Source of the DNA: Candidatus Daviesbacteria bacterium GW2011_GWA1_41_61 | Lineage (GTDB): Bacteria > Patescibacteriota > Microgenomatia > Daviesbacterales > UBA10151 | NCBI GenBank assembly: GCA_000997385.1 | Contig: LCBT01000001.1 | Span: 177,493-241,492, forward strand | Direction of reading: 5' to 3' | DNA length: 64,000 nt | Notes under the pieces: model-generated | Told to the model about the DNA's origin: nothing | What the model saw: only the letters and a program-made list of their open reading frames with translations | Databases searched by the model: none | Part shown: positions 1 to 64,000 of the stretch, piece after piece | How positions within the stretch are numbered: the first letter of the stretch is position 1 | Layout: each line of letters starts with the position of its first letter | Translations under genes and position numbers: made by a program

Positions 1-1543
1 GATAGGCTATCTCATTGCCTTGATGGGTCAACTCCACTAAATACTCTCCCTGGCGGTTGATGCCCGACCAAACGCTGTTGGAATAATCAATGTGGGGAGA
101 AAAGTAACTCACCGGAATATTGACACTGGTTCCTTGAATAAGTCCCACCATAGATCCAGGTAGAGCATTTTGGTTCAACCACCTAACAACCTGGTAATAG
201 GCATTGCCGAAGCTATTCCCATAGTAAGGAATATTAGCCTTTTGGGCCCCCTGTAAACCACCAATAAAAATATTAAAGTAAACATTTTCATTAGGATGAA
301 GGTTGACCATCACTAAAAGATGAGGAATGAATAATAATAAAACAACCATGCCTAAAACCGATTGAGAAAGAAAATTTTTGCCCACCCAACGTTTAAACAA
401 TCGAACCAAGACTTGCGCCCCTAAACCAGACAGAAGCGCCATCGCCGGTAAAAACTCCATAATCTGCCTTACCCCTCCGTAAATTGAACTGCCAGGCAGG
501 CTAACTCTTAAGATAGGAATGATCAGCCAAATTAACCACAAAAGAGCTGTTTTTTCTTTCTCCTTTCTTAAAAAAACACCTCCTACGCCTAAAATTGTTA
601 AAAAGAGGATTATGGGCGGAGTAGTAATGGCAATCCAAGTTATAGGGAAAAGATTAAACCCTCCCCAAGTGAGATAGTGGGGCTGACCTAAACCTCCAGT
701 ACCAATCTCCTTATAATACCTAAAAATATTTAAAGTATGAGCTAAGGGATCTTGCCACAGATATGGCCAAGTAATAAAAAAAACCGCTCCAGCTATAACC
801 GGCGATATAATCAAAAGAAATAAAAAATGTCTGGGAAGTCTGACTACTGCTTTGACGGGATGCAAAATAGCCTGAGGGTATCGCCAAGCCAGCCAAAAAG
901 TCAAAATAAACGGTAAAAATAAGATATTAAATTTAGTCCCCAAGGCTAAAGCAAAAAATAATATAGCCGCCAACAACCACCGCCAGTCATACCTTTTTAA
1001 ACTATTCCAGAAGGCCCAAATTGTTCCAGCATAAAAAGCAGCTTCAGCGGGATCTTTAATATTAAAATGCGATTCGGCAAAAAATAAAGGATAAACCCCC
1101 AAAGAGATACCAGCCACTAAAGCAGCCAATAAACCATAAGATTGAGCAGCAAAAACCACCACCACCAAAACTAACAATGTTCCGCTTAAAATATTAAATA
1201 GATGATAAGATTCAATATCCCCCAAAACTGCCAATTTTTGGTAAAAAATAAAATTGGCAGTAGCAGCTAGTATGCCATTTAAGGGAGGATGACCGCTATC
1301 GTTTTTTATAAAAAATTGACCGGTAAAAGAGTTATCTTGGTAAAAGCTGCGCCGTTTAATAGGTTTCACATCTTGGTAATTTAAATCACCACTTAGAAAG
1401 TAATTTAAATAGGCCTGTCCTCTGGTAAAATGAATTGGCTCGTCCCAGGAGATCCCGTAGTGAGACAGTGTTAAAAACGAGACAATAAAGAAAAGAATCG
1501 GAATTATTAACAATCCCGAAAAATTTTTTAAAGTAATTTTCAT
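1..1543 (-). CDS. GT-C fold membrane glycosyltransferase, ArnT/PMT-like (GT39/GT83-type); C-terminus cut by window edge
   Basis: Open minus-strand frame from ATG 1543..1541 to the window edge. N-terminal TM helix is followed by HYGISWDEPIHFTRG, the first-loop D/E motif of ArnT/PMT-type GT-C enzymes. ATGA overlap with the stop of the upstream methyltransferase. Confidence 0.6.
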   Translation of the reverse strand, partial: MKITLKNFSGLLIIPILFFIVSFLTLSHYGISWDEPIHFTRGQAYLNYFLSGDLNYQDVKPIKRRSFYQDNSFTGQFFIKNDSGHPPLNGILAATANFIFYQKLAVLGDIESYHLFNILSGTLLVLVVVVFAAQSYGLLAALVAGISLGVYPLFFAESHFNIKDPAEAAFYAGTIWAFWNSLKRYDWRWLLAAILFFALALGTKFNILFLPFILTFWLAWRYPQAILHPVKAVVRLPRHFLFLLIISPVIAGAVFFITWPYLWQDPLAHTLNIFRYYKEIGTGGLGQPHYLTWGGFNLFPITWIAITTPPIILFLTILGVGGVFLRKEKEKTALLWLIWLIIPILRVSLPGSSIYGGVRQIMEFLPAMALLSGLGAQVLVRLFKRWVGKNFLSQSVLGMVVLLLFIPHLLVMVNLHPNENVYFNIFIGGLQGAQKANIPYYGNSFGNAYYQVVRWLNQNALPGSMVGLIQGTSVNIPVSYFSPHIDYSNSVWSGINRQGEYLVELTHQGNEIAY

Positions 1544-2322
1544 GCCTTGATTCCACTGTAAGAGATATAAAGGGAAGGTTGAACAAACCACCCGGCTTGG
1601 CTATCAATCTTTTTAATTAACCTTAAAAAAAGACGGGCTAAATGATTGTTAACAAGAGCTGATGCTAAAATAGGAAAAAAGAATACAGTAAAGCCAGGCA
1701 AGCCTTGTCTTTTTACAACCTTTAAATCAAAACTGTGGGCTAGTTGAAAAATTCTGGATGGGCTAAAGCTAACAGCGGGAATTTCACTGTGCTTTTGACC
1801 TCTCAATTTACTAATTAATCCACCTAGGTTAAAAATATTATATCCTAAAGGGTTTCTTTCAATAATCATCAAACGTCCTCCCGGTTTTAAAACCCGGGTA
1901 ATTTCTTTCATGGCTTTTTTCTGATCTTGATCATCTGATAAATACATTAAAGTCGTCACCATAAAAATCATATTAAAGGAGTTATCTTTAAAAGGAAGCT
2001 GACGGACATCGCCTTTAAAAGCTCTACCCCTTGGAGCAAGCTGTTGGTTGTAAAGATCGACATATTTTGGGGCAATATCCACCCCAACAATCTTGATTTT
2101 AGAAAACCTGTTAAGAAGTTCCCCTGACAACCGCCCATAACCACAACCAATATCTAATACCTGAACACTTTCTTTATTTTCCACCTCACTGCTGATCTGT
2201 TCCAACATCCACTGGTGTAAATAATCATTAATGACGGATGGTACTGACTTAAGCAAAACCCCTTCTATTCTAGTACCGTATTTTTGACTTCTTTGCTCCC
2301 AAAATTTTTCCAATGTTTTCAT
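1540..2322 (-). CDS. class I SAM-dependent methyltransferase
   Basis: 260 aa ORF. VLDIGCGYGRLSGELL matches methyltransferase motif I, and downstream acidic motif II is present (IVGVDIAP). Confidence 0.8.
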   Translation of the reverse strand: MKTLEKFWEQRSQKYGTRIEGVLLKSVPSVINDYLHQWMLEQISSEVENKESVQVLDIGCGYGRLSGELLNRFSKIKIVGVDIAPKYVDLYNQQLAPRGRAFKGDVRQLPFKDNSFNMIFMVTTLMYLSDDQDQKKAMKEITRVLKPGGRLMIIERNPLGYNIFNLGGLISKLRGQKHSEIPAVSFSPSRIFQLAHSFDLKVVKRQGLPGFTVFFFPILASALVNNHLARLFLRLIKKIDSQAGWFVQPSLYISYSGIKA

Positions 2323-2323
2323 A

Positions 2324-3244
2324 CTACTTGCTTCTTTTAAAAGAGCTGACTACATCAAATCCAAAAAGTTTAATTACTAAAAGGAACATCAAACATTCAG
2401 CCAAAAACAGGTTAAAACGGAAAGCTAAAGCTAAAAAAGAGGCCAAGGAAAAATCATAAAAAATTTTTAAAAGAAAGGCCAAGGAAAAATCACTCACTCC
2501 TAAACCTCCGGGAGCAACCGGTGTCAAAAAGCCGACAACCCAAGAGGCAGAAAGTAAACCGCTGATATCTAAAATCCGGGACAAGGGGTTATCAACAAAA
2601 GCTGAAATAAGTAAGAAAAAAGCTACCCCGTATAACAAAAAAAAGCCAACGGATAAACCAAGCAAACTTAAATGCCCTCTAAAACCATTTTTATAAATGA
2701 CTTCCGGTAGGTATTTTCCCAAGTAAGGCAATCGGGGCAATAGAGCAAAAACTTTAACTGGTTGGATAAAGACAACGACTGATAAAACAACTGCCGCTAC
2801 TGAAAACAACCATAAAGGAGGAAAAAACTTGGCCGCTATAGGTAAAGCTAAGAGACTGACTATTATCGCGCCGGCTAGATTATAGTAAGCTTCCAAAAAT
2901 ACCGTTGACAGGCCTTCCTTAACTCCTAAGCCTAAACCTTTGGAAAGATAAACCCTAACTACATAATGTAAAACTACGCCTGGGATAAACCTACCAAAGT
3001 TGGAAACAATAAAGACCCGAAAGACTTCTTTAAAAGAAGTTTGAAAAGATATTGCCTGTAAAATTTTATACCAAAAATAAGCTCCCCCCACATAAGTGCT
3101 AGCCAATACCACTAAAGAAGCCAGGAGCAGGATAAAGTTAGCTGAAGCAATCTGATTAAAAACTAAAGTCCACTTTTGGATAATAGTCCAAACTAAAAAA
3201 AACAAAATGGAGGTCGGGACTAATATTTTTAAGCCTTTTTGCAT
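2324..3244 (-). CDS. polytopic membrane protein, UPF0104 / flippase-like (LPG-synthase TM-like) family
   Basis: 306 aa with about 8 predicted TM helices and a PGGLGVSD motif. This family is usually found next to GT2 genes. The ORF starts 1 nt after the methyltransferase start. Confidence 0.45.
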   Translation of the reverse strand: MQKGLKILVPTSILFFLVWTIIQKWTLVFNQIASANFILLLASLVVLASTYVGGAYFWYKILQAISFQTSFKEVFRVFIVSNFGRFIPGVVLHYVVRVYLSKGLGLGVKEGLSTVFLEAYYNLAGAIIVSLLALPIAAKFFPPLWLFSVAAVVLSVVVFIQPVKVFALLPRLPYLGKYLPEVIYKNGFRGHLSLLGLSVGFFLLYGVAFFLLISAFVDNPLSRILDISGLLSASWVVGFLTPVAPGGLGVSDFSLAFLLKIFYDFSLASFLALAFRFNLFLAECLMFLLVIKLFGFDVVSSFKRSK

Positions 3245-3280
3245 AAAATTACCAAGAAGACAGAAGTCTATACATTAAGA

Positions 3281-3308
3281 TTGACACGATCTGAACATAA
3301 GTATAACA
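3281..3308 (+). promoter_or_regulatory. sigma70-like promoter for the plus-strand GT-C gene; possibly a leaderless transcript
   Basis: TTGACA (3281-3286), a 16 nt spacer, then TATAAC (3303-3308). The ATG at 3310 and a second ATG at 3316 lie about 2-8 nt downstream, so the mRNA could be leaderless. Confidence 0.35.
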
Positions 3309-3309
3309 T

Positions 3310-5274
3310 ATGAAAATGCGCCAGCGCCTAAGATTGCCTTCTCTTCTGATTGACGTCCTACTACTGACACCAATACTTATTTTTAGCGCCTGGATTTATC
3401 TCATACCCCCTTTCCAAACATTTGGATATCATCCGTTATTTTCCGACGATGCCATCTTTGCTATCTTAGCCCGTAAGGTTTTAGAACTGGGACCAGTGGG
3501 GGCTTTCCATTTATCCTGGGGACCACTCCTCTCCTGGCTTATGGTTTTTTTAAACAAATTTCTCTCTATACCACTAGAGGATGGAGGAAGAGTTATTACC
3601 GGGATAGCCTTATTTTTAAGAATTATCCCCGCTTATTTTTTAGTCAAACTAATATTAAACAAAACAGCCGCTTTTATTGCCATCATCTTTGTTGCACTTT
3701 ATCCGGTAATAAAAATACCTCAAGAAGCTGCTTTGGCAGAAGGATTATATTCTCTGATTATTTTCAGCGGATTTTTATTTTCCTACCTCGCCCTTAAAAC
3801 AGAAAAAATAGTTTGGTATCTTCTGGCCGGGATTACTTGGGGAGTAGTCTATCTGGCTAGGCTGGAAGGTTGGCTCTTTTTAATACCCTTAATGTTCTTG
3901 ACCGCTTTAAAGCTTTTCTACGAGCCCAAGAAAAAATTGGTAACCATAAAATTGTTGGCAGTTTCTATTCTGGCTACTTTTACTATCTCCCTACCTTATC
4001 TCACTTTTGTCCATCAAGTTTATGGCTCTTGGAATTTAAACCCAAGGTTAAACATTATCATGACAGCGCCTGTTAGTACCTTTGTACCTTACAAGGATTA
4101 TAACGGCATTACTACTTTAGCCCAAGCTTACTTCTCCGGTGACCCTAAATATTACAAATCCAATCTTTGGCATCCCACACCCTTTCTTTTTTGGAGAGCG
4201 CTGGGACGGCATTGGTCAACACTGTCAATTACTCCTACTCTCTACTTTAAATTTTTTAAAGAGACCATTCCGCTACTAACACTATTGGGGGGATTAGGCA
4301 TAGTCTTAACTATTCTGGCTATTTTTCGCCATAAACTTCAACTAATACTTATCGGAATAAGTTTTTTTGCCTTAGGCTTCTCTTTGCTCGACTTTTCCCT
4401 AGTCTCTTTAGAATTTTTATCACCGGTAATATTTAACCCGGAAGCTACTTTTTGGCGGCTTCTTGATCAATTTTGGCGGATGCTCTCCACCAAAGGATAT
4501 TTTCCTGGGATAGCCCGGGATGTTATAGTTATTGTTTCCAGTTTGTCACTGCTGATAATTAAGAGGGGAGAAGTCAAAAAATTCGTGCAGCAGTTTTATC
4601 TGCAAAGACTGAAAATTTATCTACCATTATCTCTGTTCTTCGGCTTTCTACCCCTTTTATTTCATAACTTTGCCACTAAATATGCTGCTTGGGTTGTACC
4701 GGTGCTGGTTATCTTTGCCAGCTTCTTTATCAGCTCAGTTTGTTCCTCACTAATTAGAGTGTTGCCTAAAAAATACCCCTTCTTACCTGCCCTACCGATT
4801 GATAAAATAATTCCCCTTTTGACTGTTTTCAGTCTGTTGTGGATGATTAAGCCATTGGTTGATCAATCTTTAGACACTAAGTATAGCCAATACAAACAAA
4901 ATAATTTTTTTTACGATTTACGAAAAAAGCCTGGTTTAGTCATTTTAAAAGATCATGGACCAGGAGCTAAAATTGCTGTTTTTTATGAAGCTCCGGTGTT
5001 TTATGCTCAGGGAGAACTGTTTTACTTTATGACTGACAGCAATGTTCCACTGGAAGAAACGCTAAATTATCTCGAGGAAAATCAGGTAGATTATCTGGTC
5101 GCCGATAGGGATCAAGCCTATCTGACTCACAAACCACTACGGCCCTTAATGTTGGCAGAAACAAAATTGTCCAACTGGCAGATGATCTACTCTGATCCCC
5201 CGCCTGGCACAGACATCTTGGTAACGGATACCCATACTGATATGCTGGTGACAGTCTGGAAAAGAATAGATTAA
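3310..5274 (+). CDS. GT-C fold membrane glycosyltransferase with C-terminal soluble domain (ArnT/PMT-like)
   Basis: 654 aa. About 12 N-terminal TM helices with FSDDAIFAILARK in the first loop (DD/DE motif). C-terminal ~200 aa is hydrophilic. Confidence 0.5.
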   Translation: MKMRQRLRLPSLLIDVLLLTPILIFSAWIYLIPPFQTFGYHPLFSDDAIFAILARKVLELGPVGAFHLSWGPLLSWLMVFLNKFLSIPLEDGGRVITGIALFLRIIPAYFLVKLILNKTAAFIAIIFVALYPVIKIPQEAALAEGLYSLIIFSGFLFSYLALKTEKIVWYLLAGITWGVVYLARLEGWLFLIPLMFLTALKLFYEPKKKLVTIKLLAVSILATFTISLPYLTFVHQVYGSWNLNPRLNIIMTAPVSTFVPYKDYNGITTLAQAYFSGDPKYYKSNLWHPTPFLFWRALGRHWSTLSITPTLYFKFFKETIPLLTLLGGLGIVLTILAIFRHKLQLILIGISFFALGFSLLDFSLVSLEFLSPVIFNPEATFWRLLDQFWRMLSTKGYFPGIARDVIVIVSSLSLLIIKRGEVKKFVQQFYLQRLKIYLPLSLFFGFLPLLFHNFATKYAAWVVPVLVIFASFFISSVCSSLIRVLPKKYPFLPALPIDKIIPLLTVFSLLWMIKPLVDQSLDTKYSQYKQNNFFYDLRKKPGLVILKDHGPGAKIAVFYEAPVFYAQGELFYFMTDSNVPLEETLNYLEENQVDYLVADRDQAYLTHKPLRPLMLAETKLSNWQMIYSDPPPGTDILVTDTHTDMLVTVWKRID

Positions 5275-5297
5275 ATACCATGAGTGGAACTTTCTAG

Positions 5298-6320
5298 TTA
5301 TTTATCCTTAAAGCGGTTGGCCAGTAAATTAAAGATGGCTGATAAACGAAGGTCAAGCAGGCTATTATATTCAATAAAACAGGCCCAGCGGCAAGACTTG
5401 CATGGAGTCTGAGGCAAATGACGATAAGCTTCTTTAACCCCCATCTTTAAGCAGTTTTGGCCGGGTAACGATGTGGTCAATCTGGTACAAGGATATAAAT
5501 TCCCCCGGCAGTCTAAAGCTACCATCTTTTTACCGGCTAAACAACTAGGATGGCCTTCGACCTTATCGGAGGAAATATCATTTTTATGATCAGGCCAATT
5601 AGACATTAAACGATAGGTCTCCTGTGAATAAAAAATGCGGTTAGTCTTATTTTTCTTTTCCCTAATAATATCCATCAAAGCTTTTTTAGTCCTATCCTCC
5701 CAAGCCTTAGCCAATTTTAACCCCCCATCACCACGGAACCGGGGATAAAGTGGACTTATTTGAACAAGAGTTTGATATTTTTTGGCCAACTCCAAAAGTC
5801 TGGGCCACTCATTCAAATTAGCATCAGTTAAAGTACAGCAAAAATGAACTGGAATACCGGCTAAAGTTGCTGCTTCAACTGCTGCCAAAGCTTTTTTAAA
5901 TGAACCCTTTCCCCGGTATTTATCGTGGGTTTTTTCGCAGGCACCATCCAAACTTATAGAAAGGTTATTTAAAAGACGTAAAGCCTTTAGATGGTAGGGC
6001 ACTAAAATTCCATTGGAGTTAAGACCGACCTCAAAACCCAAATTTACCGCCATTTTAATTATTTTATCAATATCTTTATGCAGAAGTGGTTCCCCGCCGC
6101 TAATACCCAACCTCCTGACACCTAAATCATAAAATTCCTTAAATATTTGCTTTATTTGCTGGTAAGACAATTCTCCCTTTTCGCTGTAATATTTACCAAA
6201 GCAATAAGAGCAGCGGAGGTTACATCTCTCGGTGATAGTAAACAAAAGGATATAGGGCTTGGCAATAAACGGTAACGCCGAAAGGCCTATTTTGGGAATC
6301 TTCAACTTAAGATTATTCAT
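5298..6320 (-). CDS. radical SAM enzyme with C-terminal SPASM/twitch domain (paralog A)
   Basis: CNLRCSYC (CxxxCxxC) at the N-terminus and GGEPL. The C-terminus carries extra cysteines: CLAGKK...CRGNLYPC...CKSCRWAC. Confidence 0.85.
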   Translation of the reverse strand: MNNLKLKIPKIGLSALPFIAKPYILLFTITERCNLRCSYCFGKYYSEKGELSYQQIKQIFKEFYDLGVRRLGISGGEPLLHKDIDKIIKMAVNLGFEVGLNSNGILVPYHLKALRLLNNLSISLDGACEKTHDKYRGKGSFKKALAAVEAATLAGIPVHFCCTLTDANLNEWPRLLELAKKYQTLVQISPLYPRFRGDGGLKLAKAWEDRTKKALMDIIREKKNKTNRIFYSQETYRLMSNWPDHKNDISSDKVEGHPSCLAGKKMVALDCRGNLYPCTRLTTSLPGQNCLKMGVKEAYRHLPQTPCKSCRWACFIEYNSLLDLRLSAIFNLLANRFKDK

Positions 6321-7762
6321 TATTTAGTAAATCTTTTTAAAACAAAAAAACTGCTGGTAACTAAAAATTCTTTCCAACCCACTCTTACCGGTATAATCTT
6401 TCTCTTTAAGCTATAACCGTTCAAAACATCTTTTAAAAATTTTAACACTGATTTAGGGATTGGCACCTTAAGTAAGATAGGTAAATAGCTTCTGAGAAAG
6501 GGAAAAATTACAATAAAGGTAAAAAGAGAAGCAAATTTTTCAATTTTTTCTCTATCCACGACCTGAATGGGAATTCTTTCAAACCAGGATAAAAATTCTG
6601 TTTCACTAGAGATAAGGTTCATCTTTTTAGCTACTTTACCTAGCTGGGTATCTAAAAACGGTAGACAAAAAGAGACATAAGTGGCATCAACTCCGGCTTT
6701 TAAGTTAAGATCCAAAGTTTGCAGTTCATCTGCAAATGTTGATGTCGGTATCCCTACCATATTATAAGCGCTAATGGCTAAACCATATTTTTTAGTAATA
6801 TTACAAGCCTTGATGATCTGAAAGTTAGTAATATTTTTATTTAAAACTTCTTTTCTGATTCTCTCACTGCCGCACTCTACAGCCAGATGTATACTAACAC
6901 ATCCAGCTTTTTTTAAAAATTTCACAAACCTCTCATCTATAAAAACCACCGAAGTGACTATAGTAAAAGGAAGATTTATTTTCCGGGTGTATTTTTTGGT
7001 AAAGTCCGTCAACCATTGCCTATCAAAAGGAAAGACATCATCAAGAAAATAAAAAAATTTAGCATTAAAATTTCTTTTCAAATCCTCCAATTCAGCTATC
7101 ACATTATCGACAGTTCTGGTCCTGATAATTTTTCCTTTACCCTGATATAAATGATGATAGCGGTGATTAAAACAAAAAGAACAGTTAAAGGGACAACCAC
7201 GGCTGGCCATGACAATTTTGATAGGAGAATATTTAAATTGAGGAAAACTACGAGTCAGGGATCGATCTGGAAAGGGCAGACTATCCAAATCCGCCACCAA
7301 CGGACCAACGCTGTTTTTATAAACTGAGTTTGTAAACTCGCTATTTTTATTTTTTATCCACATATTAGGAACTTTATTGATACTTTGCTTCTGGTCCAGT
7401 TTATCAACCAGTTTGAGTAAGGCAATTTCCCCTTCCCCCCGGCAGATAATATCAATCCCATCCTGATTTATAATTTCCGGGTTATAAGTGGGAGTTGGGC
7501 CTCCCCAAATAATGAGGATTTTGGGAAAAGTTTTTTTCACTTGCTGGGACAAGTTTAAATAATATTTGTAATCAGTGTTCATACAGCTGATGGCAAAAAG
7601 ACCGATATTTTTTTCCTTAATACATTGACTAACTTTTTCAAAAGAGGAATCGGAAAGGAAAACTTGATGACCGGATGTTTTTAAAAAGCTGGATAGATAT
7701 AAAATGCCTAGTGGTTCCATGGCACTATAAACGTCTTTTTTAATGGCAAAAAGAATATTCAT
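6320..7762 (-). CDS. B12-binding (class B) radical SAM enzyme
   Basis: 480 aa. N-terminal Rossmann-like cobalamin-binding region (IIWGGPTPT), then RGCPFNCSFC radical SAM motif. Confidence 0.8.
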   Translation of the reverse strand: MNILFAIKKDVYSAMEPLGILYLSSFLKTSGHQVFLSDSSFEKVSQCIKEKNIGLFAISCMNTDYKYYLNLSQQVKKTFPKILIIWGGPTPTYNPEIINQDGIDIICRGEGEIALLKLVDKLDQKQSINKVPNMWIKNKNSEFTNSVYKNSVGPLVADLDSLPFPDRSLTRSFPQFKYSPIKIVMASRGCPFNCSFCFNHRYHHLYQGKGKIIRTRTVDNVIAELEDLKRNFNAKFFYFLDDVFPFDRQWLTDFTKKYTRKINLPFTIVTSVVFIDERFVKFLKKAGCVSIHLAVECGSERIRKEVLNKNITNFQIIKACNITKKYGLAISAYNMVGIPTSTFADELQTLDLNLKAGVDATYVSFCLPFLDTQLGKVAKKMNLISSETEFLSWFERIPIQVVDREKIEKFASLFTFIVIFPFLRSYLPILLKVPIPKSVLKFLKDVLNGYSLKRKIIPVRVGWKEFLVTSSFFVLKRFTK

Positions 7763-7781
7763 AGTGCATTTTTCAAGTACA

Positions 7782-8825
7782 TTAATGACCTCTTATGGTA
7801 CTTAGTATTTGCGCAGAAATTATTTCTAAGTCAAAATTAGCAATCGAACTAAACTCGTTGAAACAAGGGAAATAGCAGGCATAACAGGGAAAATTGGCAC
7901 AATTTTCCCAGGCCTTTTTCAACCCGACTTTGCGAAAATCTAAAGCTGGAAAGATATCTATCAGTTGGACACAAGGGTAGACCCTGCCATCAGCATCGAT
8001 AAACATCATAAAACGTCCTGCCGCACAGGGAATATATTTAAACTTTGGTTTTTCCCGAAGATAAATGCGTCTTTTATGGTCCGGCCAATCAGCCACCAAC
8101 TGATAAACTTTTTGGGAAAAAAGGATCGGCGCCCCTTTTTTCTTATGCTCGATAATTCTCCTGGCTGCTTTCCTTAATTCTTTATTCTCCGCCATAAAAC
8201 GGTCCGAGTCTTTCTTACCCTCCGCTTGCTGAAAAAGAAAGTTAAATTCCGCCTGGATTCCTTTTTGTTTGGCAAATTCCACAATCCAATCAATCGCTTC
8301 AATCTTACAGCTGTGGCGGGTAATCACTGAATTGATATGGGTTTTAATACCGGCCTCTAAAGCTACATCAATACCGGTGACAATCCTTTTAAACGAGCCT
8401 TTTCCCCGGTTGGCGTCATTGATCTTTTCCGAACCGTCAATTGAGACACAAATCATATCGGCCTGTTTTAACTCTTTTATCTTCAAAGGTATCAAGGTAC
8501 CATTAGTGTTAAAACCGCACTCGATACCGTTAGCTTTAATTCTGGCAATAATTTGCCCAATATCATTTCGAGTCAAAGGTTCCCCGCCGCCCAAGGTAAT
8601 GGAACGGGTACCCATCTTACCTAATTCGTCAATTAACCCCATTAACTCTTTAGTTGTAAAATCTTTCTCTTTGCTTTGAAAATACTGTCCATAGCAATAA
8701 CCGCACTTTAAAGTACATCTGGAGGTAATATTTAAAACTACTGTCAAAGGAGTTCTGCCCCCGCTCAGTTTATCTTTGACTAGAGTTGACATGTAAGCTG
8801 CCCGATTACTAATTCCCATATTCAC
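7782..8825 (-). CDS. radical SAM enzyme with SPASM domain (paralog B)
   Basis: ITSRCTLKCGYCYGQY and GGGEPL. C-terminus has CAAGRF...DGRVYPC...CANFPCYACYFPC. Shares RGKGSF and FSQ..Y....WPD with the neighbouring paralogs. Confidence 0.85.
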   Translation of the reverse strand: MNMGISNRAAYMSTLVKDKLSGGRTPLTVVLNITSRCTLKCGYCYGQYFQSKEKDFTTKELMGLIDELGKMGTRSITLGGGEPLTRNDIGQIIARIKANGIECGFNTNGTLIPLKIKELKQADMICVSIDGSEKINDANRGKGSFKRIVTGIDVALEAGIKTHINSVITRHSCKIEAIDWIVEFAKQKGIQAEFNFLFQQAEGKKDSDRFMAENKELRKAARRIIEHKKKGAPILFSQKVYQLVADWPDHKRRIYLREKPKFKYIPCAAGRFMMFIDADGRVYPCVQLIDIFPALDFRKVGLKKAWENCANFPCYACYFPCFNEFSSIANFDLEIISAQILSTIRGH

Positions 8826-9849
8826 TTCTTCCTATTGCCGCCTTAATATAATTTATTAAAACCGGCAGCTTCAAATTCATCAGATGACCAAAATCATGGT
8901 GGTAAACTTGATAACAACCAGTGCATGGATGGTTGCGAGTTACTTTCCAAGCTTCAGCTACACCCACCTTTAAGACATTTTTAGCTTTGACTTTATCAAT
9001 CAAATGGGGACAAGCCCAAAACCGACCGTCAGCATCAATTAAACCAAATAACTTACCCGCCGGGCAAGGGGGCATTCCCAAAGGGGCCGGCGCATTCATC
9101 ACCCCTTCAATCTCAAAATCAGGCCATTTTAAAACACTCTCATAAGCGGTTTGAGAAAAAAGGATTGGTGCTCCTTGCTTTTTTTGGGCAATAATGTATT
9201 TTATCACCTGTCTAAACTGTTTGTCAGTGGGTTTAATCGAAATTTCAGTTTTATCCCCAAAAATGTTACTGATAGCTAAAGAAATATGTAACTTAAAATC
9301 TAATTTTCTAGCTACATTGATCATATAATCTAAATCCGCTAAATTATATTTATGCACTACCATATTAACACGCACCTGGATCCCGGCCTTTTTAGCAGCT
9401 TTTATAGCCTGAAGTGTTTTTAAAGCACTGCCTTTACCGCGCAAAATATCGTGATGATTATTTTTACCGTCTAAACTTAAGGTCAAACATTGAATATTTT
9501 TAAGCTCATTAGTCTTTTGAGGAACCAATATTCCATTAGAAGTTAAGTCAACACTTAATCCCTGTAATTTAGCATAGTTTATCAACTCTCCGATATCCGG
9601 ACGAAGAAGCGGTTCCCCCCCACAAAAGTTGATCCTTAGGCAACCTGCTTTCTTTAAGCCTCCAACAACCTTTTTGATTTGGTCAGTATTCATCTCATCT
9701 TTAGAACTTCGGGTAAAGTAGGCTGCATAACAATGTTTGCAACGGAGATTACAACGGTTGGTCACATTAAAAATAACGGTTAGGGGCGTAGCTTTTCCAG
9801 TAACTTTGAGCAAAATTAATTTTGTAAAAAACAACAAATTAAGGAACAT
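8809..9849 (-). CDS. radical SAM enzyme with SPASM domain (paralog C)
   Basis: VTNRCNLRCKHCYAAYF and CGGEPL. C-terminus has CPAGKLFGLIDADGRFWACP...CTGC. Overlaps the downstream gene by 17 nt. Confidence 0.85.
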   Translation of the reverse strand: MFLNLLFFTKLILLKVTGKATPLTVIFNVTNRCNLRCKHCYAAYFTRSSKDEMNTDQIKKVVGGLKKAGCLRINFCGGEPLLRPDIGELINYAKLQGLSVDLTSNGILVPQKTNELKNIQCLTLSLDGKNNHHDILRGKGSALKTLQAIKAAKKAGIQVRVNMVVHKYNLADLDYMINVARKLDFKLHISLAISNIFGDKTEISIKPTDKQFRQVIKYIIAQKKQGAPILFSQTAYESVLKWPDFEIEGVMNAPAPLGMPPCPAGKLFGLIDADGRFWACPHLIDKVKAKNVLKVGVAEAWKVTRNHPCTGCYQVYHHDFGHLMNLKLPVLINYIKAAIGRSEYGN

Positions 9850-9852
9850 TTT

Positions 9853-11376
9853 TTAAACATTAAGATAATCTTTGATGTATCCCAAAAAGAAGCCGGGGTG
9901 TTTAAAAAAGTTCATGTCTGAAGCTAAAGCCAAATAAAATCTAGGCCTTTGAGTTACATCAATAACAAGATTATTTTTATTAACCTTCACAAATTCTTCG
10001 ACAGCCCATCTAATAATTTCTTTTTTCTCTTTTGGACCCATATTGTCAATTAACGGCGCCGAAGGATCAAGATGGTTTTGGTCACGATATTTCACCAACC
10101 CCTCCGGGTTTTTTTCCTCAACAATTCTAGCCAGTTCTGTCCCTGCAGCCGGAGTAGGAAAATAAGGATAAACAATATAAGGTTTAATCTCTTTGACTAA
10201 ATTTACAGTGTCTTCGATCTCTTTTTTTCCTTCTCCGGGAAGACCAATAATACAAAAGGCTACCATTCTTAGTCCTACTTTATGGAGTAATTTAGCACAA
10301 CGTCTTACATCGTCAACAGTATTGCCTTTTTTAATCAACTGTCTGATCTGGGAGTTACCAACTTCAACTCCAACAGCAATATGCTGGCAACCGGCTTCTT
10401 TAGCCAGCCTCAAAGTAGTTTCATCAACCATCTCAGCCCGTGTTTGAGCCGACCAAAAAATTGGCAGATTCTTTTTCATAAGCAGCCGGCAAAATTTTCT
10501 GGCCCGCTTTTTATCAATGAAGAAAATATCATCACAAACATAAAAATATCTGGTTTTATATCTTTTGTAAGTCTCTTCAATCTCCGCCACCATATTTTCC
10601 GCCGAACGGACCCTCGGCCGGTATCCCATGCTGGTATGGCAACCACAAAAAACACATTGAAAAGGACAGCCTCTGGATCCATAAATTCCCTGGAAAGTAT
10701 GTGGCGGCATCTGCTCATATCCATCCAACAGATGGCGGGCCGGGAAAGGCAATTTATCAAGATCTATTAAGGCCGTCCGGTCAGGATTATGAACAACCTT
10801 ACCCTTAAAATTCTTCCAGCTTAATCCTTTAATTTTGGAAAAGTCATCTTTCCCTTTATCAATGGCCCGGACCAACTCGACCACTGTTTGCTCCGGTTCC
10901 CGCCTTAACGCAAAGTCCATTACTGAAAAATCACCGGCAGTTGATGGATCTATAGCACAATGTAAACCCCGATTGGTACTACCTTCAAAGACAGTCACCA
11001 CCTTAGAGTTTAAACTTTTAGCCATTTTAGCAATTTTATTACCGGCAGTTAAAGTAGTATTAAAAACGCTAACAATTAAAATATCTGGATTATATTCTCT
11101 CAAGTAATCTTTAATTTCTTTCCAAATTGGATCACTGTTGCTGTTTAAACGTTTTAAATAGCTATTGTATTGATTAGTTAAAGCAGTAACGTTGATGTGA
11201 TCAGTATTCCCTAAAATAGTCTTTTTCCCGGGGTCATAATCAGCGTTATAAATAAGTGGTTTATACCCTGCTTCTTCTAAAGTAGCCGCTACATAACAAC
11301 AACCCGGAGGATAATGGACCAAAGAGGCATTCTGAAACCGATAAAAAGGAGGGTTAATAATTAAAATTTTTTTCAT
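9853..11376 (-). CDS. B12-binding (class B) radical SAM enzyme
   Basis: 507 aa. N-terminal B12-binding-like domain, then GSRGCPFQCVFCGCH radical SAM motif. Confidence 0.8.
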   Translation of the reverse strand: MKKILIINPPFYRFQNASLVHYPPGCCYVAATLEEAGYKPLIYNADYDPGKKTILGNTDHINVTALTNQYNSYLKRLNSNSDPIWKEIKDYLREYNPDILIVSVFNTTLTAGNKIAKMAKSLNSKVVTVFEGSTNRGLHCAIDPSTAGDFSVMDFALRREPEQTVVELVRAIDKGKDDFSKIKGLSWKNFKGKVVHNPDRTALIDLDKLPFPARHLLDGYEQMPPHTFQGIYGSRGCPFQCVFCGCHTSMGYRPRVRSAENMVAEIEETYKRYKTRYFYVCDDIFFIDKKRARKFCRLLMKKNLPIFWSAQTRAEMVDETTLRLAKEAGCQHIAVGVEVGNSQIRQLIKKGNTVDDVRRCAKLLHKVGLRMVAFCIIGLPGEGKKEIEDTVNLVKEIKPYIVYPYFPTPAAGTELARIVEEKNPEGLVKYRDQNHLDPSAPLIDNMGPKEKKEIIRWAVEEFVKVNKNNLVIDVTQRPRFYLALASDMNFFKHPGFFLGYIKDYLNV

Positions 11377-11394
11377 CAGAGTAACTTTAAAATT

Positions 11395-12405
11395 CTAAAG
11401 TTTTCTCTCTTTAATGTAAAGAGCCAATCCGTCAAAAAAAGAGACCGCTGCTAAAAGATCCCGCAGATATGAAGCATAATAAGCTCTAAATAAATTTAAT
11501 TTAGACAAACCTTTCTTTTTTAAATAAGAAAGAAACGCCGAGTATAGAAAAAAATGAACAGCTAACAAACCAGCCACCAAAATTAAAACTATCTGGCTTA
11601 AAAATAGTTGATTGACAATAGATAAAATAAAAGCCACCATTAAACCTACCAGGCTAAAAAAAGAAGCGCCGATAGCAATATGAAGTTGTTTTCCTTGATG
11701 GTTGTTACAAACTAGTATCTGGGGATTTTCCAAAAAAAATCTGGTTGACTGCTTACCAAAATAATACTGATGCCGCAAAAAATCCTTAAGACTCCGCTTA
11801 AAATGGTGTTTCACCCCGTTATCTTTTAACCACATCACTTTATAATGACGGGCAATTTGATAACCTAAAAACATATCCTCACAAACAGAATATCGGGTAG
11901 GAAAACCCCCTGCTTTCCAAAAACAAAACTTCCGGCAAGCCATGTTGTTAGAAAGAAGAGTCACCGCCTCCCCTTTTCTTTTACGTCGGCGGAAAAATAA
12001 CTCTTCACAGGAAAACCTTTGCCAAAAGCTATCATCTATCCCGGCACTATAACCTCCACCTACTGCCCCAACTTTGATGTCAGAAAAAGGAGCCAATAGG
12101 TTTTTTAACCAATCTTCTCCGGGGACACAATCGCTATCTAAAAAGGCCAAAATTTCTCCCCGGGCTTTCTTGGCCCCTAGGTTTCGGGCCACAGATACTC
12201 CTTGGTGAAAATGTTTTAAAAAAATAAGGTTGTTAATTTTTAATTGAGGTTTAATTTGGTTAAGATAAGATTTCAAATTATCTTTAGAACCATCATCAAC
12301 GATAATTACCTCTCCTGGTTTTAAAGACTGGTTACTAAGCGCCAACAAACACTTGCCGATGGTCAAAGTAGCATTAAAGGCAGGAATAATAACACTAGTC
12401 TTCAT
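11395..12405 (-). CDS. GT2 family glycosyltransferase with C-terminal TM helices
   Basis: SVIIPAFNATLTIGKCL...VIIVDDGSKD and LAFLDSDCVPGEDW (DxD region). Hydrophobic C-terminus. Confidence 0.75.
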   Translation of the reverse strand: MKTSVIIPAFNATLTIGKCLLALSNQSLKPGEVIIVDDGSKDNLKSYLNQIKPQLKINNLIFLKHFHQGVSVARNLGAKKARGEILAFLDSDCVPGEDWLKNLLAPFSDIKVGAVGGGYSAGIDDSFWQRFSCEELFFRRRKRKGEAVTLLSNNMACRKFCFWKAGGFPTRYSVCEDMFLGYQIARHYKVMWLKDNGVKHHFKRSLKDFLRHQYYFGKQSTRFFLENPQILVCNNHQGKQLHIAIGASFFSLVGLMVAFILSIVNQLFLSQIVLILVAGLLAVHFFLYSAFLSYLKKKGLSKLNLFRAYYASYLRDLLAAVSFFDGLALYIKERKL

Positions 12406-13381
12406 CTTGTTGACCGGTTAATTTACCATTTAAACCCAATTTCTCTTCAATGACATAGGGAGGACGGTCTTTGCTTTGTGAGTAGATACGGCTAATGTAT
12501 TCACCCATGATCCCTAAAAAAATAAATTGCAGTCCCATTAAAAAAGTGATACTCACAACCGGTGTGGTCCAACCGGGTATAACGCTATTAGAATTGATAA
12601 TTTTTAACATAATTAAAATTCTACTGATTGAAATATAGGCAGCATAGGAAATACTGAAAAAGGAAATTATTAAACCGGCAAAGATGGTCATTTTTAAAGC
12701 CAGAGAAGAAAAAGAGAGCAAGCCATCAAAAGCTAAATGAAAAAGTTTAGCCAGACTATATTTGGTTTTTCCAGCCATTCTGGGTGGCCGGTGATATTCA
12801 ATACCCATTTGCTTAAAGCCAACCCAGGTACGAAGACCGCGGATAAAGGGCCTATCCTCTTTAAATTTGCGCATTTGAGCCACCACTTTTTTATCCATCA
12901 GACAAAAGTCTCCAGCATCTAAAGGAATATTTTTTAAAGGAGACATCTTTAAAAGTAACCGGTAAAACGCTTTATAGCAGATCTTTTTTAGCCACATCTC
13001 CTCACGATCTTCCCTTATTCCATAAATTACCTTAAAACCCTGGCGCCATTTTGCCAACATCTGGGGAATAATTTCCGGCGGGTCCTGTAAATCAGCATCC
13101 ATCACGACCACTGGATTGCCGTGAGCATATTTTAACCCGGCTACAATAGCAATCTGATGGCCAAAATTACGGGCAAAAGAGATAATTTTTACCCGGGGAT
13201 CTTTCTTTCGCAGCTTCTTTAAAATAGATAAAGTATTATCAAAGCTACCGTCGTTGATACAAATCAGTTCAAAATTAGCTCCAATTTTTTTACAGATACT
13301 CAAGATTCTTGCATAAAGTATGCCAGCGCATTCTTGTTCATTGTACATCGGTACCACAAAGGAGATAAAAAGACTTTTCAT
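12395..13381 (-). CDS. GT2 polyprenol-phosphate sugar synthase (DPM1/GtrB/ArnC-like) with C-terminal TM anchor
   Basis: FVVPMYNEQEC...ICINDGSFDNT and VVVMDADLQDPPE. Two C-terminal TM helices, as in GtrB. Confidence 0.75.
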   Translation of the reverse strand: MKSLFISFVVPMYNEQECAGILYARILSICKKIGANFELICINDGSFDNTLSILKKLRKKDPRVKIISFARNFGHQIAIVAGLKYAHGNPVVVMDADLQDPPEIIPQMLAKWRQGFKVIYGIREDREEMWLKKICYKAFYRLLLKMSPLKNIPLDAGDFCLMDKKVVAQMRKFKEDRPFIRGLRTWVGFKQMGIEYHRPPRMAGKTKYSLAKLFHLAFDGLLSFSSLALKMTIFAGLIISFFSISYAAYISISRILIMLKIINSNSVIPGWTTPVVSITFLMGLQFIFLGIMGEYISRIYSQSKDRPPYVIEEKLGLNGKLTGQQDED

Positions 13382-13415
13382 CGGTTTGATACTATCATAT
13401 TTTTCAAAAAATGCA

Positions 13416-14534
13416 CTATCCCCTTATCTCTTGGACCAATTTAAGGCTTAAACTATTCGACTTATCCCAAGAAAACTTTTGACTCCATTTTAAAGCCCCT
13501 TGTTGTAATTGTTGGAATCTTTGGAGGTCACTAAAAAGAGTTAAAATATTTTCTGCCAAGCACTGCGGATTATTTTGAGGGCATAAAATACCGCTAATAT
13601 CATCTTTAACTGAATCTACTAAACCGGCAGATTTATAGGCTATTACCGGAGTACTCATACTGTTAGCCTCAATATTAACCAGCCCCCATCCTTCCCGTAC
13701 CGAAGGGTTAACTAAAATATGGCTGCGGGCTAATAACTCAAATTTCTTTTCTTGAGAGACAAACCCCCAAAACTTAATACTTTTTCCGAGCTTTAATTTT
13801 TTCACCAACTGATTGATTTTAAATCTATACTTTAAAGTTTCCGGACGTCCAATTACCCAAAACTGAAAATCCCCTCTTTTCTTAAGAAGGGAAAAACATT
13901 TTAAAGCATCTTCAATACCTTTATCCTTAGACAAAACCCCCAAAAAAACTATGGTTGTCTTTTTCTCTTTTTGGATAACTGCCAGAGGTTTTTGAACAAT
14001 CACTCCATGGGGAATAACAAAAATATTTTTTAAAAGTATGCCAAATCTGGCGACATCTTTTTTAGCCGACTCAGACCCGGTAATAAAAGGAATGTTTTTA
14101 TAAAGAAGAAAAATTAATGGTTCTCCAAAATAACCAATAATTCCAACCAACCAGTTTAAAGGCCAGGGTAGATGATTTAAAAACCAAACTTTTCCGGCAG
14201 TTTCCTGGATAACCGCCAGTTTAGGAATTCTTATATACAGTGGAGTAAAAAATGGCAAACCATGAAATTGATCTATTACTAAATCAAATTTGCTTCTATT
14301 TTTTAAAAAGTAAATAAATCCGGTAATTTGGACACCGATATATTGGTATCCTTGGCGGATGATATTAATTCCATCAATTGTCTCCTCTTCCGGTAGATTT
14401 TTAAATCTTGAAGAAAAAAGGGTGACCTCATGACCTGCCTTAACCCAACCCTTCATATGCTCATGCATCACCTGTTCTGCCCCGCCAGCCAAAGGGTGTT
14501 TGGGATCCCGCCAGGAAAAGACTAAAATCCGCAT
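13416..14534 (-). CDS. GT4 (GT-B fold) glycosyltransferase
   Basis: ILVNPSVREGWGLVNIEANSMSTPVIAYKSAGLVDSV, the GT4 EX7E-type C-terminal motif. Confidence 0.8.
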   Translation of the reverse strand: MRILVFSWRDPKHPLAGGAEQVMHEHMKGWVKAGHEVTLFSSRFKNLPEEETIDGINIIRQGYQYIGVQITGFIYFLKNRSKFDLVIDQFHGLPFFTPLYIRIPKLAVIQETAGKVWFLNHLPWPLNWLVGIIGYFGEPLIFLLYKNIPFITGSESAKKDVARFGILLKNIFVIPHGVIVQKPLAVIQKEKKTTIVFLGVLSKDKGIEDALKCFSLLKKRGDFQFWVIGRPETLKYRFKINQLVKKLKLGKSIKFWGFVSQEKKFELLARSHILVNPSVREGWGLVNIEANSMSTPVIAYKSAGLVDSVKDDISGILCPQNNPQCLAENILTLFSDLQRFQQLQQGALKWSQKFSWDKSNSLSLKLVQEIRG

Positions 14535-14721
14535 GGAATGATAATACTACATTCAATCTTCAAGCACTAGCATTTTAAATTTCAACACAGCAGGGATACA
14601 CATTAGGGGTACACATTAAGGAAGTACTGTTTCTTTAGTGCTATCCTCCAAGAAGACCTTTGGCAATTGTTTGAGGATTACACCAAAATGGATTGCTTCT
14701 ACTAACATACTAGGGGGTATT
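14535..14721 (-). promoter_or_regulatory. intergenic region with direct repeat; candidate internal promoter or regulator site
   Basis: The only gap longer than 60 nt in the 27 kb minus-strand gene train. Contains GATACACATTAGGGGTACACATTAAGG, a direct repeat of TACACATTARGG, plus an AT-rich stretch with TTGAAA and TATTAT-like hexamers on the minus strand. Confidence 0.35.
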
Positions 14722-15513
14722 TTAATCTAATTTCATCCGAAAGTCTAATTGTGGGTCAAGCTTCCATCTGGCTTCATTACCATTATTGTAATACCCTAAA
14801 ATTTTTAATCTGTAAAAAACTATCAGGGTATCCCAAATCATTTTTAATATTACTTTCCAAGAAATCTGGCTGGTTCTTCTGTCAAAAGTTACCTCTATCG
14901 GAGCCTCATAAATCCTCTCAAAACCCAAATGTTTGGCTACTGCCAGCATCTCAATATCCATGGCATATTTTTGAACTCTCATTCTTGGTAAAACCTTCTC
15001 CATCACTTTTCTTTTAAAAACTTTAATCCCGCTTTGGGTATCAGTTAAAGGTAATCCGAAGAGGATTTTTACCACCGAATGGTAACCAACGCTAAAGATA
15101 TGGCGAAGCAAAGGGTAGTTGACCCGGGAGGCAGGATGCCTTTTGGAACCCACAACAATGTCAGCATTGTACCACTGCATGTGAGCCATCAACATCATCA
15201 CCGAGGCGGGGCTAATCTCCATACCGGCATCTAAAAACGAGACTAATTCCCCTTCTGATCTGACCATACCGTAACGCACAGCATAACCTTTACCGTGATT
15301 TTGATGGTAACCCACCACTTTCACATTAGAGGATTTAACCTTCTTGGCTTCTTCAAAAGTATTATCTGTCATTCCATCCACCACACAGATGATTTCATAG
15401 CGGAAATCATGCAGGCCTTCTGCCAGTACCCGGTCAATATTTTCTAAATCTTTTTTAATAGTTTTGGCTTGTTTGTAAGCCGGAACAATAATTGAAATCA
15501 GCCCTTTTTTCAT
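14722..15513 (-). CDS. GT2 polyprenol-phosphate sugar synthase (DPM1-like, soluble)
   Basis: ISIIVPAYKQAKTI...ICVVDGMTDNT and TDTQSGIKVFKRKV, the DPM/GtrB signature. Confidence 0.75.
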   Translation of the reverse strand: MKKGLISIIVPAYKQAKTIKKDLENIDRVLAEGLHDFRYEIICVVDGMTDNTFEEAKKVKSSNVKVVGYHQNHGKGYAVRYGMVRSEGELVSFLDAGMEISPASVMMLMAHMQWYNADIVVGSKRHPASRVNYPLLRHIFSVGYHSVVKILFGLPLTDTQSGIKVFKRKVMEKVLPRMRVQKYAMDIEMLAVAKHLGFERIYEAPIEVTFDRRTSQISWKVILKMIWDTLIVFYRLKILGYYNNGNEARWKLDPQLDFRMKLD

Positions 15514-15522
15514 CGCGAGGTT

Positions 15523-17067
15523 CTAGGTATTATCTGGTATTTCATTTCTTATTTCAATAACTAGCGGTCCAACCTTAACCGATTCTATTAAAGGTAGCTG
15601 CTTAAAACTGTTTTCCCAAAGATGAAGCTCACCTCTAGTGTCCGGCTGTTTGATCAAAAAAACCAAATTAGAATCCGGTGGATTTCCTCCGCTGTTAAAC
15701 TTTTCTTTGTTATTGATATAAGGAGGCTTGCCTGGCAGATAAGCATAATCTTGGGGTATGTAGCCATACTTTTGTAATCCCCGCCACCAAAAAAGATACT
15801 GATAAGGATAGTCGATAACCGAAGGAAGGTAGACATAAACTTTAAAATTTTTCCCGGCTGCTTTTTGGTAAACGTAATCCACTGCCGCTATTTCATGGGC
15901 CAAAATTGTCACATCCGGAGGAGGCTTTCTTGCTCCTAAAGTATCTTTTAAGTTGAGATTAAATATGGCATAGAAGGTAATGGCCAACATTAGGGCGATT
16001 CCTCCCGCTTCCAACAACCCCCTTTTTTGAGTTAATTTACCAACTACTACCGCCAAAAATAAAATAGCTGCTGCCATTCCTCCCCCTAAATGCCAGGGCA
16101 TAAATTTTGCCGGTAGTAGTACCTGACCTATAAACGGTACCAATAAAAATAAGATGATAATTAAAAGCAGTGGTTCTTTTCTGGCTGACTTGTTTTTGAT
16201 AAAAATCACCAAGAAAACTGCGAGAATTATCCCAAACACCTTGACCAGGGGCTGCCAGTTCATGAGGGTACCAGATAAAATGCTCCAGTAAGTAAGACTT
16301 ACACTCTGCAGTCTTTGCCAAGGAAGATAAGCGCTCTGATTAGAAGAGTTGGCTAAAAAATTGAGTACTGATCTGGTCATAAAAAAGCCATGGCGCAGTT
16401 CAAAAAGTAGTTGGGGTAAGAGAGTAAAAGCAAAAGCCCCAAAACCAAAGAGGAATTTTTTGCTTGCCAGTAGTTTCCCTTTACCGGAAAAGACAAAAGT
16501 TAAAACAACAATGGCCGGAATAAAAATCCCAAACGCCATTTCAAAATTAAAAAATAATCCGCCTAAAAGCCATAAAGCTACTCCATACCAAACTACTCCA
16601 CTTTTTAAATATTTTTCCAGCAAGAAGATAAATAACGGAGTTAATAAAATTACCGGGTTGGGATTGAAAGCGTAATGGCTGGCCAAAAGCACATAATCAG
16701 AAGCAATCCATAAAGCTCCGCCACTTAAAACCGCCAGAGGACCAAAACGGTTTAAAATTTTAAGTAAAAAATATCCCCCGATTGTCCAAAAAGCGATCAT
16801 TAATAAAATGCCACCATATGGATCCCCTGAAGTCACCACAAAAGGAATTGCCAAAAGATAGTACCAAAAAGGACCGTTAAAAAATCCTTCCACCCCGGAG
16901 GTTGGACCGATCAGTCTGGGTTTTCCCAAAACTACCATCTCCCGGACATCAACCATATCCCGGGCATTGTCCATATTAAAGATAAAATTGCCATCCCCGG
17001 TAATTGTTAACCTATAGACAATACCAATTACCAGTAAGGTAATGATTAAGAGCAGGCCTTTTTTCAT
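15523..17067 (-). CDS. GT-C-type polytopic membrane protein with C-terminal soluble domain (paralog of 26289..27743 and 54915..56417)
   Basis: I place the start at the internal Met (MKKGLLL) because an ATGA overlap couples it to the upstream Wzx gene, so the 44-codon extension in the ORF track is rejected. Shared motif: D..RD....V.....L.GPPTS..G...GP.YYY. Confidence 0.55.
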   Translation of the reverse strand: MKKGLLLIITLLVIGIVYRLTITGDGNFIFNMDNARDMVDVREMVVLGKPRLIGPTSGVEGFFNGPFWYYLLAIPFVVTSGDPYGGILLMIAFWTIGGYFLLKILNRFGPLAVLSGGALWIASDYVLLASHYAFNPNPVILLTPLFIFLLEKYLKSGVVWYGVALWLLGGLFFNFEMAFGIFIPAIVVLTFVFSGKGKLLASKKFLFGFGAFAFTLLPQLLFELRHGFFMTRSVLNFLANSSNQSAYLPWQRLQSVSLTYWSILSGTLMNWQPLVKVFGIILAVFLVIFIKNKSARKEPLLLIIILFLLVPFIGQVLLPAKFMPWHLGGGMAAAILFLAVVVGKLTQKRGLLEAGGIALMLAITFYAIFNLNLKDTLGARKPPPDVTILAHEIAAVDYVYQKAAGKNFKVYVYLPSVIDYPYQYLFWWRGLQKYGYIPQDYAYLPGKPPYINNKEKFNSGGNPPDSNLVFLIKQPDTRGELHLWENSFKQLPLIESVKVGPLVIEIRNEIPDNT

Positions 17068-18347
17068 CGTTGTGGACTCTTTTTTAAACCAGCCTGCTCC
17101 CGGAAGGAAAAAAAGTAGACAAACAGTCCGGCAAAAAGCGCTATCGAAACAACTAAGGAAACATTGACTACTATTTCCAGACTTGAATGATAAAACCACA
17201 GACCAATAATTTGGGCTAAAGCAGCCACAAACGGCAAGACCACCACTTTTGTTTGCCCAATAGACAGGTAGAAGTTAACCATCAGTGAAGAAAGTGTTAA
17301 AAGAGTCATAAAAAGACCAAATTGTACCAGCAGCCCAGCAACTTCCAAATAGGAAGAACCAAAAAGAATTGTTACTGAAAGAGAAGGGAAAAGCCAGTAA
17401 ATCAGCACAACCGCCAGTGAAATTAGAAGGGATAAAATTAGGCTGTAAAGAAAAACTTTTTTATAGTCCTCACCTTGGGCATGTCTTTTAGAGATGATGG
17501 GAAACATTACCTGGGCTACCGGTCCGGCTCCAAAAAATATAATTTTCCCTAGTGTCGAAAGGGCAGCATAAATTCCGGCATCATGAGAAGAAAAAAAGTG
17601 CTTGACTAAAACTAAATCCGTTGAATAGAGCGAAGTATTGGCAATAGTGTAAACTAAAACCGGAACGGAGTATAAAAATAGAGACTTTACATTGGGTTGG
17701 GTGGAGGCTTTAACACTGCCTTGAGTGTAATCACTCATAAATTTGATGGATAAAAACCAGGCAATGATTACTGCGCCGATAAATCCAAACATCACCCCCA
17801 AAACAGAAAAACCAAGGTAGACAAAAGCTGCTCCTAAAATCAGCCTTAATCCATATTCACTAATAAGACTGATTGTTAAATATTTAAAACGCAGTAAACC
17901 TTGCAGCACTGCCCTGTTAGCCACAGTTAAGACCATAAAAAGGAAAACTACCGCCGACATGACTATTAAAAGAGGATTCTCAATATTTAAAAAGGATGCC
18001 AAATACGGTGAAACAACAGTAATAAGCACCAAAATACCAAGAGCCAATAGGATAGTTCTCTTTTGTAGCCAGTTGATAAAACCAGTGATCTCTTTTGGGG
18101 AGTGAGCGGCCGAAACAAACCTGACAATCACTAAATTAAAAGACAGAGGGATGATACCCAAAAGTCCGATTAAGGATATCAAAACCGCCAGCTCCCCATA
18201 ATTACCCGGCCCCAGTAGCCGACCCATCACTAAATGGTAGGCGTAATTTAAAAGGTTGGTGACATTACTACCCAAAACCATCACCGCACTGCCGGAAAAT
18301 AAAGGATGGGTAATAAGGTATTTAAATTTATTGATCATGCAACCCAA
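17064..18347 (-). CDS. Wzx-like oligosaccharide flippase (MOP superfamily polysaccharide biosynthesis protein)
   Basis: 427 aa with about 12 TM helices. The N-terminus (GSNVTNLLNYAYHLVMGRLLGPGNYGELA) is typical of Wzx/RfbX. Confidence 0.65.
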   Translation of the reverse strand: MGCMINKFKYLITHPLFSGSAVMVLGSNVTNLLNYAYHLVMGRLLGPGNYGELAVLISLIGLLGIIPLSFNLVIVRFVSAAHSPKEITGFINWLQKRTILLALGILVLITVVSPYLASFLNIENPLLIVMSAVVFLFMVLTVANRAVLQGLLRFKYLTISLISEYGLRLILGAAFVYLGFSVLGVMFGFIGAVIIAWFLSIKFMSDYTQGSVKASTQPNVKSLFLYSVPVLVYTIANTSLYSTDLVLVKHFFSSHDAGIYAALSTLGKIIFFGAGPVAQVMFPIISKRHAQGEDYKKVFLYSLILSLLISLAVVLIYWLFPSLSVTILFGSSYLEVAGLLVQFGLFMTLLTLSSLMVNFYLSIGQTKVVVLPFVAALAQIIGLWFYHSSLEIVVNVSLVVSIALFAGLFVYFFSFREQAGLKKSPQR

Positions 18348-19513
18348 TACCCCCTTAAGAAAAGAGCTGTCTCGACAAGTAATCCTCCCAGAAAAAATAG
18401 CATTATTAAATATCTAAAAAGTTTCGGTATATTAGTAATGAAAAGAGCCAGTAACAAAAAGCTGGGGAATAATATTATGACATAACGGGGTAAAGAGGAA
18501 AAACTCCCCGGGAGAGTTGGAAGAAGTAAACCGCTTAAAGCAAATAATAAGTAAGAAAGTCTGATTTTTTTAAAAAACCCATAAATAGGCAACAAGAAAA
18601 AGGTTACTCCGGTCAAAAATTCCAACACTACAGTTTGGTAAAGAGGATTGGCAGTTTCTAAAGTTAAAAGCATTTTTATATAACGGTAAACTACTTGAGG
18701 GAATAAAATTAAACCTTGTTGATGTTGGGGCCCAACGAGAGTTTGCAGGTTATAGAAAGCTAAAGGATCACCCACACTAGTCCACTGGTAATACATATAA
18801 CTTAAAAGCCCCAAAGGAATAAATAACAGCCAGAAAGATTTGGACAAGGCTGCTTTTTGTTGATAAGCTTCCAGAGCTAATGCCGGCAGCAGTAAGATTC
18901 CAAAAACCCTGGTAGTTGAAGCAAAAATAGCCATCAAAGCTGATAAAAGCCACCTCTTCTTTCTGGCAAAATAAAAGGAGGCTACTGCCAAAAATAAAAA
19001 TAAAGATTCATTGTAAAGGGAAGCAAAATAAAAAGAGGTGGGGAATGAAAGAAGCAACAATACTGTCCATAAGGATATTTTTTGAGAATAATCAATTCTA
19101 ACTAGTTTATAAAGTAAGACTAGGGACATCAGAAATGCCAGGTGGGATATCAAAAGCCCTATTAAAGTAGAGCTAAAAATAGCTGAGAAGATATCACTGT
19201 AAAAAGGGCTGGACAAAAGATCAATTAATTTTGGATATAGAGGGAAGAAAGCTTGCTCTAAATTTTTATAGCCAAAAATAGAGATTGATAAATAGTGTTC
19301 ACCATCAAAATTAGCCCAACCATAAAAAAGGGGTGCCAGTAGATAATTTTCTACTCCCCCGCCCAAGAAACGGTCAGTGGAACCTAATGGTACAATGGCC
19401 ACTGCCAAAAAGGCAACAAGACTCAGTATTATTCTCCAGCCCAAGAACACTCCTATGATGGTAAAAAAATATTCTGTGGTGTTTCTTTTGAAAAAAGAGA
19501 TTAAGCTGCTCAT
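18335..19513 (-). CDS. GT-C membrane protein with PIG-V/GT76-like mannosyltransferase motif
   Basis: 392 aa polytopic. WANFDGEHYLSISIFGYKNLEQAFFPLYP resembles the W.D..HY..IA..GY......AFFPL signature of PIG-V-type mannosyltransferases. Confidence 0.45.
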   Translation of the reverse strand: MSSLISFFKRNTTEYFFTIIGVFLGWRIILSLVAFLAVAIVPLGSTDRFLGGGVENYLLAPLFYGWANFDGEHYLSISIFGYKNLEQAFFPLYPKLIDLLSSPFYSDIFSAIFSSTLIGLLISHLAFLMSLVLLYKLVRIDYSQKISLWTVLLLLSFPTSFYFASLYNESLFLFLAVASFYFARKKRWLLSALMAIFASTTRVFGILLLPALALEAYQQKAALSKSFWLLFIPLGLLSYMYYQWTSVGDPLAFYNLQTLVGPQHQQGLILFPQVVYRYIKMLLTLETANPLYQTVVLEFLTGVTFFLLPIYGFFKKIRLSYLLFALSGLLLPTLPGSFSSLPRYVIILFPSFLLLALFITNIPKLFRYLIMLFFLGGLLVETALFLRGYWVA

Positions 19514-19525
19514 TGGTTACATTAT

Positions 19526-20566
19526 TTAGTTAACGACTTGCTGGTAGACATTAATAGTTTCACTAACCGTTTTCTCCCAAGTAAATCTTTTAACATTCTC
19601 CTCACCTTTCTTAACTAAATCACGACGAAGTTTATCATTTTTCAAAATTGAGTCGATCGCTTGGGCAATCTCCCCTACTTTATAGGGGTCAACCAAGACA
19701 GCTCCCTCTCCTGCTACCTCGGACATAGAAGAAGTCTTGCTAGTAATCACCGGAACGCCGCAAGACTGGGCTTCTAAAATAGGTAAACCAAACCCTTCGT
19801 AATAAGAAGGCAACAACAGTACTTGAGCTAAATTTATCAAAGCCACTAAATCATCAGTTGGTACAAATCCTAAAAGATGAACTTTGGGGTGATCACCAAA
19901 TTTTTCTAAAAATTGGGCATAGCTTCTCCTCTCAGGATGATCTAAATTACTTTTATCCTCAAAATCTTTCCCCACTAAAAATACCTCTATTCCTGCTTCT
20001 AAACTGGCTTGAGTTAAACCCACCAAGTTTTTATTCCAGTTAACACTACCAACAAAGATAACAAATTTTTGGGGCAGATTATATTTTTTTCTTACTTGGT
20101 CTAGTTTTTTTAAATCTTTGACGGGTTGAAAATCTGCAGCCGGGGCTAAAGGGATCGGAAAAATCTTATTTAAAGGTACATGAAGATATTTACTAATATC
20201 CTGCTTTGAGGACCGGGAATCAGTAATCACCGCTTTAACATCTCTTAAAGCCTGCCTTTGCCAAAAATTGTTGATTTTTCCTTTAATACCAGGAGGATAA
20301 TGCTGGGAAAAAATTAAGGGAATAGCATCATGGATGGTTACAATAGTGGGGAATTTGTTCTTTAAAGGTAGTGATCTTTGAAATAAATCCCAAAAAGGGA
20401 AATGGACTAAATCGGCATCTTTCACTTCAGAAATATCTGAAAATTCTTCAATTACCACCTCTGATCTTTTCTGAAGATGTTCCATTAAATTTCTGGCATA
20501 AACTCCAATCCCCCGGGTTTTATGACCGCTGGAAAGAGGAGAGATATTAAAAGCTACTTTAATCAT
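19526..20566 (-). CDS. GT4 (GT-B fold) glycosyltransferase
   Basis: LLLPSYYEGFGLPILEAQSCGVPVITS GT4 motif. Confidence 0.8.
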   Translation of the reverse strand: MIKVAFNISPLSSGHKTRGIGVYARNLMEHLQKRSEVVIEEFSDISEVKDADLVHFPFWDLFQRSLPLKNKFPTIVTIHDAIPLIFSQHYPPGIKGKINNFWQRQALRDVKAVITDSRSSKQDISKYLHVPLNKIFPIPLAPAADFQPVKDLKKLDQVRKKYNLPQKFVIFVGSVNWNKNLVGLTQASLEAGIEVFLVGKDFEDKSNLDHPERRSYAQFLEKFGDHPKVHLLGFVPTDDLVALINLAQVLLLPSYYEGFGLPILEAQSCGVPVITSKTSSMSEVAGEGAVLVDPYKVGEIAQAIDSILKNDKLRRDLVKKGEENVKRFTWEKTVSETINVYQQVVN

Positions 20567-21422
20567 TGAAAAGATACCTCCAGTAAGCCCGGGGGAAACG
20601 CAAAGCAGAAAAGAGTGAAAAGATTATCCCTGGGAAACCATCCAAAAGACCCTTATGGCGTATCTGGGTTAATAAAAACCACCAGATGGGTTTGACAATA
20701 AAGTAATTGACCATATTAATAGGGTTTTTACTCATTTTTTGTTTCCTCATATCTTGAGCTATCAGATTTATATAACGGCTGTTTCTTTGTAAGTATCTTC
20801 CAAAAGTGGTGTCAGCCAGATGCAACAAATCATGTTGCAGCCATCCTACCCTGCCTTTAACCACCATCTGTTCATGAACATCCTTACAAGGAAGATAGGC
20901 CTGGTCTTTTTTAAACAAACGGATAACTCCATCAGGATAAACTCCTCCAAAACGCAGGTATTTTCCTAAAAAGTAATTTAGCCGGGGAAAGAAAAAAGCC
21001 ACATAATCTTTACTGTTATCCCCTACCTGTCCATCCCTTTTTTCCAACAACTGTTGGTGTCTTAAAAAAAGCTGTCTGTTTTTTATATGCTGTTGGTAAT
21101 GGTCTATCTGCAGGTTTCTCATGTTAATAATTGAGGTAATCTCTTTGGCTAAGGCGGGGGGGATTCTTTCATCAGCATCCAAATATAAAACCCATCCTCC
21201 ACTGGCCAGATCAAAAGCTTTCTGCTTCATATTGTGAAACATCGGATCATTGGGAACTTGTACTACTTTGGCTCCCAACGACTTGGCAATCTCTACTGTT
21301 TTATCCTGGGAAGTACCGTCAACAATAATGATTTCATCGGCGATATCTTTCACCGATTTTAAACATTCACCGATATTGGCTTCTTCATTGAATGTGGCTA
21401 AGGCTACCGATAATTTATTCAT
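20559..21422 (-). CDS. GT2 family glycosyltransferase (LPS-core-type subfamily; paralog of 31217..32020 and 35387..36286)
   Basis: LSVALATFNEEANIGECLKSV...IIIVDGTSQDKT and YLDADERIPP. Confidence 0.75.
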   Translation of the reverse strand: MNKLSVALATFNEEANIGECLKSVKDIADEIIIVDGTSQDKTVEIAKSLGAKVVQVPNDPMFHNMKQKAFDLASGGWVLYLDADERIPPALAKEITSIINMRNLQIDHYQQHIKNRQLFLRHQQLLEKRDGQVGDNSKDYVAFFFPRLNYFLGKYLRFGGVYPDGVIRLFKKDQAYLPCKDVHEQMVVKGRVGWLQHDLLHLADTTFGRYLQRNSRYINLIAQDMRKQKMSKNPINMVNYFIVKPIWWFLLTQIRHKGLLDGFPGIIFSLFSALRFPRAYWRYLFND

Positions 21423-21431
21423 CCTGCTTTT

Positions 21432-23036
21432 TTAATATTTACTTACCATATAAAAAGCGTCAGTCCCATTGGGAAACTTCACCAGTTCAGCATTAGTAAA
21501 AGAATTTTTATATCTTAGTCCATTATAATGGCTGGGGCTGATGACATAAAGAACATTGGGAAAAGGTATGCTTTCAATCGGATCCCAATCTCCAAAGTGA
21601 TATTTGTCAAACACAGAGACCAAATTATAGCTACGGCTTTGGGTATCGTTATATTTCACCGTTTTCTGAAAATCATCTGGCAGTATTTTAAAATAATAAA
21701 GGAAAAATATATAAGGCTGAGACCGGACGTCGGTCATATAGACTTGCGAAAATTCAGGGTGTCTCTTAATGTAATCCACGATCTGTCTCATCCCGTACTG
21801 CCAATCTACAGCATATCTGTTTCCATACTCACCATAATAGTACGTTAGATTCTCTTTTAGAAAGATTCCATAAAGCAGTAATCCTCCCGCGATTATAACG
21901 ATTTTTAAAGGTAATTTATGCGCTAAATTTATCAGGAACGCAAATCCCAAAGCAATAATCAGATGCCAACTGCCAGTCATAAACATTGCTCTTCCGGCAT
22001 GAGGCGCTTCTTTAGCCAAAGCCGAAGGCACGGGACCAAGTAAGGCCCAAGCTAGAAGAAGTAAGGATACTTTGGACCGTTTCCGGACTAAAATGATAAG
22101 TCCCAAAAAGAGAAACAACGCCTCTATTTTATAAAATTCTCCGCTGGATTGAGCAGACAATCGGGAATTTCTGTCCCCGGAAATAAACAAAAATTCTGGG
22201 GAGAAATGAGTCAAATATTGATGAAAGATAATATCTACCTTTCCCACAAGTTCATTTTGAGTCATTTTATACCCTTGAGTAGATTGAATCTCCTTAGGAG
22301 AAAAAGCGGTTTGTTTCATTCGGGCTATACCTAAAAGCTCCGGGTTAAATAAAATAATCCCGATAAAAAATGACAGAATACCAATTCCCAACAAGAACTG
22401 TTTTTTAAGCTGCCGGAGTTTTTTAAAAAATAATATTACCAGTAACAAAATAAGCAGGGTGACAACAATTTTAGAGCTATGATAAGAAATTAAAGAGATA
22501 CCAAAGCTGAAAAAAGACAGGGATAACAAATAACTTTTTCTATTAATTCCCGCAAGAAACATCCACAATCCCAACATAAAGAAAAATACGGCAATATTAA
22601 ACTCATGATTAAAATGAGAAAAGTGTAAATTATAAGGTGAGATTGCTAAGATGAAAGCGGCCAAAAGCCCTATCCCGGAACTTTTAAAAAGCATTCTGCC
22701 TAAAAAAAAGATTATTAAAACGTTCAATACTCCAAAAATAGCTGCGGGTAACCTTGTCGAAAATTCCGATAATCCCAATATCTTAACCGAGACGGCAGTG
22801 ATATAAATATGAACCGGATGCTTGTCGTCTTCAAATGATTTAAAAAATAAAGGGAAATTCCTTCCCCCTTCATCCTGTCCAAAGTTAGCAATTGTCCACG
22901 CGTTATATCCCGCGGCAGCCTCATCCCAGGATAAAGAAGGAGGGATTTGGCTTAATTGATACAACCGGAGGGCTGCAGCTAAAAGAATAATCAAAAAAAA
23001 GGCGGTATAAATAAACTTCTTACTTAGAGTATTCAT
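21432..23036 (-). CDS. GT39/GT83-like GT-C glycosyltransferase (WDE family, paralog 1 of 3 in tandem)
   Basis: LSWDEAAAGYNAWTIANFGQDEGGRNFPLFFKSFEDDKHPVHIYIT. I favour the internal Met (MNTLSKK) as the start, based on alignment with the neighbouring paralogs. Confidence 0.7.
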   Translation of the reverse strand: MNTLSKKFIYTAFFLIILLAAALRLYQLSQIPPSLSWDEAAAGYNAWTIANFGQDEGGRNFPLFFKSFEDDKHPVHIYITAVSVKILGLSEFSTRLPAAIFGVLNVLIIFFLGRMLFKSSGIGLLAAFILAISPYNLHFSHFNHEFNIAVFFFMLGLWMFLAGINRKSYLLSLSFFSFGISLISYHSSKIVVTLLILLLVILFFKKLRQLKKQFLLGIGILSFFIGIILFNPELLGIARMKQTAFSPKEIQSTQGYKMTQNELVGKVDIIFHQYLTHFSPEFLFISGDRNSRLSAQSSGEFYKIEALFLFLGLIILVRKRSKVSLLLLAWALLGPVPSALAKEAPHAGRAMFMTGSWHLIIALGFAFLINLAHKLPLKIVIIAGGLLLYGIFLKENLTYYYGEYGNRYAVDWQYGMRQIVDYIKRHPEFSQVYMTDVRSQPYIFFLYYFKILPDDFQKTVKYNDTQSRSYNLVSVFDKYHFGDWDPIESIPFPNVLYVISPSHYNGLRYKNSFTNAELVKFPNGTDAFYMVSKY

Positions 23037-24591
23037 AAATATAAAAGGCGACACTTCCATCCTTATGGTAAAGGATATTCTTTACCCCCAGTTCATCCAA
23101 CCTGTCGGTAGGATGAGTAAAGATTAAAGTCTTGCCTAAAGGTAGCTGATTATAGTCCACATCGTCAAAGATAAACTTATCAAATCCTTTCACTTGGGAA
23201 GTTGCCGCCCTGATATCAGTGTTATATGTTAAGCTGGACCAAAACTGCTGGGGATCATATTGTTGATAAAATAAGGCAAAAATATAAGGCTGGGCATATC
23301 TGTCAGAAATTAAGACGTGGTCATAAGATTTAAACTCTTTAGCGTAGTGCTGATAAACCAACTTATAACCTTCCTGCCAATATGAAGAGCTGTTTAAAGA
23401 ATAAACATTTAAAAAATTATTAAAGTAAACTAAAAATAAACCTAAGTAGACTACCACTACTCCCAACACCAGTTTCTCCTTGTTTACAGAAAACTTGTTC
23501 TGTAAATAAATTACACCAAAAGAGGTAATAATACTAAAAAACGGCGCAGCGCTTAATGATCTTAAAGCGTGGGGTGCTTCACGGGCAACACTGGCCGGTA
23601 AAAAGCTTAGCAAAAGCAGTATTAATGGCCATCTACTGACCTTTGAATTCCCTTTCAAATGAACAAGTTCTTTGCTTCGCAAATAAAGCAACCCCAGAAA
23701 TAGTAAAATTGCATCATAGACAAATAATTGACCAAAGCCTGACTGTTGGGAACGAAGATTTTTATCTCCATTTATAAACAGATAGATGGGGTTAAAATGA
23801 GAGAGGTAATTTTGGACAATATCCAAAACAATAAAGACTTTTTTTCTGTCCAAATTCTCAATACCTATGGCTTGGAAACGGCTAATTGAACTTTCGCTCT
23901 TAAGAAAATTTACCAGCGGCAAACATCCTAAAATAAAAATCAAACCGGTTATAAAAACCACCACCAAACTTTTAGTAAGGTGTATTCGATGAATGGTTAA
24001 TAATCTGGTAGTAAAAATAAGTAAAACCAAGGGCGAAAGAATCCTGTAAGCGTTATAAGTGTACATACTCAACACAAAAGCCAGACCTGAAAAGAGAAAA
24101 AACCAGGGTCTTTGTGAAGCGTTCAAAAACGCCAAGACTCCCAAAAGGAAAAGTGTAAGTCCCGCAGTAGCTTCATAACCTGTTCGGGAGAAGATAAAAA
24201 AATATGGAGAAATCGATAAAAAAAAGGCACTTAAAAGCCCCACCGCTTTACTACTGGAGATTTTTTTAGCAATAAAATAAGTAAGTAGTATATTAAAAAA
24301 GGCAAAGACAACGGCGGGAAGCCTTACCGCCAGCTCATTTAGGCCGAAGGCAGAAACCGATAAAGCAGTCGTATAGATATAAACAGGCAGCTTATATTCT
24401 CCAAAGGCCTTAAAGTGGACCGGTAAAAACTGCCCCCACTCATCTTTCCCTGTTTGAGATATGGAATAAGCGTTATAACCTATTGATGCCTCATCCCAAT
24501 AAACTGAAGAAGGGATTTCATCAATTTTATAGAGTCTTGTACCCAAAAACAGAGTTAATATTAAAATCAGAAGGATGGTGCTTTTTTTCAT
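23020..24591 (-). CDS. GT39/GT83-like GT-C glycosyltransferase (WDE family, paralog 2)
   Basis: VYWDEASIGYNAYSISQTGKDEWGQFLPVHFKAFGEYKLPVYIYTT. Confidence 0.7.
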   Translation of the reverse strand: MKKSTILLILILTLFLGTRLYKIDEIPSSVYWDEASIGYNAYSISQTGKDEWGQFLPVHFKAFGEYKLPVYIYTTALSVSAFGLNELAVRLPAVVFAFFNILLTYFIAKKISSSKAVGLLSAFFLSISPYFFIFSRTGYEATAGLTLFLLGVLAFLNASQRPWFFLFSGLAFVLSMYTYNAYRILSPLVLLIFTTRLLTIHRIHLTKSLVVVFITGLIFILGCLPLVNFLKSESSISRFQAIGIENLDRKKVFIVLDIVQNYLSHFNPIYLFINGDKNLRSQQSGFGQLFVYDAILLFLGLLYLRSKELVHLKGNSKVSRWPLILLLLSFLPASVAREAPHALRSLSAAPFFSIITSFGVIYLQNKFSVNKEKLVLGVVVVYLGLFLVYFNNFLNVYSLNSSSYWQEGYKLVYQHYAKEFKSYDHVLISDRYAQPYIFALFYQQYDPQQFWSSLTYNTDIRAATSQVKGFDKFIFDDVDYNQLPLGKTLIFTHPTDRLDELGVKNILYHKDGSVAFYIYEYSK

Positions 24592-26237
24592 CTAACCTCT
24601 ACTATATCAAAAGCCGGCGCTGCGTTTAAGAAACTGATACTTTTAAGGCGCGGATAATCGGATGGAAAATCTTCCGGTTTACCGATATAAAGCTGTCTTT
24701 TCCCGGGATTTTTATTGACAATATCTTTAAAACTGGTTCCTTCATCACTTAAGTCAGGGAAATAGTATTTATCAAAATTTAAAACCCAAACCCAATCATT
24801 AGTTTCATATCTTACCAGGTTAGGATTGTTCTGGTAGCTTGAGGGAGGATAGTTTAAATAGAATAATGTAAACATATGCGGCTCCCCATAGCGCCGGCTG
24901 AAAACTAGCTGATCATATTCATTCTGATGCTCATTTATATAAGCTACCGCTTGTTTATAACCATACTGCCAATCGCGGGAATAGTTGACCGCATAATTTT
25001 TATAGTAGTTATTTAAATAAAACGCCACACTTACAACTATAACTATTACGGTAACAAAGGCCGTTGCTGTCTGTAATGTTTTCCGTTTCCCAACCAGTAG
25101 AAAGACTTCATAAAGACCCAAGGCACTCAGCAGCTGATAAACAGGTACACTAACCAAGGTTCGAAGGGCGTGAGGAATGCTGTCTTGGGTCATGGAAACA
25201 GGAACAAAAGCCAGTAGTAACCAGGATATTAAAAGCCACCTGAATTTGTTTTGAGTTTTGAACAAAAAATAAAGTCCTAACAGTAAAAATGGGGCCTGAA
25301 AAAGATAAAGTTCACCCATTCCCTGAACATGGTGCTGTTTATGGGGAGCGCCGGAAAAAAATAAAAAATCGGGAGTAAAATGGGCTAAATAATTTCCCGC
25401 AACATAATAGAAGATATAAGTTGCCTTATTGTGCGCCAAACGGGGCAAAGGATCCGGCAGAGAGGAGTTTCCCCTATTTTCATTAATTCTCAAAACTAGC
25501 CCGGGATCATCTGTAATACTTACTAATTTGTAACGGGCGTTGCCTTCTCCACTTAAATAGTAAGGGAGGAGGGGAATCATTAAGATTAAAAAAACAACTA
25601 ACGAGGCCAGTACTATCCTGGGCAATTTAAAAAAAGTTTTGCGAAAGAGAAGCAGCAAAAAGATTAAAAAAAGAGGAGTAAAAACTCTGGCTGTATTGTA
25701 AGTATAAACTGAGACGGCAAAAGGAATCATCGATAAAATAAACCATTTTTTATCCTCAAATCCCTTTACTAAAAACCAGATTCCTAAAACTACCCAAAAG
25801 ACGGCAAAAGAGGATTCAAACGAGGCCCGGGTCAGATGAATATGCCAGGGAGAAATAGCCAGTAAAAAGGCTGCGCCCATTCCCACCCAACTACTTCTAA
25901 ATAAGGCCAGACTTAAGAAAAAAACTGCCATAACTGTTAGTGTTCCATAAATAACCGGGGTAATCCTGACACCAAGTTCATTTAAGCCAAATAAAGCAAT
26001 GCCGGGGATAGAAGCATAGATTTGAGCTGGAAGTTTATACTCTCCATAAGCTTTAAAATGGATCGGTAAAAATTTACCCCACTCATCACGGCCTGTTTTT
26101 AAGACAGAATAGGCGTTATAGCCAATAGAAACTTCATCCCAATTTAAGGCAGGGGGGACTTCCGTTACCCGGTAAAATCTCAAAAAAAAGGCCAAAACAA
26201 TTATTAACCCCAGTAGGAGTATAGTCTTCTTATTCAT
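24588..26237 (-). CDS. GT39/GT83-like GT-C glycosyltransferase (WDE family, paralog 3)
   Basis: LNWDEVSIGYNAYSVLKTGRDEWGKFLPIHFKAYGEYKLPAQIY. ATGA overlap with the downstream paralog. Confidence 0.7.
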   Translation of the reverse strand: MNKKTILLLGLIIVLAFFLRFYRVTEVPPALNWDEVSIGYNAYSVLKTGRDEWGKFLPIHFKAYGEYKLPAQIYASIPGIALFGLNELGVRITPVIYGTLTVMAVFFLSLALFRSSWVGMGAAFLLAISPWHIHLTRASFESSFAVFWVVLGIWFLVKGFEDKKWFILSMIPFAVSVYTYNTARVFTPLFLIFLLLLFRKTFFKLPRIVLASLVVFLILMIPLLPYYLSGEGNARYKLVSITDDPGLVLRINENRGNSSLPDPLPRLAHNKATYIFYYVAGNYLAHFTPDFLFFSGAPHKQHHVQGMGELYLFQAPFLLLGLYFLFKTQNKFRWLLISWLLLAFVPVSMTQDSIPHALRTLVSVPVYQLLSALGLYEVFLLVGKRKTLQTATAFVTVIVIVVSVAFYLNNYYKNYAVNYSRDWQYGYKQAVAYINEHQNEYDQLVFSRRYGEPHMFTLFYLNYPPSSYQNNPNLVRYETNDWVWVLNFDKYYFPDLSDEGTSFKDIVNKNPGKRQLYIGKPEDFPSDYPRLKSISFLNAAPAFDIVEVR

Positions 26238-26288
26238 CCTAACCCCTTTATGGTAACAATTTAAAATCTTGAAGTAAATGAGCTCCGA

Positions 26289-27743
26289 TTATTTTGTAAA
26301 GCCCAAAAGGGGCAGGAGTTGGTTATTGGGATCACTGCAGACTTTATAATCATTAAACTTTTCTTCTTTGGGTAAAATTACCCCTAAAGAGCCAAAACGG
26401 GCATCAATTTCCCCTTCTGAGGTGGACCATGGAATAACTATATTGTAGTTAGGAGCCCCAGATCCAGGCTTAATCAAATTGACCCCTTTCCACCATAAAA
26501 GATATCTAAACCCTACATCAGTACCAAATTTAGCAATATAATTTACACCTATACAAGGGTAATTGTTTTTTGACATGTCATTTTGGATATATTCCACCAC
26601 TCTCTTTTTCTCCAGGTAACTATCCCCATACTCGGGCATTTTGATAAAAAAATAGGTATTGACCAAAAAAAATCCTCCAATAAACAGTAATATGATGTTT
26701 TTCCTGGAGTTTTGATAAAGATAAGAGGTTAGCACTGATACCAACAAAATAGGGATAACTACTAAATTAGCAAAATAATATTCGCTTATCCCCCTTTTGG
26801 AAACCAGTTGACTTAAAAGCATCACCACCACCCACACCCATAAGATTAAAAGATGATTTTTAAAGATAGCTTTTTTAAAATTAAGATATAAGGAGATGAT
26901 CCCCAAGAGCAAAATTTCCAGCAGCCCGGAAATTTTATATCCAAAAATAAGATTACCTCCCAAGGGTCCGGCGGCATTGTCTAAAATTCGGCTCAACCTA
27001 AACAAACCCTCTGCTTCCTCTGAATCCTGAGCTAAGAAAAACCAAAGCCCTCTAATCTGCCCAAAATCATGACGGATTTCAAAAAACCAAAAAGGAGCAG
27101 TTAATATAAGAAAGATAAATAAGGGGATAAGTAAATTTTTTAAATACGTTTTTGGGCGGGAAATTACTAAAACTAGGGGAATTAGAAGTAATAATGGCCC
27201 AAGGGCTACATGGATATGCCAAATCAAACCGGATAAAATTGCCAAAAGAATAAAGGATTTTTGATTTCCTTTATAAAATATAAAAAGTGCGTACAAAAAC
27301 CACACGGACCACAGAACCGTTGGTTGAGTCGGTACTATCCACCGGTCAAAAAAAGCATTAGTCCAAGAAACAGAATATAAAAATGAAGCAATTAAGCCAA
27401 CTTCTTGATTAAACAAGCGCTTAAGTACCCAATAAAAGCTGTATACCGTTAGAAGGCCAATAATAGTACCAGGAATTGTTGCCGCCAGAGGATTCATCTT
27501 TAGTCCAACAAAAAAAGGAGTTAAGAAGTAATAAAAAAGCGGTCCAATAAATACTCCATCAATGCTAGTCAATTGTCCAATTAAACGGTAATGTTTATCC
27601 ACTAAGATATCCTTTACTATCCACGAGTAAAGATCCTGATCGTGAGTAAAGATATAAAAAGACTCCAGTTTATAAATTCTAAAAAAAAGCCCTAATAAAA
27701 GAATAATAATAAGCAGTGTTTGGGTTTTACAGAAAAATTTCAT
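26289..27743 (-). CDS. GT-C-type polytopic membrane protein (paralog of 15523..17067)
   Basis: 484 aa. HDQDLYSWIVKDIL...LIGQLTSIDGVFIGPLFYY matches the D..RD/GPPTS/GP.YYY family pattern. Confidence 0.5.
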   Translation of the reverse strand: MKFFCKTQTLLIIILLLGLFFRIYKLESFYIFTHDQDLYSWIVKDILVDKHYRLIGQLTSIDGVFIGPLFYYFLTPFFVGLKMNPLAATIPGTIIGLLTVYSFYWVLKRLFNQEVGLIASFLYSVSWTNAFFDRWIVPTQPTVLWSVWFLYALFIFYKGNQKSFILLAILSGLIWHIHVALGPLLLLIPLVLVISRPKTYLKNLLIPLFIFLILTAPFWFFEIRHDFGQIRGLWFFLAQDSEEAEGLFRLSRILDNAAGPLGGNLIFGYKISGLLEILLLGIISLYLNFKKAIFKNHLLILWVWVVVMLLSQLVSKRGISEYYFANLVVIPILLVSVLTSYLYQNSRKNIILLFIGGFFLVNTYFFIKMPEYGDSYLEKKRVVEYIQNDMSKNNYPCIGVNYIAKFGTDVGFRYLLWWKGVNLIKPGSGAPNYNIVIPWSTSEGEIDARFGSLGVILPKEEKFNDYKVCSDPNNQLLPLLGFTK

Positions 27744-27747
27744 TTAC

Positions 27748-29277
27748 TTATTTTAAAGGAATCTCTCCTACCACCAGCCATCTCCATATAAACGGAAAAC
27801 GTAGAGATGACAGAAATGTTGATGGTACTATTGGGCAAGTCTTACTCTCACAATCCAATTCAAAAGCGTTATAAATATATACCACGTTAAAATAAATACC
27901 TATCACAATGACACCAACAATAATAAGACGGCAAGCTTTATCTAACCACTTTTCTTCAAAGATAAATTTTGATAATGAAGGTAGCATTAAAGCTGAAAAA
28001 ATCAGCCTAAAATTAGTTGGATCAATATTGGGACGGAAAGGATTAACTAATAATAAACGGTTACCTAAAAGCAACCCAGCAGCTAAAAAAGTGGCAAAAA
28101 AATCTGCCCTTTTTACTAAGTACTGTAAACCCCAAGCCGTAAGGATGGCTAAAAAAGGAAAGGCTGGAAAACGATACCACGGCAGGAGATCTCCTTCCCC
28201 GCCTGAGATCATCACTACCATAATCCAATAAACAAAAGTCAAACTAATTAACCGTTTTAGACCATCTAAAGGAGAGAAAATAAAATAAGCTGCCGACAGA
28301 AGTCCAAAAACATACCAACTATCTTTGAATATGAGGGTACGGTAAGCAGGCGAGATAAAAAACCAAGCTAAAGAGTTAAATCCAACGGGACGATGAGATT
28401 GGGTGGAGGTGATTTGCCAAAAAATTTCCTGGTCAAAATGCAATCCATACCAAAAATAAAAAATGATGAAAGGTATTGTCCCAATAATTAAATAGAGACT
28501 AAAACGTAAAACTAGCTTTACTTTCTTTAACTTATACAGCACCATAAAAACTATAAACAACACCAAAGGCAATAAAAAATATCCAGTGGGTTTAGATAAA
28601 CCAGCTATTCCCACCAGCAAAGGTAATGGTAGTAAGTATAAAAATTTAGGCTGCTGGTAAAATTTTAAAAGCAGATAAGTGGTGAGAGTTAAAAGAAAGG
28701 CAATAAGATTCTCCGGCATAGCAGATCTCGAGGCAAAAACTAAAATTGGAGTTGTTCCAAAAATGAGCATCGCTAAAATTCCCGTCCCAAAACCGCTGAC
28801 TAATCTTCCAATTAAAAAAATCATCACCGAAGTAAACCCAGCCAGCAAAACTACCGGCATTCTAATATAAGATGAAGGTACAAAATCAGTCTTTTCCGCT
28901 TTATAAAAGTGAGCAAAAGCCCCTACTAAAAGAGAAAAACCAGGTGGTTCATCTAGCCAGGGCTTATATAAAGTCACACTGGCCTCAGGTATCCCTCCTT
29001 TGTAAGAAATCTTGCCTTTAAAAACTTGCGCCCTCTTGGGGTAGTCAAGAGTAGACCAGGAAACCGGTACCCCCTCTTCAATAAGATAAAGCCCGGACCA
29101 GGCATAGAGCATTTCATCTAAATGATTAGCGGTGGGAACACGGTCATAGTTATGGGACCGCAGAATGAAAGTAAATACAAAAACCAGCAAAAATACAATC
29201 AGACGGAAGGTTGATGAAGATATCAGCTCTATACCAATTTTCCACAGCCCAACTTTCCTCAGATGCTCAAACCTCAT
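27748..29277 (-). CDS. GT-C membrane glycosyltransferase (ArnT/PMT-like)
   Basis: 509 aa polytopic. ANHLDEMLYAWSGLYLIEEGVPVSWSTLDY first-loop DE motif. Confidence 0.5.
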   Translation of the reverse strand: MRFEHLRKVGLWKIGIELISSSTFRLIVFLLVFVFTFILRSHNYDRVPTANHLDEMLYAWSGLYLIEEGVPVSWSTLDYPKRAQVFKGKISYKGGIPEASVTLYKPWLDEPPGFSLLVGAFAHFYKAEKTDFVPSSYIRMPVVLLAGFTSVMIFLIGRLVSGFGTGILAMLIFGTTPILVFASRSAMPENLIAFLLTLTTYLLLKFYQQPKFLYLLPLPLLVGIAGLSKPTGYFLLPLVLFIVFMVLYKLKKVKLVLRFSLYLIIGTIPFIIFYFWYGLHFDQEIFWQITSTQSHRPVGFNSLAWFFISPAYRTLIFKDSWYVFGLLSAAYFIFSPLDGLKRLISLTFVYWIMVVMISGGEGDLLPWYRFPAFPFLAILTAWGLQYLVKRADFFATFLAAGLLLGNRLLLVNPFRPNIDPTNFRLIFSALMLPSLSKFIFEEKWLDKACRLIIVGVIVIGIYFNVVYIYNAFELDCESKTCPIVPSTFLSSLRFPFIWRWLVVGEIPLK

Positions 29278-30145
29278 GAATTTTTGCTTCTCCTCTATAT
29301 AATCTCATTTTGACTGCTATATAAATTAACAACCTAATGATTAAAGCTTGGACAAACCCATGATAAATATTGCCACTTCTGATCTGATAATAACCGCTCC
29401 CCATGCCTTTAAAAACAAAAAAGTTAGCTAAAGTCCGCATCCCAAAAGGCAGGTGTTTGAAAAAAATACTTTTAACACTGGCTCCTATTTCATGTCTGAC
29501 TTTAGCTTCAGGACAGTAAATAATTTTGAAACCAGCTTTTTTAACCCTCCGGCAAAGATCTAAATCTTCATAGTATAAAAAGTATCTTTCATTAAAACCT
29601 TTTAGAGATTGAAAAACCTCTTTTTTGATCAGCATCGCTGCCCCATAAACAGCTTCCACTTCAACTGGAGCAGTACTTTGAGGAACATACTGCTCATAGC
29701 TACCTGATTGTCTTAAATAATATTCCTTAACAGCTCCCATTAAAGTAGGAAGTTTTCTGATTGAAGGCTGAATCTGATTAGTACCTTTAATTAGTTGGGG
29801 AGCGACTATTCCTACCTCTGGATTATTTTGGACAAACTTTAAAAGTTTAGCCAAGCTATCACCGATAATCTGAGCATCAGGATTTAAAATAAAAAGATAA
29901 TTACCACGAGCCTTGAGGCCAGCTAAATTACAAGCTTTAGCAAAGCCTAAATTCTTCTTAGACTCAGTTAATGAAACCCTTTTCCCGTATCTTTTGATAA
30001 TCTCTCTGGTTTTATCTTGAGAGTTATTATCTACCACCAAAATTTCAGCTTTTAAACTACTGGCCAGGACTGAATCTAAACACTCTTTAATAGTTTTGGC
30101 ACTATTGTAGGTCACAGTAATAACACTCACCATATCGTTAGTCAT
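29267..30145 (-). CDS. GT2 family glycosyltransferase
   Basis: VSVITVTYNSAKTIKECLDSV...ILVVDNNSQDKT and FILNPDAQI. Confidence 0.75.
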   Translation of the reverse strand: MTNDMVSVITVTYNSAKTIKECLDSVLASSLKAEILVVDNNSQDKTREIIKRYGKRVSLTESKKNLGFAKACNLAGLKARGNYLFILNPDAQIIGDSLAKLLKFVQNNPEVGIVAPQLIKGTNQIQPSIRKLPTLMGAVKEYYLRQSGSYEQYVPQSTAPVEVEAVYGAAMLIKKEVFQSLKGFNERYFLYYEDLDLCRRVKKAGFKIIYCPEAKVRHEIGASVKSIFFKHLPFGMRTLANFFVFKGMGSGYYQIRSGNIYHGFVQALIIRLLIYIAVKMRLYRGEAKIHEV

Positions 30146-30149
30146 CGTT

Positions 30150-31217
30150 TTAGATAATCTCCTTAATGCTACTTGTAAAATTTTCTTTAGAGAAAGCCTT
30201 GCTCCTAAGTTGAGCTTGCTGGGACAGATTTAACATTAGCTTTGGATCTTTAATCAGTTTTAAGGTTTGTTGCTGCAACTGCTCTAAATTATTCCATAAA
30301 AATCCCGACTTGCCATCTTCAACAATTTCCACCTGTCCCCCATGACTGATCACTACTGGAACACATCCTGCTGCCATGGCTTCGACAGTTGTAATGCCAA
30401 AATGCTCCATCTTAGCTGGATCTGTTTCCCCAAATCCTGCTGCATGCCAGTAAATACTGGAATGCCCATAAAGTTCCATTAAGTTATCAAAGGGCAAATC
30501 AGGATAAAAAAATACCGGTAGCCCCCGGGCTTGATCTTGTAACTGACGAACATAACTACTATCTCCTTCGACAGATCCAGCTAAATGTAAACTCCAGCCC
30601 TTTATCTGACCTTTTTTGAAAATATCAGCAAAAGCTTCAATCATCTCTTGGTGTTTTTTGGATCTGGTAAAACTGGTAAACCTACCAACTGATAATATAT
30701 ATTTTTTCTTCTTTAAAGACTTAATGCTGCTTATATCAACCGGAGGGTAGATCACTTGCCCTTTAAGTCCCAATTGAGGCTCAACATAACCTCTGGTAAA
30801 CTGAGAGTTATAAATAGCTAAATCCCAACTTTTAATTTTTATTTTCTGCCAGATATTTTTAGGAGTCAGATTTTGAAAAGGAACTTGGAAGTGAATAATA
30901 TTGTTTTTAGCGGTTGAGTAAAAAATACTCCCATCAGTGAGATAAAACAGGTAATTATAATTGCGCAAATATAGTAAACGTTTGAAAAAATTACTCCCCT
31001 GGCCAACCGGAGCTGGAACCAGGTGCAAATTTGAAAGATTGAGATTTAATCTTTTGGACAAATCAGTAATTAATTTTTCATAGTTTAGACTCTGAAGGTG
31101 TTTATCTAAAAGCAGATCTACCCGATGATCAGATAAAAGCGTTTGAGCAATAGTTAAAATATATCTTTCCCCACCGCCAAAACTATCAAGATAAGGAGTA
31201 TATAAAGCTATCTTCAT
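30150..31217 (-). CDS. GT4 (GT-B fold) glycosyltransferase
   Basis: FGITTVEAMAAGCVPVVISHGGQVEIVEDGKSGFL. Confidence 0.75.
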   Translation of the reverse strand: MKIALYTPYLDSFGGGERYILTIAQTLLSDHRVDLLLDKHLQSLNYEKLITDLSKRLNLNLSNLHLVPAPVGQGSNFFKRLLYLRNYNYLFYLTDGSIFYSTAKNNIIHFQVPFQNLTPKNIWQKIKIKSWDLAIYNSQFTRGYVEPQLGLKGQVIYPPVDISSIKSLKKKKYILSVGRFTSFTRSKKHQEMIEAFADIFKKGQIKGWSLHLAGSVEGDSSYVRQLQDQARGLPVFFYPDLPFDNLMELYGHSSIYWHAAGFGETDPAKMEHFGITTVEAMAAGCVPVVISHGGQVEIVEDGKSGFLWNNLEQLQQQTLKLIKDPKLMLNLSQQAQLRSKAFSKENFTSSIKEII

Positions 31218-32020
31218 TAATATTGAAAATCATTTCCCATTAATTTTTGATCTATCTCTTTATATTCCTCTTCCAGAGGTTTAGTCTGCTGCATCTCCCA
31301 GAGTCTGACATAGGTCATGTAAAAAAAGAATACTTGTAAGATAGAATCAATTATTCCTACCGTACCGCTCAAAAAACCTCTCCTTTTAATACCCTGGTGA
31401 TACAGCTCAGTTAAAAAAATCCTTAAAAAGCGCCATTTGGTCATCTTGGGGTGCTGGGTTTCTAAACGCAGCTTAGCATCAATTTTGGACCACTCTAAAC
31501 TCTTTAAAATAAAGTGGTCAATATTACGGTGAGTAAGATGTAACAAAGAATTTTTGGTGTAACCCAAGTTTCCTTCAAATGTCCCATACTCATGCACTTT
31601 CCCCACCCAGGCTTTAAATTTATCCCTTTTAAACAACCTGACCATCCAATCATCTTTATACGGACCATAATTTACCTCCTGCCCGAAGATAATATTTCTT
31701 CGACTCACAGCATAAGCTGACTTATCTCCCTTTTGAGTGATCTCCTCTACCTCTTCTCTTAATGGTTTTAAAACCCTTTCATCAGCATCCACATAAAACA
31801 CCCAGTCTCCACTTACTTTCCCCATCGCCATGTTGCGTAACTGGGCGAAATCCTGACCTTTATAAACAAAAACTTTATCAGTGTATTTTTTTACTACCTC
31901 CAAAGTTTTATCCGTTGAATCGTTATCGGCCACGATGATCTCATCAGCCCACTTGACTGACTCAAGACATGCTTTAATTCTGTCCTCTTCATTCCTAGTA
32001 AGTATAATAACAGAGATCAT
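31217..32020 (-). CDS. GT2 family glycosyltransferase (LPS-core-type subfamily)
   Basis: ISVIILTRNEEDRIKACLESVKWADEIIVADNDSTDKT and YVDADERV. Confidence 0.75.
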   Translation of the reverse strand: MISVIILTRNEEDRIKACLESVKWADEIIVADNDSTDKTLEVVKKYTDKVFVYKGQDFAQLRNMAMGKVSGDWVFYVDADERVLKPLREEVEEITQKGDKSAYAVSRRNIIFGQEVNYGPYKDDWMVRLFKRDKFKAWVGKVHEYGTFEGNLGYTKNSLLHLTHRNIDHFILKSLEWSKIDAKLRLETQHPKMTKWRFLRIFLTELYHQGIKRRGFLSGTVGIIDSILQVFFFYMTYVRLWEMQQTKPLEEEYKEIDQKLMGNDFQY

Positions 32021-32152
32021 TATTGTTTCTTTTTCGGCTCTTTTCTAAGTTTAACAGAGTTTATTTCTAATGCAAAATTTAAGGCTAACCTCCGTAGTAA
32101 TCACCATATGACCATGTTATGATAAGGTCAATACCCTCAGTATCTTGAGATT
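32021..32152. promoter_or_regulatory. divergent intergenic region (GT2 minus / YfhO-like plus)
   Basis: 132 nt AT-rich non-coding gap between divergently oriented genes. No specific boxes could be assigned with confidence. Confidence 0.3.
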
Positions 32153-34540
32153 ATGAATTCCCTCCTCAATCACAAAAACACTCTTATTGTTTTCCTTTTC
32201 TTCATCTTAACTTGCGCCTTTTTTTATCAAGTTTTCTTAGGAAAAATTCCCTTACCAGCAGATACTCTTGTTGGGGCTTACTATCCCTGGTTAGATTATA
32301 AATGGGGATTTCCCACAGGAGTACCAGTAAAAAACCCTATTTTATCTGATGTCTTTTCTCAATATTACCCTTGGAGAGATTTAGTTATCAGTATCTTTAA
32401 ACAGGGATCCATCCCTTTATGGAATCCATACTCTTTTGCTGGTACTCCCCTTCTCGCTGATTGGCAATCTGCATTTTTCTACCCACCAAATATACTGATG
32501 CTTCTCCTGGGGAATATTCGGGGATGGACAGCAATTATTATGCTGCAACCATTTTTATCCATGGTTTTCACTTACCTTTATTTACAAGAAGTTAAGTTAA
32601 ATAAGTTAGCATCCTCCTTGGGAGCAATTATCTATGCATTCTCCGGATTCTCAATCATCTTTTTAGAATACAACTCTCCTGCTCAAGCAGCCATTTGGCT
32701 GCCCTTAATTCTTTTCCTGACTGAAAAATACTTAACCCAAAAGCGGCCTCTATGGCTTGGTTTTATCTCCCTGACTATTTTCTTTCTTTTAACCGCCGGC
32801 AACTTTCAGGTTTCTTTATATTCTTTGATTTTGGTAACTTTTTACTTGGCCGTAAGGGCAATCTCCATTTACAGAAAATTAAAACCATCTCTACTTGTTT
32901 TCCTCACTGGAGAACTTTTTTACCTTCTAGGTATTGGCCTGGCAGCCCTGCAAATCTTACCCACCTTTGAGCTCTTTCAAAACTCTATCCGGCAGGGAGA
33001 TCAAAATATCGTGATGTATAACTTTGGGCTGCTCCCTTTACAAAATATTCTAACTTTTTTCGCCCCGGATTTTTTCGGCAACCCCGTAACGTACAATTTT
33101 TGGGGATTTATCTACCAAGAAACTACCGGTTATTTTGGAATTATAGCTTGGCCTTTAATTATCACTGCAGTGATGAGAAGGAAGGACTTTATAACCACAT
33201 TTTTTGGTTTCATAATTCTTATATCCCTACTGCTCATTTTTGATACAGCGATAGGAAAATTAGTCTATCAGTTAAAAATTCCTCTGCTTTCCACCAGTTA
33301 TGCTTCCCGGGCTTTATTCCTCTTAGATTTCTCCGCAGCCGTGTTAGCTGCAAAAGGTCTAAATATTTTCACAACCGCCAGAAAAACAACTTTTAAAGCA
33401 ACTTTAACGGTATGGATGATCATCACTATCTTGACTTTAGGAATTATTTTGATTACTCAGGTAATTAAACAGCAACTTCCAGGACTTGATGAAAACACTA
33501 TTCCCCATCTCTCTGTCTCTTTAAGAAACCTCTTTTTACCTCTAGGATTAATCACCATATTTTTGTTTAGTTTGAAAATGATTTCCAATATTAAAATTGT
33601 GACAGTTATTATTTTCCTGCTGGTTATTTTTGACCAATTTCGTTTCGGTCTGAAATACACCCCTTTTATCCCCCAAACTTTCTTGTATCCCCCCACCCCA
33701 GCTTTGGAGTTTCTGCAACAAAATGTAGAGTTTTTTAGAGTTGAAAGAGAGAAAAGTGAGAGTCTCCCTCCCAATACCTGGATCCCTTATCGTTTGATGT
33801 CTCCCTCAGGCTACAACCCTTTATACTCTAAGCAATATGCCGCTTTTTATAATGTCTACAATACTAACCCGCCACAAAACACTTTTACCCGCTACGCTGA
33901 ACTGAGTAACTACAACTCCCCTTTCTTAGATTTAGCCGGAGTCAAATATTTAATGTCTGTCAAGAGAAAACCCAATGGATCTATTGATAGCTACGAGGGG
34001 ACTATCTCTCCTAAAATTGGTTCTAAATTTAAAAAAGTTTTCGAAGATCAAAGCACTGTTATTTTAGAGAATACCCATGTTTTACCGAGAGCTCAGATCA
34101 TGGGGGAATATGAGGTAGAAAGCGATTACCTTAAAGCCCTGACTAAACTATATCAAGGTTATGATTTTTCCAAGAAGGTTATCCTTAGCGAGCAACCAAG
34201 TAAGGATCGCTATAAACTCACTACCGGTGATCAAGCCCAGATTGTTCATTATCTGCCTAATGAAGTTAATATCCAAACATCAACTAAAAATGGCGGCATA
34301 TTATTACTTACAGATTCCTATTATCCCGGATGGAAAGTCTCCATAAATGGGCTCCCGCAAAAATTATTCATTGCTGACGGAGTTTTTCGGGCAGTAGAGT
34401 TACCCACAGGAGAATCGCTAGTTCAGTTTAAATTTGAGCCTGGATCATTTAAATATGGGCTTTGGACTTCCCTAGCAAGCTTAATAGTACTTGTGGTAAT
34501 CATGAACTATACCGGAAAAAAACTTCGGTTTAGGGATTAA
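32153..34540 (+). CDS. YfhO-family membrane protein (GT-C-like glycosyltransferase)
   Basis: 795 aa. The N-terminus reads PLPADTLVGAYYPW...SQYYPWRDLVISIFKQGSIPLWNPYSFAGTPLLAD, which I recognise as the YfhO signature. About 13 TM helices and a large C-terminal extracytoplasmic domain. Confidence 0.55.
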   Translation: MNSLLNHKNTLIVFLFFILTCAFFYQVFLGKIPLPADTLVGAYYPWLDYKWGFPTGVPVKNPILSDVFSQYYPWRDLVISIFKQGSIPLWNPYSFAGTPLLADWQSAFFYPPNILMLLLGNIRGWTAIIMLQPFLSMVFTYLYLQEVKLNKLASSLGAIIYAFSGFSIIFLEYNSPAQAAIWLPLILFLTEKYLTQKRPLWLGFISLTIFFLLTAGNFQVSLYSLILVTFYLAVRAISIYRKLKPSLLVFLTGELFYLLGIGLAALQILPTFELFQNSIRQGDQNIVMYNFGLLPLQNILTFFAPDFFGNPVTYNFWGFIYQETTGYFGIIAWPLIITAVMRRKDFITTFFGFIILISLLLIFDTAIGKLVYQLKIPLLSTSYASRALFLLDFSAAVLAAKGLNIFTTARKTTFKATLTVWMIITILTLGIILITQVIKQQLPGLDENTIPHLSVSLRNLFLPLGLITIFLFSLKMISNIKIVTVIIFLLVIFDQFRFGLKYTPFIPQTFLYPPTPALEFLQQNVEFFRVEREKSESLPPNTWIPYRLMSPSGYNPLYSKQYAAFYNVYNTNPPQNTFTRYAELSNYNSPFLDLAGVKYLMSVKRKPNGSIDSYEGTISPKIGSKFKKVFEDQSTVILENTHVLPRAQIMGEYEVESDYLKALTKLYQGYDFSKKVILSEQPSKDRYKLTTGDQAQIVHYLPNEVNIQTSTKNGGILLLTDSYYPGWKVSINGLPQKLFIADGVFRAVELPTGESLVQFKFEPGSFKYGLWTSLASLIVLVVIMNYTGKKLRFRD

Positions 34541-34544
34541 CCCC

Positions 34545-35390
34545 TTAAAAACTTCCTTTTCCCCAATTACCCCGCAGAAAATCAATTAAAGCCAGTCTTT
34601 TGGTGGAAATAGCAATATTCCTTAAAGTTTCTCTAAAGAGCGCAAATCTCGTACGAAAGGGTAAAAATTTTGAAGCAAAAAGCATCCGGTTACGGGTGAT
34701 AAAGTAGTCTTGACGAGGAGACCCCAAACCAGTTGACTTGGCATTCTCATGGTAGATAACAGCAGTGGGTACATACATCAACTTAAATCCGGCCCTTTTA
34801 GCCCTAAAACAAAAATCACTATCCTCATAGTATAAAAAATACCTTTCATCGAATAACCCAATTTTGACAAAAATGTCACTCTTTACAAACATTGCCCCAC
34901 CGGTAACATTATCAGTTTCTTCTATCTTCTCATATTGGCCATGGTCTTCTTCATCCACTCCCCGGTGTCCCCCCAAGACATTATTTAAATCCAATGTTCC
35001 TCCGGCATACCAAATAGTTTTCTTATCAAAAAATAAAATCTTTGGACCTAAAACTCCCGCCTGATTTTCTTCTATGGCAATCACAAGTTGGGTGATGGCC
35101 TTTTTATCTATCACTGTATCCATGTTCAAAATAAAAACATACTCTGCCTCATCTTCCAGTGCCTTTTTAATCCCCACATTATTCCCCCCGCTGTAACCTA
35201 AATTATCCTTATTTTGGATAAATATAACTCCTACTACCTTCTTTATCTCTTCAGCTAAACCATCACCGGAATTATTATCTACCACAATAATTTCTAAATT
35301 TTCATAATCTGATTTTTTCACTGAATCAGCACACTTTAAGGTATTTTCCCGAGCCTTATAGTTTAAAATAACAACCGCCACCTTTTTCAT
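34545..35390 (-). CDS. GT2 family glycosyltransferase
   Basis: VAVVILNYKARENTLKCADSV...IIVVDNNSGDG and FILNMDTVI. Confidence 0.75.
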   Translation of the reverse strand: MKKVAVVILNYKARENTLKCADSVKKSDYENLEIIVVDNNSGDGLAEEIKKVVGVIFIQNKDNLGYSGGNNVGIKKALEDEAEYVFILNMDTVIDKKAITQLVIAIEENQAGVLGPKILFFDKKTIWYAGGTLDLNNVLGGHRGVDEEDHGQYEKIEETDNVTGGAMFVKSDIFVKIGLFDERYFLYYEDSDFCFRAKRAGFKLMYVPTAVIYHENAKSTGLGSPRQDYFITRNRMLFASKFLPFRTRFALFRETLRNIAISTKRLALIDFLRGNWGKGSF

Positions 35391-36286
35391 AAGAGTTTGT
35401 TACGAATTCTCTGGGCTAGATTGACCACCGGATTAGAAGAAAGATCCCCATACTTAAACCAATACTTTATTTCTTGTCCTGCTTTTTGGCTGACATTTTT
35501 CACCTCAGATAACCTTACCTCTTGCTGGGTAAACTTCTCCATCTCCCAGACTTTTAAATAAACTGTTAAAAAAGAAAATGCTTGCAGTAAACTTAAAGCC
35601 AGTCCGTGTAAGCCATCTTTAAAACCGGAGTTGGCAAAATACCGACCTAAAAACTCACTTAAAGGTTTAGTTATTAAATCAGGCCAATGAAATTTATAGC
35701 CTCCTTTTTGCAACTCTTCCGCCTGGGCACTGCTATAACGGTTCATCCTTTCTATAAATTGAGAGATACTGGTGTAATGATAATGATTTAAAGCATACTT
35801 TTCTTCATCCGGAAGTTTTAAGCCCTTACCTTCTGTCTTTGGAGGGCGGTGGATTTCATCACCCCACCTGACACTTCCTTTTTTAAAAAACCTGATGTTG
35901 TAATCTGGCCACCACATGGAATCTTGCATCCACTTACCAAAGATGATATTTTTTCTAGGAATTTCCATATATGACACTTCATCCTTTTGAACTAGATCAG
36001 TTAATTTTTCAGCCAAAGTAGAGGGAATCTCTTCATCGGGATCTAAAATTAACACCCACTCGTTTTTGGACTGAGAGATATTGAAATTTCTAGCCAACTC
36101 AACATATTTCTGGCGTTCATGATCTACTACCCTGGCCCCGCTTTTCTTGGCAATTTCTACGGTTTTATCTTCTGAGTGCATGTCACAAACTACCACCTCA
36201 TTTGCCCAAGAGGCTGATTTGACTGCCCTACTAATAGTGGTGTCATCATTTAGAGTATTTATGACCACTGAAATTTTTCCAGGCAT
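35387..36286 (-). CDS. GT2 family glycosyltransferase (LPS-core-type subfamily)
   Basis: ISVVINTLNDDTTISRAVKSASWANEVVVCDMHSEDKT and ILDPDEEIP. Confidence 0.75.
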   Translation of the reverse strand: MPGKISVVINTLNDDTTISRAVKSASWANEVVVCDMHSEDKTVEIAKKSGARVVDHERQKYVELARNFNISQSKNEWVLILDPDEEIPSTLAEKLTDLVQKDEVSYMEIPRKNIIFGKWMQDSMWWPDYNIRFFKKGSVRWGDEIHRPPKTEGKGLKLPDEEKYALNHYHYTSISQFIERMNRYSSAQAEELQKGGYKFHWPDLITKPLSEFLGRYFANSGFKDGLHGLALSLLQAFSFLTVYLKVWEMEKFTQQEVRLSEVKNVSQKAGQEIKYWFKYGDLSSNPVVNLAQRIRNKLL

Positions 36287-36355
36287 AGTTTTAATGTTAC
36301 CAAGTAGCCATTAATAAGTAAATGACTCGCTAAATTAAATCGAAAAGTTGCGTTC

Positions 36356-38080
36356 TTAAAATTCTGATGAAGCGGTTACAAAGGCTGGAAGGGCGTCTAG
36401 CCCCTTATGAAGCTGGTAATTATCTAAACTCTTTGCTTCCTCTGGTGATCCGATAAACAATACTTTTTTATTTAATCCCCCAATAAAACTTTCAATTTCA
36501 CTCTCCGGGATATGACCGATGTAAACATTATCAATCCTTTTAAATTCATACTTTCCTAATCTGTCTCTTTGCTTATTTTGAGCAATAATAATGCTCGGAT
36601 CTGTTTGGGAATAAACCGGGTAGGCGTATTCAATGTTATCAATTCTGTCCGATACTAAAACGTAATCAAAGTTGTCCTTGTTTGACATTATATATTGGGC
36701 GGCGATTTTGGCAGGAAAAGACCAAAATCTGCTTAATTCATTAGATGTTAAAAAAAATATCCTGTTAATAAAAAATGTAAATTGAATGAAAAAGATAAAT
36801 ACCACTGTCCAAAGTAAAAATTTCATTCCCTTTTCTTTCCTGTGACTTACCAAAACGTAAAGTCCTGTCGCCGAAAAGATTATCAGCGGAGGAAGCATTA
36901 AAGAGCTCCTTAATGCATGAGGTTCCAGCATCAGTGCTGCCGGGAGAGGAGCTATTAGAAGCCATCCCAAAAGTAAAATAAGTAATCGTCTATTACTTAA
37001 AGCAATAAACGCTAAACCTATTACCAACAGAACAATCTCTATTAAGTAAAGCTGCCCCATTAAAGACATATTGTGGCGGGGATTTCTATCGCCATGGATA
37101 AAAAGAAAATCTAAAGAAAAATGTGATAAATATCCTTCGCCAATCAAGAGGCTGTTTTCAATATATTTATTATGAAAAAGCGGCAAAAGGTATACCGGCA
37201 TAGAACTAACCGCTCTCTCCCCGTTTATTTTCTGCACAATCTTTTCTTGCAGTTCCTGCTGTCCAAAAATATTAATAGCTAAAAATCTCTTGTCGGATCC
37301 GGTGGTAGTAGATTGAACTGCAACCAATGAAAATCCTACTAACAAAATTAAAGCGGAAATAATTACCGGTAATAGATATTTACCCTGCAGATACTGTCTC
37401 AAATTTCCGGAAGTAAAAATTAGCACTAACAAGATTAAAGGAATTGTTAATTTATAGGTCGGATAAGTATGAACAGCGATGGAAAAACAGATTGCAAAAA
37501 TGACTAACAGCCACGGTTGGAATTTTGATTTAATGAACCCTCTCTCCGATCTAAAGATCGAAGTTTCGGGTTCTTGTCTTGCGACAATAAAAGTAAAAAT
37601 TCCTAAAACAGATAAAAACAAAGCAAAATGGGTTTCATAGCCTCCCCGGCTTAAATTTATATCCCATGGTGATAAGGCCGCAAACAAAGCGGTGATGGCA
37701 GCAACTTTTTCATCAAACCAATGTCTTGATAATAAATATAAAACTATGACAATTCCTAATCCGGAAATAATTGACAGCATCCTTACTCCTGGGGCCGAAG
37801 GCCCAAAGAGGGAGACGAAGGGGATGGAAAAATAGACGTATCCGGCAGGACGTCCCCCGCTCATTTTAAAAGTCAGAGGAAGGAAATCTCCAAGCTGATC
37901 GTGCCCTGTTTTGAGAACAGAATAAGTATCATAAACTGTCGTCAACTCGTCTCCATACAAAGCCGGAGGACTGCCGGAGATATTAACAATCCTTAAAAGA
38001 GCGGCCAAAAGTAAAATTAACCATAAATAAAGTTTAATTTGTAATATTTTTCTATTTAAAAGATTTTTAATTATTTTCAT
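36356..38080 (-). CDS. GT39/GT83-like GT-C glycosyltransferase
   Basis: 574 aa. ALYGDELTTVYDTYSVLKTGHDQLGDFLPLTFK, a DE-motif variant. The C-terminal soluble domain resembles that of the WDE paralogs. Confidence 0.6.
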   Translation of the reverse strand: MKIIKNLLNRKILQIKLYLWLILLLAALLRIVNISGSPPALYGDELTTVYDTYSVLKTGHDQLGDFLPLTFKMSGGRPAGYVYFSIPFVSLFGPSAPGVRMLSIISGLGIVIVLYLLSRHWFDEKVAAITALFAALSPWDINLSRGGYETHFALFLSVLGIFTFIVARQEPETSIFRSERGFIKSKFQPWLLVIFAICFSIAVHTYPTYKLTIPLILLVLIFTSGNLRQYLQGKYLLPVIISALILLVGFSLVAVQSTTTGSDKRFLAINIFGQQELQEKIVQKINGERAVSSMPVYLLPLFHNKYIENSLLIGEGYLSHFSLDFLFIHGDRNPRHNMSLMGQLYLIEIVLLVIGLAFIALSNRRLLILLLGWLLIAPLPAALMLEPHALRSSLMLPPLIIFSATGLYVLVSHRKEKGMKFLLWTVVFIFFIQFTFFINRIFFLTSNELSRFWSFPAKIAAQYIMSNKDNFDYVLVSDRIDNIEYAYPVYSQTDPSIIIAQNKQRDRLGKYEFKRIDNVYIGHIPESEIESFIGGLNKKVLFIGSPEEAKSLDNYQLHKGLDALPAFVTASSEF

Positions 38081-40068
38081 TTAGATACCCTTTGATATAT
38101 CTTTACATTTTGGGAATTATAGATCTCCTTTAAGTCAAGATCTCTAACATCCGCGGCAAACTTTTGTCCCCAAACCAAATAAACATAATCAATTTTGTAT
38201 TTACCAAGAAACTGGTTAATATTGTCCGCAGATTTATCTCCAAAAATAAGTTTCCTTTCTTCAAACAAACTGTCTGCTTTGTAACCCATAATATCAACCT
38301 GTTCTTGGTCGGCAGCCCAGGTTCTTCTTCCTGAAAAAGCGGAGATGTAACCTGTATCATACCAGGAGTAAATTGGCACAGGAGGATAATATTTATCTCT
38401 TTCATACTTATTAAATGGCGCTGTTAAAATAATTGAGTTTTCAGTTGAATTTTCTCTTAAAGACTCCAGAGCCTTTACCTCTTCAAAAGTAACCTTCGAC
38501 AATGGTTGGTTAGAATAAAACTGCCAGAGCAAGCCGATCTGAGTAGGTACAGCTAAAACCATAATAATAAGGCTAAAAAAAAACTTAGCATAAGATGATT
38601 TAATTTTAGCAATTAAGATCGAGGCGCTTACTGCTGCCAGAAAGCCAAAAAATAATAAAAAATACTGATTATATTGAATAACGTTCCAGGCAACTCCTTT
38701 TTGGACAAACAAAACCGGAAGCAAAAATGAAGCAGCTGTAACTGACAGAAAGAATAAGTTAAACGGGTGTTTAAAAATATTCCCTTTTAAATACTGCCCC
38801 ACTGCCAAAAATCCTAAAAACCTCATCCCCAAGTTTCCGAATAAAAATATTAGCAGCGCTGTTGTTTCCAATTGGATAACTCTTTTGATATTACCCTCTG
38901 ATAAATAAGTCTGGCGTCTTAACTCCATATCAAGCCAATTTAATCTATCCGGAACCACTACCATAGTCCTGATAAACCACCACGGCTGCCAAACTAAAAA
39001 TTCCTGGGAGCTTTCATTGTTGGGAAGATAAAGGATTAAAGCCGCTACCAGAGTAGTAAAAAAAAGTAATAGTGTTTTAAAGTACCTTTTACTGAGGATC
39101 TCCCATAAACCAACTATCAGTAATCCCCCTAATATCAATGTACCGGCATAAACTTTAAACTCAATAACCGTACCTCCCAAAAGTGCAGTTAGTAAAAACA
39201 GGTTATTTGTTCTATTTTGTAGGTACTTGTAAAAAAAATACAAAAAGGCAGTCAGTATAATAAAAGCTGAGGCATGAGGAGGGTTTCCTAATACCGATTG
39301 AGTTTGAGAAACCCAGAAAATAGCTTCGCCGTTTAAATTGCCGTAACGAGGCAGAGTTAATAAATAACCAAAACTGCCGGCAAAGTAAGTAAAAATCATC
39401 GCCCAAATACCGGCAGAAAAACTTTTTGACCAAAGGCGAACAAAAATAAAACTGCCCAGCCCCAACAGAAGAGAAAATAAAACCGGTATGAATCGGAAAT
39501 AGATATCAAAACTGGAAAATCTAAACAGCCGACCCATTTCCGACATTAGCAAATCAACAAAAAAATGATAGTTTTGCAACTTGTGACCGGCATATTCAGG
39601 GTTTTGGAAAGGAAAAACATTACTCTTCATCTCTTCCATTAAGGCAACATGCCAAATCCCATCATGACCATGAGAGCTCCAGAAATAATAACCTTCCGAG
39701 TAAGGAAAACCTGAGGGGGCATTGACTACCACCTGACCTGTTACACCGACCGCAAGAACAGTCAGGAAAATGATTACTGTTTTTTTAGGGTAATTAAAAT
39801 TAAACCGAAACAGCTCTTTTCTGAATTTAAAAAATATGACTAATCCCGCCAAGGGAATCACCCACATTAAAAACCGAAGGTTAAATACGGCTAAAATATA
39901 TGCCAGTAAAGTAAAGACAACCAAACCGACAACTGTAGACAAAGTATATTTTTCTAAAATTGATAGCGGGGAAACCTTCAAAAGTTTAATTATACCGAAA
40001 CCAAGCGCCGTAAAAATTACTAAGCTCAGGGCTAAAAACAATAAACCAAAGATAATTTGGATAAACAT
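38077..40068 (-). CDS. polytopic membrane protein, uncharacterised GT-C-like family (HDGIWH motif); paralog of the C-terminal half of 40071..43550
   Basis: 663 aa. HGHDGIWHVALMEEMKSNVFPFQNPEYAGHKLQNYHFFVDLL. About 13 TM helices and a C-terminal soluble domain. Confidence 0.45.
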   Translation of the reverse strand: MFIQIIFGLLFLALSLVIFTALGFGIIKLLKVSPLSILEKYTLSTVVGLVVFTLLAYILAVFNLRFLMWVIPLAGLVIFFKFRKELFRFNFNYPKKTVIIFLTVLAVGVTGQVVVNAPSGFPYSEGYYFWSSHGHDGIWHVALMEEMKSNVFPFQNPEYAGHKLQNYHFFVDLLMSEMGRLFRFSSFDIYFRFIPVLFSLLLGLGSFIFVRLWSKSFSAGIWAMIFTYFAGSFGYLLTLPRYGNLNGEAIFWVSQTQSVLGNPPHASAFIILTAFLYFFYKYLQNRTNNLFLLTALLGGTVIEFKVYAGTLILGGLLIVGLWEILSKRYFKTLLLFFTTLVAALILYLPNNESSQEFLVWQPWWFIRTMVVVPDRLNWLDMELRRQTYLSEGNIKRVIQLETTALLIFLFGNLGMRFLGFLAVGQYLKGNIFKHPFNLFFLSVTAASFLLPVLFVQKGVAWNVIQYNQYFLLFFGFLAAVSASILIAKIKSSYAKFFFSLIIMVLAVPTQIGLLWQFYSNQPLSKVTFEEVKALESLRENSTENSIILTAPFNKYERDKYYPPVPIYSWYDTGYISAFSGRRTWAADQEQVDIMGYKADSLFEERKLIFGDKSADNINQFLGKYKIDYVYLVWGQKFAADVRDLDLKEIYNSQNVKIYQRVSK

Positions 40069-40070
40069 CT

Positions 40071-43000
40071 CTATTTTAAAACTTCATAAATATCAACTTC
40101 GCGATTATTATAAATATGATCTAATCGTAACTTCTCTTTATCTAAAAAACTATTAAATATTTTTGGCAAGTAAATATACTTTATATTACTATCATTTAAA
40201 AATTTTCTCGACCACTCGGCATCTTTACCCCTAAAGAAATCCTGGGCCGAAACCAAACGTTTTTTATAATCATTTTGGAAAATCTCCTGCTGTATTTCAT
40301 CCTCTAGAAAAGTGGTTTTACCGGAAAAAGCTGATACATAGGAAGTGGTTTCATAGGCAAACAAAGGATAGGGCGCTTGAAATTTTTTTCTCAGGTTTTC
40401 ATCATAAGGATAAGTTACAACTACCCCATCAGGCTGCTTTTGAAGCCATTCTAAAGCTTCCAGCTCAGCAAAGCCTATACCAGAAGGTGGTTGTCCCTCA
40501 AAAGAACTTTTAAAGGTAGCAGCGCTACTGATTGGGGTAATAAGTAAGATAGCTGCCACTAAAGAGAAAGTAGTGATTCTAAAATAGTTATTACCAATTA
40601 GGTTCATTTTTCGTATAACATAGACAATAGTGACCGCAGAGGCCAAAGCAGTAAAATATAATAGATAGTAGAAAAACTGGATAGAATTCCAGTTATTTCC
40701 CTTCTGGATAAAAAGCAAAGGAATAACCAAAGAGAAAATGGATAACAAAAATATTAAGGAAAATTCTAAATTCTTCCAAATTTTTCTCTTTAAAAATGAT
40801 CCCACCACTCCAAAAGATAAAAATCTAGTCCCTAAATTCCCCACAATAAACAATCCTAAAGCCAAAGCTTCACTTGTAATAAATTTCAGCCATTCTCCTC
40901 TTTCAAAATAGGCCACTCTTGCCTGTGACAACTTAAGCCATCCTACCCTGTCGGAAAAATCAACCATCGAATGGACAAACCAAAAAGGAGAAAAGACTAA
41001 AAGCCCTCCCGCTCCACTGTTTTGAGGTAAAAAAACCACTAAAGAAAGTGCCGCTGAAGCAATAAAAACTAACAACAAAAATTTTTTCTTGGCAAAAATT
41101 AATTGCTGCAGGGAGATTAAGAATAAACTACCCAGCACTAAAAGTCCGGCATAAACTTTAAACTCAATAAGTGATCCAACCAACAAAACTAAGATCAGGC
41201 AGGTAATTTTACTACCTTGGTTAACTAAATGTCTAAAAAGCAAGACAATGGCTACCATCAATACTAGGGAAATGGCAAAGGGAGGGTTGAGGTTAAAAGA
41301 CACCGGCTGGTTAACCCAAAAAGTTGATTCTCCACCCCAGCTTTTACTTTTCAAATATTCCACAATCCAACCGAAACTCCCACCAAAATAAACAAAATAC
41401 AAAGAGGTTAAGGTTATTAACTTATTTTTAAATAACCGCGTCACTAAAAGGTAAGTACCTAAACCTAATAATAAAGAAAGTAGCAGCGGATAAAACCGGT
41501 ACAAAAGGTCTAATATCGGCACAGTAGAAATTTTGTTAGTCTGGGCCACTAATAGATCATAAAAATAATGGTAATTGTTTAATAATGTCCCTGAAAATGC
41601 TGGATTTTGAGGAGGAATCTCTTTGACTAACTGATTAACCAAGGCCTGATGCCAGATACCGTCATGTCCTGTTGGTCCTTGAAAGCCGATACCAAAATCA
41701 TAAACCCACCCGGAACGCATCATCCCCAAAGACTGAAAAATTATTCCCCCAATTATTATTGCGCCAGTTATTAAATAGCTTGGGGAAAGTATTTTCTTTA
41801 ATTGGCCAGTTACATCTACTTCTAGATAAACTCTCTTGATAAAAAAAACTGCTAAGGTTAAAAAAGGATAGATAAAGATTAACCATCCTAATTTCAGATA
41901 ACCTAGCAGATAGGAAAGTAAGGTGAGTAACACAAATCCTAAACAAATAGAGATGAATAATTTAAACATTGAGGACTCACTTTGAAGATACCGGGCAAGT
42001 AAAAATCCGGGAATAAATAAAACTCCTATCACAAAGAGCGCAAATTTTATAAACTGCCAGGATAAATTGACAGTTACACCGACAATATCGACAGACCGTT
42101 TATCCGTCAAACCTAAAGATCGGTAATCTGTACTTTCTTGGGAGTTAATAGCCTGAAGGATCAGCCCATCAATTGAAGATACTTTGCCGTCTATATCAAT
42201 ATCCCGGGGTAAAAATTTCACCTCTTTTCTTCTTCCTGCCTCATTAGTGTAACTTAAAAGATACTCCTCCCCGAATTTTTTAATATCTAAACCACTAATT
42301 TTACCTTCATCTAAAACTAATCTTCTGCCGTAAGTCACATCATCTAAAACCCGGGTGGGGAAAGTGGCAAAATTTAACTGCTGACAAGATTTTAAAAGAC
42401 AAATTTCCTCTTGCCCCTCCACATATTGGCGGATATCCCGAAATAAGCTGCCATCCTTATTATAAAACCAACCAGCCCGGTAATAAGGATTCATAAACCA
42501 GACTGATTTTTGGGATGATTCTTTAGGATCATCAGCGATAATAATCTGTTCTGGAGAAATATCAGGAAATTGTTCCTTGTACCACTTAGCAAAGTCACTC
42601 ATAATAACAAGTTTTAATTGACCTGATTGTCTTTTACTGGCTAAAAATTTCATCTGTTGGCTATACTCTGGACCGTATTTTGGCCAAGAATAAGAATTTT
42701 CTAGTCCTACCACCACCTGATTTACCTGGTTAAATTTCTGATTGGTATAAAGATCGATCAACTTAGAAAAATAATTTATATCTAAATTGTGATAATCGAT
42801 ATAATCGTTGGCCTGAAGGCTATAAGTGCTTTCTTGCACTCCATCACCATAACCGTTAATCGGATCACGAGAGGCCCATTGCATCATCACCACTGGTAAT
42901 TTGCTATCTTTGTTCTGGGCTGGAAATAAAGCATTAACCTTAGAAGGGTAATATGGAGTGGACCAATATTGTCCCCAGATTTGATAATTATCAGTAGTAT

Positions 43001-43550
43001 ATTGATCGGCTACAATTAAGGCTGCCTCAATTTGGTATTTTTTTTCCATATAATCCAGAGAATAAGCATCAATCCACCAAGCCCCAACAGACTTAGGATA
43101 AAAACCAAAAACATTTTTGAAGTTACCAAAAGCGCTGTCAATTAATTTTTCCCTTTCAGCTATCTCATAACCGATCAAAAAGACACTGCCCGCATAATGC
43201 CAGCTTTCTGACTGACGGTAACTGACTCCAGCTTCCTTGTTCCAATTGGGGGTTATCTCTAAAAAGAGGCCAACCTCATCAGCAGGAGACGCTGATTTGA
43301 CTATCTTGACTAAATCTGGATCTTTTAAAACATCAAAACGGACCAGCCAAGTGGCAGGAATATTTTGCTGCCTTAAAATTTCCATTTGCCCCAAAATAGC
43401 CTCAGAAGGTTTTTGATCTTCCATCTCCCAAAAGTCCGATCCCCGGACAGGATTTACTACTGAAACAAAGGAGTTATTTTGAGCCTCAACTAAATCCGTG
43501 TTCATTAAAAACAATAAAGATATGATTAAAAAAACTAAATATTTAACCAC
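40071..43550 (-). CDS. large fusion protein: signal peptide, ~480 aa extracytoplasmic domain of unknown function, then GT-C-like polytopic membrane domain (HDGIWH family)
   Basis: 1159 aa. N-terminus MVKYLVFLIISLLFLMNTDLVEAQ is a signal peptide. The C-terminal domain has GHDGIWHQALVNQLVKEIPPQNPAFSGTLLNNYHYFYDLL, matching the adjacent 663 aa gene. Confidence 0.5.
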   Translation of the reverse strand: MVKYLVFLIISLLFLMNTDLVEAQNNSFVSVVNPVRGSDFWEMEDQKPSEAILGQMEILRQQNIPATWLVRFDVLKDPDLVKIVKSASPADEVGLFLEITPNWNKEAGVSYRQSESWHYAGSVFLIGYEIAEREKLIDSAFGNFKNVFGFYPKSVGAWWIDAYSLDYMEKKYQIEAALIVADQYTTDNYQIWGQYWSTPYYPSKVNALFPAQNKDSKLPVVMMQWASRDPINGYGDGVQESTYSLQANDYIDYHNLDINYFSKLIDLYTNQKFNQVNQVVVGLENSYSWPKYGPEYSQQMKFLASKRQSGQLKLVIMSDFAKWYKEQFPDISPEQIIIADDPKESSQKSVWFMNPYYRAGWFYNKDGSLFRDIRQYVEGQEEICLLKSCQQLNFATFPTRVLDDVTYGRRLVLDEGKISGLDIKKFGEEYLLSYTNEAGRRKEVKFLPRDIDIDGKVSSIDGLILQAINSQESTDYRSLGLTDKRSVDIVGVTVNLSWQFIKFALFVIGVLFIPGFLLARYLQSESSMFKLFISICLGFVLLTLLSYLLGYLKLGWLIFIYPFLTLAVFFIKRVYLEVDVTGQLKKILSPSYLITGAIIIGGIIFQSLGMMRSGWVYDFGIGFQGPTGHDGIWHQALVNQLVKEIPPQNPAFSGTLLNNYHYFYDLLVAQTNKISTVPILDLLYRFYPLLLSLLLGLGTYLLVTRLFKNKLITLTSLYFVYFGGSFGWIVEYLKSKSWGGESTFWVNQPVSFNLNPPFAISLVLMVAIVLLFRHLVNQGSKITCLILVLLVGSLIEFKVYAGLLVLGSLFLISLQQLIFAKKKFLLLVFIASAALSLVVFLPQNSGAGGLLVFSPFWFVHSMVDFSDRVGWLKLSQARVAYFERGEWLKFITSEALALGLFIVGNLGTRFLSFGVVGSFLKRKIWKNLEFSLIFLLSIFSLVIPLLFIQKGNNWNSIQFFYYLLYFTALASAVTIVYVIRKMNLIGNNYFRITTFSLVAAILLITPISSAATFKSSFEGQPPSGIGFAELEALEWLQKQPDGVVVTYPYDENLRKKFQAPYPLFAYETTSYVSAFSGKTTFLEDEIQQEIFQNDYKKRLVSAQDFFRGKDAEWSRKFLNDSNIKYIYLPKIFNSFLDKEKLRLDHIYNNREVDIYEVLK

Positions 43551-44991
43551 TTTTAAGACTCCTCAGATCAGCTAATAATACTTTCCCCTTAAAAGAAATG
43601 ACTAAAGCATAAACTATAATCCCTAAAGTGACAGCTAATATCAGAGTAAAAACGTCCCGGACAAAATTTTGGGCAAATAAGTAAACAGTGCCAGCCATAA
43701 CTGACGAGGCCACCACTGGCCAGGCTAGAGCGTTTAAAACCCGCACCACTAAAACTCTTTTTACTAAGATAACGGGCAGGAGGGAGGTAAAAGATATCAC
43801 AAATGAAGCCAAAGCCACACCCAGATATCCATATTTTAAAACTAACAGCGGGGTTAAGACCCAAGTAGAAACCGTCCACAAAATCATCAATTTTAAAGTC
43901 GTCTTAATATGCCCAATGGCATTTAAGGTATTGGTAAAGGTAGTTGAGATAACCGCCCAAAAGGTGGAAAAAGCAAAAAAGTAAAAACCGAGTAGTGCTG
44001 GCTGCCACTTAGAAGAGATAACGTAGGTGACTAAAGAAGGCAAAATTGCTGCCAGCCCAAACAACGCTGGATAAACCAGCAGAGCAGTAACAAAAAGTGA
44101 TTTTTCCACAGCCCGGCCTAAATTGTCTTTATTCCCCTGTAATCTGGAAAAGGCCGGAAAAGAGATCCGGATAATAATATTCATCATCTCTAAAGGCAAA
44201 AAGGCCATATTTTGAGCCCAAGTGATAAAACCTATTCCCAATGGTCCAACCATCCCCGCCACCACCAAGGGAACTAATCTATCCTTCACCAAAGCTAGCA
44301 AGCTGTTAGCCTGAAAAGGCAAACCAAAGGTTAAAAGTTTTTTGGCGGCGGTTTTTTCGATTCCTAAGCTTAACTTTACCGGAGCCAAAATATAAATCAG
44401 TGAGGTGCCACTCAATCCTCTGGCTAAAGCAGCGATGGAAAAGCTCCAAATTCCTAAGTTAGCTAAAACAGTAATAATCAGCAACCCGTTAAAAATTAAG
44501 GTTTCGACGATTTCTACCGCCACTAAAGGCTGAAACCTTAGCTCCCTCTCCAATAAGACTGCCGGCACTACTTTTAAAGATGATAGCAAAAACGATATTC
44601 CTAACACCCGTACCAACCAAACACCGGCCTCATCTAAACTATAAATCTGGCCAATGAGGGGGGCTCCCAAAATAACTATTAAGCTTATACTGAGCACTAA
44701 AAGCTGCTGGATAGTAAAGACTGTTTTAATATCATCTTGGGTAATATCTTCTTTCTTTTGAATCAAGGAAGCAGCAAGTCCAATATCAGAAAAAAAAGCC
44801 AAAAAGACAATCACTGCAGTAGCAATATTAAAAATACCTAAAGTTTCTACCGGCAGAGTTCTGGCTAAAATAACATTTAAGGTAACAAAACTAATAGCCC
44901 GCAGGGCTATTTGCCGGGCTGTCAAACTCATAAACGAAGAGGCAGCTCTCTTTTTAATCTCTGATAAAGATAAAGATTGTCCTTCTTTCAT
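43543..44991 (-). CDS. Wzx-like flippase (MOP superfamily polysaccharide biosynthesis protein)
   Basis: 482 aa with about 12-14 TM helices. The N-terminus (ARQIALRAISFVTLNVILARTLPVETLGIFNIATAVIVF) is typical of Wzx/MATE-like flippases. Confidence 0.6.
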   Translation of the reverse strand: MKEGQSLSLSEIKKRAASSFMSLTARQIALRAISFVTLNVILARTLPVETLGIFNIATAVIVFLAFFSDIGLAASLIQKKEDITQDDIKTVFTIQQLLVLSISLIVILGAPLIGQIYSLDEAGVWLVRVLGISFLLSSLKVVPAVLLERELRFQPLVAVEIVETLIFNGLLIITVLANLGIWSFSIAALARGLSGTSLIYILAPVKLSLGIEKTAAKKLLTFGLPFQANSLLALVKDRLVPLVVAGMVGPLGIGFITWAQNMAFLPLEMMNIIIRISFPAFSRLQGNKDNLGRAVEKSLFVTALLVYPALFGLAAILPSLVTYVISSKWQPALLGFYFFAFSTFWAVISTTFTNTLNAIGHIKTTLKLMILWTVSTWVLTPLLVLKYGYLGVALASFVISFTSLLPVILVKRVLVVRVLNALAWPVVASSVMAGTVYLFAQNFVRDVFTLILAVTLGIIVYALVISFKGKVLLADLRSLKSG

Positions 44992-44994
44992 AAT

Positions 44995-46233
44995 TTATCT
45001 AAATAAACCATTTAAGTAATAAGACAACCAACGGCGTAGCGGCTGTATTTGAACTATCACTCCAGCCAAATATAGAAAAAAGCCCAAACCTGTTGCTAAG
45101 TTAGCTAAATCTCTGACAGGAGTATCAAACAGCCTAGCCTCAACATTGTGCTTGCCTGGCCCCAAGATAAAAGTAATGAGTCCCAAGCTGTTATCCTTAT
45201 AGCTTATCTCTGCCTCTTTGCCGTCAACTAAAACTCTCCAGTTTGGAAAATAGAATTGTGACAGCCTGATAATAGAGTGCGTTTTAGTCTCAGTTTTAAA
45301 AGAGATCCAATTAGTGCCAGACTGATAGTCTGCAATTTGAGATTCTCCCGTTAAGACCTGATAGCGGGGGATTGTTGGCTTGACTGAAGATTCTTCAACT
45401 GAAGACGGCAAAAAATCTGCTCCTGACCGCTCAATCCGATAGATGTATCCTAAGCCACTTTCACCAGAACGGACATAATCTCGTTCTAAAATTAGGGGTA
45501 CAATATAAAAAGAAGCCAGTAGTAAGCTTAACACTAAAGAAGCCAGGCTTAATTTGAACAGTTTAAAATTTGAGTGTAACGAAAATTTCAAGCTCTGCTT
45601 AAAATCCCTTCTGCTTAAAAGAGTGGATAGAAGAAACACCACCGAGGCCGGCAAAAATAACATTGCGATAATATGATGAGAAAGAACCGATATTGCTGCA
45701 ACTAAAGATAATATTAAAACACTACCTTCGGCAGGGATACAAATCAAACGCCTTAAAGCCCACACTAAAGCCGGAATCAAAGCTAATACCGCGATTTCCC
45801 CTAAAGAACCGGTTCCTCCATAGATTACTACTGCAGAGGACACCAAACTATAAAAAATGCCCAGAAAAACCTTTTTCTTAGCAGTCCAAAATTTTGGGGC
45901 CATCAGATAGACAAAAAGATAAGCCACCAAACCAAAAAGAGAAAAGGTAACTCTGACTGCTAAAAGAAAGCTGTGGGTAAGAAGATAGCCCGCTTCCCCC
46001 AGATAATAAGGCAAAGGCGCGTAGTAATTAAATAGGGGATAACCGTACATTTGACCTAAATCAGGAACCCAGCGGCAGGGGATCTGACCATCGCGCAGGC
46101 ATTTATCGATCTGATAAACCCGCATGGTCTGATTGTAGCTGGTTTTAATAAAATAAGGAGAAAAGGTCAAAGCCAAAAACAACACCAAAGTGAATAAAAA
46201 TCCTATCAAAAAAGATCTGTTTTTAAGCATCAT
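44995..46233 (-). CDS. polytopic membrane protein, QIPCRWVPD...FNYY family (paralog 1 of 4); putative GT-C-type
   Basis: I place the start at the internal Met (MMLKNRSF), because the ORF-track start overlaps the upstream gene by 86 nt. Motif: MRVYQIDKCLRDGQIPCRWVPDLGQMYGYPLFNYYAPLPYYLGE. Confidence 0.45.
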   Translation of the reverse strand: MMLKNRSFLIGFLFTLVLFLALTFSPYFIKTSYNQTMRVYQIDKCLRDGQIPCRWVPDLGQMYGYPLFNYYAPLPYYLGEAGYLLTHSFLLAVRVTFSLFGLVAYLFVYLMAPKFWTAKKKVFLGIFYSLVSSAVVIYGGTGSLGEIAVLALIPALVWALRRLICIPAEGSVLILSLVAAISVLSHHIIAMLFLPASVVFLLSTLLSRRDFKQSLKFSLHSNFKLFKLSLASLVLSLLLASFYIVPLILERDYVRSGESGLGYIYRIERSGADFLPSSVEESSVKPTIPRYQVLTGESQIADYQSGTNWISFKTETKTHSIIRLSQFYFPNWRVLVDGKEAEISYKDNSLGLITFILGPGKHNVEARLFDTPVRDLANLATGLGFFLYLAGVIVQIQPLRRWLSYYLNGLFR

Positions 46234-46237
46234 CGAA

Positions 46238-47494
46238 TTAAGAATCGGCTTTCTTGGGAAAAAAATGATAGATAAAATACAACGCCCCTCCGGCAAATCC
46301 GGTCTGAAGCAGACTGCGGGCAAAATTATAATCCGGGTTAATACTTAAAATCTTCCAGATTGATGGGGAATTATAAAGAGAGCTGTTAAGTGGTGAAAAA
46401 AGTCCCAATGATAACCCGGGATCAAAGAAAAAAATCATTCCCGCAAAAGTGACCATCATAATGGCAGCCGGAAGGATAGATAAAGATGCTTCTTTCACTA
46501 AGCTTAGTATTATAAAGGGTGCCAGCCATAAAAACCACTGGGGATGGAAATGGGTAAAGATAAAGAAGGGTATCAAGGCGATAAAAAAGCGTTGCCAGAG
46601 ATTCTCTACTCGAGCCGGGATGGTTAACATTACTAAGTAGAGAAAGGTCAGTAATATTAAAAAAAGGAAGATGGCTTCACCGCCGGAAACGGCTATTTGA
46701 GGGTATAAACTTTTAAGAGTTTGGTTGGCTACTAAAGCTGTAGAGCGAAAACCGAAAGAGTGAATAAAAGGTAAAATAGTCACAAGATATGGCAGCAAAC
46801 CTAAAGTCACCACACCGACTCTTTCCTTCCAACTAGTAGCTAAGGAGGCTAAAGGGATTAAAAAGAAAAGAGGATAAATCTTAAAGGAAGCTCCAGCACC
46901 CAAAAGCAGCGCACTCAACAGTAAATTCTTAAGCCCCCTCCCCTTTTGCCTTAGTACCAGATATAAAGCCAAGGTCGAAAAGAAAACGGGAATAACATCA
47001 AATTGGCCCATCATATAAGTAGCATAGAGATTGACCGGATTAAATATCCATAAAGTAAAGGCTAAAAATTTCTCTTTTGGTGAATCAAAAAACTTAGCCA
47101 GTAGAAAAGCCAGGGGAAGGTCAAAAAGAAGGTATGGAATTTTTAAGAGTAATAAATGTAGGTAAAGTTGTGATTGCCCTAAGACCTGTGCCACATCAAC
47201 TAGGAAGTTTAAATGGAAAGAAGGATTTATCCAACCTACGGTGAGCCAGCTAAAGCCTCCTAAGAAGAAATAAACCATGGGAGGATAGTTAAAAGGATAG
47301 GCAGGATAAGTCTTTACAATAGGATCACCCGCAGAAAGACCAGATACAAAATCATAAAAGTTTAAAAGATTACCCCCTCCGATAACATAACCTGCCAAAT
47401 CAAGGTGTCGGATATCGGAATGATAAGTGATGGCACCCAAAGTAAGGCGCAAAATCAAACCAACAGTTAATACTATCCAAAACTTTTGACTCAT
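46238..47494 (-). CDS. polytopic membrane protein, GT-C-like (DUF2029/GT87-like mannosyltransferase features)
   Basis: 418 aa. IFNPVNLYATYMMGQFDVIPVFF loop motif, about 11 TM helices. Confidence 0.4.
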   Translation of the reverse strand: MSQKFWIVLTVGLILRLTLGAITYHSDIRHLDLAGYVIGGGNLLNFYDFVSGLSAGDPIVKTYPAYPFNYPPMVYFFLGGFSWLTVGWINPSFHLNFLVDVAQVLGQSQLYLHLLLLKIPYLLFDLPLAFLLAKFFDSPKEKFLAFTLWIFNPVNLYATYMMGQFDVIPVFFSTLALYLVLRQKGRGLKNLLLSALLLGAGASFKIYPLFFLIPLASLATSWKERVGVVTLGLLPYLVTILPFIHSFGFRSTALVANQTLKSLYPQIAVSGGEAIFLFLILLTFLYLVMLTIPARVENLWQRFFIALIPFFIFTHFHPQWFLWLAPFIILSLVKEASLSILPAAIMMVTFAGMIFFFDPGLSLGLFSPLNSSLYNSPSIWKILSINPDYNFARSLLQTGFAGGALYFIYHFFPKKADS

Positions 47495-47502
47495 TTAGAA
47501 AA

Positions 47503-49197
47503 TTATAACTTAAATTTCTTAAAATGGGGATTTAAAATCCACCATAAAGCTAGCAGTAACCCTGATAAAGACATGATATCTAAAACCTTTTTAAAGTTGG
47601 TTTCAGTAAAACTAATTTTTACCTGATGCTCCCCGGGAGGGACTTTTAGAGTAATCTGGCCAAAGGGTTTCCCAGGGATAATAGCTGCTTGCTGCCCATC
47701 AATTTCTGCCTGCCAACCAGGAAAGAAATACTTATTGAAGTTAATTATCATTGGATTCAAAGCAGAAGTCTCAATTACAACATCAAGCTCACTTCTCTTA
47801 ATAATATTTTTAATGTCCCCGCCCTTGGCACTAACCAGGGGATAATTTTTATCGGGACGCAGTTGGGTATCTTTAGGCAGCCTAAAATATTCTTCTTGTA
47901 TCTGTAAATATTCTTCATTGGCTACTGGTACAGGAATATAGCGTTTCAGATAATAATCATCTCCTCTTCCTAAAAAATCTTCCGGCCGGAAATTACTAAT
48001 ATTTAAAACTATCACCAGCCCAATAAGGGTTGCCGTCATAATCTTAGGTCTTCCTAATTTACCTAAGGTCATGATTAAAAGAGGCGTTATAAAAGTCACC
48101 ATTATTAAAAACCTCCAAGGAAACTGAAAATAGGGGAGGAGGGGTAAATTTTGCCAAAGAGGAGACGAGCGGTGGTTCATCATCATTACAGAAACCGCTA
48201 AGACCAGATAAGCCCAGATCAAAACCACTTTTTCTCCGGGGGAAAACCTCCTCCAAGAAATCGCCAGGATTGGCACTCCTATAATTACTAAACCTAGGTT
48301 GATGGTCCCGATAAAGAAAGGCATCCCATCGTAAGGCCCTGGCACTGAAGCTCCATACCCCCAGTGAGGGGTAATTAGCTGCCTAAGTGTGGGAAAGTGA
48401 TCGACAAAATTAAAAACCGTATCGTATTTCATAAGAACACTTTCCACTATCGCCGGCAGCCAAAAGTAAAGGCTGATTAAAAGACCTAAGAAGACAGTTA
48501 ACATCAGCCCGACTAGACTGAACCATTTTTTAGTCTGTAAAAAGATTCTTAAAAACCCCAGTAAGAAAATAAAAGGCAAAAACATATAAGCGGTGATATT
48601 GTGCGACAGCACTAGGGAAGAGAAGGCCACCCCCCCAATACCCAGCCAACGGTAATTAATCCGTTTAGAATTTTCCACTGATGTCAACTTCACCACTGAT
48701 AAGGCAACCAGGGGTAAGATCGCAAAGGAGACTATCTCCCCGATGGCCCCCCGAATATAGAGATCCACTGCCCGGTAAGGGGTGTAAACATAGATTAAAG
48801 CTCCGGCTAAAGCAAGCCCGCGGTTTTTAACTAACTCTTTAAGCAACCAATACATTCCCAAAGCAGACAAGATAATACTTATAAAAAAGACAGCCTTAAT
48901 ACTATCTACCAACCCTAGACTTAAAAGATGAAAAATTTCTGCTATATAAAAGGGTAAGGGGAATAAAAAATTAAACAAAGGGTAGCTAAAACCAAAACTT
49001 AAATCAGGGGCCAGGCGGGGAGGAATTTGTCCCATGGAAATCGCCCGGTCCATCTGATGAAACCAGCCAATATGCATATCATCGGAAGCTCCATAAAAAC
49101 CAGGCACTAAAAGGGCCCATCCTGCAGGTAATGATAATAAAATCACCCAAACCCAAGTTTTAGTGAAAAATTCTTTGACGTTTTCCATACCAGGCAA
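47503..49197 (-). CDS. polytopic membrane protein, QIP..W.PD family (paralog 2 of 4, divergent motif QIPPRLAPD)
   Basis: 564 aa. ASDDMHIGWFHQMDRAISMGQIPPRLAPDLSFGFSYPLFNFLFPLPFYIAE. The start may instead be the internal Met at 49188. Confidence 0.5.
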   Translation of the reverse strand: MPGMENVKEFFTKTWVWVILLSLPAGWALLVPGFYGASDDMHIGWFHQMDRAISMGQIPPRLAPDLSFGFSYPLFNFLFPLPFYIAEIFHLLSLGLVDSIKAVFFISIILSALGMYWLLKELVKNRGLALAGALIYVYTPYRAVDLYIRGAIGEIVSFAILPLVALSVVKLTSVENSKRINYRWLGIGGVAFSSLVLSHNITAYMFLPFIFLLGFLRIFLQTKKWFSLVGLMLTVFLGLLISLYFWLPAIVESVLMKYDTVFNFVDHFPTLRQLITPHWGYGASVPGPYDGMPFFIGTINLGLVIIGVPILAISWRRFSPGEKVVLIWAYLVLAVSVMMMNHRSSPLWQNLPLLPYFQFPWRFLIMVTFITPLLIMTLGKLGRPKIMTATLIGLVIVLNISNFRPEDFLGRGDDYYLKRYIPVPVANEEYLQIQEEYFRLPKDTQLRPDKNYPLVSAKGGDIKNIIKRSELDVVIETSALNPMIINFNKYFFPGWQAEIDGQQAAIIPGKPFGQITLKVPPGEHQVKISFTETNFKKVLDIMSLSGLLLALWWILNPHFKKFKL

Positions 49198-50848
49198 CTC
49201 CCCCGGTTATCAAAAGTGAAATCAATGTTATTATATTACCCAAGTTTCTAATTGGGGTATTCGTTAATTTCCCAGCCACTTGATATTCTCCGGGCTGTAA
49301 ATCAATCATCACCCGGCCCATTAAATTATCATGAGAGTAGGGAAACTTTTGTCCATTGACTGTCACTTGCCACACCGGAAAATCAAAAACCGGTATTTCC
49401 ACCACTGCTTTCTCAGAAACATTTATGGAAAAATTCCAGCGGTTGGAGCGGTTGTCAAAATCTCCCAATGTAACTTGACCGGACACAATGATTGGTCTGT
49501 TAGGAGCTCTCTCTTGAGGTTCATAGGCTGTTTTGGGAAGGTAATCCAAAATGCTGGCTTTTTGCTGAGTCTCCCACATCTCTCCTGACAACTTTTTCCG
49601 GTCAGTCAGTGTTGGGAAAAAGTGCTCCGGTTTAAAAAAACTCCAATTTAAGGCCATGGTGGAAACTATTATTAAAACCAGTACCACTTTTTTGGCCCGA
49701 CCTGCCAGGATCAATATAAGGGCTCCTCCCAAAAGGCTGGCAGAAAAAATAGCCAGTGACAGGAAACGCCAGGGGAATTGAAAGAAGCGCAAAAGGCCGA
49801 TGGCTTCCCAGACAAAAGCTGATCTATTATGGGTCATAAAAACTGACATTAAAAATGCTAAGGCCAGCAGGATGATTAAGATGAAACCTCTGGCCGGCAG
49901 CTTGTTTAAAAAATCTTTTTTAACCAGCCAACCTAAAAGACCTAAAACTACCGCTGCCGGCACTAGCCACCAATGAGGCCAACCGATTTGAAAAGACAAA
50001 CTATCAAAAGGACCGGGGATTGAAGCCCCATACCCGAAGCTGCGGTCAAAAAACAGCTGCCCGACAGTTACAAAATGCGCCCTAAAATTTAAATCCATTC
50101 TGGTTAAAGTGTCTGTTCGTACTAAAGAAGTTTCCACAAAGGCCGGCAGAAGAAAAAAAGAGGCCAGACCAAAACCTAAAAGTAAACTGAAAACTGTTGT
50201 CTTAAGGTGAGCCCATTTTTGAATCCATAAAAACAAGACCCCCCAGATAAAAATTACCGGCACAAAAAGCAAGGTCATAATATTGTGGGTAGTTAAAAAA
50301 GCTGCCGAGGACAAACTTAAGCCTAAAAAATTTCTTTGGGAGGGCTTTTTGATAAGTCTCAGCAGAAAGTAAAAAACCAGCGGGATTAAAGCCAAAGCAA
50401 AACTTTCTGCCACTGCTCCCCGCACATAAGCGTCTAAAGCCCGGTAAGGAGCAAAAAGGTACAAAGCAGCAGCTGTAATACCGCTTAATCTCCCCCACAG
50501 TTGCCTGGCTAAAAGATACATCGTGACTCCCCCAGCCACCAAGGGAATTAAAAATAAAGCTTTGGCTGCGCCCAGATAGCCTAAAATATAGCTTAAGATT
50601 GCACCCAAATAGTAAGGGAAAACACTATAGTAGTTAAACAACGGGAAGCCGTTACCATACCCCATATCAGGTACCCACCGGCAGGGGATCTGCAGATCTT
50701 CCAGACACTTTCTCATCTCAAAAATCCTCATCACCTGCAGATCGTCATGGTGAGAAAAAAACCCCGGCAAAAACAAGGGCCAACTGACCAAAACAAAGGA
50801 CAGGGTAAAGAAAATTACCAACCAATATTTAGCGATGATTTTTAGCAT
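49160..50848 (-). CDS. polytopic membrane protein, QIPCRWVPD family (paralog 3 of 4)
   Basis: 562 aa. SHHDDLQVMRIFEMRKCLEDLQIPCRWVPDMGYGNGFPLFNYYSVFPYYLG. Confidence 0.5.
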   Translation of the reverse strand: MLKIIAKYWLVIFFTLSFVLVSWPLFLPGFFSHHDDLQVMRIFEMRKCLEDLQIPCRWVPDMGYGNGFPLFNYYSVFPYYLGAILSYILGYLGAAKALFLIPLVAGGVTMYLLARQLWGRLSGITAAALYLFAPYRALDAYVRGAVAESFALALIPLVFYFLLRLIKKPSQRNFLGLSLSSAAFLTTHNIMTLLFVPVIFIWGVLFLWIQKWAHLKTTVFSLLLGFGLASFFLLPAFVETSLVRTDTLTRMDLNFRAHFVTVGQLFFDRSFGYGASIPGPFDSLSFQIGWPHWWLVPAAVVLGLLGWLVKKDFLNKLPARGFILIILLALAFLMSVFMTHNRSAFVWEAIGLLRFFQFPWRFLSLAIFSASLLGGALILILAGRAKKVVLVLIIVSTMALNWSFFKPEHFFPTLTDRKKLSGEMWETQQKASILDYLPKTAYEPQERAPNRPIIVSGQVTLGDFDNRSNRWNFSINVSEKAVVEIPVFDFPVWQVTVNGQKFPYSHDNLMGRVMIDLQPGEYQVAGKLTNTPIRNLGNIITLISLLITGGVAWYGKRQRIFH

Positions 50849-52523
50849 GTTTTCGGCTTAAAAAAATTAATACTCCTAAAACTATTATACTAGTTAGGGT
50901 AATTAAATTACCGATCATTCTAACCGGAGTATTATTTAATCTAGCCTCTAAAATATGCTGGCCGGCAGGAATTTTAAAAGTAATCAACCCCAAGCAAAAT
51001 TCCTGACCCCGGCAGTCATTGTTCCAGTGAGTAATTTTTTGATTATCCACCTTCACCTCCATACCGGGAAAATCATATAAAGGGAGTCTTATTAAAGATA
51101 GTTCCCCTGCTGTAAGTACTCCTTTTTGAAAATTACTTCCTTTTTGATAACTGGAAAAGCTTACCTGGCCTTCTAAAACCTCAGGTTGCAATGGAGCCTT
51201 AGAGGTTGGAGGCAAAGTAGCATAAATGGGCAGGTAATCAAAGATGCTGATGGTTAACTGTTTTTCCCAGGATTTACCGGAAAATTTATCAGCATCGGAA
51301 ATATCATACCACTGGTAAGGTTTAAAAAACCCTCCATAGAAAACCATAACAGCAGCTATTAAGGCTACCCCTAAGACTTTGGCCAACTTTACTTGAGGAA
51401 TCAGATAAACAGCTAAGGCTCCCAGAAGTGATAATAAAAAGATGCTGTCTGCCAGTATCCTCCAGGGAAACTGCAGCCAGGTTAACATACTCAAATGTTC
51501 CCAGATAAAGGTGGATTTTTGATGGATTAAAAATAACACCAACAGATCAACTACAGCCAAGGTTAAAATAACTAAGGACAACTTTTTTTGCTTGCGGAAG
51601 TTTAAAACCCCTAAAGCAACCGCCAAAAGACCTGCTGCCCAGTGGATTACTCCGGTAGTCATCGATAAATCATCTCCCGAACCCAGGTAGGAGGAACCAT
51701 AGCCAAAATGGTTGGATAAAAACAGTTGTTCTAAATTTACAAAGTGCTGGCGGTAGTCAAAATATCCGGAAAGCATGGAATCAATATGAACATAAGGTTT
51801 TTCCAAAAGAACCGGCAGGGTAAAAGTAGCTGCCAGCCCTATCCCTAAGACTCCTCCCAGTATTAGCTTTGTTAAAACCTGCCATCTCTTTTCTAAAATT
51901 AACCACAAAAGTGCCCACACTCCGGCAATAGGCAAAAAGATCATGGACATTAAGTTGTGGGTAAAAAGCAGCAGCCCGATAGATAACCCCATCCAGGCTA
52001 AATATTTTACAAAGCCTTTTTTAATCAGCTGGTAGATTGACCAAAAAATTACCGGGAAAAAGACGAAGGCCCAAAATTCACTCAAAGCTCCCCTGACATA
52101 AACATCTACAGCCTTATAAGGGGCATAAGTGTAAAGTATGGCTCCAACCAAAGCCGGCCAGGAACCTAAAAGAGAACGAAGAAAAATAAACATTGTTATA
52201 GCAGAAAAGATAAAACCTAAAATAAACAGTATTTTGACAGCATCGATAAATTGGAATCCTACTAAATTAAAAATCTCTCCCAGATAATAAACACTGGGGG
52301 GGTAATAGATAAACTGGGGGTAACCATATTGGTAACCGGCATCAGGCACCCATCTACAAGGAATTTGCAGATCCTGGATGCATTTATCCAATTGATGGAT
52401 CCTGAAAGCCTGCAGGTCATCCTGCATCCAAAAAAACCCCGGACGAAGTAGTGTATAAAAAGTAGGGATAATTAATAAAATTAAGGCTACTAAAAACTTA
52501 TTACTCTTGAACCAAATAACCAT
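50829..52523 (-). CDS. polytopic membrane protein, QIPCRWVPD family (paralog 4 of 4)
   Basis: 564 aa. WMQDDLQAFRIHQLDKCIQDLQIPCRWVPDAGYQYGYPQFIYYPPSVYYLGE. Confidence 0.5.
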   Translation of the reverse strand: MVIWFKSNKFLVALILLIIPTFYTLLRPGFFWMQDDLQAFRIHQLDKCIQDLQIPCRWVPDAGYQYGYPQFIYYPPSVYYLGEIFNLVGFQFIDAVKILFILGFIFSAITMFIFLRSLLGSWPALVGAILYTYAPYKAVDVYVRGALSEFWAFVFFPVIFWSIYQLIKKGFVKYLAWMGLSIGLLLFTHNLMSMIFLPIAGVWALLWLILEKRWQVLTKLILGGVLGIGLAATFTLPVLLEKPYVHIDSMLSGYFDYRQHFVNLEQLFLSNHFGYGSSYLGSGDDLSMTTGVIHWAAGLLAVALGVLNFRKQKKLSLVILTLAVVDLLVLFLIHQKSTFIWEHLSMLTWLQFPWRILADSIFLLSLLGALAVYLIPQVKLAKVLGVALIAAVMVFYGGFFKPYQWYDISDADKFSGKSWEKQLTISIFDYLPIYATLPPTSKAPLQPEVLEGQVSFSSYQKGSNFQKGVLTAGELSLIRLPLYDFPGMEVKVDNQKITHWNNDCRGQEFCLGLITFKIPAGQHILEARLNNTPVRMIGNLITLTSIIVLGVLIFLSRKHAKNHR

Positions 52524-52553
52524 TTTTTTATTATATCAGTTTCACTATCTTAC

Positions 52554-54119
52554 TTAGGGTAATGGGGTGAAAGAACTGCTTTCTAAAGGAAATATTTTAA
52601 ATAATAAAATGGCATCTTGAGGGCGGTTTTCTCCCTTAGCTTTAGGGTATTCTCTCAAAAGTTCCATGTTTTCTAAGGCTTGTGGGAAACGGGATTTGTT
52701 AGCCACAAAATAAGTAGGATGCTCTTTGGCAGCCTGTCTTAGCTCATCAGAGACCTCTGCCCTACCCCCTACTATTGAAATCTTTTTACCTTCTGAAGCT
52801 TCATGGGAATACTTGTCCAGGTAAATCTGCAGCCCATCAGGCAAAGTCCCAAAATACCCTTCCGTCCCCACTACTACCCCTTCTTTCCCAGCCTCCTGGA
52901 TTAAAAACTGGGCAATTTCAGAAAAACCGTAACCGGCGGTCCAATCTTCCAGATAACCTCTCCTTTCACCTTGAGGCAAAGGGACAGCTGCCGGGTTTGT
53001 CAGCAGTTGGAAGCTAAAATAAAGCGGAGATAAAAGCAATACTACCAGCAGCAAGCTGAAACTTAAAAATGGTTTTAAGGGGATCCTTGATCTTAAATAC
53101 TCTACTCCCCAGGCTGCCAGTACGAAAAGCGGCGGTATGGTAAATAGGATATAACGGGCGGTAAAAGTTTTTAAAAGGGCCATCTCAGCTGCCAGAGGTA
53201 TCAGACTCCAGACTAGAACAACTAAAGCCGGGAGGTTTTTAAAAATAAAAGTTAAAGCTATGCCCAAAAAGATAAACAACAGTACCGGCCAGGTTAAAAA
53301 GATCGGAAACCAGTTATTAATGTCCCCCAAATGGGGTAAAAAAGGGTCCAAGGGCCTGCCCACCAAATCCAGGGGTGAAAACATATAGTCCTGATTACGG
53401 GAAGAAAGGTTATTAAAGTTAGGACCCAGCCTTAAGGCGTTATATATCACCAGGCCGATGGTTACAGCCACTGCCCACAGCCCCACCATCTTTAAAAGCC
53501 TGGTCTGCCGTAGCTTAGGAGACCAATCAAAGATTAAAGCGGTCAGGGGCAAAGCCAGAAGACTAAACATCCCCGGAGTTTTAGTTAAAATCCCTCCTCC
53601 TAAAGAAAAACCCAGGATCATCGCTAAATCCAACCTTAATTTTTGAGCCAGCAGTAAGGCTAAATTTAAAGACCAAACGGAAAAGGCTGCCAGCAGGGAA
53701 TCTACCAAAGCCATCCTGTCAAAAAAAACCATTAAAGGGGTGATTACTACCAAAAATGCTCCTAAAAGCCCCACCCTTAAATTAAAAACTCTCCAGCCTA
53801 AAAAACCCACTCCCAGTAAAGTTAGATATCCGGAAAGGACAGATAAGATTCTGCCAGCTAGTAGTGGATCAGCAAAAATTTTAAATAGGGGCATCATGGC
53901 CCACATAAAAAGAGGTGTTTTACCATCAGATAAAGGTAAAAATCTCAGTGTTGGTTCAGCCCTCATTACCTGAGCCCACCTGATATAAATCGCCTCATCA
54001 GCAAAAATTGGCTGTAAAGTTAAATTAGGTAACCTTAAGGAAAAATATAAAGCAGTAATTAATAGGAAGAAGAGTATCTCCCATTGATATCTTTTAAGCA
54101 ACTTAACCATATTTGCCAT
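52554..54119 (-). CDS. ArnT/PMT-like GT-C glycosyltransferase (GT39/GT83), lipid-carrier dependent
   Basis: 521 aa. LTLQPIFADEAIYIRWAQVM first-loop DE motif, about 12 TM helices. Located immediately downstream of, and overlapping, a DPM1/ArnC-like GT2 gene. Confidence 0.65.
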   Translation of the reverse strand: MANMVKLLKRYQWEILFFLLITALYFSLRLPNLTLQPIFADEAIYIRWAQVMRAEPTLRFLPLSDGKTPLFMWAMMPLFKIFADPLLAGRILSVLSGYLTLLGVGFLGWRVFNLRVGLLGAFLVVITPLMVFFDRMALVDSLLAAFSVWSLNLALLLAQKLRLDLAMILGFSLGGGILTKTPGMFSLLALPLTALIFDWSPKLRQTRLLKMVGLWAVAVTIGLVIYNALRLGPNFNNLSSRNQDYMFSPLDLVGRPLDPFLPHLGDINNWFPIFLTWPVLLFIFLGIALTFIFKNLPALVVLVWSLIPLAAEMALLKTFTARYILFTIPPLFVLAAWGVEYLRSRIPLKPFLSFSLLLVVLLLSPLYFSFQLLTNPAAVPLPQGERRGYLEDWTAGYGFSEIAQFLIQEAGKEGVVVGTEGYFGTLPDGLQIYLDKYSHEASEGKKISIVGGRAEVSDELRQAAKEHPTYFVANKSRFPQALENMELLREYPKAKGENRPQDAILLFKIFPLESSSFTPLP

Positions 54120-54849
54120 CTAAATCATCTTTTCTGATCCGACCCATATCTTTTAAAGCCTCCAGTGCATCATGGATCAGTTGGACTCTTTCGGTCCCCA
54201 CATGGTGCCAAGTAATCGGCACTTCAGCAATTTTAAAACCCATTTTTCTGGCTAAAAATAACATCTCAATATCAAAACCAGCATTCACAGCAGCCCCTTT
54301 GGCCTTCATCCCCTGCCAAATTTGTAGCATCTTAGGAAAAACTTCCCTGATTGCTTTTTGGTTAAAGGCTTTAAAACCACATTGGGTATCAGCAAAGGGC
54401 AAACCTAAACTGAGGTTTCGGATAACAGCAAAACCCCAGGCAGAAAGTTTTCTGATTAAAGGGGCCCCTTCCCTGCCCTTTCTAGAACCTATGACCACAT
54501 CAAACCCCTCTTCAAACTTAGGAAAAAATTTCTCTATCTGATTAATAGGGGTGGACTGATCCAGATCAGTAAAAACAATTATTTCACCTGAAGCCTTTAA
54601 CATCCCGCTGATGACTGTTAAAGCTTTACCGCCATGGGGATTCCTGATTAACTTAAAACCCTTTTTGCTTTTAATAAACTGCTCAATCACATCGGCAGTC
54701 TTATCGGTGGAACCGTCATCGACAATCAAGACTTCATAAGGGTAAGCTTGTTTTTCCAGGTAAGAAGAAACTTTATCCAAAACCCCGGAAGAGAGGTTTT
54801 TCTCTTCATTATATGCTGGAATAACTACTGACAGTTTAAGGTTACCCAT
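54103..54849 (-). CDS. GT2 polyprenol-phosphate sugar synthase (DPM1/ArnC-like)
   Basis: LSVVIPAYNEEKNL...VLIVDDGSTDKT, IIVFTDLDQSTP and FADTQCGFKAFNQKAIREVF. Confidence 0.8.
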   Translation of the reverse strand: MGNLKLSVVIPAYNEEKNLSSGVLDKVSSYLEKQAYPYEVLIVDDGSTDKTADVIEQFIKSKKGFKLIRNPHGGKALTVISGMLKASGEIIVFTDLDQSTPINQIEKFFPKFEEGFDVVIGSRKGREGAPLIRKLSAWGFAVIRNLSLGLPFADTQCGFKAFNQKAIREVFPKMLQIWQGMKAKGAAVNAGFDIEMLFLARKMGFKIAEVPITWHHVGTERVQLIHDALEALKDMGRIRKDDLDGKYG

Positions 54850-54914
54850 AAGCTACAACTAACATTATATGGAAAGTATCCCCTCCTGGCAATTGTACCT
54901 TCCAACTAAAAAGC

Positions 54915-56417
54915 TTATTTTCCTGAAGGGTTGGGGATTAGTTTAAAAACCTTGATACCATCAATTTCCTTAATCCATTCTACCTTAGCCCAACCATAAG
55001 CTGATATTTCATATTTAGGGCTGTTGATGGGGATACACTCCTCATCCTCACAGACCACAAACAACTGATCAGTAATTTCTACCGGCACCACCTTTGGTTT
55101 ATGCCCATAAAGATCAAGGTAATATTGATAAGCTGAATCATAATTACTTTTAGCCAGCAGGGCAAAATTAAAAGGTTGATTATCGGACTGATCAATAATA
55201 AATCTGGCCACCTCCTGAGTTTTACCCAGTTGGTTATTAGGAGGCAAAAGTAAGGGGCTTTTTTGAAAGTTTACAAAACCTAAAACTATCACAAATACCC
55301 CTCCCGCTATTATCTGCCATTTACCCTTCAAATATCCCAATAGCCCTCCAATTAAAAGATAAGGGGCCGGGTTTAAAAAGCCTAAATAGTGATCATAAAT
55401 TTCATTTTTATAAAAAGACAGGCCTATTAATCCTAAAATTAACCAGACACTTAAAACTTTATAATGCCAAGCCAGAGTTTTACCAGCCATCTTAATTTTT
55501 AGGGAAATCAAAAGTGTTAAAACAATCAGCATTGAGACGAGGAGAGTAACCAGCCAATTTGCCCCGCCTATATACCTCCCTATTAATTTCTCATTAAAAA
55601 TATTGATTATCTCCCCTATTCTGGTAATTAAATTAAAACTGACTGCTTCTCCTTTACCAAAAAACATCTCTTGAGCCCCGCGGTAATTTAAAAAGTTATG
55701 GCGGAAATCAAATAGCACTAAGGGAAACATCAAAAGTATAAAGGCCAAAACAGCACCCACAGTACCAGTTAAAAAGAAGCGTTTAGAAGTTTTACTTAAC
55801 AGCTCCATCAGCCAAAGCACTCCGGCAACAGGTACTAAAATTAAAGCTAAATAGTGCATCTGCAAAGCTCCCGCCAGCACCCCGCCGGATAAAATCAACC
55901 ACCGAAAATCCCGGCTTTTGTGGGCTTTATAAAAACCTAGTATTGCCAGTAAGGAGAAAAAAGGGGTGGGATTAGGGTTCCAGGAAAAACGGGAATAATT
56001 AATATTTACCGGGGAAACAGCATAGAGAAAAGAAGATATAAGGGCCGGATATTTACCAAACCACTCCCTGGCTAAATAATAGATCAATCCTACCGCTGCC
56101 ACTCCAATCAAAGCTACCATCCCTGAAGCAGCTACGGGGTTGAGCCAAAAGACAGCCATGGAGACAACCATCATATAGTAATATAAAGGTCCCAAGTAGA
56201 GATTACCAACTGAAGTAGGAGGACCAATAAAGGGCAAATCATGATCTACCAACAAACTTTTGACAATAATAGCATCCCTTCCCTCATCTCCCAAAAAGGT
56301 CATATATTGATCAATTTTGTAAAACCTGAAAAAGGCTGCCAAAAGTAAGATAAAAGATATTAAAAGAAATTCCCCGCGGTTTTGTTTGATCCACTTGATC
56401 ATCTGATCTTCCACCAC
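54915..56417 (-). CDS. GT-C-type polytopic membrane protein (paralog of 15523..17067 and 26289..27743)
   Basis: 500 aa. FLGDEGRDAIIVKSLLVDHDLPFIGPPTSVGNLYLGPLYYY. Confidence 0.55.
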   Translation of the reverse strand: MVEDQMIKWIKQNRGEFLLISFILLLAAFFRFYKIDQYMTFLGDEGRDAIIVKSLLVDHDLPFIGPPTSVGNLYLGPLYYYMMVVSMAVFWLNPVAASGMVALIGVAAVGLIYYLAREWFGKYPALISSFLYAVSPVNINYSRFSWNPNPTPFFSLLAILGFYKAHKSRDFRWLILSGGVLAGALQMHYLALILVPVAGVLWLMELLSKTSKRFFLTGTVGAVLAFILLMFPLVLFDFRHNFLNYRGAQEMFFGKGEAVSFNLITRIGEIINIFNEKLIGRYIGGANWLVTLLVSMLIVLTLLISLKIKMAGKTLAWHYKVLSVWLILGLIGLSFYKNEIYDHYLGFLNPAPYLLIGGLLGYLKGKWQIIAGGVFVIVLGFVNFQKSPLLLPPNNQLGKTQEVARFIIDQSDNQPFNFALLAKSNYDSAYQYYLDLYGHKPKVVPVEITDQLFVVCEDEECIPINSPKYEISAYGWAKVEWIKEIDGIKVFKLIPNPSGK

Positions 56418-57097
56418 AGTTTAAAAAGATCAAGGTATGATTTTATAATCACTTTTGGCTTAACTCCAGTCGGACTACCTGCCAAACGTGGATAGTGATG
56501 AACAGCAACCTGAGCAATTTTAAAACCGGCTTTCTGGGCTTTAATGACAAGTTCGGCATTAATCATACCCCCGATAGTTGATTCAAGAGGCGGGATTTTT
56601 TCCAAAACTTTTTTACTGACCATTTTAAATCCGGTATCAACATCTTTAATATTTAAACCGAAGAAGAGGAAGAGTGACAATGCCCAGCCCTTGGCAGCTA
56701 ACACTCTAAAAAAATTATCACTCCTTTTTACTTTAAAACTGTAAATAACATCAGCTTGGTCAGTCTTTTCCAAAAACTTCGTTACTTCCGAAAAATCAAA
56801 TTGGCCGTCAGCATCGGTATACACTATCCAATCATACTTAGCATTAGAAAAACCTGCCCTAAGGGCATAACCATAACCCCCCTGGGGGAGGTGGACTGTT
56901 TTAATAAAAGGATGCTCTTTAGCTAACGCATCAGTAACTTCAGGACTTTTATCTTTTGACCCATTCTCTACCAGAATGATTTCATATTCTTTAAGAAGCA
57001 GTTTTTGGAGTACCACAATGGCCTTTTCAACAACAAAAGGGACGTTGCTCTCTTCATTATGAACCGGGAAAAAAACTGATAAAGAGTCTGCCTTCAT
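56399..57097 (-). CDS. GT2 polyprenol-phosphate sugar synthase (DPM1-like, soluble)
   Basis: LSVFFPVHNEESNV...IILVENGSKDKS, VYTDADGQFDF and DVDTGFKMVSKKVLEKI. Confidence 0.75.
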   Translation of the reverse strand: MKADSLSVFFPVHNEESNVPFVVEKAIVVLQKLLLKEYEIILVENGSKDKSPEVTDALAKEHPFIKTVHLPQGGYGYALRAGFSNAKYDWIVYTDADGQFDFSEVTKFLEKTDQADVIYSFKVKRSDNFFRVLAAKGWALSLFLFFGLNIKDVDTGFKMVSKKVLEKIPPLESTIGGMINAELVIKAQKAGFKIAQVAVHHYPRLAGSPTGVKPKVIIKSYLDLFKLWWKIR

Positions 57098-57145
57098 CCC
57101 AATAAGTGTAGCACAGATGGCTAATCTTATGCTAACATAACCTCA

Positions 57146-58312
57146 ATGAGTAAAACTGTAAAAGATCTCATCATTATTGCCATTTCTACTTTATTGTTAA
57201 CCTTTTTAGTCTGGCTTCCACACCTGCTCCAGCTTCCCTCCTTTTATGGATTAGATTTTAGCCAAGGGTTTAATACTATCTATCGAAATTTTGATGGCTT
57301 GGAATATGTCATTATTGCCAAAACTTTATATGACCCGCAGGCCATAGCTAGCTTACCTCAATCCTTACCAGCTAATTACTTCGCTGCCCATTTTCCAGGC
57401 TATGCCTTAATAATTTTACTCTTTGCTCCCCTGCTGGGTTTTTTAAAATCAATGCTTTTTACCTCCCTGCTTTTTACCATTCTTTCTGCTGTTACTTTTT
57501 ATTTTTTACTTAAAGATTTTAAACTTAGCTCTCAACCACTCTTTCTGTCACTTCTTTTTCTGCTGCTTCCTGCCAGATGGTTAGTAGTTCACAGTGTTGG
57601 TTCAGCAGAACCCCTCTTTATCTTTTTTGTTTTAGCTGCTGTTTATTGGTTTTTAAAATATGAGCAAACGCTTAAAAGTAAATTGATTTTACTAACCACT
57701 CTTTTTGGAGTACTGGCTCAATTTACCAGACCTCCAGGAATACTGTTATTTATCGCCTTAGCACTTTATGTTGGCTGGAAACTGCTTAATGACAGCAACT
57801 CCAACTTCACCAGAAAAATTAGGAAGACTCTTCCCTATTTCCCTCTATTATTAATTCCAGCTTCCCTTTTAGTAGTCTTTTACTGGTACTCTCTAACCTA
57901 TCAAGACTTTTTTGCTTATTTTCATAGTGGAGATAATATCCATCTGACCTTTCCTCCTTTCCAAGTATTCAATATAAACCAAACTTGGGTAGGAGATATC
58001 TGGCTGGAAGATATTGTTTATATATTTTTACTGGGATTTTTAGGAGGGCTGTTGCTTTTAAAACAGAAATTAATTCTACCAGGAATTTTTGTTCTAACTT
58101 ATCTTTCAGCTGCTATCTTGGTGGCCCACCGGGATATTGCCCGCTATACCTTGCCCATTTTCCCCTTTTTACTGATAGCTTTTGAGAAAGTTTTAATTTC
58201 CAGGGAGTTTAAGATAGCTTTTACTATCATTGCTTTAGGCATATATCTTTATGCTCAAAACTTTATCTTAAATAATACTGCCCCTGTCCCCAGCCTTCAA
58301 GTTTTTAATTAA
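57146..58312 (+). CDS. GT-C membrane protein with PIG-V/GT76-like motif
   Basis: 388 aa polytopic. YRNFDGLEYVIIAKTLY parallels the NFDGEHYLSISIFGY motif in 18335..19513. Confidence 0.4.
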   Translation: MSKTVKDLIIIAISTLLLTFLVWLPHLLQLPSFYGLDFSQGFNTIYRNFDGLEYVIIAKTLYDPQAIASLPQSLPANYFAAHFPGYALIILLFAPLLGFLKSMLFTSLLFTILSAVTFYFLLKDFKLSSQPLFLSLLFLLLPARWLVVHSVGSAEPLFIFFVLAAVYWFLKYEQTLKSKLILLTTLFGVLAQFTRPPGILLFIALALYVGWKLLNDSNSNFTRKIRKTLPYFPLLLIPASLLVVFYWYSLTYQDFFAYFHSGDNIHLTFPPFQVFNINQTWVGDIWLEDIVYIFLLGFLGGLLLLKQKLILPGIFVLTYLSAAILVAHRDIARYTLPIFPFLLIAFEKVLISREFKIAFTIIALGIYLYAQNFILNNTAPVPSLQVFN

Positions 58313-58339
58313 ATCTTTTCAGCTTTGTCTAACATAACT

Positions 58340-59845
58340 TCAATAATTAGCGATCCCCATTTTTTTAACTAATTTACGAACTTCTCTCCTATCAGCATTA
58401 ACATATTTATTATCATATTCTTCTGCCGTTAAAGCTTCACCATTTACTCCAACCAATACGGGAAATTTTAAAGCCATTCTTAAATATTTCACATCCGAAT
58501 AAAAAACCCGATCACTTTTTATAAGAAGGTGATCTTTGTTTATTTGATAAGGCACCTTTAATCCTAAGTGTTGTAACTGGTTTTGGACATCTATTTCTTT
58601 TGGTTGACTTAACACTGCCTGAGCGCAAATTTCTTTTTGAGATTGAGGGCAAAGTGGCGAGCAGTAAATCTCGGGGCGTATCCACTGACAATTATAATCA
58701 GGTTGATTAAATAGGCAGCTGATGGCACATGAGGTTTTCTTAAAATAGGGTACTTTTGACCGACCCAGGAGATAATCAACTCTAGCTCGACTCCGGGCAG
58801 ACATCTGCTTCAAAGAATCATGAATATTTAATCCTATATCATAACCTGAATCAACAGGTAGACCTCGTTTGGTCATGTACTCCACAATACTGACATCCAG
58901 CTTTAACGCTGACCGAACAATACAGTGGAAATATTTTTCACCCAGTTCCATAATCCTGCGAATTGTTTTTTCAGAATCATTGACTCCTTCAATGATTGGT
59001 CGGTAATAAAGAATCCTCGGCAAATGTGATTTTGACAGATTTTCCATTGTTTCTAATCTCCTCTCATCAACCACTTTTTCATACTCAGGAGGTAAACCAG
59101 AAAAGGTGACAAAAATAACAGGCCGAATATTCTTATAATTTTCAAGACGGTTAATTACTTCGGTGGGTAAATATTCTTTAGTAATTAAACCGACAATATT
59201 AGTCATTCCTCTTACTTCTAAGCCATCCATAATTTTAAAAGTTGTTGCCTCAACCTCTTTTTGAAACGGATCAGTAGCACTGTTGTGAATAGCCAGAGGA
59301 ATCTTAGGATGAAAGTAGCGATGATTGGGAAGTGAACTTAAGATATCTTCAACTTCGGCAAATTGCTGGGGAACAAATCTGTTTTTAATATCCCATCCAT
59401 GCTTATAACAATAAACGCAGTTATTTCGGCAACCAGCTACAGCATTAAGACAAAGAAAATTTTTTGCCAAAACAATTGGTTCTAATTTAACTTTAATGTT
59501 TTCCTTTTCAGCTTTGCGCCGCATTTCTCTAAATTCATATTTACGCAAGCTCTTTTCAAGTTGTTCCTCAAGACTGATATTGTAAATATTGGCTAAGGCT
59601 ATGAGAGAATAGAAACTGTCACCTAATTCTCTCGCTAAATCTGGGTTGTAAATATGTTCTCTTCTACCATAGTCAGTAAGTTCAAGTACTTCCTTAGCAA
59701 GTTCTCCTACTTCACTGGATAGATCTAAGGCGCAGATTTCAGGGGTACTGGCTAAATTTAATCTTCTGGTTGCTTCAGCAACTCTTTTTTGTATTTCAAT
59801 CATTTCTAAATCCAGACAGTTTTCTAAAGGGATCATATAAATCAT
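58340..59845 (-). CDS. fusion protein: MazG-like NTP pyrophosphohydrolase domain, SplB/COG1533-like radical SAM domain and Cys-rich C-terminal segment
   Basis: The N-terminal ~105 aa carry EVGELAKEVLEL...ELGDSFYSLIALANIYNISLEEQLEKSLRKYEFR, the MazG/NTP-PPase all-alpha signature. Residues ~130-145 carry AVAGCRNNCVYCYKHGW (CxxxCxxC, in the GCxxxCxYCY style of SplB-like DNA-repair-photolyase radical SAMs). The C-terminus has CAISC...C...CSPLC...C. Confidence 0.6.
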   Translation of the reverse strand: MIYMIPLENCLDLEMIEIQKRVAEATRRLNLASTPEICALDLSSEVGELAKEVLELTDYGRREHIYNPDLARELGDSFYSLIALANIYNISLEEQLEKSLRKYEFREMRRKAEKENIKVKLEPIVLAKNFLCLNAVAGCRNNCVYCYKHGWDIKNRFVPQQFAEVEDILSSLPNHRYFHPKIPLAIHNSATDPFQKEVEATTFKIMDGLEVRGMTNIVGLITKEYLPTEVINRLENYKNIRPVIFVTFSGLPPEYEKVVDERRLETMENLSKSHLPRILYYRPIIEGVNDSEKTIRRIMELGEKYFHCIVRSALKLDVSIVEYMTKRGLPVDSGYDIGLNIHDSLKQMSARSRARVDYLLGRSKVPYFKKTSCAISCLFNQPDYNCQWIRPEIYCSPLCPQSQKEICAQAVLSQPKEIDVQNQLQHLGLKVPYQINKDHLLIKSDRVFYSDVKYLRMALKFPVLVGVNGEALTAEEYDNKYVNADRREVRKLVKKMGIANY

Positions 59846-59870
59846 ATCTTATACCTTCTAGCCAAGAGAA

Positions 59871-59904
59871 TTTGAGTCAAATTTTTTTGACTTGTAGTAT
59901 AATC
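59871..59904. promoter_or_regulatory. divergent promoter with palindromic operator candidate
   Basis: Inverted repeat AGTCAAA-tttt-TTTGACT (59876-59893), followed by a perfect TATAAT (59899-59904) 9 nt upstream of the ATG at 59913. Lies in the 67 nt gap between divergent genes. Confidence 0.4.
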
Positions 59905-59912
59905 TCCCCAAG

Positions 59913-60578
59913 ATGCATCCAGTCCAAAAGCAAATACTTTCCCAGCTTATTTTTAATCCTTGCTTTCCCTTCTCTAAGCTTAAATCCAAAGAGGTGGAAG
60001 GAAATTTATTCATCTATCACTTAAAACAATTGATAACAGAAGGTTTGGTGCAAAAAACTTCAGATGGTAAATATGAATTGACCTTAGAAGGTAAAATTTA
60101 TACTGATAAATTAAGCCTGAAGACTTTTAAGCCCAGAATCCAACCTAAAATAGCCACTTTAATAGTTTGTCAAAATAATCAGGGAGAGTATTTACTTTAC
60201 AAAAGAAAACGTCAGCCATTTTTAGAACTAGTTGGCTTTCCCTATGGAAAGATTCACCTGGAGGAAACCACCCTTCAAGCTGCCCAAAGAGAACTAGAAG
60301 AGAAGACAGGTTTATCAGCTAATTTAAAGCACCTGGGAGAGGTTTATCTTACTACCTTTAAAGATCAACAGCTTTTAAGCCAAATGTTATGTCATATTTT
60401 CTTTACAGAGGATCTCAAAGGAAGGCTAAAACAGTCCTTTGAAGCTGGAGAGTGCTTTTGGGGGAAGATAGAATCTTTTAAACCAGAAGAGCTAATCCCA
60501 GGAGTTTTAGATGTTTACAAGTTAATTAAATCCCCTTCTAATTTCCTCTTCTTCCAAGAATTCACTTACCACCTTTAA
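59913..60578 (+). CDS. winged-helix DNA-binding domain fused to NUDIX hydrolase domain (possible Nudix-related regulator)
   Basis: The N-terminus (QKQILSQLIFNPCFPFSKLK...GNLFIYHLKQLITEGLVQKTSDGKYELTLEGK) is a wHTH domain. GFPYGKIHLEETTLQAAQRELEEKTGL matches the Nudix box GX5EX7REUXEEXGU. Confidence 0.7.
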   Translation: MHPVQKQILSQLIFNPCFPFSKLKSKEVEGNLFIYHLKQLITEGLVQKTSDGKYELTLEGKIYTDKLSLKTFKPRIQPKIATLIVCQNNQGEYLLYKRKRQPFLELVGFPYGKIHLEETTLQAAQRELEEKTGLSANLKHLGEVYLTTFKDQQLLSQMLCHIFFTEDLKGRLKQSFEAGECFWGKIESFKPEELIPGVLDVYKLIKSPSNFLFFQEFTYHL

Positions 60579-60737
60579 GCTATATCTATTCCTTAGCTTC
60601 ACAAGGCCAGGCCTTGCAGGAGTGTCCCTTGCTTAAATTACTCAACTAAATTGGACGATCGTTTAAAAAATACAAATAATGACGTTGATTCTGCTAATGC
60701 ATTCCTCTATAATTGCCCATAATCGTGGAATCTAAAA

Positions 60738-61670
60738 ATGGCTGAACGGAGTATTTTTGATAACCCCATCGCTGAAGAAGCCTATCATAAAAGTGGAAGT
60801 CTGCTTTGGTTAGGTAGTGAAACCAATCCAAACAACTTAACAATTAAATGGCCAATTAAAGACTTTGCGCATGTAACCTCCACATCTGGTGATTTTGCCT
60901 GCTCTTTGCGCCAGCTTTATGAATACCTCAGGATGGCAGAATTTTGGCCTCAAACATCTTTATACTTTTTATCACATAAAACCAATCGGGTATCCGTACT
61001 ATCTTACTTTCAACAGATTGCTGATTCAACCAATAAAAGAGTAGTTGTCTGTGATAATAGCCCTAAAGGCCGATATCAGATATTAAGAACAAGCCTCTTG
61101 TTTACATTAGAACCAGGAGTTACTCTAGACTCCAGATTACAACAAATGCATCAACTTGCTCACCAAGGAGTAGATATACTTTCATTGAGTACTAATGTGC
61201 GCTCTATAGTACTTATTGGTTCATTGGCTGATGGCTTTCTTTATCCGAGTGATATCGATTTAGGAATTGTTGTTCGTAAACCATTAAACGCATTCGGGAA
61301 TAGGGACATACACAATGATGTAGTACAAGTAAGAGCTGGTGATCGATGTTTATCCAAAATACCTTATGGGTGGGAAGGTGAAGTTGCAGGCCATTATATT
61401 GAAACTCCTCTATTGGACCAGCTAGAAAAACTCTTTCTAGATGCAGCTACCAATATCCATGGGGTAATTATTCCTCAAAAACATTATTTCCACCCTACTT
61501 GCTGTGGATGGCATAATAAATGGCTTTCCACTTTTCGCCGAGGGGCTACTATATATCAAGGTCGACCAACATCAGAAGACAAACTACAAGGCATTTACTA
61601 CTCTTTCGCTGGAAAAATTAGTGACATTAAGGGAGAAATTGGGGAGAGGTCACATTGGTTGATTGGCTAA
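60738..61670 (+). CDS. hypothetical protein with Pol-beta-type nucleotidyltransferase motif
   Basis: 310 aa. LIGSLADGFLYPSDIDLGIV matches hG[GS]-x9-13-DhDh at ~residue 165-182. The N-terminal ~150 aa have no recognised features. Confidence 0.45.
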   Translation: MAERSIFDNPIAEEAYHKSGSLLWLGSETNPNNLTIKWPIKDFAHVTSTSGDFACSLRQLYEYLRMAEFWPQTSLYFLSHKTNRVSVLSYFQQIADSTNKRVVVCDNSPKGRYQILRTSLLFTLEPGVTLDSRLQQMHQLAHQGVDILSLSTNVRSIVLIGSLADGFLYPSDIDLGIVVRKPLNAFGNRDIHNDVVQVRAGDRCLSKIPYGWEGEVAGHYIETPLLDQLEKLFLDAATNIHGVIIPQKHYFHPTCCGWHNKWLSTFRRGATIYQGRPTSEDKLQGIYYSFAGKISDIKGEIGERSHWLIG

Positions 61671-61733
61671 CGGAATTAAATTATTTCTAGCATCGAAAGG
61701 CCGAACTTTGCAAGGATATCTCTTCTCATTTTA

Positions 61734-62927
61734 TTATACTGAAGCTAGCTCTTTTTGATGTTTCCAGGTTACCAAATGGTTAACTGTAAAATTCCACATC
61801 ATCACCGGAGGGATGGTGGCAAAAAAGTATAAGGTATTGTAGGCCAAACGTATGGGCCCAAAGTAGAAAAATCCATCTCCAAACAGTTCATGTAAAAACT
61901 TGACAATCAACACTGCTATAGCTAGACCTCCCAAACTGACTAAGTTATAAAGACCTAATTTTTGCCAGATATTAGTTTTAGTTTTCCTATACCTGAAGGT
62001 CCAAAAATTATTAAATACAAAGTTGTTGATAATGGCAATCTCTGTCGAAAAAGCTTTGGAAGTAGCTGGAGGGAAACCCCCCATGTTGATCAACAGTTTA
62101 TAAAAAATAAAGTCCACCACTGTCCCTGTAACTCCCACCAAAGCAAATTTAATAAAAGTTTTAGCTCTCCTGGTGATCTTAAAAAGAGGCAGGTTAACCC
62201 CCCACTTGTGAAGCCTGACATCCAAAGCATAGGTAATTACATCATAAGTATAATTAAAAACTTTATTCTTTGAATATCCTTCTTCCCGGTTTTTAAACAC
62301 TAAAGGTACTTCTTTATATTTGGCCCCAGCAAGTATAGCTTCATTTAAGAAAGCAGGCTGGACGATGAATGTCTGCTCTTTCCAGGGCAGTCTGTCAAAA
62401 TTTATCTTATTATATAGGTCTGGAGTAAAAGCCCGGGCAGAGTTAGTTACCTCCTGAATATCAGAAGGACCCACCAGTACGCGTGTCACCAAAGAAGCTC
62501 CTAAACTGAAAATTCTTCTTAAAAAAGAAAGCTGATTTTTACCACCCTTAACAAATCTTGAACCTAAAGCCAAAGTGTACCCCTCATTTAAAGCCTTCAA
62601 AAGTCTCGGTAATACATTAGCTTCTACCTGGCCGTCAGCATCAAGTTGGGCCAAAGCATCTGGCTTGAGGTGCTCTAAAGAAAATTTATGTCCTTCTACC
62701 AATCCCACACCTAAACCTTTACCTACACTAAGAGCGTGTATCCTTTGGTCCTTCTTCCCTAATTCTTGAGCCAGTTTAAAAGTCCCATCAGGGGAATTAC
62801 TGTCAACTACTAAAACTTCAAACTTCCAACCAGGAGCATTTTTTTCCTCAGCAAAAACCTCTTTAATAAATTTCTCTAAACTATTTTTCTCATTAAAAGT
62901 AGGGAGTAAAATAACCGCTTTTTTCAT
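61734..62927 (-). CDS. GT2 polyprenol-phosphate glycosyltransferase fused to C-terminal GtrA-like membrane domain
   Basis: The N-terminus has AVILLPTFNEKNSLEKFIKEV...VLVVDSNSPDGT and LDADGQ. The C-terminal ~130 aa form 4 TM helices with the GtrA-like pattern (FALVGVTGTVVDFIFY...NNFWTF). Confidence 0.7.
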   Translation of the reverse strand: MKKAVILLPTFNEKNSLEKFIKEVFAEEKNAPGWKFEVLVVDSNSPDGTFKLAQELGKKDQRIHALSVGKGLGVGLVEGHKFSLEHLKPDALAQLDADGQVEANVLPRLLKALNEGYTLALGSRFVKGGKNQLSFLRRIFSLGASLVTRVLVGPSDIQEVTNSARAFTPDLYNKINFDRLPWKEQTFIVQPAFLNEAILAGAKYKEVPLVFKNREEGYSKNKVFNYTYDVITYALDVRLHKWGVNLPLFKITRRAKTFIKFALVGVTGTVVDFIFYKLLINMGGFPPATSKAFSTEIAIINNFVFNNFWTFRYRKTKTNIWQKLGLYNLVSLGGLAIAVLIVKFLHELFGDGFFYFGPIRLAYNTLYFFATIPPVMMWNFTVNHLVTWKHQKELASV

Positions 62928-63204
62928 GATGGATTGATTGTATGAAAATGTCCTCTTTTTTACAACTAAGAATCAGGAGAAACGGGCCAGATCTGATTGC
63001 ACCATAATGCCCACCAACTATTTATTTGAAGGTGTTTAATATTTCCTATGCAATATAAATTAAACCAGTCTCCCCAGTCAACTACGTTCAGTGTATTTGA
63101 ATTTTAAATTTCCAAGACGCACTTTTCACCGATAAAAAATTAAAGGACGCATTCTGGTGCCCCTTCCTCCAGTTGGAATAATGGCTTTCATTTTAAATTT
63201 CATC

Positions 63205-63471
63205 TTAAAAAAGCAGGCCTTGCAAGATTATTAAAGCTAGGGCAGCAATTAAAACATATTCTATTATAATCTCCAAAGTCAAACTTTTATCTTTATGGTG
63301 ATGGACTAAAGCTACTATCACATAAATTATGGCAGCTAAGGTAAAAATCTGAAATTGAATTTGAGGAGAGAAACGGTAGGCAAAGAGGGTAAAGATAAAA
63401 ATCGGCACAGTAAAAAAGATCACGGTCATCAAATCAATTTCCGGTATTTTTAATCTGTTTACTCTTTTCAT
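63205..63471 (-). CDS. small membrane protein (2-3 TM helices), hypothetical
   Basis: 88 aa hydrophobic ORF. Coupled by an ATGA overlap to the upstream ORF, which supports it being a real gene. Confidence 0.4.
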   Translation of the reverse strand: MKRVNRLKIPEIDLMTVIFFTVPIFIFTLFAYRFSPQIQFQIFTLAAIIYVIVALVHHHKDKSLTLEIIIEYVLIAALALIILQGLLF

Positions 63472-63938
63472 CGAAGATAAGTCAGACCTTGCAAAATATC
63501 ACCTGAATTGCTAGCCAAGATGGCAGCTCCGCTGACTGCCAAAAAGCTTAAATGAGCTAAATGATGAGAAGATATTCTAAAAACTCCTCTTCTTCTTAAA
63601 ATAATTAAGTCTAAAAGCAAGAGAATTGAAATTAAGCCCATAAAGATTAGACTAACAGTCTTAGTTAAAGCTACAGGGTCAATTAAGGGTTTATTTAGGG
63701 AAAGGGCGCTTTGAATGTTTGAGCCAGCCACCACCATCTCCCTGTTGGGAACAACCTGAGAGGGCTCTTTAGTTTGGCTGGCCGGACCTACCTCTGCCGG
63801 AGCCATGTCCAGACTGACTTTTTTACCCACTAAATCAGTCTGTGGAGCAGATTGAGGAACTGCTGCTTTAGTGTAAGGAGTGCCAAACATCTGGACTACT
63901 AGGGTAGTTTGCTGCCCCTGCAGTGTTCCATCAACCAC
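63468..63938 (-). CDS. hypothetical protein with C-terminal TM segment; N-terminus may extend beyond the annotated ATG or the window
   Basis: 156 aa ORF. Pro/Gln/Ala-rich N-terminal region, then LIFMGLISILLLLDLIIL TM helix. ATGA overlap with the downstream small membrane protein. Confidence 0.35.
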   Translation of the reverse strand: MVDGTLQGQQTTLVVQMFGTPYTKAAVPQSAPQTDLVGKKVSLDMAPAEVGPASQTKEPSQVVPNREMVVAGSNIQSALSLNKPLIDPVALTKTVSLIFMGLISILLLLDLIILRRRGVFRISSHHLAHLSFLAVSGAAILASNSGDILQGLTYLR

Positions 63939-64000
63939 GGCAATACCAATCTCTTGATATTTAGAGTTTAGAAGGTTATCCCGATGAGAGGAGGAATTCA

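What the first reader, a model, noticed from the sequence alone, without database searches (positions are those of the whole stretch)
1..58312. Extreme expansion of GT-C-type membrane glycosyltransferases: about 21 polytopic GT-C-like genes plus 14 GT-A/GT-B genes and 3 flippases in 58 kb
Nearly every gene is glycosylation-related. There are tandem arrays of paralogs: three WDE-motif GT39/83-like genes at 21432-26237, four QIPCRWVPD-family genes at 44995-52523, three D..RD/GPPTS-family genes, and two HDGIWH-family genes. At least five independent polyprenol-phosphate sugar synthases (12395, 14722, 54103, 56399, 61734) are present. Together this suggests a combinatorial machinery for building a complex lipid-linked or protein-linked glycan on the outer face of the membrane. 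Such density is unusual for ordinary bacterial genomes. It fits small-genome CPR/Patescibacteria or DPANN-like organisms that invest heavily in surface glycosylation.
Basis: partly seen in the sequence, partly recalled or inferred. Interest (0 to 1): 0.65.

Follow-up and report, generated by a model that had tools for sequence, protein, structure and literature searches.

The report
Giant surface-sugar gene island in Daviesbacteria
A tiny-genome groundwater bacterium (Candidatus Daviesbacteria) devotes over 70 kb to a conserved island of 21 membrane sugar-transferases, two of which were unannotated and have the fold of the enzyme that attaches sugar chains to proteins in archaea and eukaryotes.

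Summary
The window holds 20 complete GT-C membrane glycosyltransferase genes plus one cut at the left edge. It also holds 11 GT2 genes, 3 GT4 genes and 2 Wzx flippases. Glycosylation genes cover 80% of the bases.

The island is not an assembly artefact. Paralogs are at most 36% identical. The same gene order recurs in independent assemblies and in 40 related genomes, which average about 8 GT-C genes per 20 kb. The island continues beyond the left edge and exceeds 70 kb, in genomes of 0.8-1.1 Mb.

New here:
- g31 also carries an outward-facing hydrolase/deacetylase-like domain.
- Wzx-g31-g30 is the conserved core of the island.

Best reading: an archaeal/eukaryote-style lipid-linked glycan assembly line ending in an OST-like transferase. 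The acceptor is unknown, because the WWDXG motif is not conserved across the family.

The parts
1..1543 (-). g00: 5' part (first 514 of 672 aa) of a PMT_2/PMT GT-C gene (WDE motif); its 3' end lies beyond the window's left edge
   Evidence: L005 10780-12798: PF13231, PF02366
1540..2322 (-). g01: SAM-dependent methyltransferase
   Evidence: Methyltransf_25, 2.6e-23
2324..3244 (-). g02: 7-TM protein with MprF-type LPG_synthase_TM domain; candidate lipid-linked-sugar translocator
   Evidence: PF03706, 1.2e-16
3310..5274 (+). g03: 10-TM GT-C candidate; PMT_2 hit is borderline
   Evidence: 25.3 bits against a cutoff of 26.1
5298..11376 (-). g04-g08: five radical-SAM genes. g04, g06 and g07 are SPASM/twitch-type paralogs; g05 and g08 are B12-binding class B, and g08 is HpnJ-like
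   Evidence: The block is conserved and expanded to 8 genes in L048
11395..12405 (-). g09: GT2 (GT-A), cytoplasmic type
12395..13381 (-). g10: full-length PgfS/ArnC-like polyprenyl-phosphate glycosyltransferase (GT2 plus C-terminal TMs)
   Evidence: PgfS 243 bits, ArnC 166 bits, full-length alignment
13416..14534 (-). g11: GT4 (GT-B)
14722..15513 (-). g12: GT2, DPM1/PpgS/AglJ-like polyprenyl-P sugar synthase candidate
15523..17199 (-). g13: 10-TM GT-C, divergent PMT_2-like
   Evidence: HMM of g21/g22/g38/g40, 4e-17
17064..18347 (-). g14: Wzx/MOP flippase
   Evidence: Polysacc_synt, 2e-21
18335..19513 (-). g15: GT-C, PIG-V-like (Mannosyl_trans2)
   Evidence: 35.1 bits, above cutoff
19526..21422 (-). 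g16 (GT4) and g17 (GT2)
21432..26237 (-). g18, g19, g20: three tandem PMT_2/PMT GT-C paralogs (WDE motif), 30-31% identical
26289..29277 (-). g21, g22: PMT_2 GT-C
29267..32020 (-). g23 (GT2), g24 (GT4), g25 (GT2)
32153..34540 (+). g26: YfhO-family GT-C (795 aa)
   Evidence: 1e-28; weak PgfM2 hit
34545..36286 (-). g27, g28: GT2
36356..38080 (-). g29: PMT_2-type GT-C, paralog of g18-g20
   Evidence: 7e-52 to g20
38077..40068 (-). g30: 663-aa OST-like GT-C with 3 extra N-terminal TMs, a 13-TM core and an AglB-like C-terminal domain. It hits no Pfam/NCBIfam model. Motifs: HGHDGIWH, YH, WYDTG
40071..43550 (-). g31: 1159 aa. Signal anchor, then an extracytoplasmic DUF3863-type (beta/alpha)-barrel hydrolase/deacetylase-like domain (residues ~25-470), then an OST-like GT-C module (36% identical to g30)
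43543..44991 (-). g32: Wzx/MOP flippase; overlaps the g31 start by 8 nt
   Evidence: Polysacc_synt_3, 8e-51
44995..46323 (-). g33: PTPS_related GT-C (QIPCRWVPD motif); lacks the central ~160 residues of its paralogs
46238..47494 (-). g34: GT87/PIG-M-like GT-C
   Evidence: orthologs carry PF09594 and PF05007
47503..52523 (-). g35, g36, g37: three tandem PTPS_related GT-C paralogs, 29-36% identical
52554..54849 (-). g39 (DPMS/GtrB/ArnC-like GT2), overlapping by 17 nt with g38 (PMT_2 GT-C): a donor-synthase/GT-C pair
54915..57097 (-). g41 (ArnC/Dol-P-hexose-transferase-like GT2), overlapping by 19 nt with g40 (PMT_2 GT-C): a second donor-synthase/GT-C pair
57146..58312 (+). g42: 9-TM GT-C related to the PIG-V-like g15 family
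   Evidence: hhalign 97.2%, 4.7e-11

Best explanation
The window is the larger part of a >70-kb envelope-glycan assembly island. The island is vertically inherited and conserved across Candidatus Daviesbacteria and related Microgenomates.

Proposed mechanism:
1. Soluble GT2/GT4 enzymes build an oligosaccharide on a polyprenyl phosphate carrier at the cytoplasmic face.
2. Five DPM1/ArnC/GtrB-type GT2 enzymes make polyprenyl-monophosphate sugars.
3. Two Wzx flippases, and possibly g02 and the GtrA domain of g46, move these lipids to the outer face.
4. About 18 GT-C enzymes from four or five families (PMT_2, PTPS_related, YfhO, PIG-V/PIG-M/GT87) extend and branch the glycan outside the cell using the lipid-monophosphate sugars.
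5. The STT3/AglB/PglB-like pair g31/g30, encoded directly downstream of the Wzx gene g32, performs the terminal transfer to the final acceptor. That acceptor is most likely a surface protein. The outward-facing hydrolase/deacetylase-like domain of g31 processes the glycan.
6. Radical-SAM/B12 enzymes and methyltransferases tailor the sugars.

What is shown: family or fold assignments, gene order, translational coupling and conservation. What is inferred: order of action, donors, en bloc transfer and the acceptor.
For: Family assignments:
- All 21 GT-C genes are assigned by family or fold.
- The five GT2s have their best matches in polyprenyl-P glycosyltransferases. g10 scores 243 bits to PgfS over its full length. 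The best PDB hits of g39 are P. furiosus DPMS, GtrB and ArnC.
- The GT2-to-PMT_2 pairs g41/g40 and g39/g38 overlap by 19 and 17 nt.

g30 and g31:
- The g30 model is confident (pLDDT 86, pTM 0.89).
- In Foldseek, the top 15 hits are 12 OST catalytic subunits and 3 DPY19 C-mannosyltransferase chains; both act on peptides.
- The most conserved part of the g30 C-terminal domain is a loop plus helix where OSTs carry WWDXG. In g30 this reads W569-Y-D-T-G, followed by D587-x-x-Q-x-x-I-M.
- g32-g31-g30 are adjacent, with spacings of -8 and +2 nt, in this genome. They keep this order in almost all of the 40 related loci.

Architecture:
- Five donor synthases serve about 18 GT-C enzymes, so donors are shared. 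This is expected of an assembly line, as with ALG3/9/12 or Emb/Aft, rather than of one-to-one decorator pairs.
- Orthologs are 50-65% identical across species, against at most 36% between paralogs. This indicates a conserved pathway, not a hypervariable antigen locus.
Against: - No sequence method links g30/g31 to STT3. Pfam finds nothing in the window genes, in the 26 members of A1 or in 10 distant members. PDB profile searches find nothing.
- The WWDXG-like 'WYDTG' is confined to the g30 subfamily. Across 133 representatives the site reads Y-x-(S/T)-T-(A/S)-Y, and g31 has 'YETTS'. A canonical N-X-S/T pocket is therefore not established.
- No priming phosphoglycosyltransferase (PF00953 or PF02397) is present in the window or in the 8 kb to its left. 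This is compatible only with a monophosphate-linked (euryarchaeal AglJ-type) start or with a primer encoded elsewhere.
- No acceptor protein, glycan chemistry or expression data exist.
- The Wzx-g31 fusion protein was seen on only one short contig.
Confidence: 0.55

Rival explanations
1. Lipoglycan or secondary cell-wall polysaccharide factory of the Corynebacterineae type (LM/LAM/arabinogalactan-like). A lipid- or wall-anchored primer is elongated outside the cell by many GT-C enzymes. In this reading g30/g31 are glycan-elongating or branching GT-C enzymes (AftA/AftB/Emb-like) with a carbohydrate-binding C-terminal domain, not protein-modifying OSTs.
For: - GT87/PIG-M-like (g34) and PIG-V-like (g15, g42) enzymes are the families of mycobacterial PimE/Mpt-type mannosyltransferases.
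- WWDXG is not conserved across the g30/g31 family.
- The DUF3863/CE4/GH57-like domain of g31 suggests a glycan substrate.
- Many GT-C enzymes share few donor synthases, as in mycobacteria.
Against: - There is no Emb-type CBM and no AftD-like architecture.
Confidence: 0.3
2. A collection of independent two- or three-component decorators (GtrABC, CsbB-YfhO, PgfS-PgfM, ArnC-ArnT type). Each GT2 makes one lipid-P-sugar, and each GT-C adds a single sugar to an existing wall polymer or surface protein. Together they give a combinatorial or variable surface, for example to evade phage or to recognise hosts.
For: - There are two canonical, translationally coupled GT2+PMT_2 pairs (g41/g40 and g39/g38).
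- g10 is PgfS-like and g26 is YfhO/PgfM2-like.
- The copy number of PTPS_related and PMT_2 paralogs varies between genomes.
Against: - Only 5 donor synthases serve about 18 GT-C enzymes.
- Nine further cytoplasmic GT2/GT4 enzymes and two Wzx flippases imply a lipid-linked oligosaccharide.
- The core gene order and orthologs are conserved at 50-65% identity across 40 genomes, unlike variable serotype-converting loci.
Confidence: 0.2
3. Artefact: a collapsed or chimeric assembly of repeats, or polytopic proteins that are really transporters.
For: None found.
Against: - Paralogs are at most 36% identical.
- The region is identical in GCA_000996555.1, GCA_000994095.1 and several independent ENA/Logan assemblies.
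- Synteny is conserved in 40 species-level genomes, including a closed 820-kb chromosome.
- All polytopic genes resolve to GT-C, Wzx or MprF-TM families.
Confidence: 0.01

Closest known systems
Archaeal N-glycosylation pathway of Haloferax volcanii (AglJ/G/I/E/D, flippase-like AglR, GT-C AglS, methyltransferase AglP, OST AglB)
   Same: - DPM1-like GT2 enzymes charge a polyprenyl monophosphate; AglJ- and AglG-type NCBIfam hits occur for g12, g39, g41, g46 and g09.
- A MOP/Wzx-type translocator is present.
- A GT-C enzyme adds sugar from lipid-P-sugar outside the cell.
- A SAM methyltransferase is present.
- The terminal enzyme has the AglB fold and the AglB-type C-terminal domain.
- No PP-priming enzyme is needed.
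   Different: - This island has 21 GT-C genes instead of one or two.
- g30/g31 are not detectable as STT3/AglB by sequence and lack a family-wide WWDXG motif.
- g31 carries an extra DUF3863 domain.
- The host is a bacterium.
- Radical-SAM tailoring genes are present.
- All NCBIfam scores are far below the equivalog cutoffs.
Eukaryotic ER N-glycan pathway (ALG1/2/11, RFT1, ALG3/9/12/6/8/10, DPM1/ALG5, STT3)
   Different: - There is no ALG-family sequence membership; the GT-C families here are PMT_2, PTPS_related, YfhO and GT87/PIG-V-like.
- There are no accessory OST subunits.
- The acceptor is unproven.
Mycobacterial/corynebacterial LM/LAM and arabinogalactan GT-C set (PimE, MptA-C, EmbA-C, AftA-D) with Ppm1/DPA donors
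   Same: - It is the only well-known bacterial case of many (>10) GT-C enzymes sharing a few lipid-P-sugar donors to build a glycan outside the membrane.
- The GT87/PIG-M-like family is shared.
- AftA, AftB and AftD are structural hits for g30.
   Different: - There the genes are scattered over a 4.4-Mb genome. Here 21 lie in one island of a genome of about 1 Mb.
- No Emb/Aft sequence homology was detected.
- The OST-like fold is the better match for g30.
Campylobacter pgl system (PglB)
   Different: - pgl has no extracytoplasmic GT-C elongation, uses PglC priming and an ABC-type PglK flippase, and has a canonical WWDYG/MI motif.
- PglB is found by the Pfam STT3 model (established knowledge); g30/g31 are not.
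Two/three-component lipid-P-sugar systems: ArnC-ArnD-ArnT, GtrA/B/C, CsbB-YfhO, S. mutans PgfS-PgfM1-PgfE-PgfM2
   Same: - g41/g40 and g39/g38 are GT2+PMT_2 pairs of this design.
- g10 is PgfS/ArnC-like over its full length.
- g26 is YfhO/PgfM2-like.
- g46 has a GtrA domain.
- The g31 N-terminal domain resembles ArnD-type CE4 folds.
   Different: - The scale differs: 21 GT-C genes.
- Wzx flippases, many cytoplasmic GTs and an OST-like enzyme are present.
- The g31 domain lacks the CE4 His-His-Asp signature; no invariant His pair occurs in A3.

Membership tests
GT-C superfamily (applied to the 21 polytopic genes) | Significant match to a GT-C-clan Pfam model, or to a paralog or ortholog that has one | tested here: met
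   - Pfam hits for 15 genes; g03 is borderline at 25.3 bits against a cutoff of 26.1.
- g35 by BLAST, g13 by HMM, g42 by hhalign at 97%, and g34 via orthologs carrying PF09594/PF05007.
- That PTPS_related belongs to the GT-C clan is from my own knowledge. It is supported by the cross-hits of g33 and g37 to PMT_2 and YfhO.
GT-C superfamily (applied to the 21 polytopic genes) | Polytopic topology (8-13 TM) with a conserved acidic residue in the first extracytoplasmic loop | tested here: met
   - A hydropathy scan gives 6-13 TM segments.
- Acidic motifs found: WDE in g18-g20 and g00, RWVPD in g33/g36/g37, D..RD in g13/g40, and HDG(I/V)WH in g30/g31 with D136 present in 133 of 133 family members.
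STT3/AglB/PglB oligosaccharyltransferases (g30, g31) | Match to the family's sequence model (Pfam STT3) or to solved OST sequences | tested here: not met
   - No Pfam hit for g30 or g31, for the 26 members of A1 or for 10 distant members.
- No PDB hit at E<=10 with profiles A1, A2 or A4.
STT3/AglB/PglB oligosaccharyltransferases (g30, g31) | 13-TM GT-C core whose closest structural neighbours are OSTs | tested here: met
- Foldseek: 12 of the top 15 hits are OST catalytic subunits (E 1e-9 to 3e-7, TM-score 0.44-0.51).
- This was a predicted model, not an experimental structure.
STT3/AglB/PglB oligosaccharyltransferases (g30, g31) | C-terminal extracytoplasmic globular domain of the AglB/PglB 'central core' type | tested here: met
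STT3/AglB/PglB oligosaccharyltransferases (g30, g31) | WWDXG motif, which recognises the +2 Ser/Thr | tested here: not met
   - g30 has W569-Y-D-T-G in a loop-then-helix context.
- g31 has Y-E-T-T-S.
- Across 133 representatives the site is Y79/W20, variable, S/T/D, T88, A/S/G.
The motif is therefore partly present in the g30 subfamily only.
STT3/AglB/PglB oligosaccharyltransferases (g30, g31) | DK/MI motif and catalytic acidic residues (EL1 Asp, EL2 Asp, EL5 Glu) in equivalent 3-D positions | tested here: inconclusive
   - Candidate residues exist: D136, D172, E248, D374-R375 in a low-confidence EL5-like loop, and D587-x-x-Q-x-x-I-M.
- No residue-level superposition could be obtained with these tools.
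STT3/AglB/PglB oligosaccharyltransferases (g30, g31) | Transfers a lipid-linked oligosaccharide to Asn of a protein | not testable with these tools
   This needs biochemistry or glycoproteomics.
Polyprenyl-phosphate glycosyltransferases (DPM1/GtrB/ArnC/PgfS) for g10, g12, g39, g41, g46 | GT2 catalytic domain whose closest characterised relatives are lipid-phosphate sugar synthases | tested here: met
   - NCBIfam best hits are PgfS, ArnC, Dol-P-hexose transferase, PpgS and AglJ. All are below the equivalog cutoffs; g10 scores 243 bits over its full length.
- The PDB best hits of g39 are DPMS 5mlz (6e-17), GtrB 5ekp and ArnC.
- The other GT2s (g09, g17, g23, g25, g28) have different best hits.
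Wzx/MOP flippases (g14, g32) | Polysacc_synt / Polysacc_synt_3 domain and about 10-12 TM segments | tested here: met
   g14 scores 2e-21 and g32 scores 8e-51. The hydropathy scan gives 9-11 TM segments.
Class B (B12-binding) radical-SAM enzymes (g05, g08) | N-terminal B12-binding domain plus a radical-SAM core | tested here: met
   - g05 has PF02310 (6e-17) plus PF04055. g08 has PF02310 (3e-7, just below cutoff) plus PF04055.
- g08 scores 180 bits to HpnJ against a cutoff of 578, so it is not an HpnJ equivalog.
- The substrate is not testable here.

The most novel reading that the evidence does not exclude
Daviesbacteria, and Microgenomates more widely, run a complete archaeal/eukaryote-style protein N-glycosylation pathway. 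In it a lipid-linked glycan is elongated outside the cell by a battery of GT-C enzymes. It is then transferred by a deeply divergent STT3-like oligosaccharyltransferase family that no sequence model recognises. That family has at least 1,759 clusters at 50% identity and is sometimes fused to a glycan-processing domain. This would be a third, independent bacterial home for OST-type glycosylation. It would also provide bacterial out-groups for the origin of STT3 and of the luminal ALG enzymes.
Probability: 0.3. Interest if true: 0.85.

Novelty: new variant of a known kind. Interest (0 to 1): 0.64.

Why it matters
CPR bacteria are thought to live attached to other cells and have genomes of about 1 Mb stripped of most biosynthesis. 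Daviesbacteria nevertheless keep 6-9% of the genome for one conserved glycan factory built mainly from GT-C enzymes. This points to a surface glycan that is central to their biology, such as attachment, host recognition, phage defence or envelope stability.

The island is also a compact natural catalogue of about five GT-C families. It reveals a large, unannotated protein family with an oligosaccharyltransferase fold. If that family glycosylates proteins, three things follow:
- The known phylogenetic range of OST-type glycosylation in bacteria widens.
- New single-subunit OSTs with non-canonical acceptor pockets become available for glyco-engineering.
- Bacterial comparators become available for models of how the eukaryotic/archaeal N-glycosylation pathway arose.

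The embedded set of 5-8 radical-SAM enzymes suggests unusual sugar chemistry.

Tried and rejected
- Sequence routes to classify g30/g31 all found nothing: Pfam and NCBIfam on the proteins, Pfam on 26 family members and on 10 distant members, PDB profile searches with narrow, C-terminal-only and diverse profiles, and hhalign against the other GT-C families of the window (maximum 27% probability). Only fold comparison worked.
- The AFDB Foldseek library was unavailable.
- I first read 'WYDTG' as a WWDXG equivalent. The family-wide profile showed it is subfamily-specific, so I downgraded the N-OST claim.
- The Wzx-g31 fusion protein P0381 looked like Rosetta-stone evidence. It occurs on a single 8.8-kb contig, and the two genes overlap by 8 nt here, so a frameshift artefact cannot be excluded.
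- hhalign could not place g34 (maximum 35% probability). Ortholog Pfam annotations resolved it.
- PADLOC hits of the radical-SAM proteins to pVip are generic radical-SAM similarity. The NCBIfam viperin score is far below its cutoff, so a defence role was rejected.
- Literature searches found no paper describing this island or an OST in CPR bacteria. The library is incomplete, so this is absence of evidence only.
- The first hhalign batch timed out and was rerun in smaller pieces.
- No tRNA genes are present. Composition is uniform at 35-43% GC, with no sign of a foreign island.

Full report
**1. What is in the window**

ORF calling gives 47 complete ORFs. They are tightly packed, and most lie on the minus strand in three runs. 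One more minus-strand ORF (1-1543) runs off the left edge. There are no tRNAs. GC content is uniform at 35-43%.

Exact-protein look-ups place the window on LCAQ01000004.1, a 374.5-kb contig of GCA_000996555.1. Identical copies occur in several independent assemblies of the same groundwater population. Source names identify Candidatus Daviesbacteria bacterium GW2011_GWA1_41_61 and sibling bins, in the Microgenomates group of Patescibacteria. Flanking genes such as FtsX/FtsE, RF-1 and TsaD are bacterial.

**2. Check of the observation**

GT-C genes:
- Pfam assigns PMT_2/PMT to g18-g22, g38 and g40, and to g29 exactly at the cutoff (26.1 bits). The g03 hit is just below it (25.3 bits).
- Pfam assigns Mannosyl_trans2 (PIG-V) to g15, YfhO to g26, and PTPS_related to g33, g36 and g37.
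- g35 is a clear paralog of g36/g37.
- g13 joins the PMT_2-like group with a local HMM (4e-17).
- g42 matches the g15 family by profile-profile comparison (97% probability).
- Orthologs of g34 carry the GT87 and PIG-M domains.
- The edge ORF is the first 514 residues of a 672-aa PMT_2 protein; the rest lies beyond the window's left edge.
- g30 and g31 have the GT-C fold (section 4).

Other classes:
- There are 11 GT2 and 3 GT4 genes.
- There are two Wzx flippases (g14, g32).
- g02 has an MprF-type TM domain.
- g46 is a GT2 fused to a GtrA domain.
The other GT2s do not.

GT-C genes occupy 56% of the window, and glycosylation genes occupy 80%.

**3. Not an artefact, not strain-specific**

- Paralogs share at most 36% identity, so collapsed repeats are excluded.
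- A scan of one genome per species with the g30 family returned 40 loci. Nearly all are Daviesbacteria or Microgenomates, and one is a closed 820,589-bp chromosome. Several carry placeholder or wrong taxon names.
- Gene order is conserved in almost all of them: g38 - g37/36/35/34 - g32 - g31 - g30 - g29 - (g26) - g28 - (g27) - g25 - g24 - ... - g22 - g20 - g19/18. Orthologs are 50-65% identical.
- These loci average 8.2 GT-C-like ORFs out of 13.7 ORFs per roughly 20 kb.
- The duplications therefore predate the radiation of the group.
- To the left of the window the island continues with the PMT_2 gene, four GT2s, a methyltransferase and a GT4. It therefore exceeds 70 kb.
- Related genomes have contigs or chromosomes of 0.8-1.1 Mb, so the island is about 6-9% of the genome.

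**4. The 'HDGIWH' pair (g30, g31)**

Sequence level:
- g30 (663 aa) and g31 (1159 aa) hit no Pfam or NCBIfam model.
- UniRef labels g30 only as 'RgtA/B/C/D-like domain-containing' and g31 as uncharacterised.
- g30 orthologs are about 60% identical across Daviesbacteria.
- An exhaustive profile search finds 1,759 clusters (at 50% identity) with E<=1e-3, and 934 with E<=1e-30. They come in three architectures of about 560, 650 and 1030-1160 aa.

Structure of g30:
- The AlphaFold2 model is confident (pLDDT 86, pTM 0.89).
- In Foldseek, 12 of the top 15 hits are OST catalytic subunits. The other three are the peptide-modifying DPY19.

Family-wide invariant residues:
- D136 and H140 in the first outside loop.
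- Y167-H168, E248 and N262.
- D374-R375 in a low-confidence EL5-like loop.
- N412 and R416.
- Q456, N462 and Q465.
- D587.

Limits of the OST assignment:
- g30 has W-Y-D-T-G where OSTs carry WWDXG.
- This is not conserved in g31 ('YETTS') or family-wide (Y-x-S/T-T-A/S-Y).
- No sequence method connects the family to STT3.
- I therefore call it an OST-like fold family, not a member of the STT3 family. I leave the acceptor open.

**5. g31's extra domain**

- Residues ~25-470 of g31 follow a signal anchor and are predicted to face outward.
- Homologs carry DUF3863.
- The profile hits PDB 3lm3 (3.4e-6).
- The CE4 His-His-Asp signature is not evident among the invariant residues, which are mostly acidic or aromatic. 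A glycan hydrolase- or esterase-type activity is plausible, but its nature is unknown.
- g32 (Wzx), g31 and g30 are separated by -8 and +2 nt and stay adjacent across genomes.
- One metagenomic protein fuses Wzx to a g31 homolog. It is seen only once, so this is weak evidence.

**6. Mechanism proposed**

Shown: families, folds, gene order, coupling and conservation.

Inferred:
1. Cytoplasmic GT2/GT4 enzymes assemble a lipid-linked oligosaccharide.
2. Five DPM1/ArnC-type GT2s provide lipid-monophosphate sugars.
3. Wzx, and possibly g02 and the GtrA domain, translocate the lipids.
4. About 18 GT-C enzymes elongate and branch the glycan outside the cell.
5. g31/g30 carry out terminal transfer, and the g31 domain processes the glycan.
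6. Radical-SAM/B12 enzymes and methyltransferases tailor the sugars.

Supporting arguments:
- Five donor synthases against about 18 GT-C enzymes argues for shared donors, that is, an assembly line.
- The absence of a WecA/PglC-type primer in the window and its left flank fits a monophosphate start of the euryarchaeal AglJ type, or a primer encoded elsewhere.

The closest analogues are:
- The Haloferax Agl pathway.
- The eukaryotic ALG/OST pathway.
- The mycobacterial LM/LAM/AG GT-C set.
- ArnC/D/T, Gtr, CsbB-YfhO and Pgf systems, for the two GT2+PMT_2 pairs.

**7. Rivals**

- (a) A lipoglycan or wall polysaccharide factory in which g30/g31 act on glycans. It is supported by the missing WWDXG, the GT87/PIG-V families and the Aft structural hits.
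- (b) A set of independent single-sugar decorators. It is supported by the two coupled pairs and the variable paralog numbers. It is weakened by the donor:GT-C ratio, the many cytoplasmic GTs, the Wzx genes and the strong synteny.
- (c) An artefact. This is refuted.

**8. Radical-SAM block**

- g04, g06 and g07 are 33-34% identical SPASM/twitch-type paralogs.
- g05 and g08 are B12-binding class B enzymes.
- g08 is closest to HpnJ, which rearranges a sugar ring, but scores far below its cutoff.
- A related contig (L048, g08 82% identical) keeps the order g18-g17-g16-g15-g14-g12-g11-g09-g08...g03 and has eight radical-SAM genes.
- The block is therefore an integral part of the island. Its substrates are unknown.

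**9. Novelty and score**

- The genome has been public since 2015, and the individual GT families are ordinary.
- The literature searches found no description of this island, of GT-C hyper-density in Microgenomates, or of an OST-like enzyme in CPR bacteria. The library is incomplete, so this is not proof of novelty.
- I rate it a new variant of a known kind (lipid-linked glycan assembly with GT-C elongation), containing a previously unrecognised OST-fold family.
- Interest is 0.64.
- The most novel reading is true protein N-glycosylation by a cryptic STT3-like family. I give it about 0.3 probability and 0.85 interest if true.

Noticed in passing
window 5298-11376 (-); L048 10001-20822: Five consecutive radical-SAM genes lie inside the glycan island: three SPASM/twitch-type and two B12-binding class B, with g08 HpnJ-like. 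A related Daviesbacteria contig has eight in the same context.
   Followed up: partly
window 1-1543 (-); L005/L007 beyond the left edge: The island continues past the left edge of the window. It adds a 672-aa PMT_2 gene (cut by the edge), four more GT2 genes (one PgfS/ArnC-like on the opposite strand), a second methyltransferase and a GT4.
   Followed up: partly
window 58340-61670: At the right border of the island there is a MazG-radical-SAM fusion (g43, 501 aa), a NUDIX hydrolase with an N-terminal winged-helix-like region (g44) and a Pol-beta-type nucleotidyltransferase (g45). PADLOC gives no defence-system assignment, only one weak NUDIX hit. The trio is conserved next to g42/g46 in the sibling assemblies. 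Its role is unknown; nucleotide-sugar metabolism is one possibility.
   Followed up: partly
window 3310-5274 (+); L005 7213-8946, L006 7141-8973, L007 3076-5040: The g03 ortholog is called at 654, 610 or 577 aa in near-identical assemblies of the same population. This suggests start-site or frameshift differences, or strain variation, in this borderline GT-C gene.
   Followed up: no
L051 1868-6787 (protein P0381): A single 1639-aa predicted protein fuses a Wzx flippase to a g31-type protein (DUF3863 domain plus OST-like module). It was seen on only one 8.8-kb contig, so it may be a frameshift artefact of the 8-nt gene overlap.
   Followed up: partly
window 44995-46323 (-): g33 is a shortened PTPS_related paralog. 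It matches HMM positions 8-255 and 414-556 of its family and lacks about 160 central residues. Its annotated TTG start overlaps g34 by 86 nt, so the real start is probably further downstream.
   Followed up: no
window 15523-17199 / 17064-18347 (-): g13 (GTG start) overlaps g14 by 136 nt, and homology to other GT-C proteins begins near residue 49. The true g13 start is probably downstream. The only sizeable non-coding gaps in the minus-strand runs are 14535-14721 (187 nt) and 62928-63467 (540 nt). These may hold promoters.
   Followed up: no
L008-L047 record titles: Many public MAG records holding clearly Daviesbacteria-type loci are titled 'uncultured Gammaproteobacteria bacterium' (binchicken co-assemblies). 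One is titled 'Candidatus Bathyarchaeia archaeon' (L028), and a protein hit is named 'Actinobacteria bacterium'. These are likely placeholder or mis-binned taxonomy.
   Followed up: no
proteins P0268-P0360: The DUF3863-like domain of g31 also occurs in stand-alone proteins of about 590-690 aa in Woesebacteria, Amesbacteria, Levybacteria and Shapirobacteria. These carry a different, Cys-containing C-terminal region and are not fused to the OST-like module.
   Followed up: no

Follow-up and report, generated by a model that had tools for sequence, protein, structure and literature searches.

The radical SAM block and its surroundings

Positions 5298-11376 of the 64,000-nt stretch of Candidatus Daviesbacteria DNA analysed here (the window) hold five consecutive minus-strand genes, R1 to R5 (Table 1). 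Each encoded protein carries exactly one CxxxCxxC motif and scores 81-100 bits with the Pfam Radical_SAM profile (PF04055; cut-off 29.5), which places all five in the radical SAM superfamily, as originally predicted. The gaps along the block are -1, 19, -17, 3 and 18 nt. This arrangement is not a product of chance, since it is conserved in other genomes.

Table 1. Genes of the radical SAM block and neighbouring genes in the window.
Feature	Position	Strand	Description
Class I SAM-dependent methyltransferase	1540-2322	-	260 aa
LPG_synthase_TM ('flippase-like') protein	2324-3244	-	306-aa membrane protein, seven TM-like segments
GT-C-like protein	3310-5274	+	654-aa polytopic membrane protein, convergent with R1
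R1	5298-6320	-	340-aa twitch-type radical SAM paralog; accessory; end of a long minus-strand gene run
R2	6320-7762	-	480-aa B12-binding-domain radical SAM enzyme; lineage-specific accessory
R3	7782-8825	-	347-aa twitch-type radical SAM enzyme; core; third in the order R5-R4-R3 (public annotation: ATG at 8819, 345 aa)
R4	8809-9849	-	346-aa twitch-type radical SAM enzyme; core; immediately downstream of R5 in every case
R5	9853-11376	-	507-aa radical SAM enzyme of class-B (B12-binding-type) architecture; most conserved member, cassette anchor
GT2a	11395-12405	-	336-aa family-2 glycosyltransferase, 2-3 C-terminal membrane segments; most constant R5 neighbour
GT2b	12395-13381	-	328-aa GtrB/ArnC/PgfS-type polyprenyl-phosphate hexosyltransferase

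The flanking genes encode GT2, GT4, Wzx, PIG-V-like and GT-C-type (PMT_2/YfhO/PTPS_related) proteins. A profile scan of the window ORFs, excepting a partial ORF at 1-1540 and the region 63468-63938, detected no epimerase, dehydratase or aminotransferase. The block thus lies, as had been proposed, among glycosyltransferase and Wzx genes in a window devoid of classical NDP-sugar tailoring genes.

Because the gaps span only -17 to +19 nt, the block has no room for a precursor peptide, again as predicted; it contains no intergenic precursor ORF, every ORF of at least 20 aa being nested within one of R1-R5. The same lack of space applies to related loci, in 11 of which the core genes abut.

R1, R3 and R4 are twitch-type paralogs

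The three proteins of about 340 aa are paralogs, as the original prediction held, with full-length identities of 33% (R1/R3 and R1/R4) and 34% (R3/R4); PF04055 scores are 99.9 bits for R1 and 91.4 bits for R3. Two motifs had been said to unite them, RGKGSF and FSQ..Y....WPD. The core of the second, SQ..Y....WPD, is indeed common to all three, but R1 begins it with FYSQ, and RGKGSF is exact in R1 and R3 but reads RGKGSA in R4. Among 37 family members, R137-G138, S232 and W242 are invariant or nearly so.

The C-termini had been described as SPASM/twitch, and the twitch half of that description stands. Full SPASM membership was judged by the seven-Cys motif CX9-15GX4C...CX2CX5CX3C...C (two auxiliary clusters) together with a Pfam score above cut-off. 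R3 gave the only match to the SPASM profile (PF13186), at 19.3 bits and thus below the cut-off of 21.5; R1 and R3 contain CX2CX3C (residues 314-321 in R3) and not CX2CX5CX3C. Only four C-terminal cysteines are invariant in the 37 members, in the pattern C-X17-C...C-X2-C. Since no more than these four are kept, we class R1, R3 and R4 as twitch-like rather than full SPASM proteins, with the truncated SPASM-like C-terminus and single auxiliary [4Fe-4S] ligand set of the BtrN, MoaA, SkfB and BlsE type. The cysteine pattern presumably resembles the ligand pattern of the BtrN twitch domain.

The best structural relative of R4 is BlsE, yet its fold is equally close to SkfB, SuiB, anSME and PqqE. Many top NCBIfam matches are likewise peptide maturases (WgkB, MftC, StsB), and class-B radical SAM enzymes are also known from RiPP clusters such as L094, all of which would suit RiPP or protein maturation with the substrate peptide encoded elsewhere. 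We consider this reading poorly supported and highly improbable. The maturase scores are all below cut-off and arise mainly over the shared radical SAM core: the best, for MftC (TIGR03962), is 119.5 against 265 bits, and assignment to MftC, PqqE, anSME or the sactisynthases was rejected. Pfam profiles matched no PqqD/RRE domain in the five proteins, and, unlike the Clostridium RiPP cluster L094, the block comes with no such domain, peptidase or ABC exporter. Its consistent partners are GT2s, and neither the block nor the abutting core genes elsewhere leave an intergenic ORF.

A cofactor pathway (heme d1/Ahb-like, Moco-like or mycofactocin-like) located by chance inside a glycosylation island is equally poorly supported and, in our estimate, marginally more improbable still. 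NirJ, AhbC/D, MoaA and MftC profiles do match at 90-120 bits, and among NCBIfam profiles GT2a scores best with the mycofactocin glycosyltransferase MftF (103 bits against a cut-off of 280), but all these scores fall far under their cut-offs, and MftA/B/D/E, siroheme genes and MoaB-E are absent from the window and the related loci. In the profile search, none of the five proteins reached any curated family cut-off, those of the anSME, peptide-maturase and cofactor families included, in agreement with the original prediction.

R5 and R2 are class-B enzymes

The two proteins of about 500 aa, R5 and R2, had been credited with N-terminal cobalamin-binding-like domains. Both do have the class-B architecture, in which a Rossmann-type B12-binding domain is joined N-terminally to the radical SAM core (in R2, PF02310 at 62 bits and PF04055 at 81.2 bits), and they are 26% identical over 355 aa. 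Of the enzymes with solved structures, the diol dehydratase AprD4 is closest to both in sequence. In a neighbour-joining tree, R2 clusters with an additional B12-type enzyme from an Omnitrophota locus (98% support), while R5 forms a separate clade of its own (100%), as far from HpnJ as from BchE and a RiPP class-B enzyme, and sister to neither AprD4 nor HpnJ.

The best curated profile for R5 is HpnJ (TIGR03471), at 180 bits against a cut-off of 577.6, and R5 is 28% identical to Caballeronia HpnJ. We rejected R5 as an HpnJ, given a score so far under the cut-off and a tree in which HpnJ groups with another enzyme, from locus L008 (94%), and R5 does not join bona fide HpnJ. The public annotation of R5 as a MiaB/RimO methylthiotransferase, judged by an N-terminal UPF0004 three-cysteine cluster, a TRAM domain and the profile score, was also rejected (TIGR00089, 29.3 against 251 bits); two alignments contained no conserved N-terminal cysteines.

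The inference from class B to C-methylase, made in the original prediction, is not established: the best match of R5 is AprD4 among solved structures and HpnJ, linked to a proposed ring contraction, among curated profiles, and its scores with methylases are well short of the thresholds (PhpK 123.5 against 600, KedN5 72 against 700, HpnR 62 against 650 bits). AprD4 has the same B12-type fold but is not known to use cobalamin, and the fold alone would not decide cobalamin dependence. R5 may use cobalamin, possibly for methyl transfer. The window contains no cobalamin riboswitch, and CPR bacteria are not known as cobalamin makers.

These comparisons also bear on whether a lipid is modified instead of a sugar, the polyprenol carrier or a membrane lipid being methylated, cyclised or cross-linked by enzymes of HpnP/HpnR, GrsA/B, Tes or ladderane type. 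We regard this as unlikely. Scores for these families are far under their cut-offs and no better than those for unrelated families. Tes and the GDGT ring synthases were rejected (NF045702, 70.6 against 450 bits), which leaves the proposed analogy with GDGT ring or tetraether synthases without specific support. Glycosyltransferases and sugar-pathway genes are what the cassettes consistently contain besides the radical SAM genes, and none for isoprenoid or lipid synthesis occur among them.

A conserved cassette with two membrane glycosyltransferases

The five genes had been treated as a unit. Comparison of related loci (designated L008, L009 and so on) redraws it: the conserved unit is GtrB-GT2a-R5-R4-R3, in that order, and R1 and R2 are lineage-specific additions. 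R1 has orthologs in three other loci only (L011, L012, with two copies, and L014), and R2 orthologs (758-789 bits) are confined to the Daviesbacteria-type loci L011 and L012. The conserved order occurs in Daviesbacteria, a Patescibacteria SAG, Omnitrophota (3), Planctomycetia (2) and Desulfobacteraceae loci as well as in Deltaproteobacteria or 'Proteobacteria' MAGs. R5 is 47-87% identical across loci with conserved order (CPR, Omnitrophota, Planctomycetota, Desulfobacterota and other MAGs). The CPR proteins are 62-70% identical to those of Omnitrophota, Planctomycetota or Desulfobacterota, which argues for one shared, universal substrate. R3 orthologs score 374-679 bits in 11 loci, and R3 matches 434 representatives of 50% clusters at E<=1e-30.

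An ortholog of GT2a lies within 6 kb of the R5 ortholog in 16 of 17 loci, small radical SAM paralogs are found near it in 13 and a GtrB-type GT2 in nine, with one more at 8 kb. GT2b precedes GT2a in L013 and L015-L019, whereas L009, L014 and L020 have it at another place in the cassette; no GtrB accompanies the R5 ortholog in L012, L021 and L023, and twitch paralogs are lacking in L008 and L022-L024. The radical SAM genes are linked to glycosyltransferases, but the persistent partners are two membrane GT2s rather than GT-C arrays as such.

Residues 4-317 of GT2b align with Synechocystis GtrB (PDB 5ekp) over the full length (277 bits, E 1.5e-81) and the protein matches ArnC structures at 145-155 bits; with three C-terminal TM-like segments (220-290), it belongs to the GtrB/ArnC/DPMS type, although it stays below the equivalog cut-offs (PgfS 243 against 500 bits, ArnC 166 against 529). 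GT2a matches PF00535 at 103.7 bits and has TM-like segments at 240 and 259.

The GT-C-like protein next to R1 scores 25.3 bits with PMT_2, just below the cut-off of 26.1, and has ten TM-like segments; L011 has an ortholog at the same position (756 bits) and L012 a partial one. It is a candidate for the transferase of the finished lipid-linked sugar. Cassettes of other phyla carry YfhO-like or DUF6541 proteins of 717-830 aa. The LPG_synthase_TM protein (PF03706, 61.5 bits), a candidate translocator, has family members in the cassettes L014 (138 bits) and L008, and the family also adjoins hpnI/hpnJ/hpnK in real hopanoid loci.

Comparison with known systems

The HpnI/HpnJ/HpnK/HpnL-type hopanoid module brings together members of the same three Pfam families, namely a membrane GT2, an LPG_synthase_TM protein and a radical SAM enzyme with a B12 domain, and HpnJ, the closest curated profile to R5, serves as a precedent for the reshaping of a lipid-attached sugar. 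However, GT2a and HpnI are only 30% identical over 53 aa, a generic GT2 similarity, and the LPG_synthase proteins cannot be aligned pairwise. The present cassette has neither an HpnK deacetylase nor hopanoid genes, and has 2-4 extra radical SAM enzymes that hpn lacks.

GtrA/GtrB/GtrC, CsbB/GtcA/YfhO, PgfS/PgfM and ArnC/ArnD/ArnE-F/ArnT offer a second likeness: GT2b is a full-length GtrB/ArnC/PgfS homolog, and the cassettes contain GT-C-type proteins (PMT_2-like, YfhO-like) and candidate flippases. In the Arn pathway, ArnD illustrates that a lipid-linked monosaccharide can be edited before flipping. The literature found on these three-component glycosylation systems mentions no radical SAM enzyme; here, by contrast, 3-5 of them separate the lipid-sugar synthase from the GT-C-like protein, with a further membrane GT2 as an obligatory partner.

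Among antibiotic sugar-tailoring enzymes (AprD4, BlsE, DesII, BtrN, GenK), AprD4 is nearest to R5 and R2 and BlsE to R4. The archaeal calditol synthase Cds, which turns a hexose head group into cyclopentyl calditol, shows in concept how radical chemistry could contract the ring of a lipid-linked hexose; its context is an archaeal tetraether lipid and not a GtrB/GT2 cassette.

A proposed route for radical tailoring of a sugar

At roughly even odds, we propose that a conserved cassette, spread horizontally, produces an unusual sugar destined for extracytoplasmic glycosylation, and that the block supplies its radical SAM half. In the interpretation we favour, radical chemistry tailors a hexose, either lipid-linked or NDP-linked, within a Gtr/YfhO-type extracytoplasmic glycosylation route; the substrate and its lipid- or NDP-linked state, each reaction type, cobalamin use and the acceptor are inferred. 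The predicted tailoring of a glycan or its lipid carrier is thus borne out insofar as the radical SAM genes belong with glycosyltransferases, while the chemistry and the substrate are putative.

GT2b would transfer a hexose from an NDP-sugar to polyprenyl phosphate at the cytoplasmic face, and GT2a, also membrane-anchored, may work on that same lipid-linked intermediate or use a second lipid as acceptor. The sugar would then be reworked by the invariant trio (R5, R4 and R3) through 5'-deoxyadenosyl-radical hydrogen abstraction, with further steps from the accessory R2 and R1 in Daviesbacteria. R5 could catalyse the committed carbon-skeleton step, be it C-C rearrangement or ring contraction, 1,2-diol dehydration or cobalamin-dependent C-methylation. 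R4 and R3, with their four-Cys auxiliary cluster, may be responsible for redox-type chemistry, for instance oxidising a hydroxyl to a ketone, epimerising an unactivated carbon or removing a carboxyl group. The product would be translocated by the LPG_synthase_TM-type protein or Wzx and transferred by the adjacent GT-C-like membrane protein to an envelope acceptor.

The recurrence of YfhO-like, DUF6541 or PMT_2-like large membrane proteins and of LPG_synthase_TM in the cassettes supports such a route, these being components of known three-component glycosylation systems such as CsbB/GtcA/YfhO (PMC5836110, PMC7389260). That radical SAM enzymes can act on lipid-linked sugars has precedents in HpnJ and Cds (PMC13459092). 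A hydrophobic segment at the C-terminus of R2 (414-431) and a hydrophobic N-terminal helix in R4 are weak hints of membrane association. Counting against the route are the loci that lack GtrB or twitch paralogs, the absence of a specific relationship between R5 and HpnJ, the generic or missing similarity of GT2a and the LPG_synthase_TM protein to their hpn counterparts, curated family scores that all stay below cut-off, and the points on cobalamin made above.

The same chemistry might instead act on a soluble NDP-sugar before transfer, with GT2a and GT2b loading the finished sugar and the radical SAM enzymes standing in for the classical toolkit of 4,6-dehydratase, epimerase and aminotransferase missing from the window. 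A lipid-linked substrate is the less precedented of the two, because the radical SAM sugar enzymes with solved structures all take soluble substrates; AprD4, BlsE, DesII, BtrN and viperin are all among the matches. In L017 and L018 an NDP-sugar epimerase/dehydratase separates GT2a from R5, directly upstream of the latter, and L008 has a nucleotidyltransferase. Yet R5 is most tightly linked to a membrane-anchored GT2 rather than to a nucleotidyltransferase or dehydratase, the hydrophobic elements of R2 and R4 speak for the membrane, and HpnJ, Cds and ArnD indicate that lipid-linked sugars are modifiable after transfer. We therefore hold tailoring before transfer to be possible but rather unlikely.

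A three-enzyme core that accompanies the same two membrane glycosyltransferases in many distant phyla points to a pathway, not described so far, in which a lipid-carried sugar is chemically altered before surface display. In keeping with the claim of a novel pathway type, the searchable literature yielded no description of such a cassette.

The accessory genes of other cassette versions belong to sugar pathways, the epimerase/dehydratase and nucleotidyltransferase above among them, which also supports the proposed route. L009 encodes a hexapeptide acyltransferase, and L017 a TylF-type methyltransferase and TPP-dependent E1 alpha/beta. The class I methyltransferase in the window (Methyltransf_25 83 bits, Methyltransf_11 81 bits) has class I counterparts in the cassettes L009 and L014 and could provide an O-methylation step.

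Five radical SAM genes form a compact block within a glycosylation island

The host, Candidatus Daviesbacteria (CPR/Microgenomates), is represented by a genome from groundwater. The window proteins that were looked up returned identical entries in Daviesbacteria GW2011_GWA1_41_61, GWA2_40_9 and GWC1_40_9. Five consecutive genes, R1–R5, each encode a protein with exactly one CxxxCxxC motif and a Radical_SAM Pfam match of 81–100 bits. R1, R3 and R4 are paralogs over their full length (33–34% identity), and R2 and R5, both of the B12-binding type, share 26% identity over 355 aa. The gaps in the block measure -1, 19, -17, 3 and 18 nt. The remainder of the window is a single very large glycosylation island. 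Its genes encode numerous GT2 and GT4 enzymes, two flippases of the Wzx type, one PIG-V-like protein and about a dozen GT-C-type membrane proteins (PMT_2, YfhO and PTPS_related families). Among the window ORFs scanned, none encodes an epimerase, dehydratase or aminotransferase, and the window contains neither a cobalamin riboswitch nor a match to any other Rfam family. ORFs, motifs, Pfam matches, paralogy, gaps and flanking genes therefore confirm the original prediction of five tandem minus-strand radical SAM genes in a glycosyltransferase island with no classical NDP-sugar tailoring genes among the scanned ORFs.

Features of the window discussed in the text (positions in nt)
Feature	Position	Strand	Length	Remarks
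Class I methyltransferase	1540-2322	-		Family recurs in other cassettes
LPG_synthase_TM protein	2324-3244	-		Family recurs in other cassettes
Ten-TM protein	3310-5274	+	654 aa	Convergent with R1; PMT_2 just below cut-off
R1	5298-6320	-	340 aa	
R2	6320-7762	-	480 aa	
R3	7782-8825	-	347 aa	345 aa from the ATG of the public annotation
R4	8809-9849	-	346 aa	
R5	9853-11376	-	507 aa	
GT2a	11395-12405	-		GT2; 2-3 C-terminal membrane segments; best profile MftF, below cut-off
GT2b	12395-13381	-		Full-length homolog of Synechocystis GtrB (PDB 5ekp; 277 bits) and ArnC (145-155 bits); C-terminal membrane segments
Two proteins without Pfam match	38077-43550	-	663 and 1159 aa	Mid-island, between PMT_2 and Wzx-type genes
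Five consecutive membrane-protein genes	44995-52523	-		
Sixth radical SAM-type gene	58340-59845	-	501 aa	Fused MazG domain, residues 35-107
NUDIX hydrolase	59913-60578	+		Divergent from the adjoining 501-aa gene

In one contig (L001, JGI 3300025308; 11031-12037) that is otherwise identical, R3 is split into ORFs of 260 and 75 aa, which is either a frameshift variant or an assembly error.

The enzymes belong to the radical SAM superfamily but to no curated family

A search with HMM family profiles placed all five proteins in the radical SAM superfamily but assigned none to a curated family: no NCBIfam equivalog cut-off was reached by R1–R5, and the Pfam and NCBIfam matches were at superfamily level only. 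An alignment of 37 members of the small paralog family revealed seven invariant cysteines, three of which form the radical SAM motif. The other four (C262-X17-C280, with G-X4-C, and C309-X2-C312 in R4 numbering) would suffice to ligate one auxiliary cluster, and their arrangement fits a twitch-like pattern. The SPASM/twitch C termini originally proposed thus held in their twitch-like form; a full SPASM domain was rejected, as its seven-cysteine motif is absent and only these four C-terminal cysteines are invariant. The SPASM Pfam model did not match R1 or R4 and scored below cut-off in R3. At E ≤ 1e-30, the R3/R4/R1 family comprises 434 representatives of 50%-identity clusters.

R5 (KKR81028.1 and identical entries) is publicly named 'protein involved in methylthiolation of isopentenylated A37 derivatives in tRNA'. 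This name is not supported by its domain content, by its MiaB/RimO methylthiotransferase profile score (29 bits against a cut-off of 251) or by the R5 alignments, in which no N-terminal cysteines are conserved.

A three-enzyme core recurs with two glycosyltransferases across phyla

Metagenomic homologs of R5 and R4 (50–87% identity) are numerous and share contigs. Scanning one genome per species gathered 80 loci, onto which the window proteins were mapped with phmmer; for the high-GC loci L009, L019 and L020, gene content was taken from phmmer score tables and database gene calls. The order GtrB-type GT2, GT2a, R5, R4, R3 is kept in Daviesbacteria (L011, together with L012, a Gammaproteobacteria-labelled locus syntenic with the window throughout), an unclassified MAG (L013), Desulfobacteraceae (L014), Omnitrophota (L015, L016, L018), Planctomycetia (L017, L019), a 'Proteobacteria' MAG (L020), a Patescibacteria single-cell genome (L021) and a hydrothermal Deltaproteobacteria MAG (L009/L010). 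Sixteen of the 17 loci with an R5 ortholog carry a GT2a ortholog within 6 kb of it, 13 have the twitch paralogs and nine a GtrB-type GT2 (one further at 8 kb). R5 is 62–70% identical between CPR bacteria and Omnitrophota, Planctomycetota or Desulfobacterota, and the trio as a whole is 60–70% identical across phyla that otherwise share little. Such unusually high R5 identity between distant phyla suggests that R5 spread horizontally and that its substrate is shared.

Orthologs of R1 are confined to L011, L012 and L014 and those of R2 to L011 and L012; in other lineages the additional radical SAM genes of the B12 type are different ones. The five-gene block is therefore a lineage-specific elaboration of a three-enzyme core; of the unit envisaged in the original prediction, R5–R4–R3 recurs with the GT2 genes, and R1 and R2 do not extend beyond these lineages.

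A RiPP or cofactor pathway, as an alternative role for the enzymes, is contradicted by this context. ORFs of 20 aa or longer in the block all fall inside R1–R5, and the gaps of -17 to 19 nt leave no room for a precursor peptide, as had been anticipated. In 11 loci, core genes are separated by at most about 100 nt or by other recognisable genes, and no precursor was found there either. By contrast, a genuine class-B RiPP cluster (L094) has small ORFs and genes for a PqqD-family protein, a peptidase and an ABC transporter.

Several of the loci have features of their own. L012 (CAYRCR010000001.1, 290 kb, labelled uncultured Gammaproteobacteria; R5 82% identity) matches the Daviesbacteria window with high scores across GT-C, GT2, GT4, PIG-V, Wzx and radical SAM block genes, and its label probably reflects an error in binning or labelling. 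The Planctomycetia version (L017/L006, CAZWJT010000004.1, 14628-21373) has five twitch-type radical SAM genes, a 363–367-aa protein without Pfam match, a TylF-type methyltransferase, a GT2 and TPP-dependent E1 alpha/beta genes; similar E1 genes of some antibiotic pathways add two-carbon branches to sugars. Two Aenigmarchaeota MAGs (DPANN archaea; L027, L036) encode R5-clade relatives at 32–34% identity; in their vicinity lie several more radical SAM genes of the B12 type, together with genes for a Wzx-like protein, GT2, GT4 and a class I methyltransferase. Archaea too, therefore, have glycosylation clusters rich in radical SAM genes.

The cassette resembles hopanoid genes in architecture

The top curated profile for R5 is HpnJ (180 bits), followed by BchE (137 bits). 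In bona fide hpn loci, genes for HpnI (a GT2), HpnJ (a class-B radical SAM enzyme) and LPG_synthase-domain proteins lie together, paralleled here by GT2a, R5 and the LPG_synthase_TM protein. Pairwise, however, R5 and HpnJ share 28% identity over 395 aa, GT2a and HpnI 30% over 53 aa (generic similarity only), and the two LPG_synthase proteins show no significant similarity. An NJ tree with bootstrapping puts the R5 orthologs in a clade of their own (100% support) and pairs HpnJ with a different enzyme, from locus L008 (94%); R5 is as far from HpnJ as from BchE and from a RiPP class-B enzyme (25–27% identity). Orthology of the cassette to HpnI/J/L was rejected on these grounds, and we regard the hpn module as an architectural analogy rather than a sign of family membership.

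The HpnJ-grouping enzyme of L008 (ERZ21831104 ctg97553c, a 10-Mb contig; 762-2099) is a B12-type radical SAM protein of 433–445 aa, flanked by a PMT-type GT-C gene on one side and two GT2 genes on the other; hopanoid genes are absent from the ±10 kb shown. L008 thus holds a second, distinct radical SAM/GT2 pairing beside its R5 ortholog.

A candidate pathway of radical tailoring on a lipid-linked sugar

Full-length homology to GtrB and ArnC, together with the C-terminal membrane segments, identifies GT2b as a predicted polyprenyl-phosphate glycosyltransferase. The position of the ten-TM protein is conserved in L011 and L012; other phyla have YfhO-like or DUF6541 proteins of 717–830 aa in its place. 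The cassette has the parts list of three-component extracytoplasmic glycosylation (GtrABC, CsbB/GtcA/YfhO), in which a lipid-sugar synthase works with a translocator and a transferase of the GT-C type (PMC5836110, PMC7389260), and differs from it by the inserted radical SAM trio. Radical chemistry on a lipid-linked sugar has precedents in HpnI/HpnJ and Cds (PMC13459092), and the cassette plausibly works in an analogous manner without belonging to those families.

We propose, with a probability of roughly one in three, that R5–R4–R3 with GT2a and the GtrB-type GT2 constitute a widespread, unrecognised pathway in which successive radical reactions turn a polyprenyl-phosphate-hexose into a skeleton-altered sugar that then serves as a GT-C donor. 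The hexose would most likely still be bound to polyprenyl phosphate when the trio reworks it. From the reaction types that we infer, R5 would perform the skeleton-changing step and the two twitch enzymes, each with a predicted auxiliary cluster held by four cysteines, redox-type steps, yielding a carbocyclic, C-branched, C-methylated or deoxygenated sugar.

The main rival, itself plausible, is that identical chemistry takes place at the NDP-sugar level. Accessory genes of other cassettes belong to sugar pathways (NDP-sugar epimerase/dehydratase, nucleotidyltransferase, TylF-type methyltransferase, TPP-dependent E1 alpha/beta and hexapeptide acyltransferase). Modification of the lipid moiety, the polyprenol carrier option of the original prediction, found no specific support.

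Tailoring of the lipid-linked sugar would be radical SAM sugar chemistry of a known kind, here embedded in lipid-linked envelope glycosylation. To our knowledge, carbohydrate radical SAM chemistry is described almost exclusively for antibiotic pathways and for two enzymes acting on lipid head groups, HpnJ and Cds, both still awaiting reconstitution, and we know of no earlier radical SAM tailoring of a lipid-linked donor for envelope or protein glycosylation. If the proposal is correct, this would be the first such case known to us. It would extend over CPR bacteria, Omnitrophota, Planctomycetota and Desulfobacterota, and DPANN archaea have related glycosylation clusters rich in B12-type radical SAM genes. 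A fixed trio wired to a GtrB-type lipid-sugar synthase would show envelope or protein glycosylation drawing on radical chemistry, with sugars beyond the reach of the usual NDP-sugar enzymes. The cassette also defines new subfamilies, covering several hundred proteins that carry no annotation or a wrong one, and bears on how CPR bacteria of minimal metabolism build very large surface-glycosylation repertoires. Full-text literature, which included few subscription-journal papers, held no account of this cassette or of radical SAM enzymes coupled to GtrB/YfhO-type systems; with such partial coverage, this absence is suggestive only. The five-gene core is well defined and experimentally tractable, a compact set open to expression and assay.

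Other genes in the window

In the run of five membrane-protein genes, three match PTPS_related (PF10131, GT-C-like), one of them just below cut-off, and the other two (418 and 564 aa) have no match. The MazG nucleotide pyrophosphohydrolase fusion protein, adjoining the NUDIX hydrolase gene, is borderline for Radical_SAM (29.0 bits against a cut-off of 29.5), and its sole NCBIfam match is the PA0069 family at 26 bits.

Follow-up and report, generated by a model that had tools for sequence, protein, structure and literature searches.

A putative oligosaccharyltransferase-like GT-C protein of Candidatus Daviesbacteria carrying a fused DUF3863-like domain

The gene at positions 40,071 to 43,550 of the window, i.e. 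of the whole 64,000-nucleotide stretch of DNA analysed here, raises the question whether its 1159 codons encode a single protein and, if so, what a secreted domain joined to a GT-C-like membrane domain would do at the cell surface. GT-C enzymes build outer cell glycans from lipid-linked donors, and their oligosaccharyltransferase (OST) branch is the basis of N-glycosylation and glycoengineering. The gene is a widely conserved cell-envelope gene from the source group Candidatus Daviesbacteria (very small bacteria of groundwater) and sits in a 60-kb glycan-assembly island. The envelopes of Microgenomates/Patescibacteria are hardly known, and these bacteria are not yet growable alone.

The fusion gene and its signal peptide were located as follows:

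40071..43550, minus strand: fusion gene, clade A paralogue (1159 codons open in the ORF; about 140 fused homologues)
43482..43550, minus strand: signal peptide, residues 1-23 (from the sequence; hydrophobic segment 5-23)

The fusion encodes one real polypeptide. It starts with a GTG codon, with GGAG 8 nt upstream, and its start and the stop of the preceding flippase gene share 8 nt. The sequence-only reading had described a clear N-terminal signal peptide, a long hydrophilic stretch rich in W, Y and N, and a membrane domain in one frame, and all of this was borne out: the signal peptide is of the Sec type (MVK, a hydrophobic core and VEA-Q), residues 24-470 are hydrophilic (D+E 13.3%, H 0.4%) with 2.8% W, 6.6% Y and 5.3% N, and the single ORF is open throughout. 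An assembly or frameshift artefact, or an N-terminal half consisting of a disordered linker, is hardly conceivable; the one circumstance that such a reading could draw on is that neighbouring genes of the operon overlap by a few bases, so that single-base errors could fuse them, and nothing was found in its support. A frameshift joining two genes is ruled out by the fusions of 1116-1161 aa that make up 99 of the 120 best membrane-domain matches and by independent assemblies that contain the identical protein (KKR80033.1 and others, 11 contigs). The approximately 140 fused homologues all come from MAGs of Microgenomates/Patescibacteria. Structure prediction, which had been proposed as a check, gave an AlphaFold (AF2) model of the 1159 aa fusion with a pLDDT of 93.1 and a pTM of 0.84, in which the N-terminal part folds as a barrel plus beta-sandwich; this fold at pLDDT >90 and 379 database relatives of the domain rule out a low-complexity or disordered linker. 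Four modules were distinguished in the model: the signal peptide, a DUF3863-like domain, a GT-C(A) membrane core and an OST-like C-terminal unit.

The DUF3863-like domain comprises two parts:

42561..43481, minus strand: extracytoplasmic 7-stranded beta/alpha barrel, residues 24-330 (boundary to the sandwich approximate)
42141..42560, minus strand: beta-sandwich subdomain of the DUF3863-like module, residues 331-470 (strands 335-459 in the model)

A phmmer search of the full fusion against the PDB returned only 3lm3 at an E value of 1.1, and no OST; at this value, a family profile was required for significance. The profile of the N-domain family matched 3lm3 with an E value of 1.1e-6 and an alignment of 360 residues (3lm3: 434 residues), a length that reaches past the barrel of about 300 residues, and Q183, D187 and a PYYPS motif are common to both. 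The structure 3lm3 is BDI_3119 of Parabacteroides distasonis, a DUF3863 (PF12979) protein annotated as 'putative glycoside hydrolase/deacetylase', which is 16% identical to the N domain and, as a 449-residue chain, has no GT-C part in the deposited sequence, whereas the window domain is joined to a GT-C enzyme and, in relatives, to the OST-like C unit alone. A Pfam scan of the fusion protein yielded no family, with DUF3863 below the gathering score; weak DUF3863 matches were obtained for 7 of 53 N-domain relatives (best E 2.5e-4), and a precomputed PF12979 label is present on some database homologues. Homology to 3lm3 and identity of fold were both found and, judged from these alignments, the N domain is a distant relative of Pfam DUF3863 and PDB 3lm3. 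The earlier assignment to an unrecognised family does not fully hold in view of this kinship, but it is correct in that the window protein itself stays under the Pfam threshold. A literature search on DUF3863 (PF12979; 3LM3, BDI_3119), GT-C enzymes in Patescibacteria and OSTs in Microgenomates gave nothing relevant.

According to the model, the barrel belongs to the glycoside-hydrolase/deacetylase superfamily, with a strictly conserved surface rich in carboxylates and arginines at the C-terminal strand ends. The Asp-His-His metal triad and the CE4 motifs (TFDD, H(S/T)xxH, LxH) were sought in the N domain and are absent; only two histidines occur in 457 residues, of which H118 alone is conserved. 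A CE4-type metal-dependent deacetylase is ruled out because the His-His-Asp site is missing. The domain thereby differs from the CE4 deacetylases (NodB fold; HP0310, PuuE-like, ArnD) in having neither metal triad nor catalytic histidine, and it is exported, whereas ArnD acts on the cytoplasmic face. A further alternative is a non-enzymatic module that binds glycans or the wall and holds the acceptor in position, in the manner of the CBMs in EmbC and AftD or of the MIR domain in PMT. We consider this unlikely in view of 36 invariant columns among 53 relatives at 35-50% identity and of the Q183 and D187 that are common with 3lm3. These columns include an acidic or basic residue after each of the seven barrel strands (R36, D73, E98, D161, Q183/D187, R228 and E284 in alignment and model), a pattern of a catalytic pocket rather than of a binding surface.

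The membrane part of the fusion was divided as follows:

41784..42086, minus strand: three extra N-terminal TM helices, residues 489-589 (489-519, 527-551 and 560-587 in the model)
40500..41783, minus strand: GT-C(A) core, about 11 TM helices, residues 590-1017
41517..41717, minus strand: first extracytoplasmic core loop, residues 612-678, with HDGIWH and NYHYFYDLL motifs (DSSP; conservation)
41661..41663, minus strand: codon of D630, predicted catalytic Asp (conservation; position in the model)

In the model, the membrane domain has 14 helices (3 extra plus about 11 of the core), compared to the 13 with which OST catalytic subunits are described, and this even number would leave the N domain, the first core loop and the C-terminal unit all outside. 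The three extra helices return the chain from the outside to the cytoplasmic side before the GT-C core, and the K/R-rich loop 572-589 agrees with the positive-inside rule; they are missing from 'short-form' relatives, which begin at about position 95 of the profile. The core could be superposed on solved GT-C(A) enzymes. Such enzymes are defined by a pair of juxtamembrane helices in the extracytoplasmic loop that follows core TM1; in all of them, the first of these helices bears an essential Asp at its tip (PMC12041299). In the model of the fusion, such a pair (630-643 and 663-675) is found between TM 590-611 and TM 679-707, with D630 as the first residue of the former, at its tip. Since this residue is also kept in at least 90% of each paralogue clade (65 sequences), being nearly invariant in A1 and invariant in A3, D630 is the predicted catalytic aspartate. 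Conservation extends to D665, R685, E741, K798, R868 and R909.

At the sequence level, the earlier statement that no named GT family fits was confirmed. Scans of both paralogues against Pfam and NCBIfam gave no match at E <= 0.1, neither to STT3 family models nor to the PMT_2 / PMT models of ArnT-like enzymes (GT39/GT83), and the membrane domain is covered by no model. In hhalign, the membrane-domain profile reached a probability of 0.5% against the in-window PMT_2 protein and of <1% against the in-window PTPS_related and YfhO proteins, which leaves no sequence tie of the family to these three.

The membrane core is followed by the last module:

40074..40499, minus strand: C-terminal extracytoplasmic alpha/beta unit, residues 1018-1159

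This unit has the fold of the OST core unit, and OSTs were the best matches both for it and for the whole membrane domain. The likeness to the STT3/AglB/PglB OSTs (GT66) consists in the type of globular unit that ends the protein; in contrast to them, the window family matches no STT3 model, lacks WWDYG, and has an A/B pair and an N-terminal DUF3863-like domain. The WWDYG motif binds the +2 Ser/Thr of the sequon. At its place, the C-terminal unit has YPYD (family consensus ...VLTYPYDK..., with (V/L)-T-Y-P-Y/F-D/N after the first strand of the unit), and a search of the membrane and C-terminal parts found no WWD, the only WW of the fusion being at residue 158 in the N domain. A true N-glycosylation OST is unsupported because WWDYG is missing. 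The mycobacterial arabinofuranosyltransferases AftA (GT85) and AftD and the C-mannosyltransferase DPY19 (GT98) differ from the window family in that none of them is fused to a hydrolase/deacetylase-fold domain; their donors are polyprenyl-monophosphate monosaccharides, and no sequence similarity to them was detected. In 64 of the 120 best N-domain matches, the N domain is joined to the OST-like C unit without the membrane core, which suggests that the two outer modules cooperate. A 558 aa membrane ORF at 15523-17199, a candidate for an in-window counterpart of this arrangement, matched neither the N nor the C HMM.

The fusion gene is flanked by two genes of interest:

38077..40068, minus strand: stand-alone clade B paralogue, 663 aa (BLASTP E 2e-94; tree; conserved polar residues)
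43543..44991, minus strand: MOP-superfamily flippase (Polysacc_synt_3), translationally coupled to the fusion gene (Pfam E 7.8e-51; 8-nt overlap)

The clade B gene begins 2 nt past the TAG of the fusion in another frame and encodes the 14-helix core plus C-terminal unit without a DUF3863-like domain. The proposed paralogy to the C-terminal part of the fusion, including the HDGIWH...QNP...NYH.F.DLL match as described, was upheld by BLASTP (34% identity over 630 aa). A tree resolved two deep paralogue clades, both of which are present in about 31 of 40 related loci examined, and in about 16 related loci the fusion is immediately followed by the clade B gene. Only clade A proteins carry the N domain: of 142 fusions, 141 were assigned to this clade by score and one was ambiguous. 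The domain was lost at least once (L018). As read from the tree, the A/B duplication is ancient and not local. A duplication followed by domain acquisition, as in the sequence-only reading, is therefore consistent with the data as one possible order of events. The two enzymes may, as that reading had it, differ in their substrate-recognition modules; since the conserved polar residues are identical in both clades, A and B may equally be partners in one complex. In this respect they resemble Pmt1-Pmt2 and EmbA-EmbB, i.e. two diverged paralogues with intact active-site residues that are kept together in genomes, although the sequence families differ and A/B is known here as a gene pair.

In 23 of 24 fusion loci, the gene immediately upstream of the fusion is the flippase gene, an arrangement also seen at L001, L003 and L004, whereas in Woesebacteria-type loci no flippase adjoins the A/B pair. 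A single flippase-N-M triple fusion (P0241) is known; it retains a signal-peptide-like segment where its parts meet and could stem from a read-through error, a single-base error between overlapping genes being a possible origin. The window yielded no priming phosphoglycosyltransferase. The island contains many GT2 enzymes; the GT2 genes nearest to the cassette adjoin YfhO or PMT_2 genes.

We tentatively favour, at a little short of even chances, an OST-like transfer of a flipped lipid-linked glycan by A and B with built-in processing by the N domain. The flippase would bring a polyprenyl-diphosphate-linked oligosaccharide to the outer face, where the GT-C core, with D630 as base, would move it en bloc to an acceptor outside the cytoplasm, which could be a surface protein or a polymer of the wall. 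A and B would cooperate, whether joined in a heteromer of the Pmt1-Pmt2 or EmbA-EmbB type or catalysing two successive steps. The DUF3863-like domain, predicted to sit next to the active site and on its side of the membrane, would process the glycan; its carboxylate-rich site makes trimming, transglycosylation or removal of a substituent likelier than metal-dependent de-N-acetylation.

Alternatively, A and B could be ordinary GT-C enzymes of a three-component decoration system, each adding a single sugar from a polyprenyl-monophosphate donor to a polymer or protein that has been exported beforehand. A GT2 enzyme of the island would then make the donor and the adjacent MOP protein would flip it, the two paralogues would make two linkages or serve two sites, and the N domain would merely hold or trim the acceptor. 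This is rather unlikely, as the flippase/A/B cassette has no regular GT2 partner gene, OSTs are the best whole-domain and C-terminal-unit matches, and Polysacc_synt_3 is the family of Wzx-type repeat-unit flippases. On the other hand, MOP/MATE-type flippases can also carry polyprenyl-monophosphate sugar (PMC11127046), so that the adjacency of the flippase does not settle the donor.

The favoured OST-like transfer could also be part of something larger: flippase, A and B might form a glycan-assembly machine specific to bacteria of the candidate phyla radiation, in which an OST-like GT-C heteromer would polymerise flipped lipid-diphosphate-linked repeat units, or join them to surface proteins or the wall, without a Wzy/WaaL-type enzyme and with the DUF3863 step being obligatory. 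Such a machine, which we regard as distinctly improbable, would represent a new GT family, the first function for DUF3863, and a bacterial branch akin to the N-glycosylation OSTs with acceptor recognition without WWDYG.

Accessory outer domains and pairing of paralogues have been described before for GT-C enzymes, so the finding is unsurprising in kind. The family joins an OST-like core plus C unit to a hydrolase/deacetylase-fold domain and comes with a fixed partner paralogue and a coupled flippase. The finding provides a concrete, testable candidate for surface-glycan attachment or polymerisation in Microgenomates/Patescibacteria and a first functional context for DUF3863. The membrane family, now defined as a large family without Pfam/NCBIfam model, name or literature, comprises 1971 clusters at 50% identity (E <= 0.001) and was seen almost only in these bacteria. 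Outside the candidate phyla radiation, one Phycisphaerae match (L040, 27% identity) was obtained, and a search with it for relatives beyond this radiation returned only 4 unnamed proteins. A UniRef record calls the paralogue 'Glycosyltransferase RgtA/B/C/D-like domain-containing protein'.

The fusion gene (40071..43550, (-)) is open over all 1159 codons and starts with GTG, with GGAG 8 nt upstream; its start and the stop codon of the preceding flippase gene share an 8-nt overlap, and the paralogue (38077..40068, (-), 663 aa) starts 2 nt past its TAG in a different frame. In BLASTP, the two proteins were 34% identical over 630 residues (E 2e-94), from fusion residue 533 to the C-terminus and including the HDGIWH...QNP...NYH.F.DLL block, and thus aligned as the sequence-only reading had described. 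The signal peptide and long W/Y/N-rich N-terminus noted there were also borne out: residues 1-23 form a typical Sec signal peptide, and residues 24-470 (the N domain) are hydrophilic, abundant in W/Y/N and D/E, and nearly devoid of His. From the flippase through fusion and paralogue to a PMT_2 gene (36356-44991 (-)), neighbouring genes overlap by 8 or 4 nt or stand 2 nt apart, a spacing suggestive of one translationally coupled operon. A K/T/I-rich ORF of 106 aa antisense to the fusion/paralogue junction (39836-40156 (+)) is almost certainly a spurious shadow ORF.

The fusion is not a frameshift artefact joining two separate genes. The fusion recurs as a single protein, with one residue differing in one assembly, in several independent groundwater Candidatus Daviesbacteria GW2011-type assemblies, where it is entered as 'hypothetical protein' (KKR80033.1 and others), and it has many fused relatives. 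With the membrane half as query, 553 relatives were obtained; the best 120 comprise 99 fusions (1116-1161 aa) and 21 shorter proteins (mostly ~650 aa) without the N domain. A membrane-domain profile searched against 1.84 billion 50%-identity representatives retrieved 1971 clusters at E <= 0.001 and 973 at E <= 1e-30, and the N domain is present in 41 of the best 150. The named sources are all Daviesbacteria, Woesebacteria, Microgenomates or Patescibacteria MAGs. One distant relative comes from a Phycisphaerae MAG, and a search from it returned only four unnamed proteins. Some TPA records labelled 'uncultured Gammaproteobacteria' among the relatives evidently carry placeholder names. The Patescibacteria-type cassette occurs in many TPA MAGs titled 'uncultured Gammaproteobacteria bacterium' (loci L005, L007, L012-L016, L022, L025, L029, L032, L033, L035-L037 and L039), whose organism names seem to be placeholders or errors. 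In the Daviesbacteria GW2011_GWA2_42_7 locus (L034, 4308-9166), both fusion and paralogue look split into several ORFs, reflecting either frameshifts or assembly errors, or else pseudogenisation.

The full protein was modelled with AlphaFold2 from an alignment of 130 sequences (mean pLDDT 93.1, pTM 0.84). In this model, the N domain combines a 7-stranded beta/alpha barrel with a beta-sandwich C-terminal to it. Against Pfam, the N domain of the fusion stayed under threshold; a profile of 53 N-domain relatives matched 3lm3, the PDB structure of DUF3863 (PF12979), with E 1.1e-6 and with Q...D and PYYPS motifs common to both, and 7 of the 53 matched DUF3863 weakly. Judged by these matches, the N domain is a distant relative of DUF3863, on which we found no literature. 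The 53 relatives share 36 invariant columns, and invariant charged or polar residues follow each barrel strand (R36, D73, E98, D161, Q183/D187, R228 and E284), an arrangement in the model typical of an active-site pocket. The rival view of the N domain as a non-catalytic binding module, a second and independent one, appears rather improbable to us. A CE4 deacetylase is ruled out since the Asp-His-His triad is missing: beta1 ends NPVR, and the whole domain contains two His.

The membrane domain (489-1017) has 14 helices in the model, the first three of which are an add-on missing from short-form relatives. TM 590-611 comes next, and then a loop on the outside that bears two juxtamembrane helices, 630-643 and 663-675. 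The D of HDGIWH is D630; it is conserved family-wide and lies at the tip of the first juxtamembrane helix. According to PMC12041299, TM1-7, JM1/JM2 and, at the JM1 tip, an essential Asp are common to all GT-CA enzymes. Also kept family-wide are H634, N649, Y660, H661, D665, R685, E741, K798, R868, R878, E894, R909, Q949 and N955. Because the helix number is even, N domain, catalytic loop and C-terminal unit all come to lie on the same outer side of the membrane in the model; loop 572-589 is K/R-rich, in agreement with the positive-inside rule. The C-terminal unit (1018-1159) modelled on its own gave a pLDDT of 91.9. After its first strand the family reads ...VLT-YPYD..., whereas oligosaccharyltransferases (OSTs; STT3/AglB/PglB) have WWDYG, a signature not found in this unit. 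Membership in GT66/STT3 is ruled out by this and by the lack of a sequence match, and by the tests run the protein does not belong to PMT_2/ArnT either. At the level of fold, the model agrees with GT-C(A), and the fusion probably works like an enzyme of this class. One UniRef record names the paralogue 'Glycosyltransferase RgtA/B/C/D-like domain-containing protein', so automatic annotation had in part already recognised its GT-C nature.

When 65 membrane domains from 38 loci were placed in a neighbour-joining tree, they fell into two deep clades. All fusions are in clade A, together with some forms without the N domain, one of which (L018) is nested among fusions, implying that it has lost the domain; all stand-alone downstream paralogues, the 663 aa gene among them, are in clade B. 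With clade-specific HMMs, 141 of 142 N-domain fusions were assigned to A, the remaining one being a truncated sequence with an ambiguous score. Since the conserved polar residues are identical in A and B, both look catalytically competent as judged by sequence. One A and one B lie within 6 kb of each other in about 31 of 40 related loci (three of the 40 being duplicates of the same contigs). B directly follows A in about 16 Daviesbacteria-type loci and is no more than 4 kb away in another four; in Woesebacteria-type loci, a short A and a B are on opposite strands.

In 23/24 loci, the gene directly upstream of the fusion encodes a Polysacc_synt_3 (MOP) flippase. In a single case, P0241 (1639 aa), flippase, N domain and GT-C membrane domain are in one protein, which may be a true triple fusion or, because a signal-peptide-like hydrophobic stretch is retained at the junction, a read-through error from overlapping stop and start. 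In 64 of the best 120 N-domain matches, the N domain has as its sole fusion partner a homologue of the OST-like C-terminal unit, from which no membrane helix or two such helices separate it; these proteins belong to a second conserved glycan cassette, there too with a MOP flippase adjoining.

The data establish a four-module anatomy, a GT-C(A) fold with the expected Asp, an OST-type C-terminal unit, A/B pairing and flippase coupling. As to function, we infer that the flippase would deliver a lipid-linked glycan, which the A/B enzymes would transfer on the outside of the membrane, D630 playing the part that the Asp has in other GT-C(A) enzymes, and which the DUF3863-like domain would process or hold. 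In view of the OST-like nature of core and C-terminal unit and of the Wzx-type flippase as partner, we regard OST-like en bloc transfer, with a diphosphate-linked oligosaccharide as donor, as the likeliest version, though tentatively and at somewhat less than even chances because MOP/MATE flippases serve monophosphate donors too (PMC11127046) and no priming transferase was found in the window. The main rival, a three-component decoration system using Und-P-monosaccharides, seems unlikely to us. We found no earlier description of an OST-like GT-C combined with a fused DUF3863 domain, an obligatory paralogue and a flippase; such a combination is no surprise in principle, and offers a solid, well-defined target for the envelope biology of candidate-phyla-radiation bacteria.

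The window is a glycan-assembly island of about 60 kb. Over twelve of its genes are of GT-C type (PMT_2, PTPS_related, YfhO, PIG-V-like), GT2/GT4 genes are numerous, and there are two MOP flippases and five radical-SAM genes. Its contents include:

5298-11376, (-): five consecutive radical-SAM genes next to GT2 genes, two with B12-binding domains (6320-7762, 9853-11376)
21432-29277, (-): five tandem PMT_2/PMT-type GT-C genes (484-549 aa), then GT2, GT4, a PIG-V-like gene and the second MOP flippase (17064-18347)
44995-46323, (-): fourth, shorter PTPS_related gene
47503-52523, (-): three tandem membrane genes (about 562-564 aa), two matching PTPS_related, one of these also YfhO weakly; the third (47503-49197) without a Pfam match
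58340-59845, (-): 501 aa protein with MazG nucleotide pyrophosphohydrolase and radical-SAM domains
61734-62927, (-): GT2 fused to a GtrA/DPMS transmembrane domain

The radical-SAM genes may serve to modify sugars or lipids, for example by methylation or epimerisation, and the MazG/radical-SAM pairing looked unusual. The segment 13416-24591 (-) (PMT_2, PMT_2, GT2, GT4, PIG-V-like, flippase ...) is syntenic with a cassette (L041/L042) that in other genomes carries a protein of DUF3863-like domain plus OST-like C unit (P0028, P0053); roughly at its place, the window has a 558 aa multi-helix ORF (15523-17199) with no match to Pfam or to the N or C HMM. The GT2-GtrA/DPMS gene, which has an equivalent in L004 (56-1249), is a candidate for a synthase of polyprenyl-phosphate sugars into which a flippase-like module is built. 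The second gene upstream of the fusion's flippase is a conserved 418 aa membrane ORF without a Pfam match (46238-47494), whose counterparts in L001 and L003 immediately precede the flippase.
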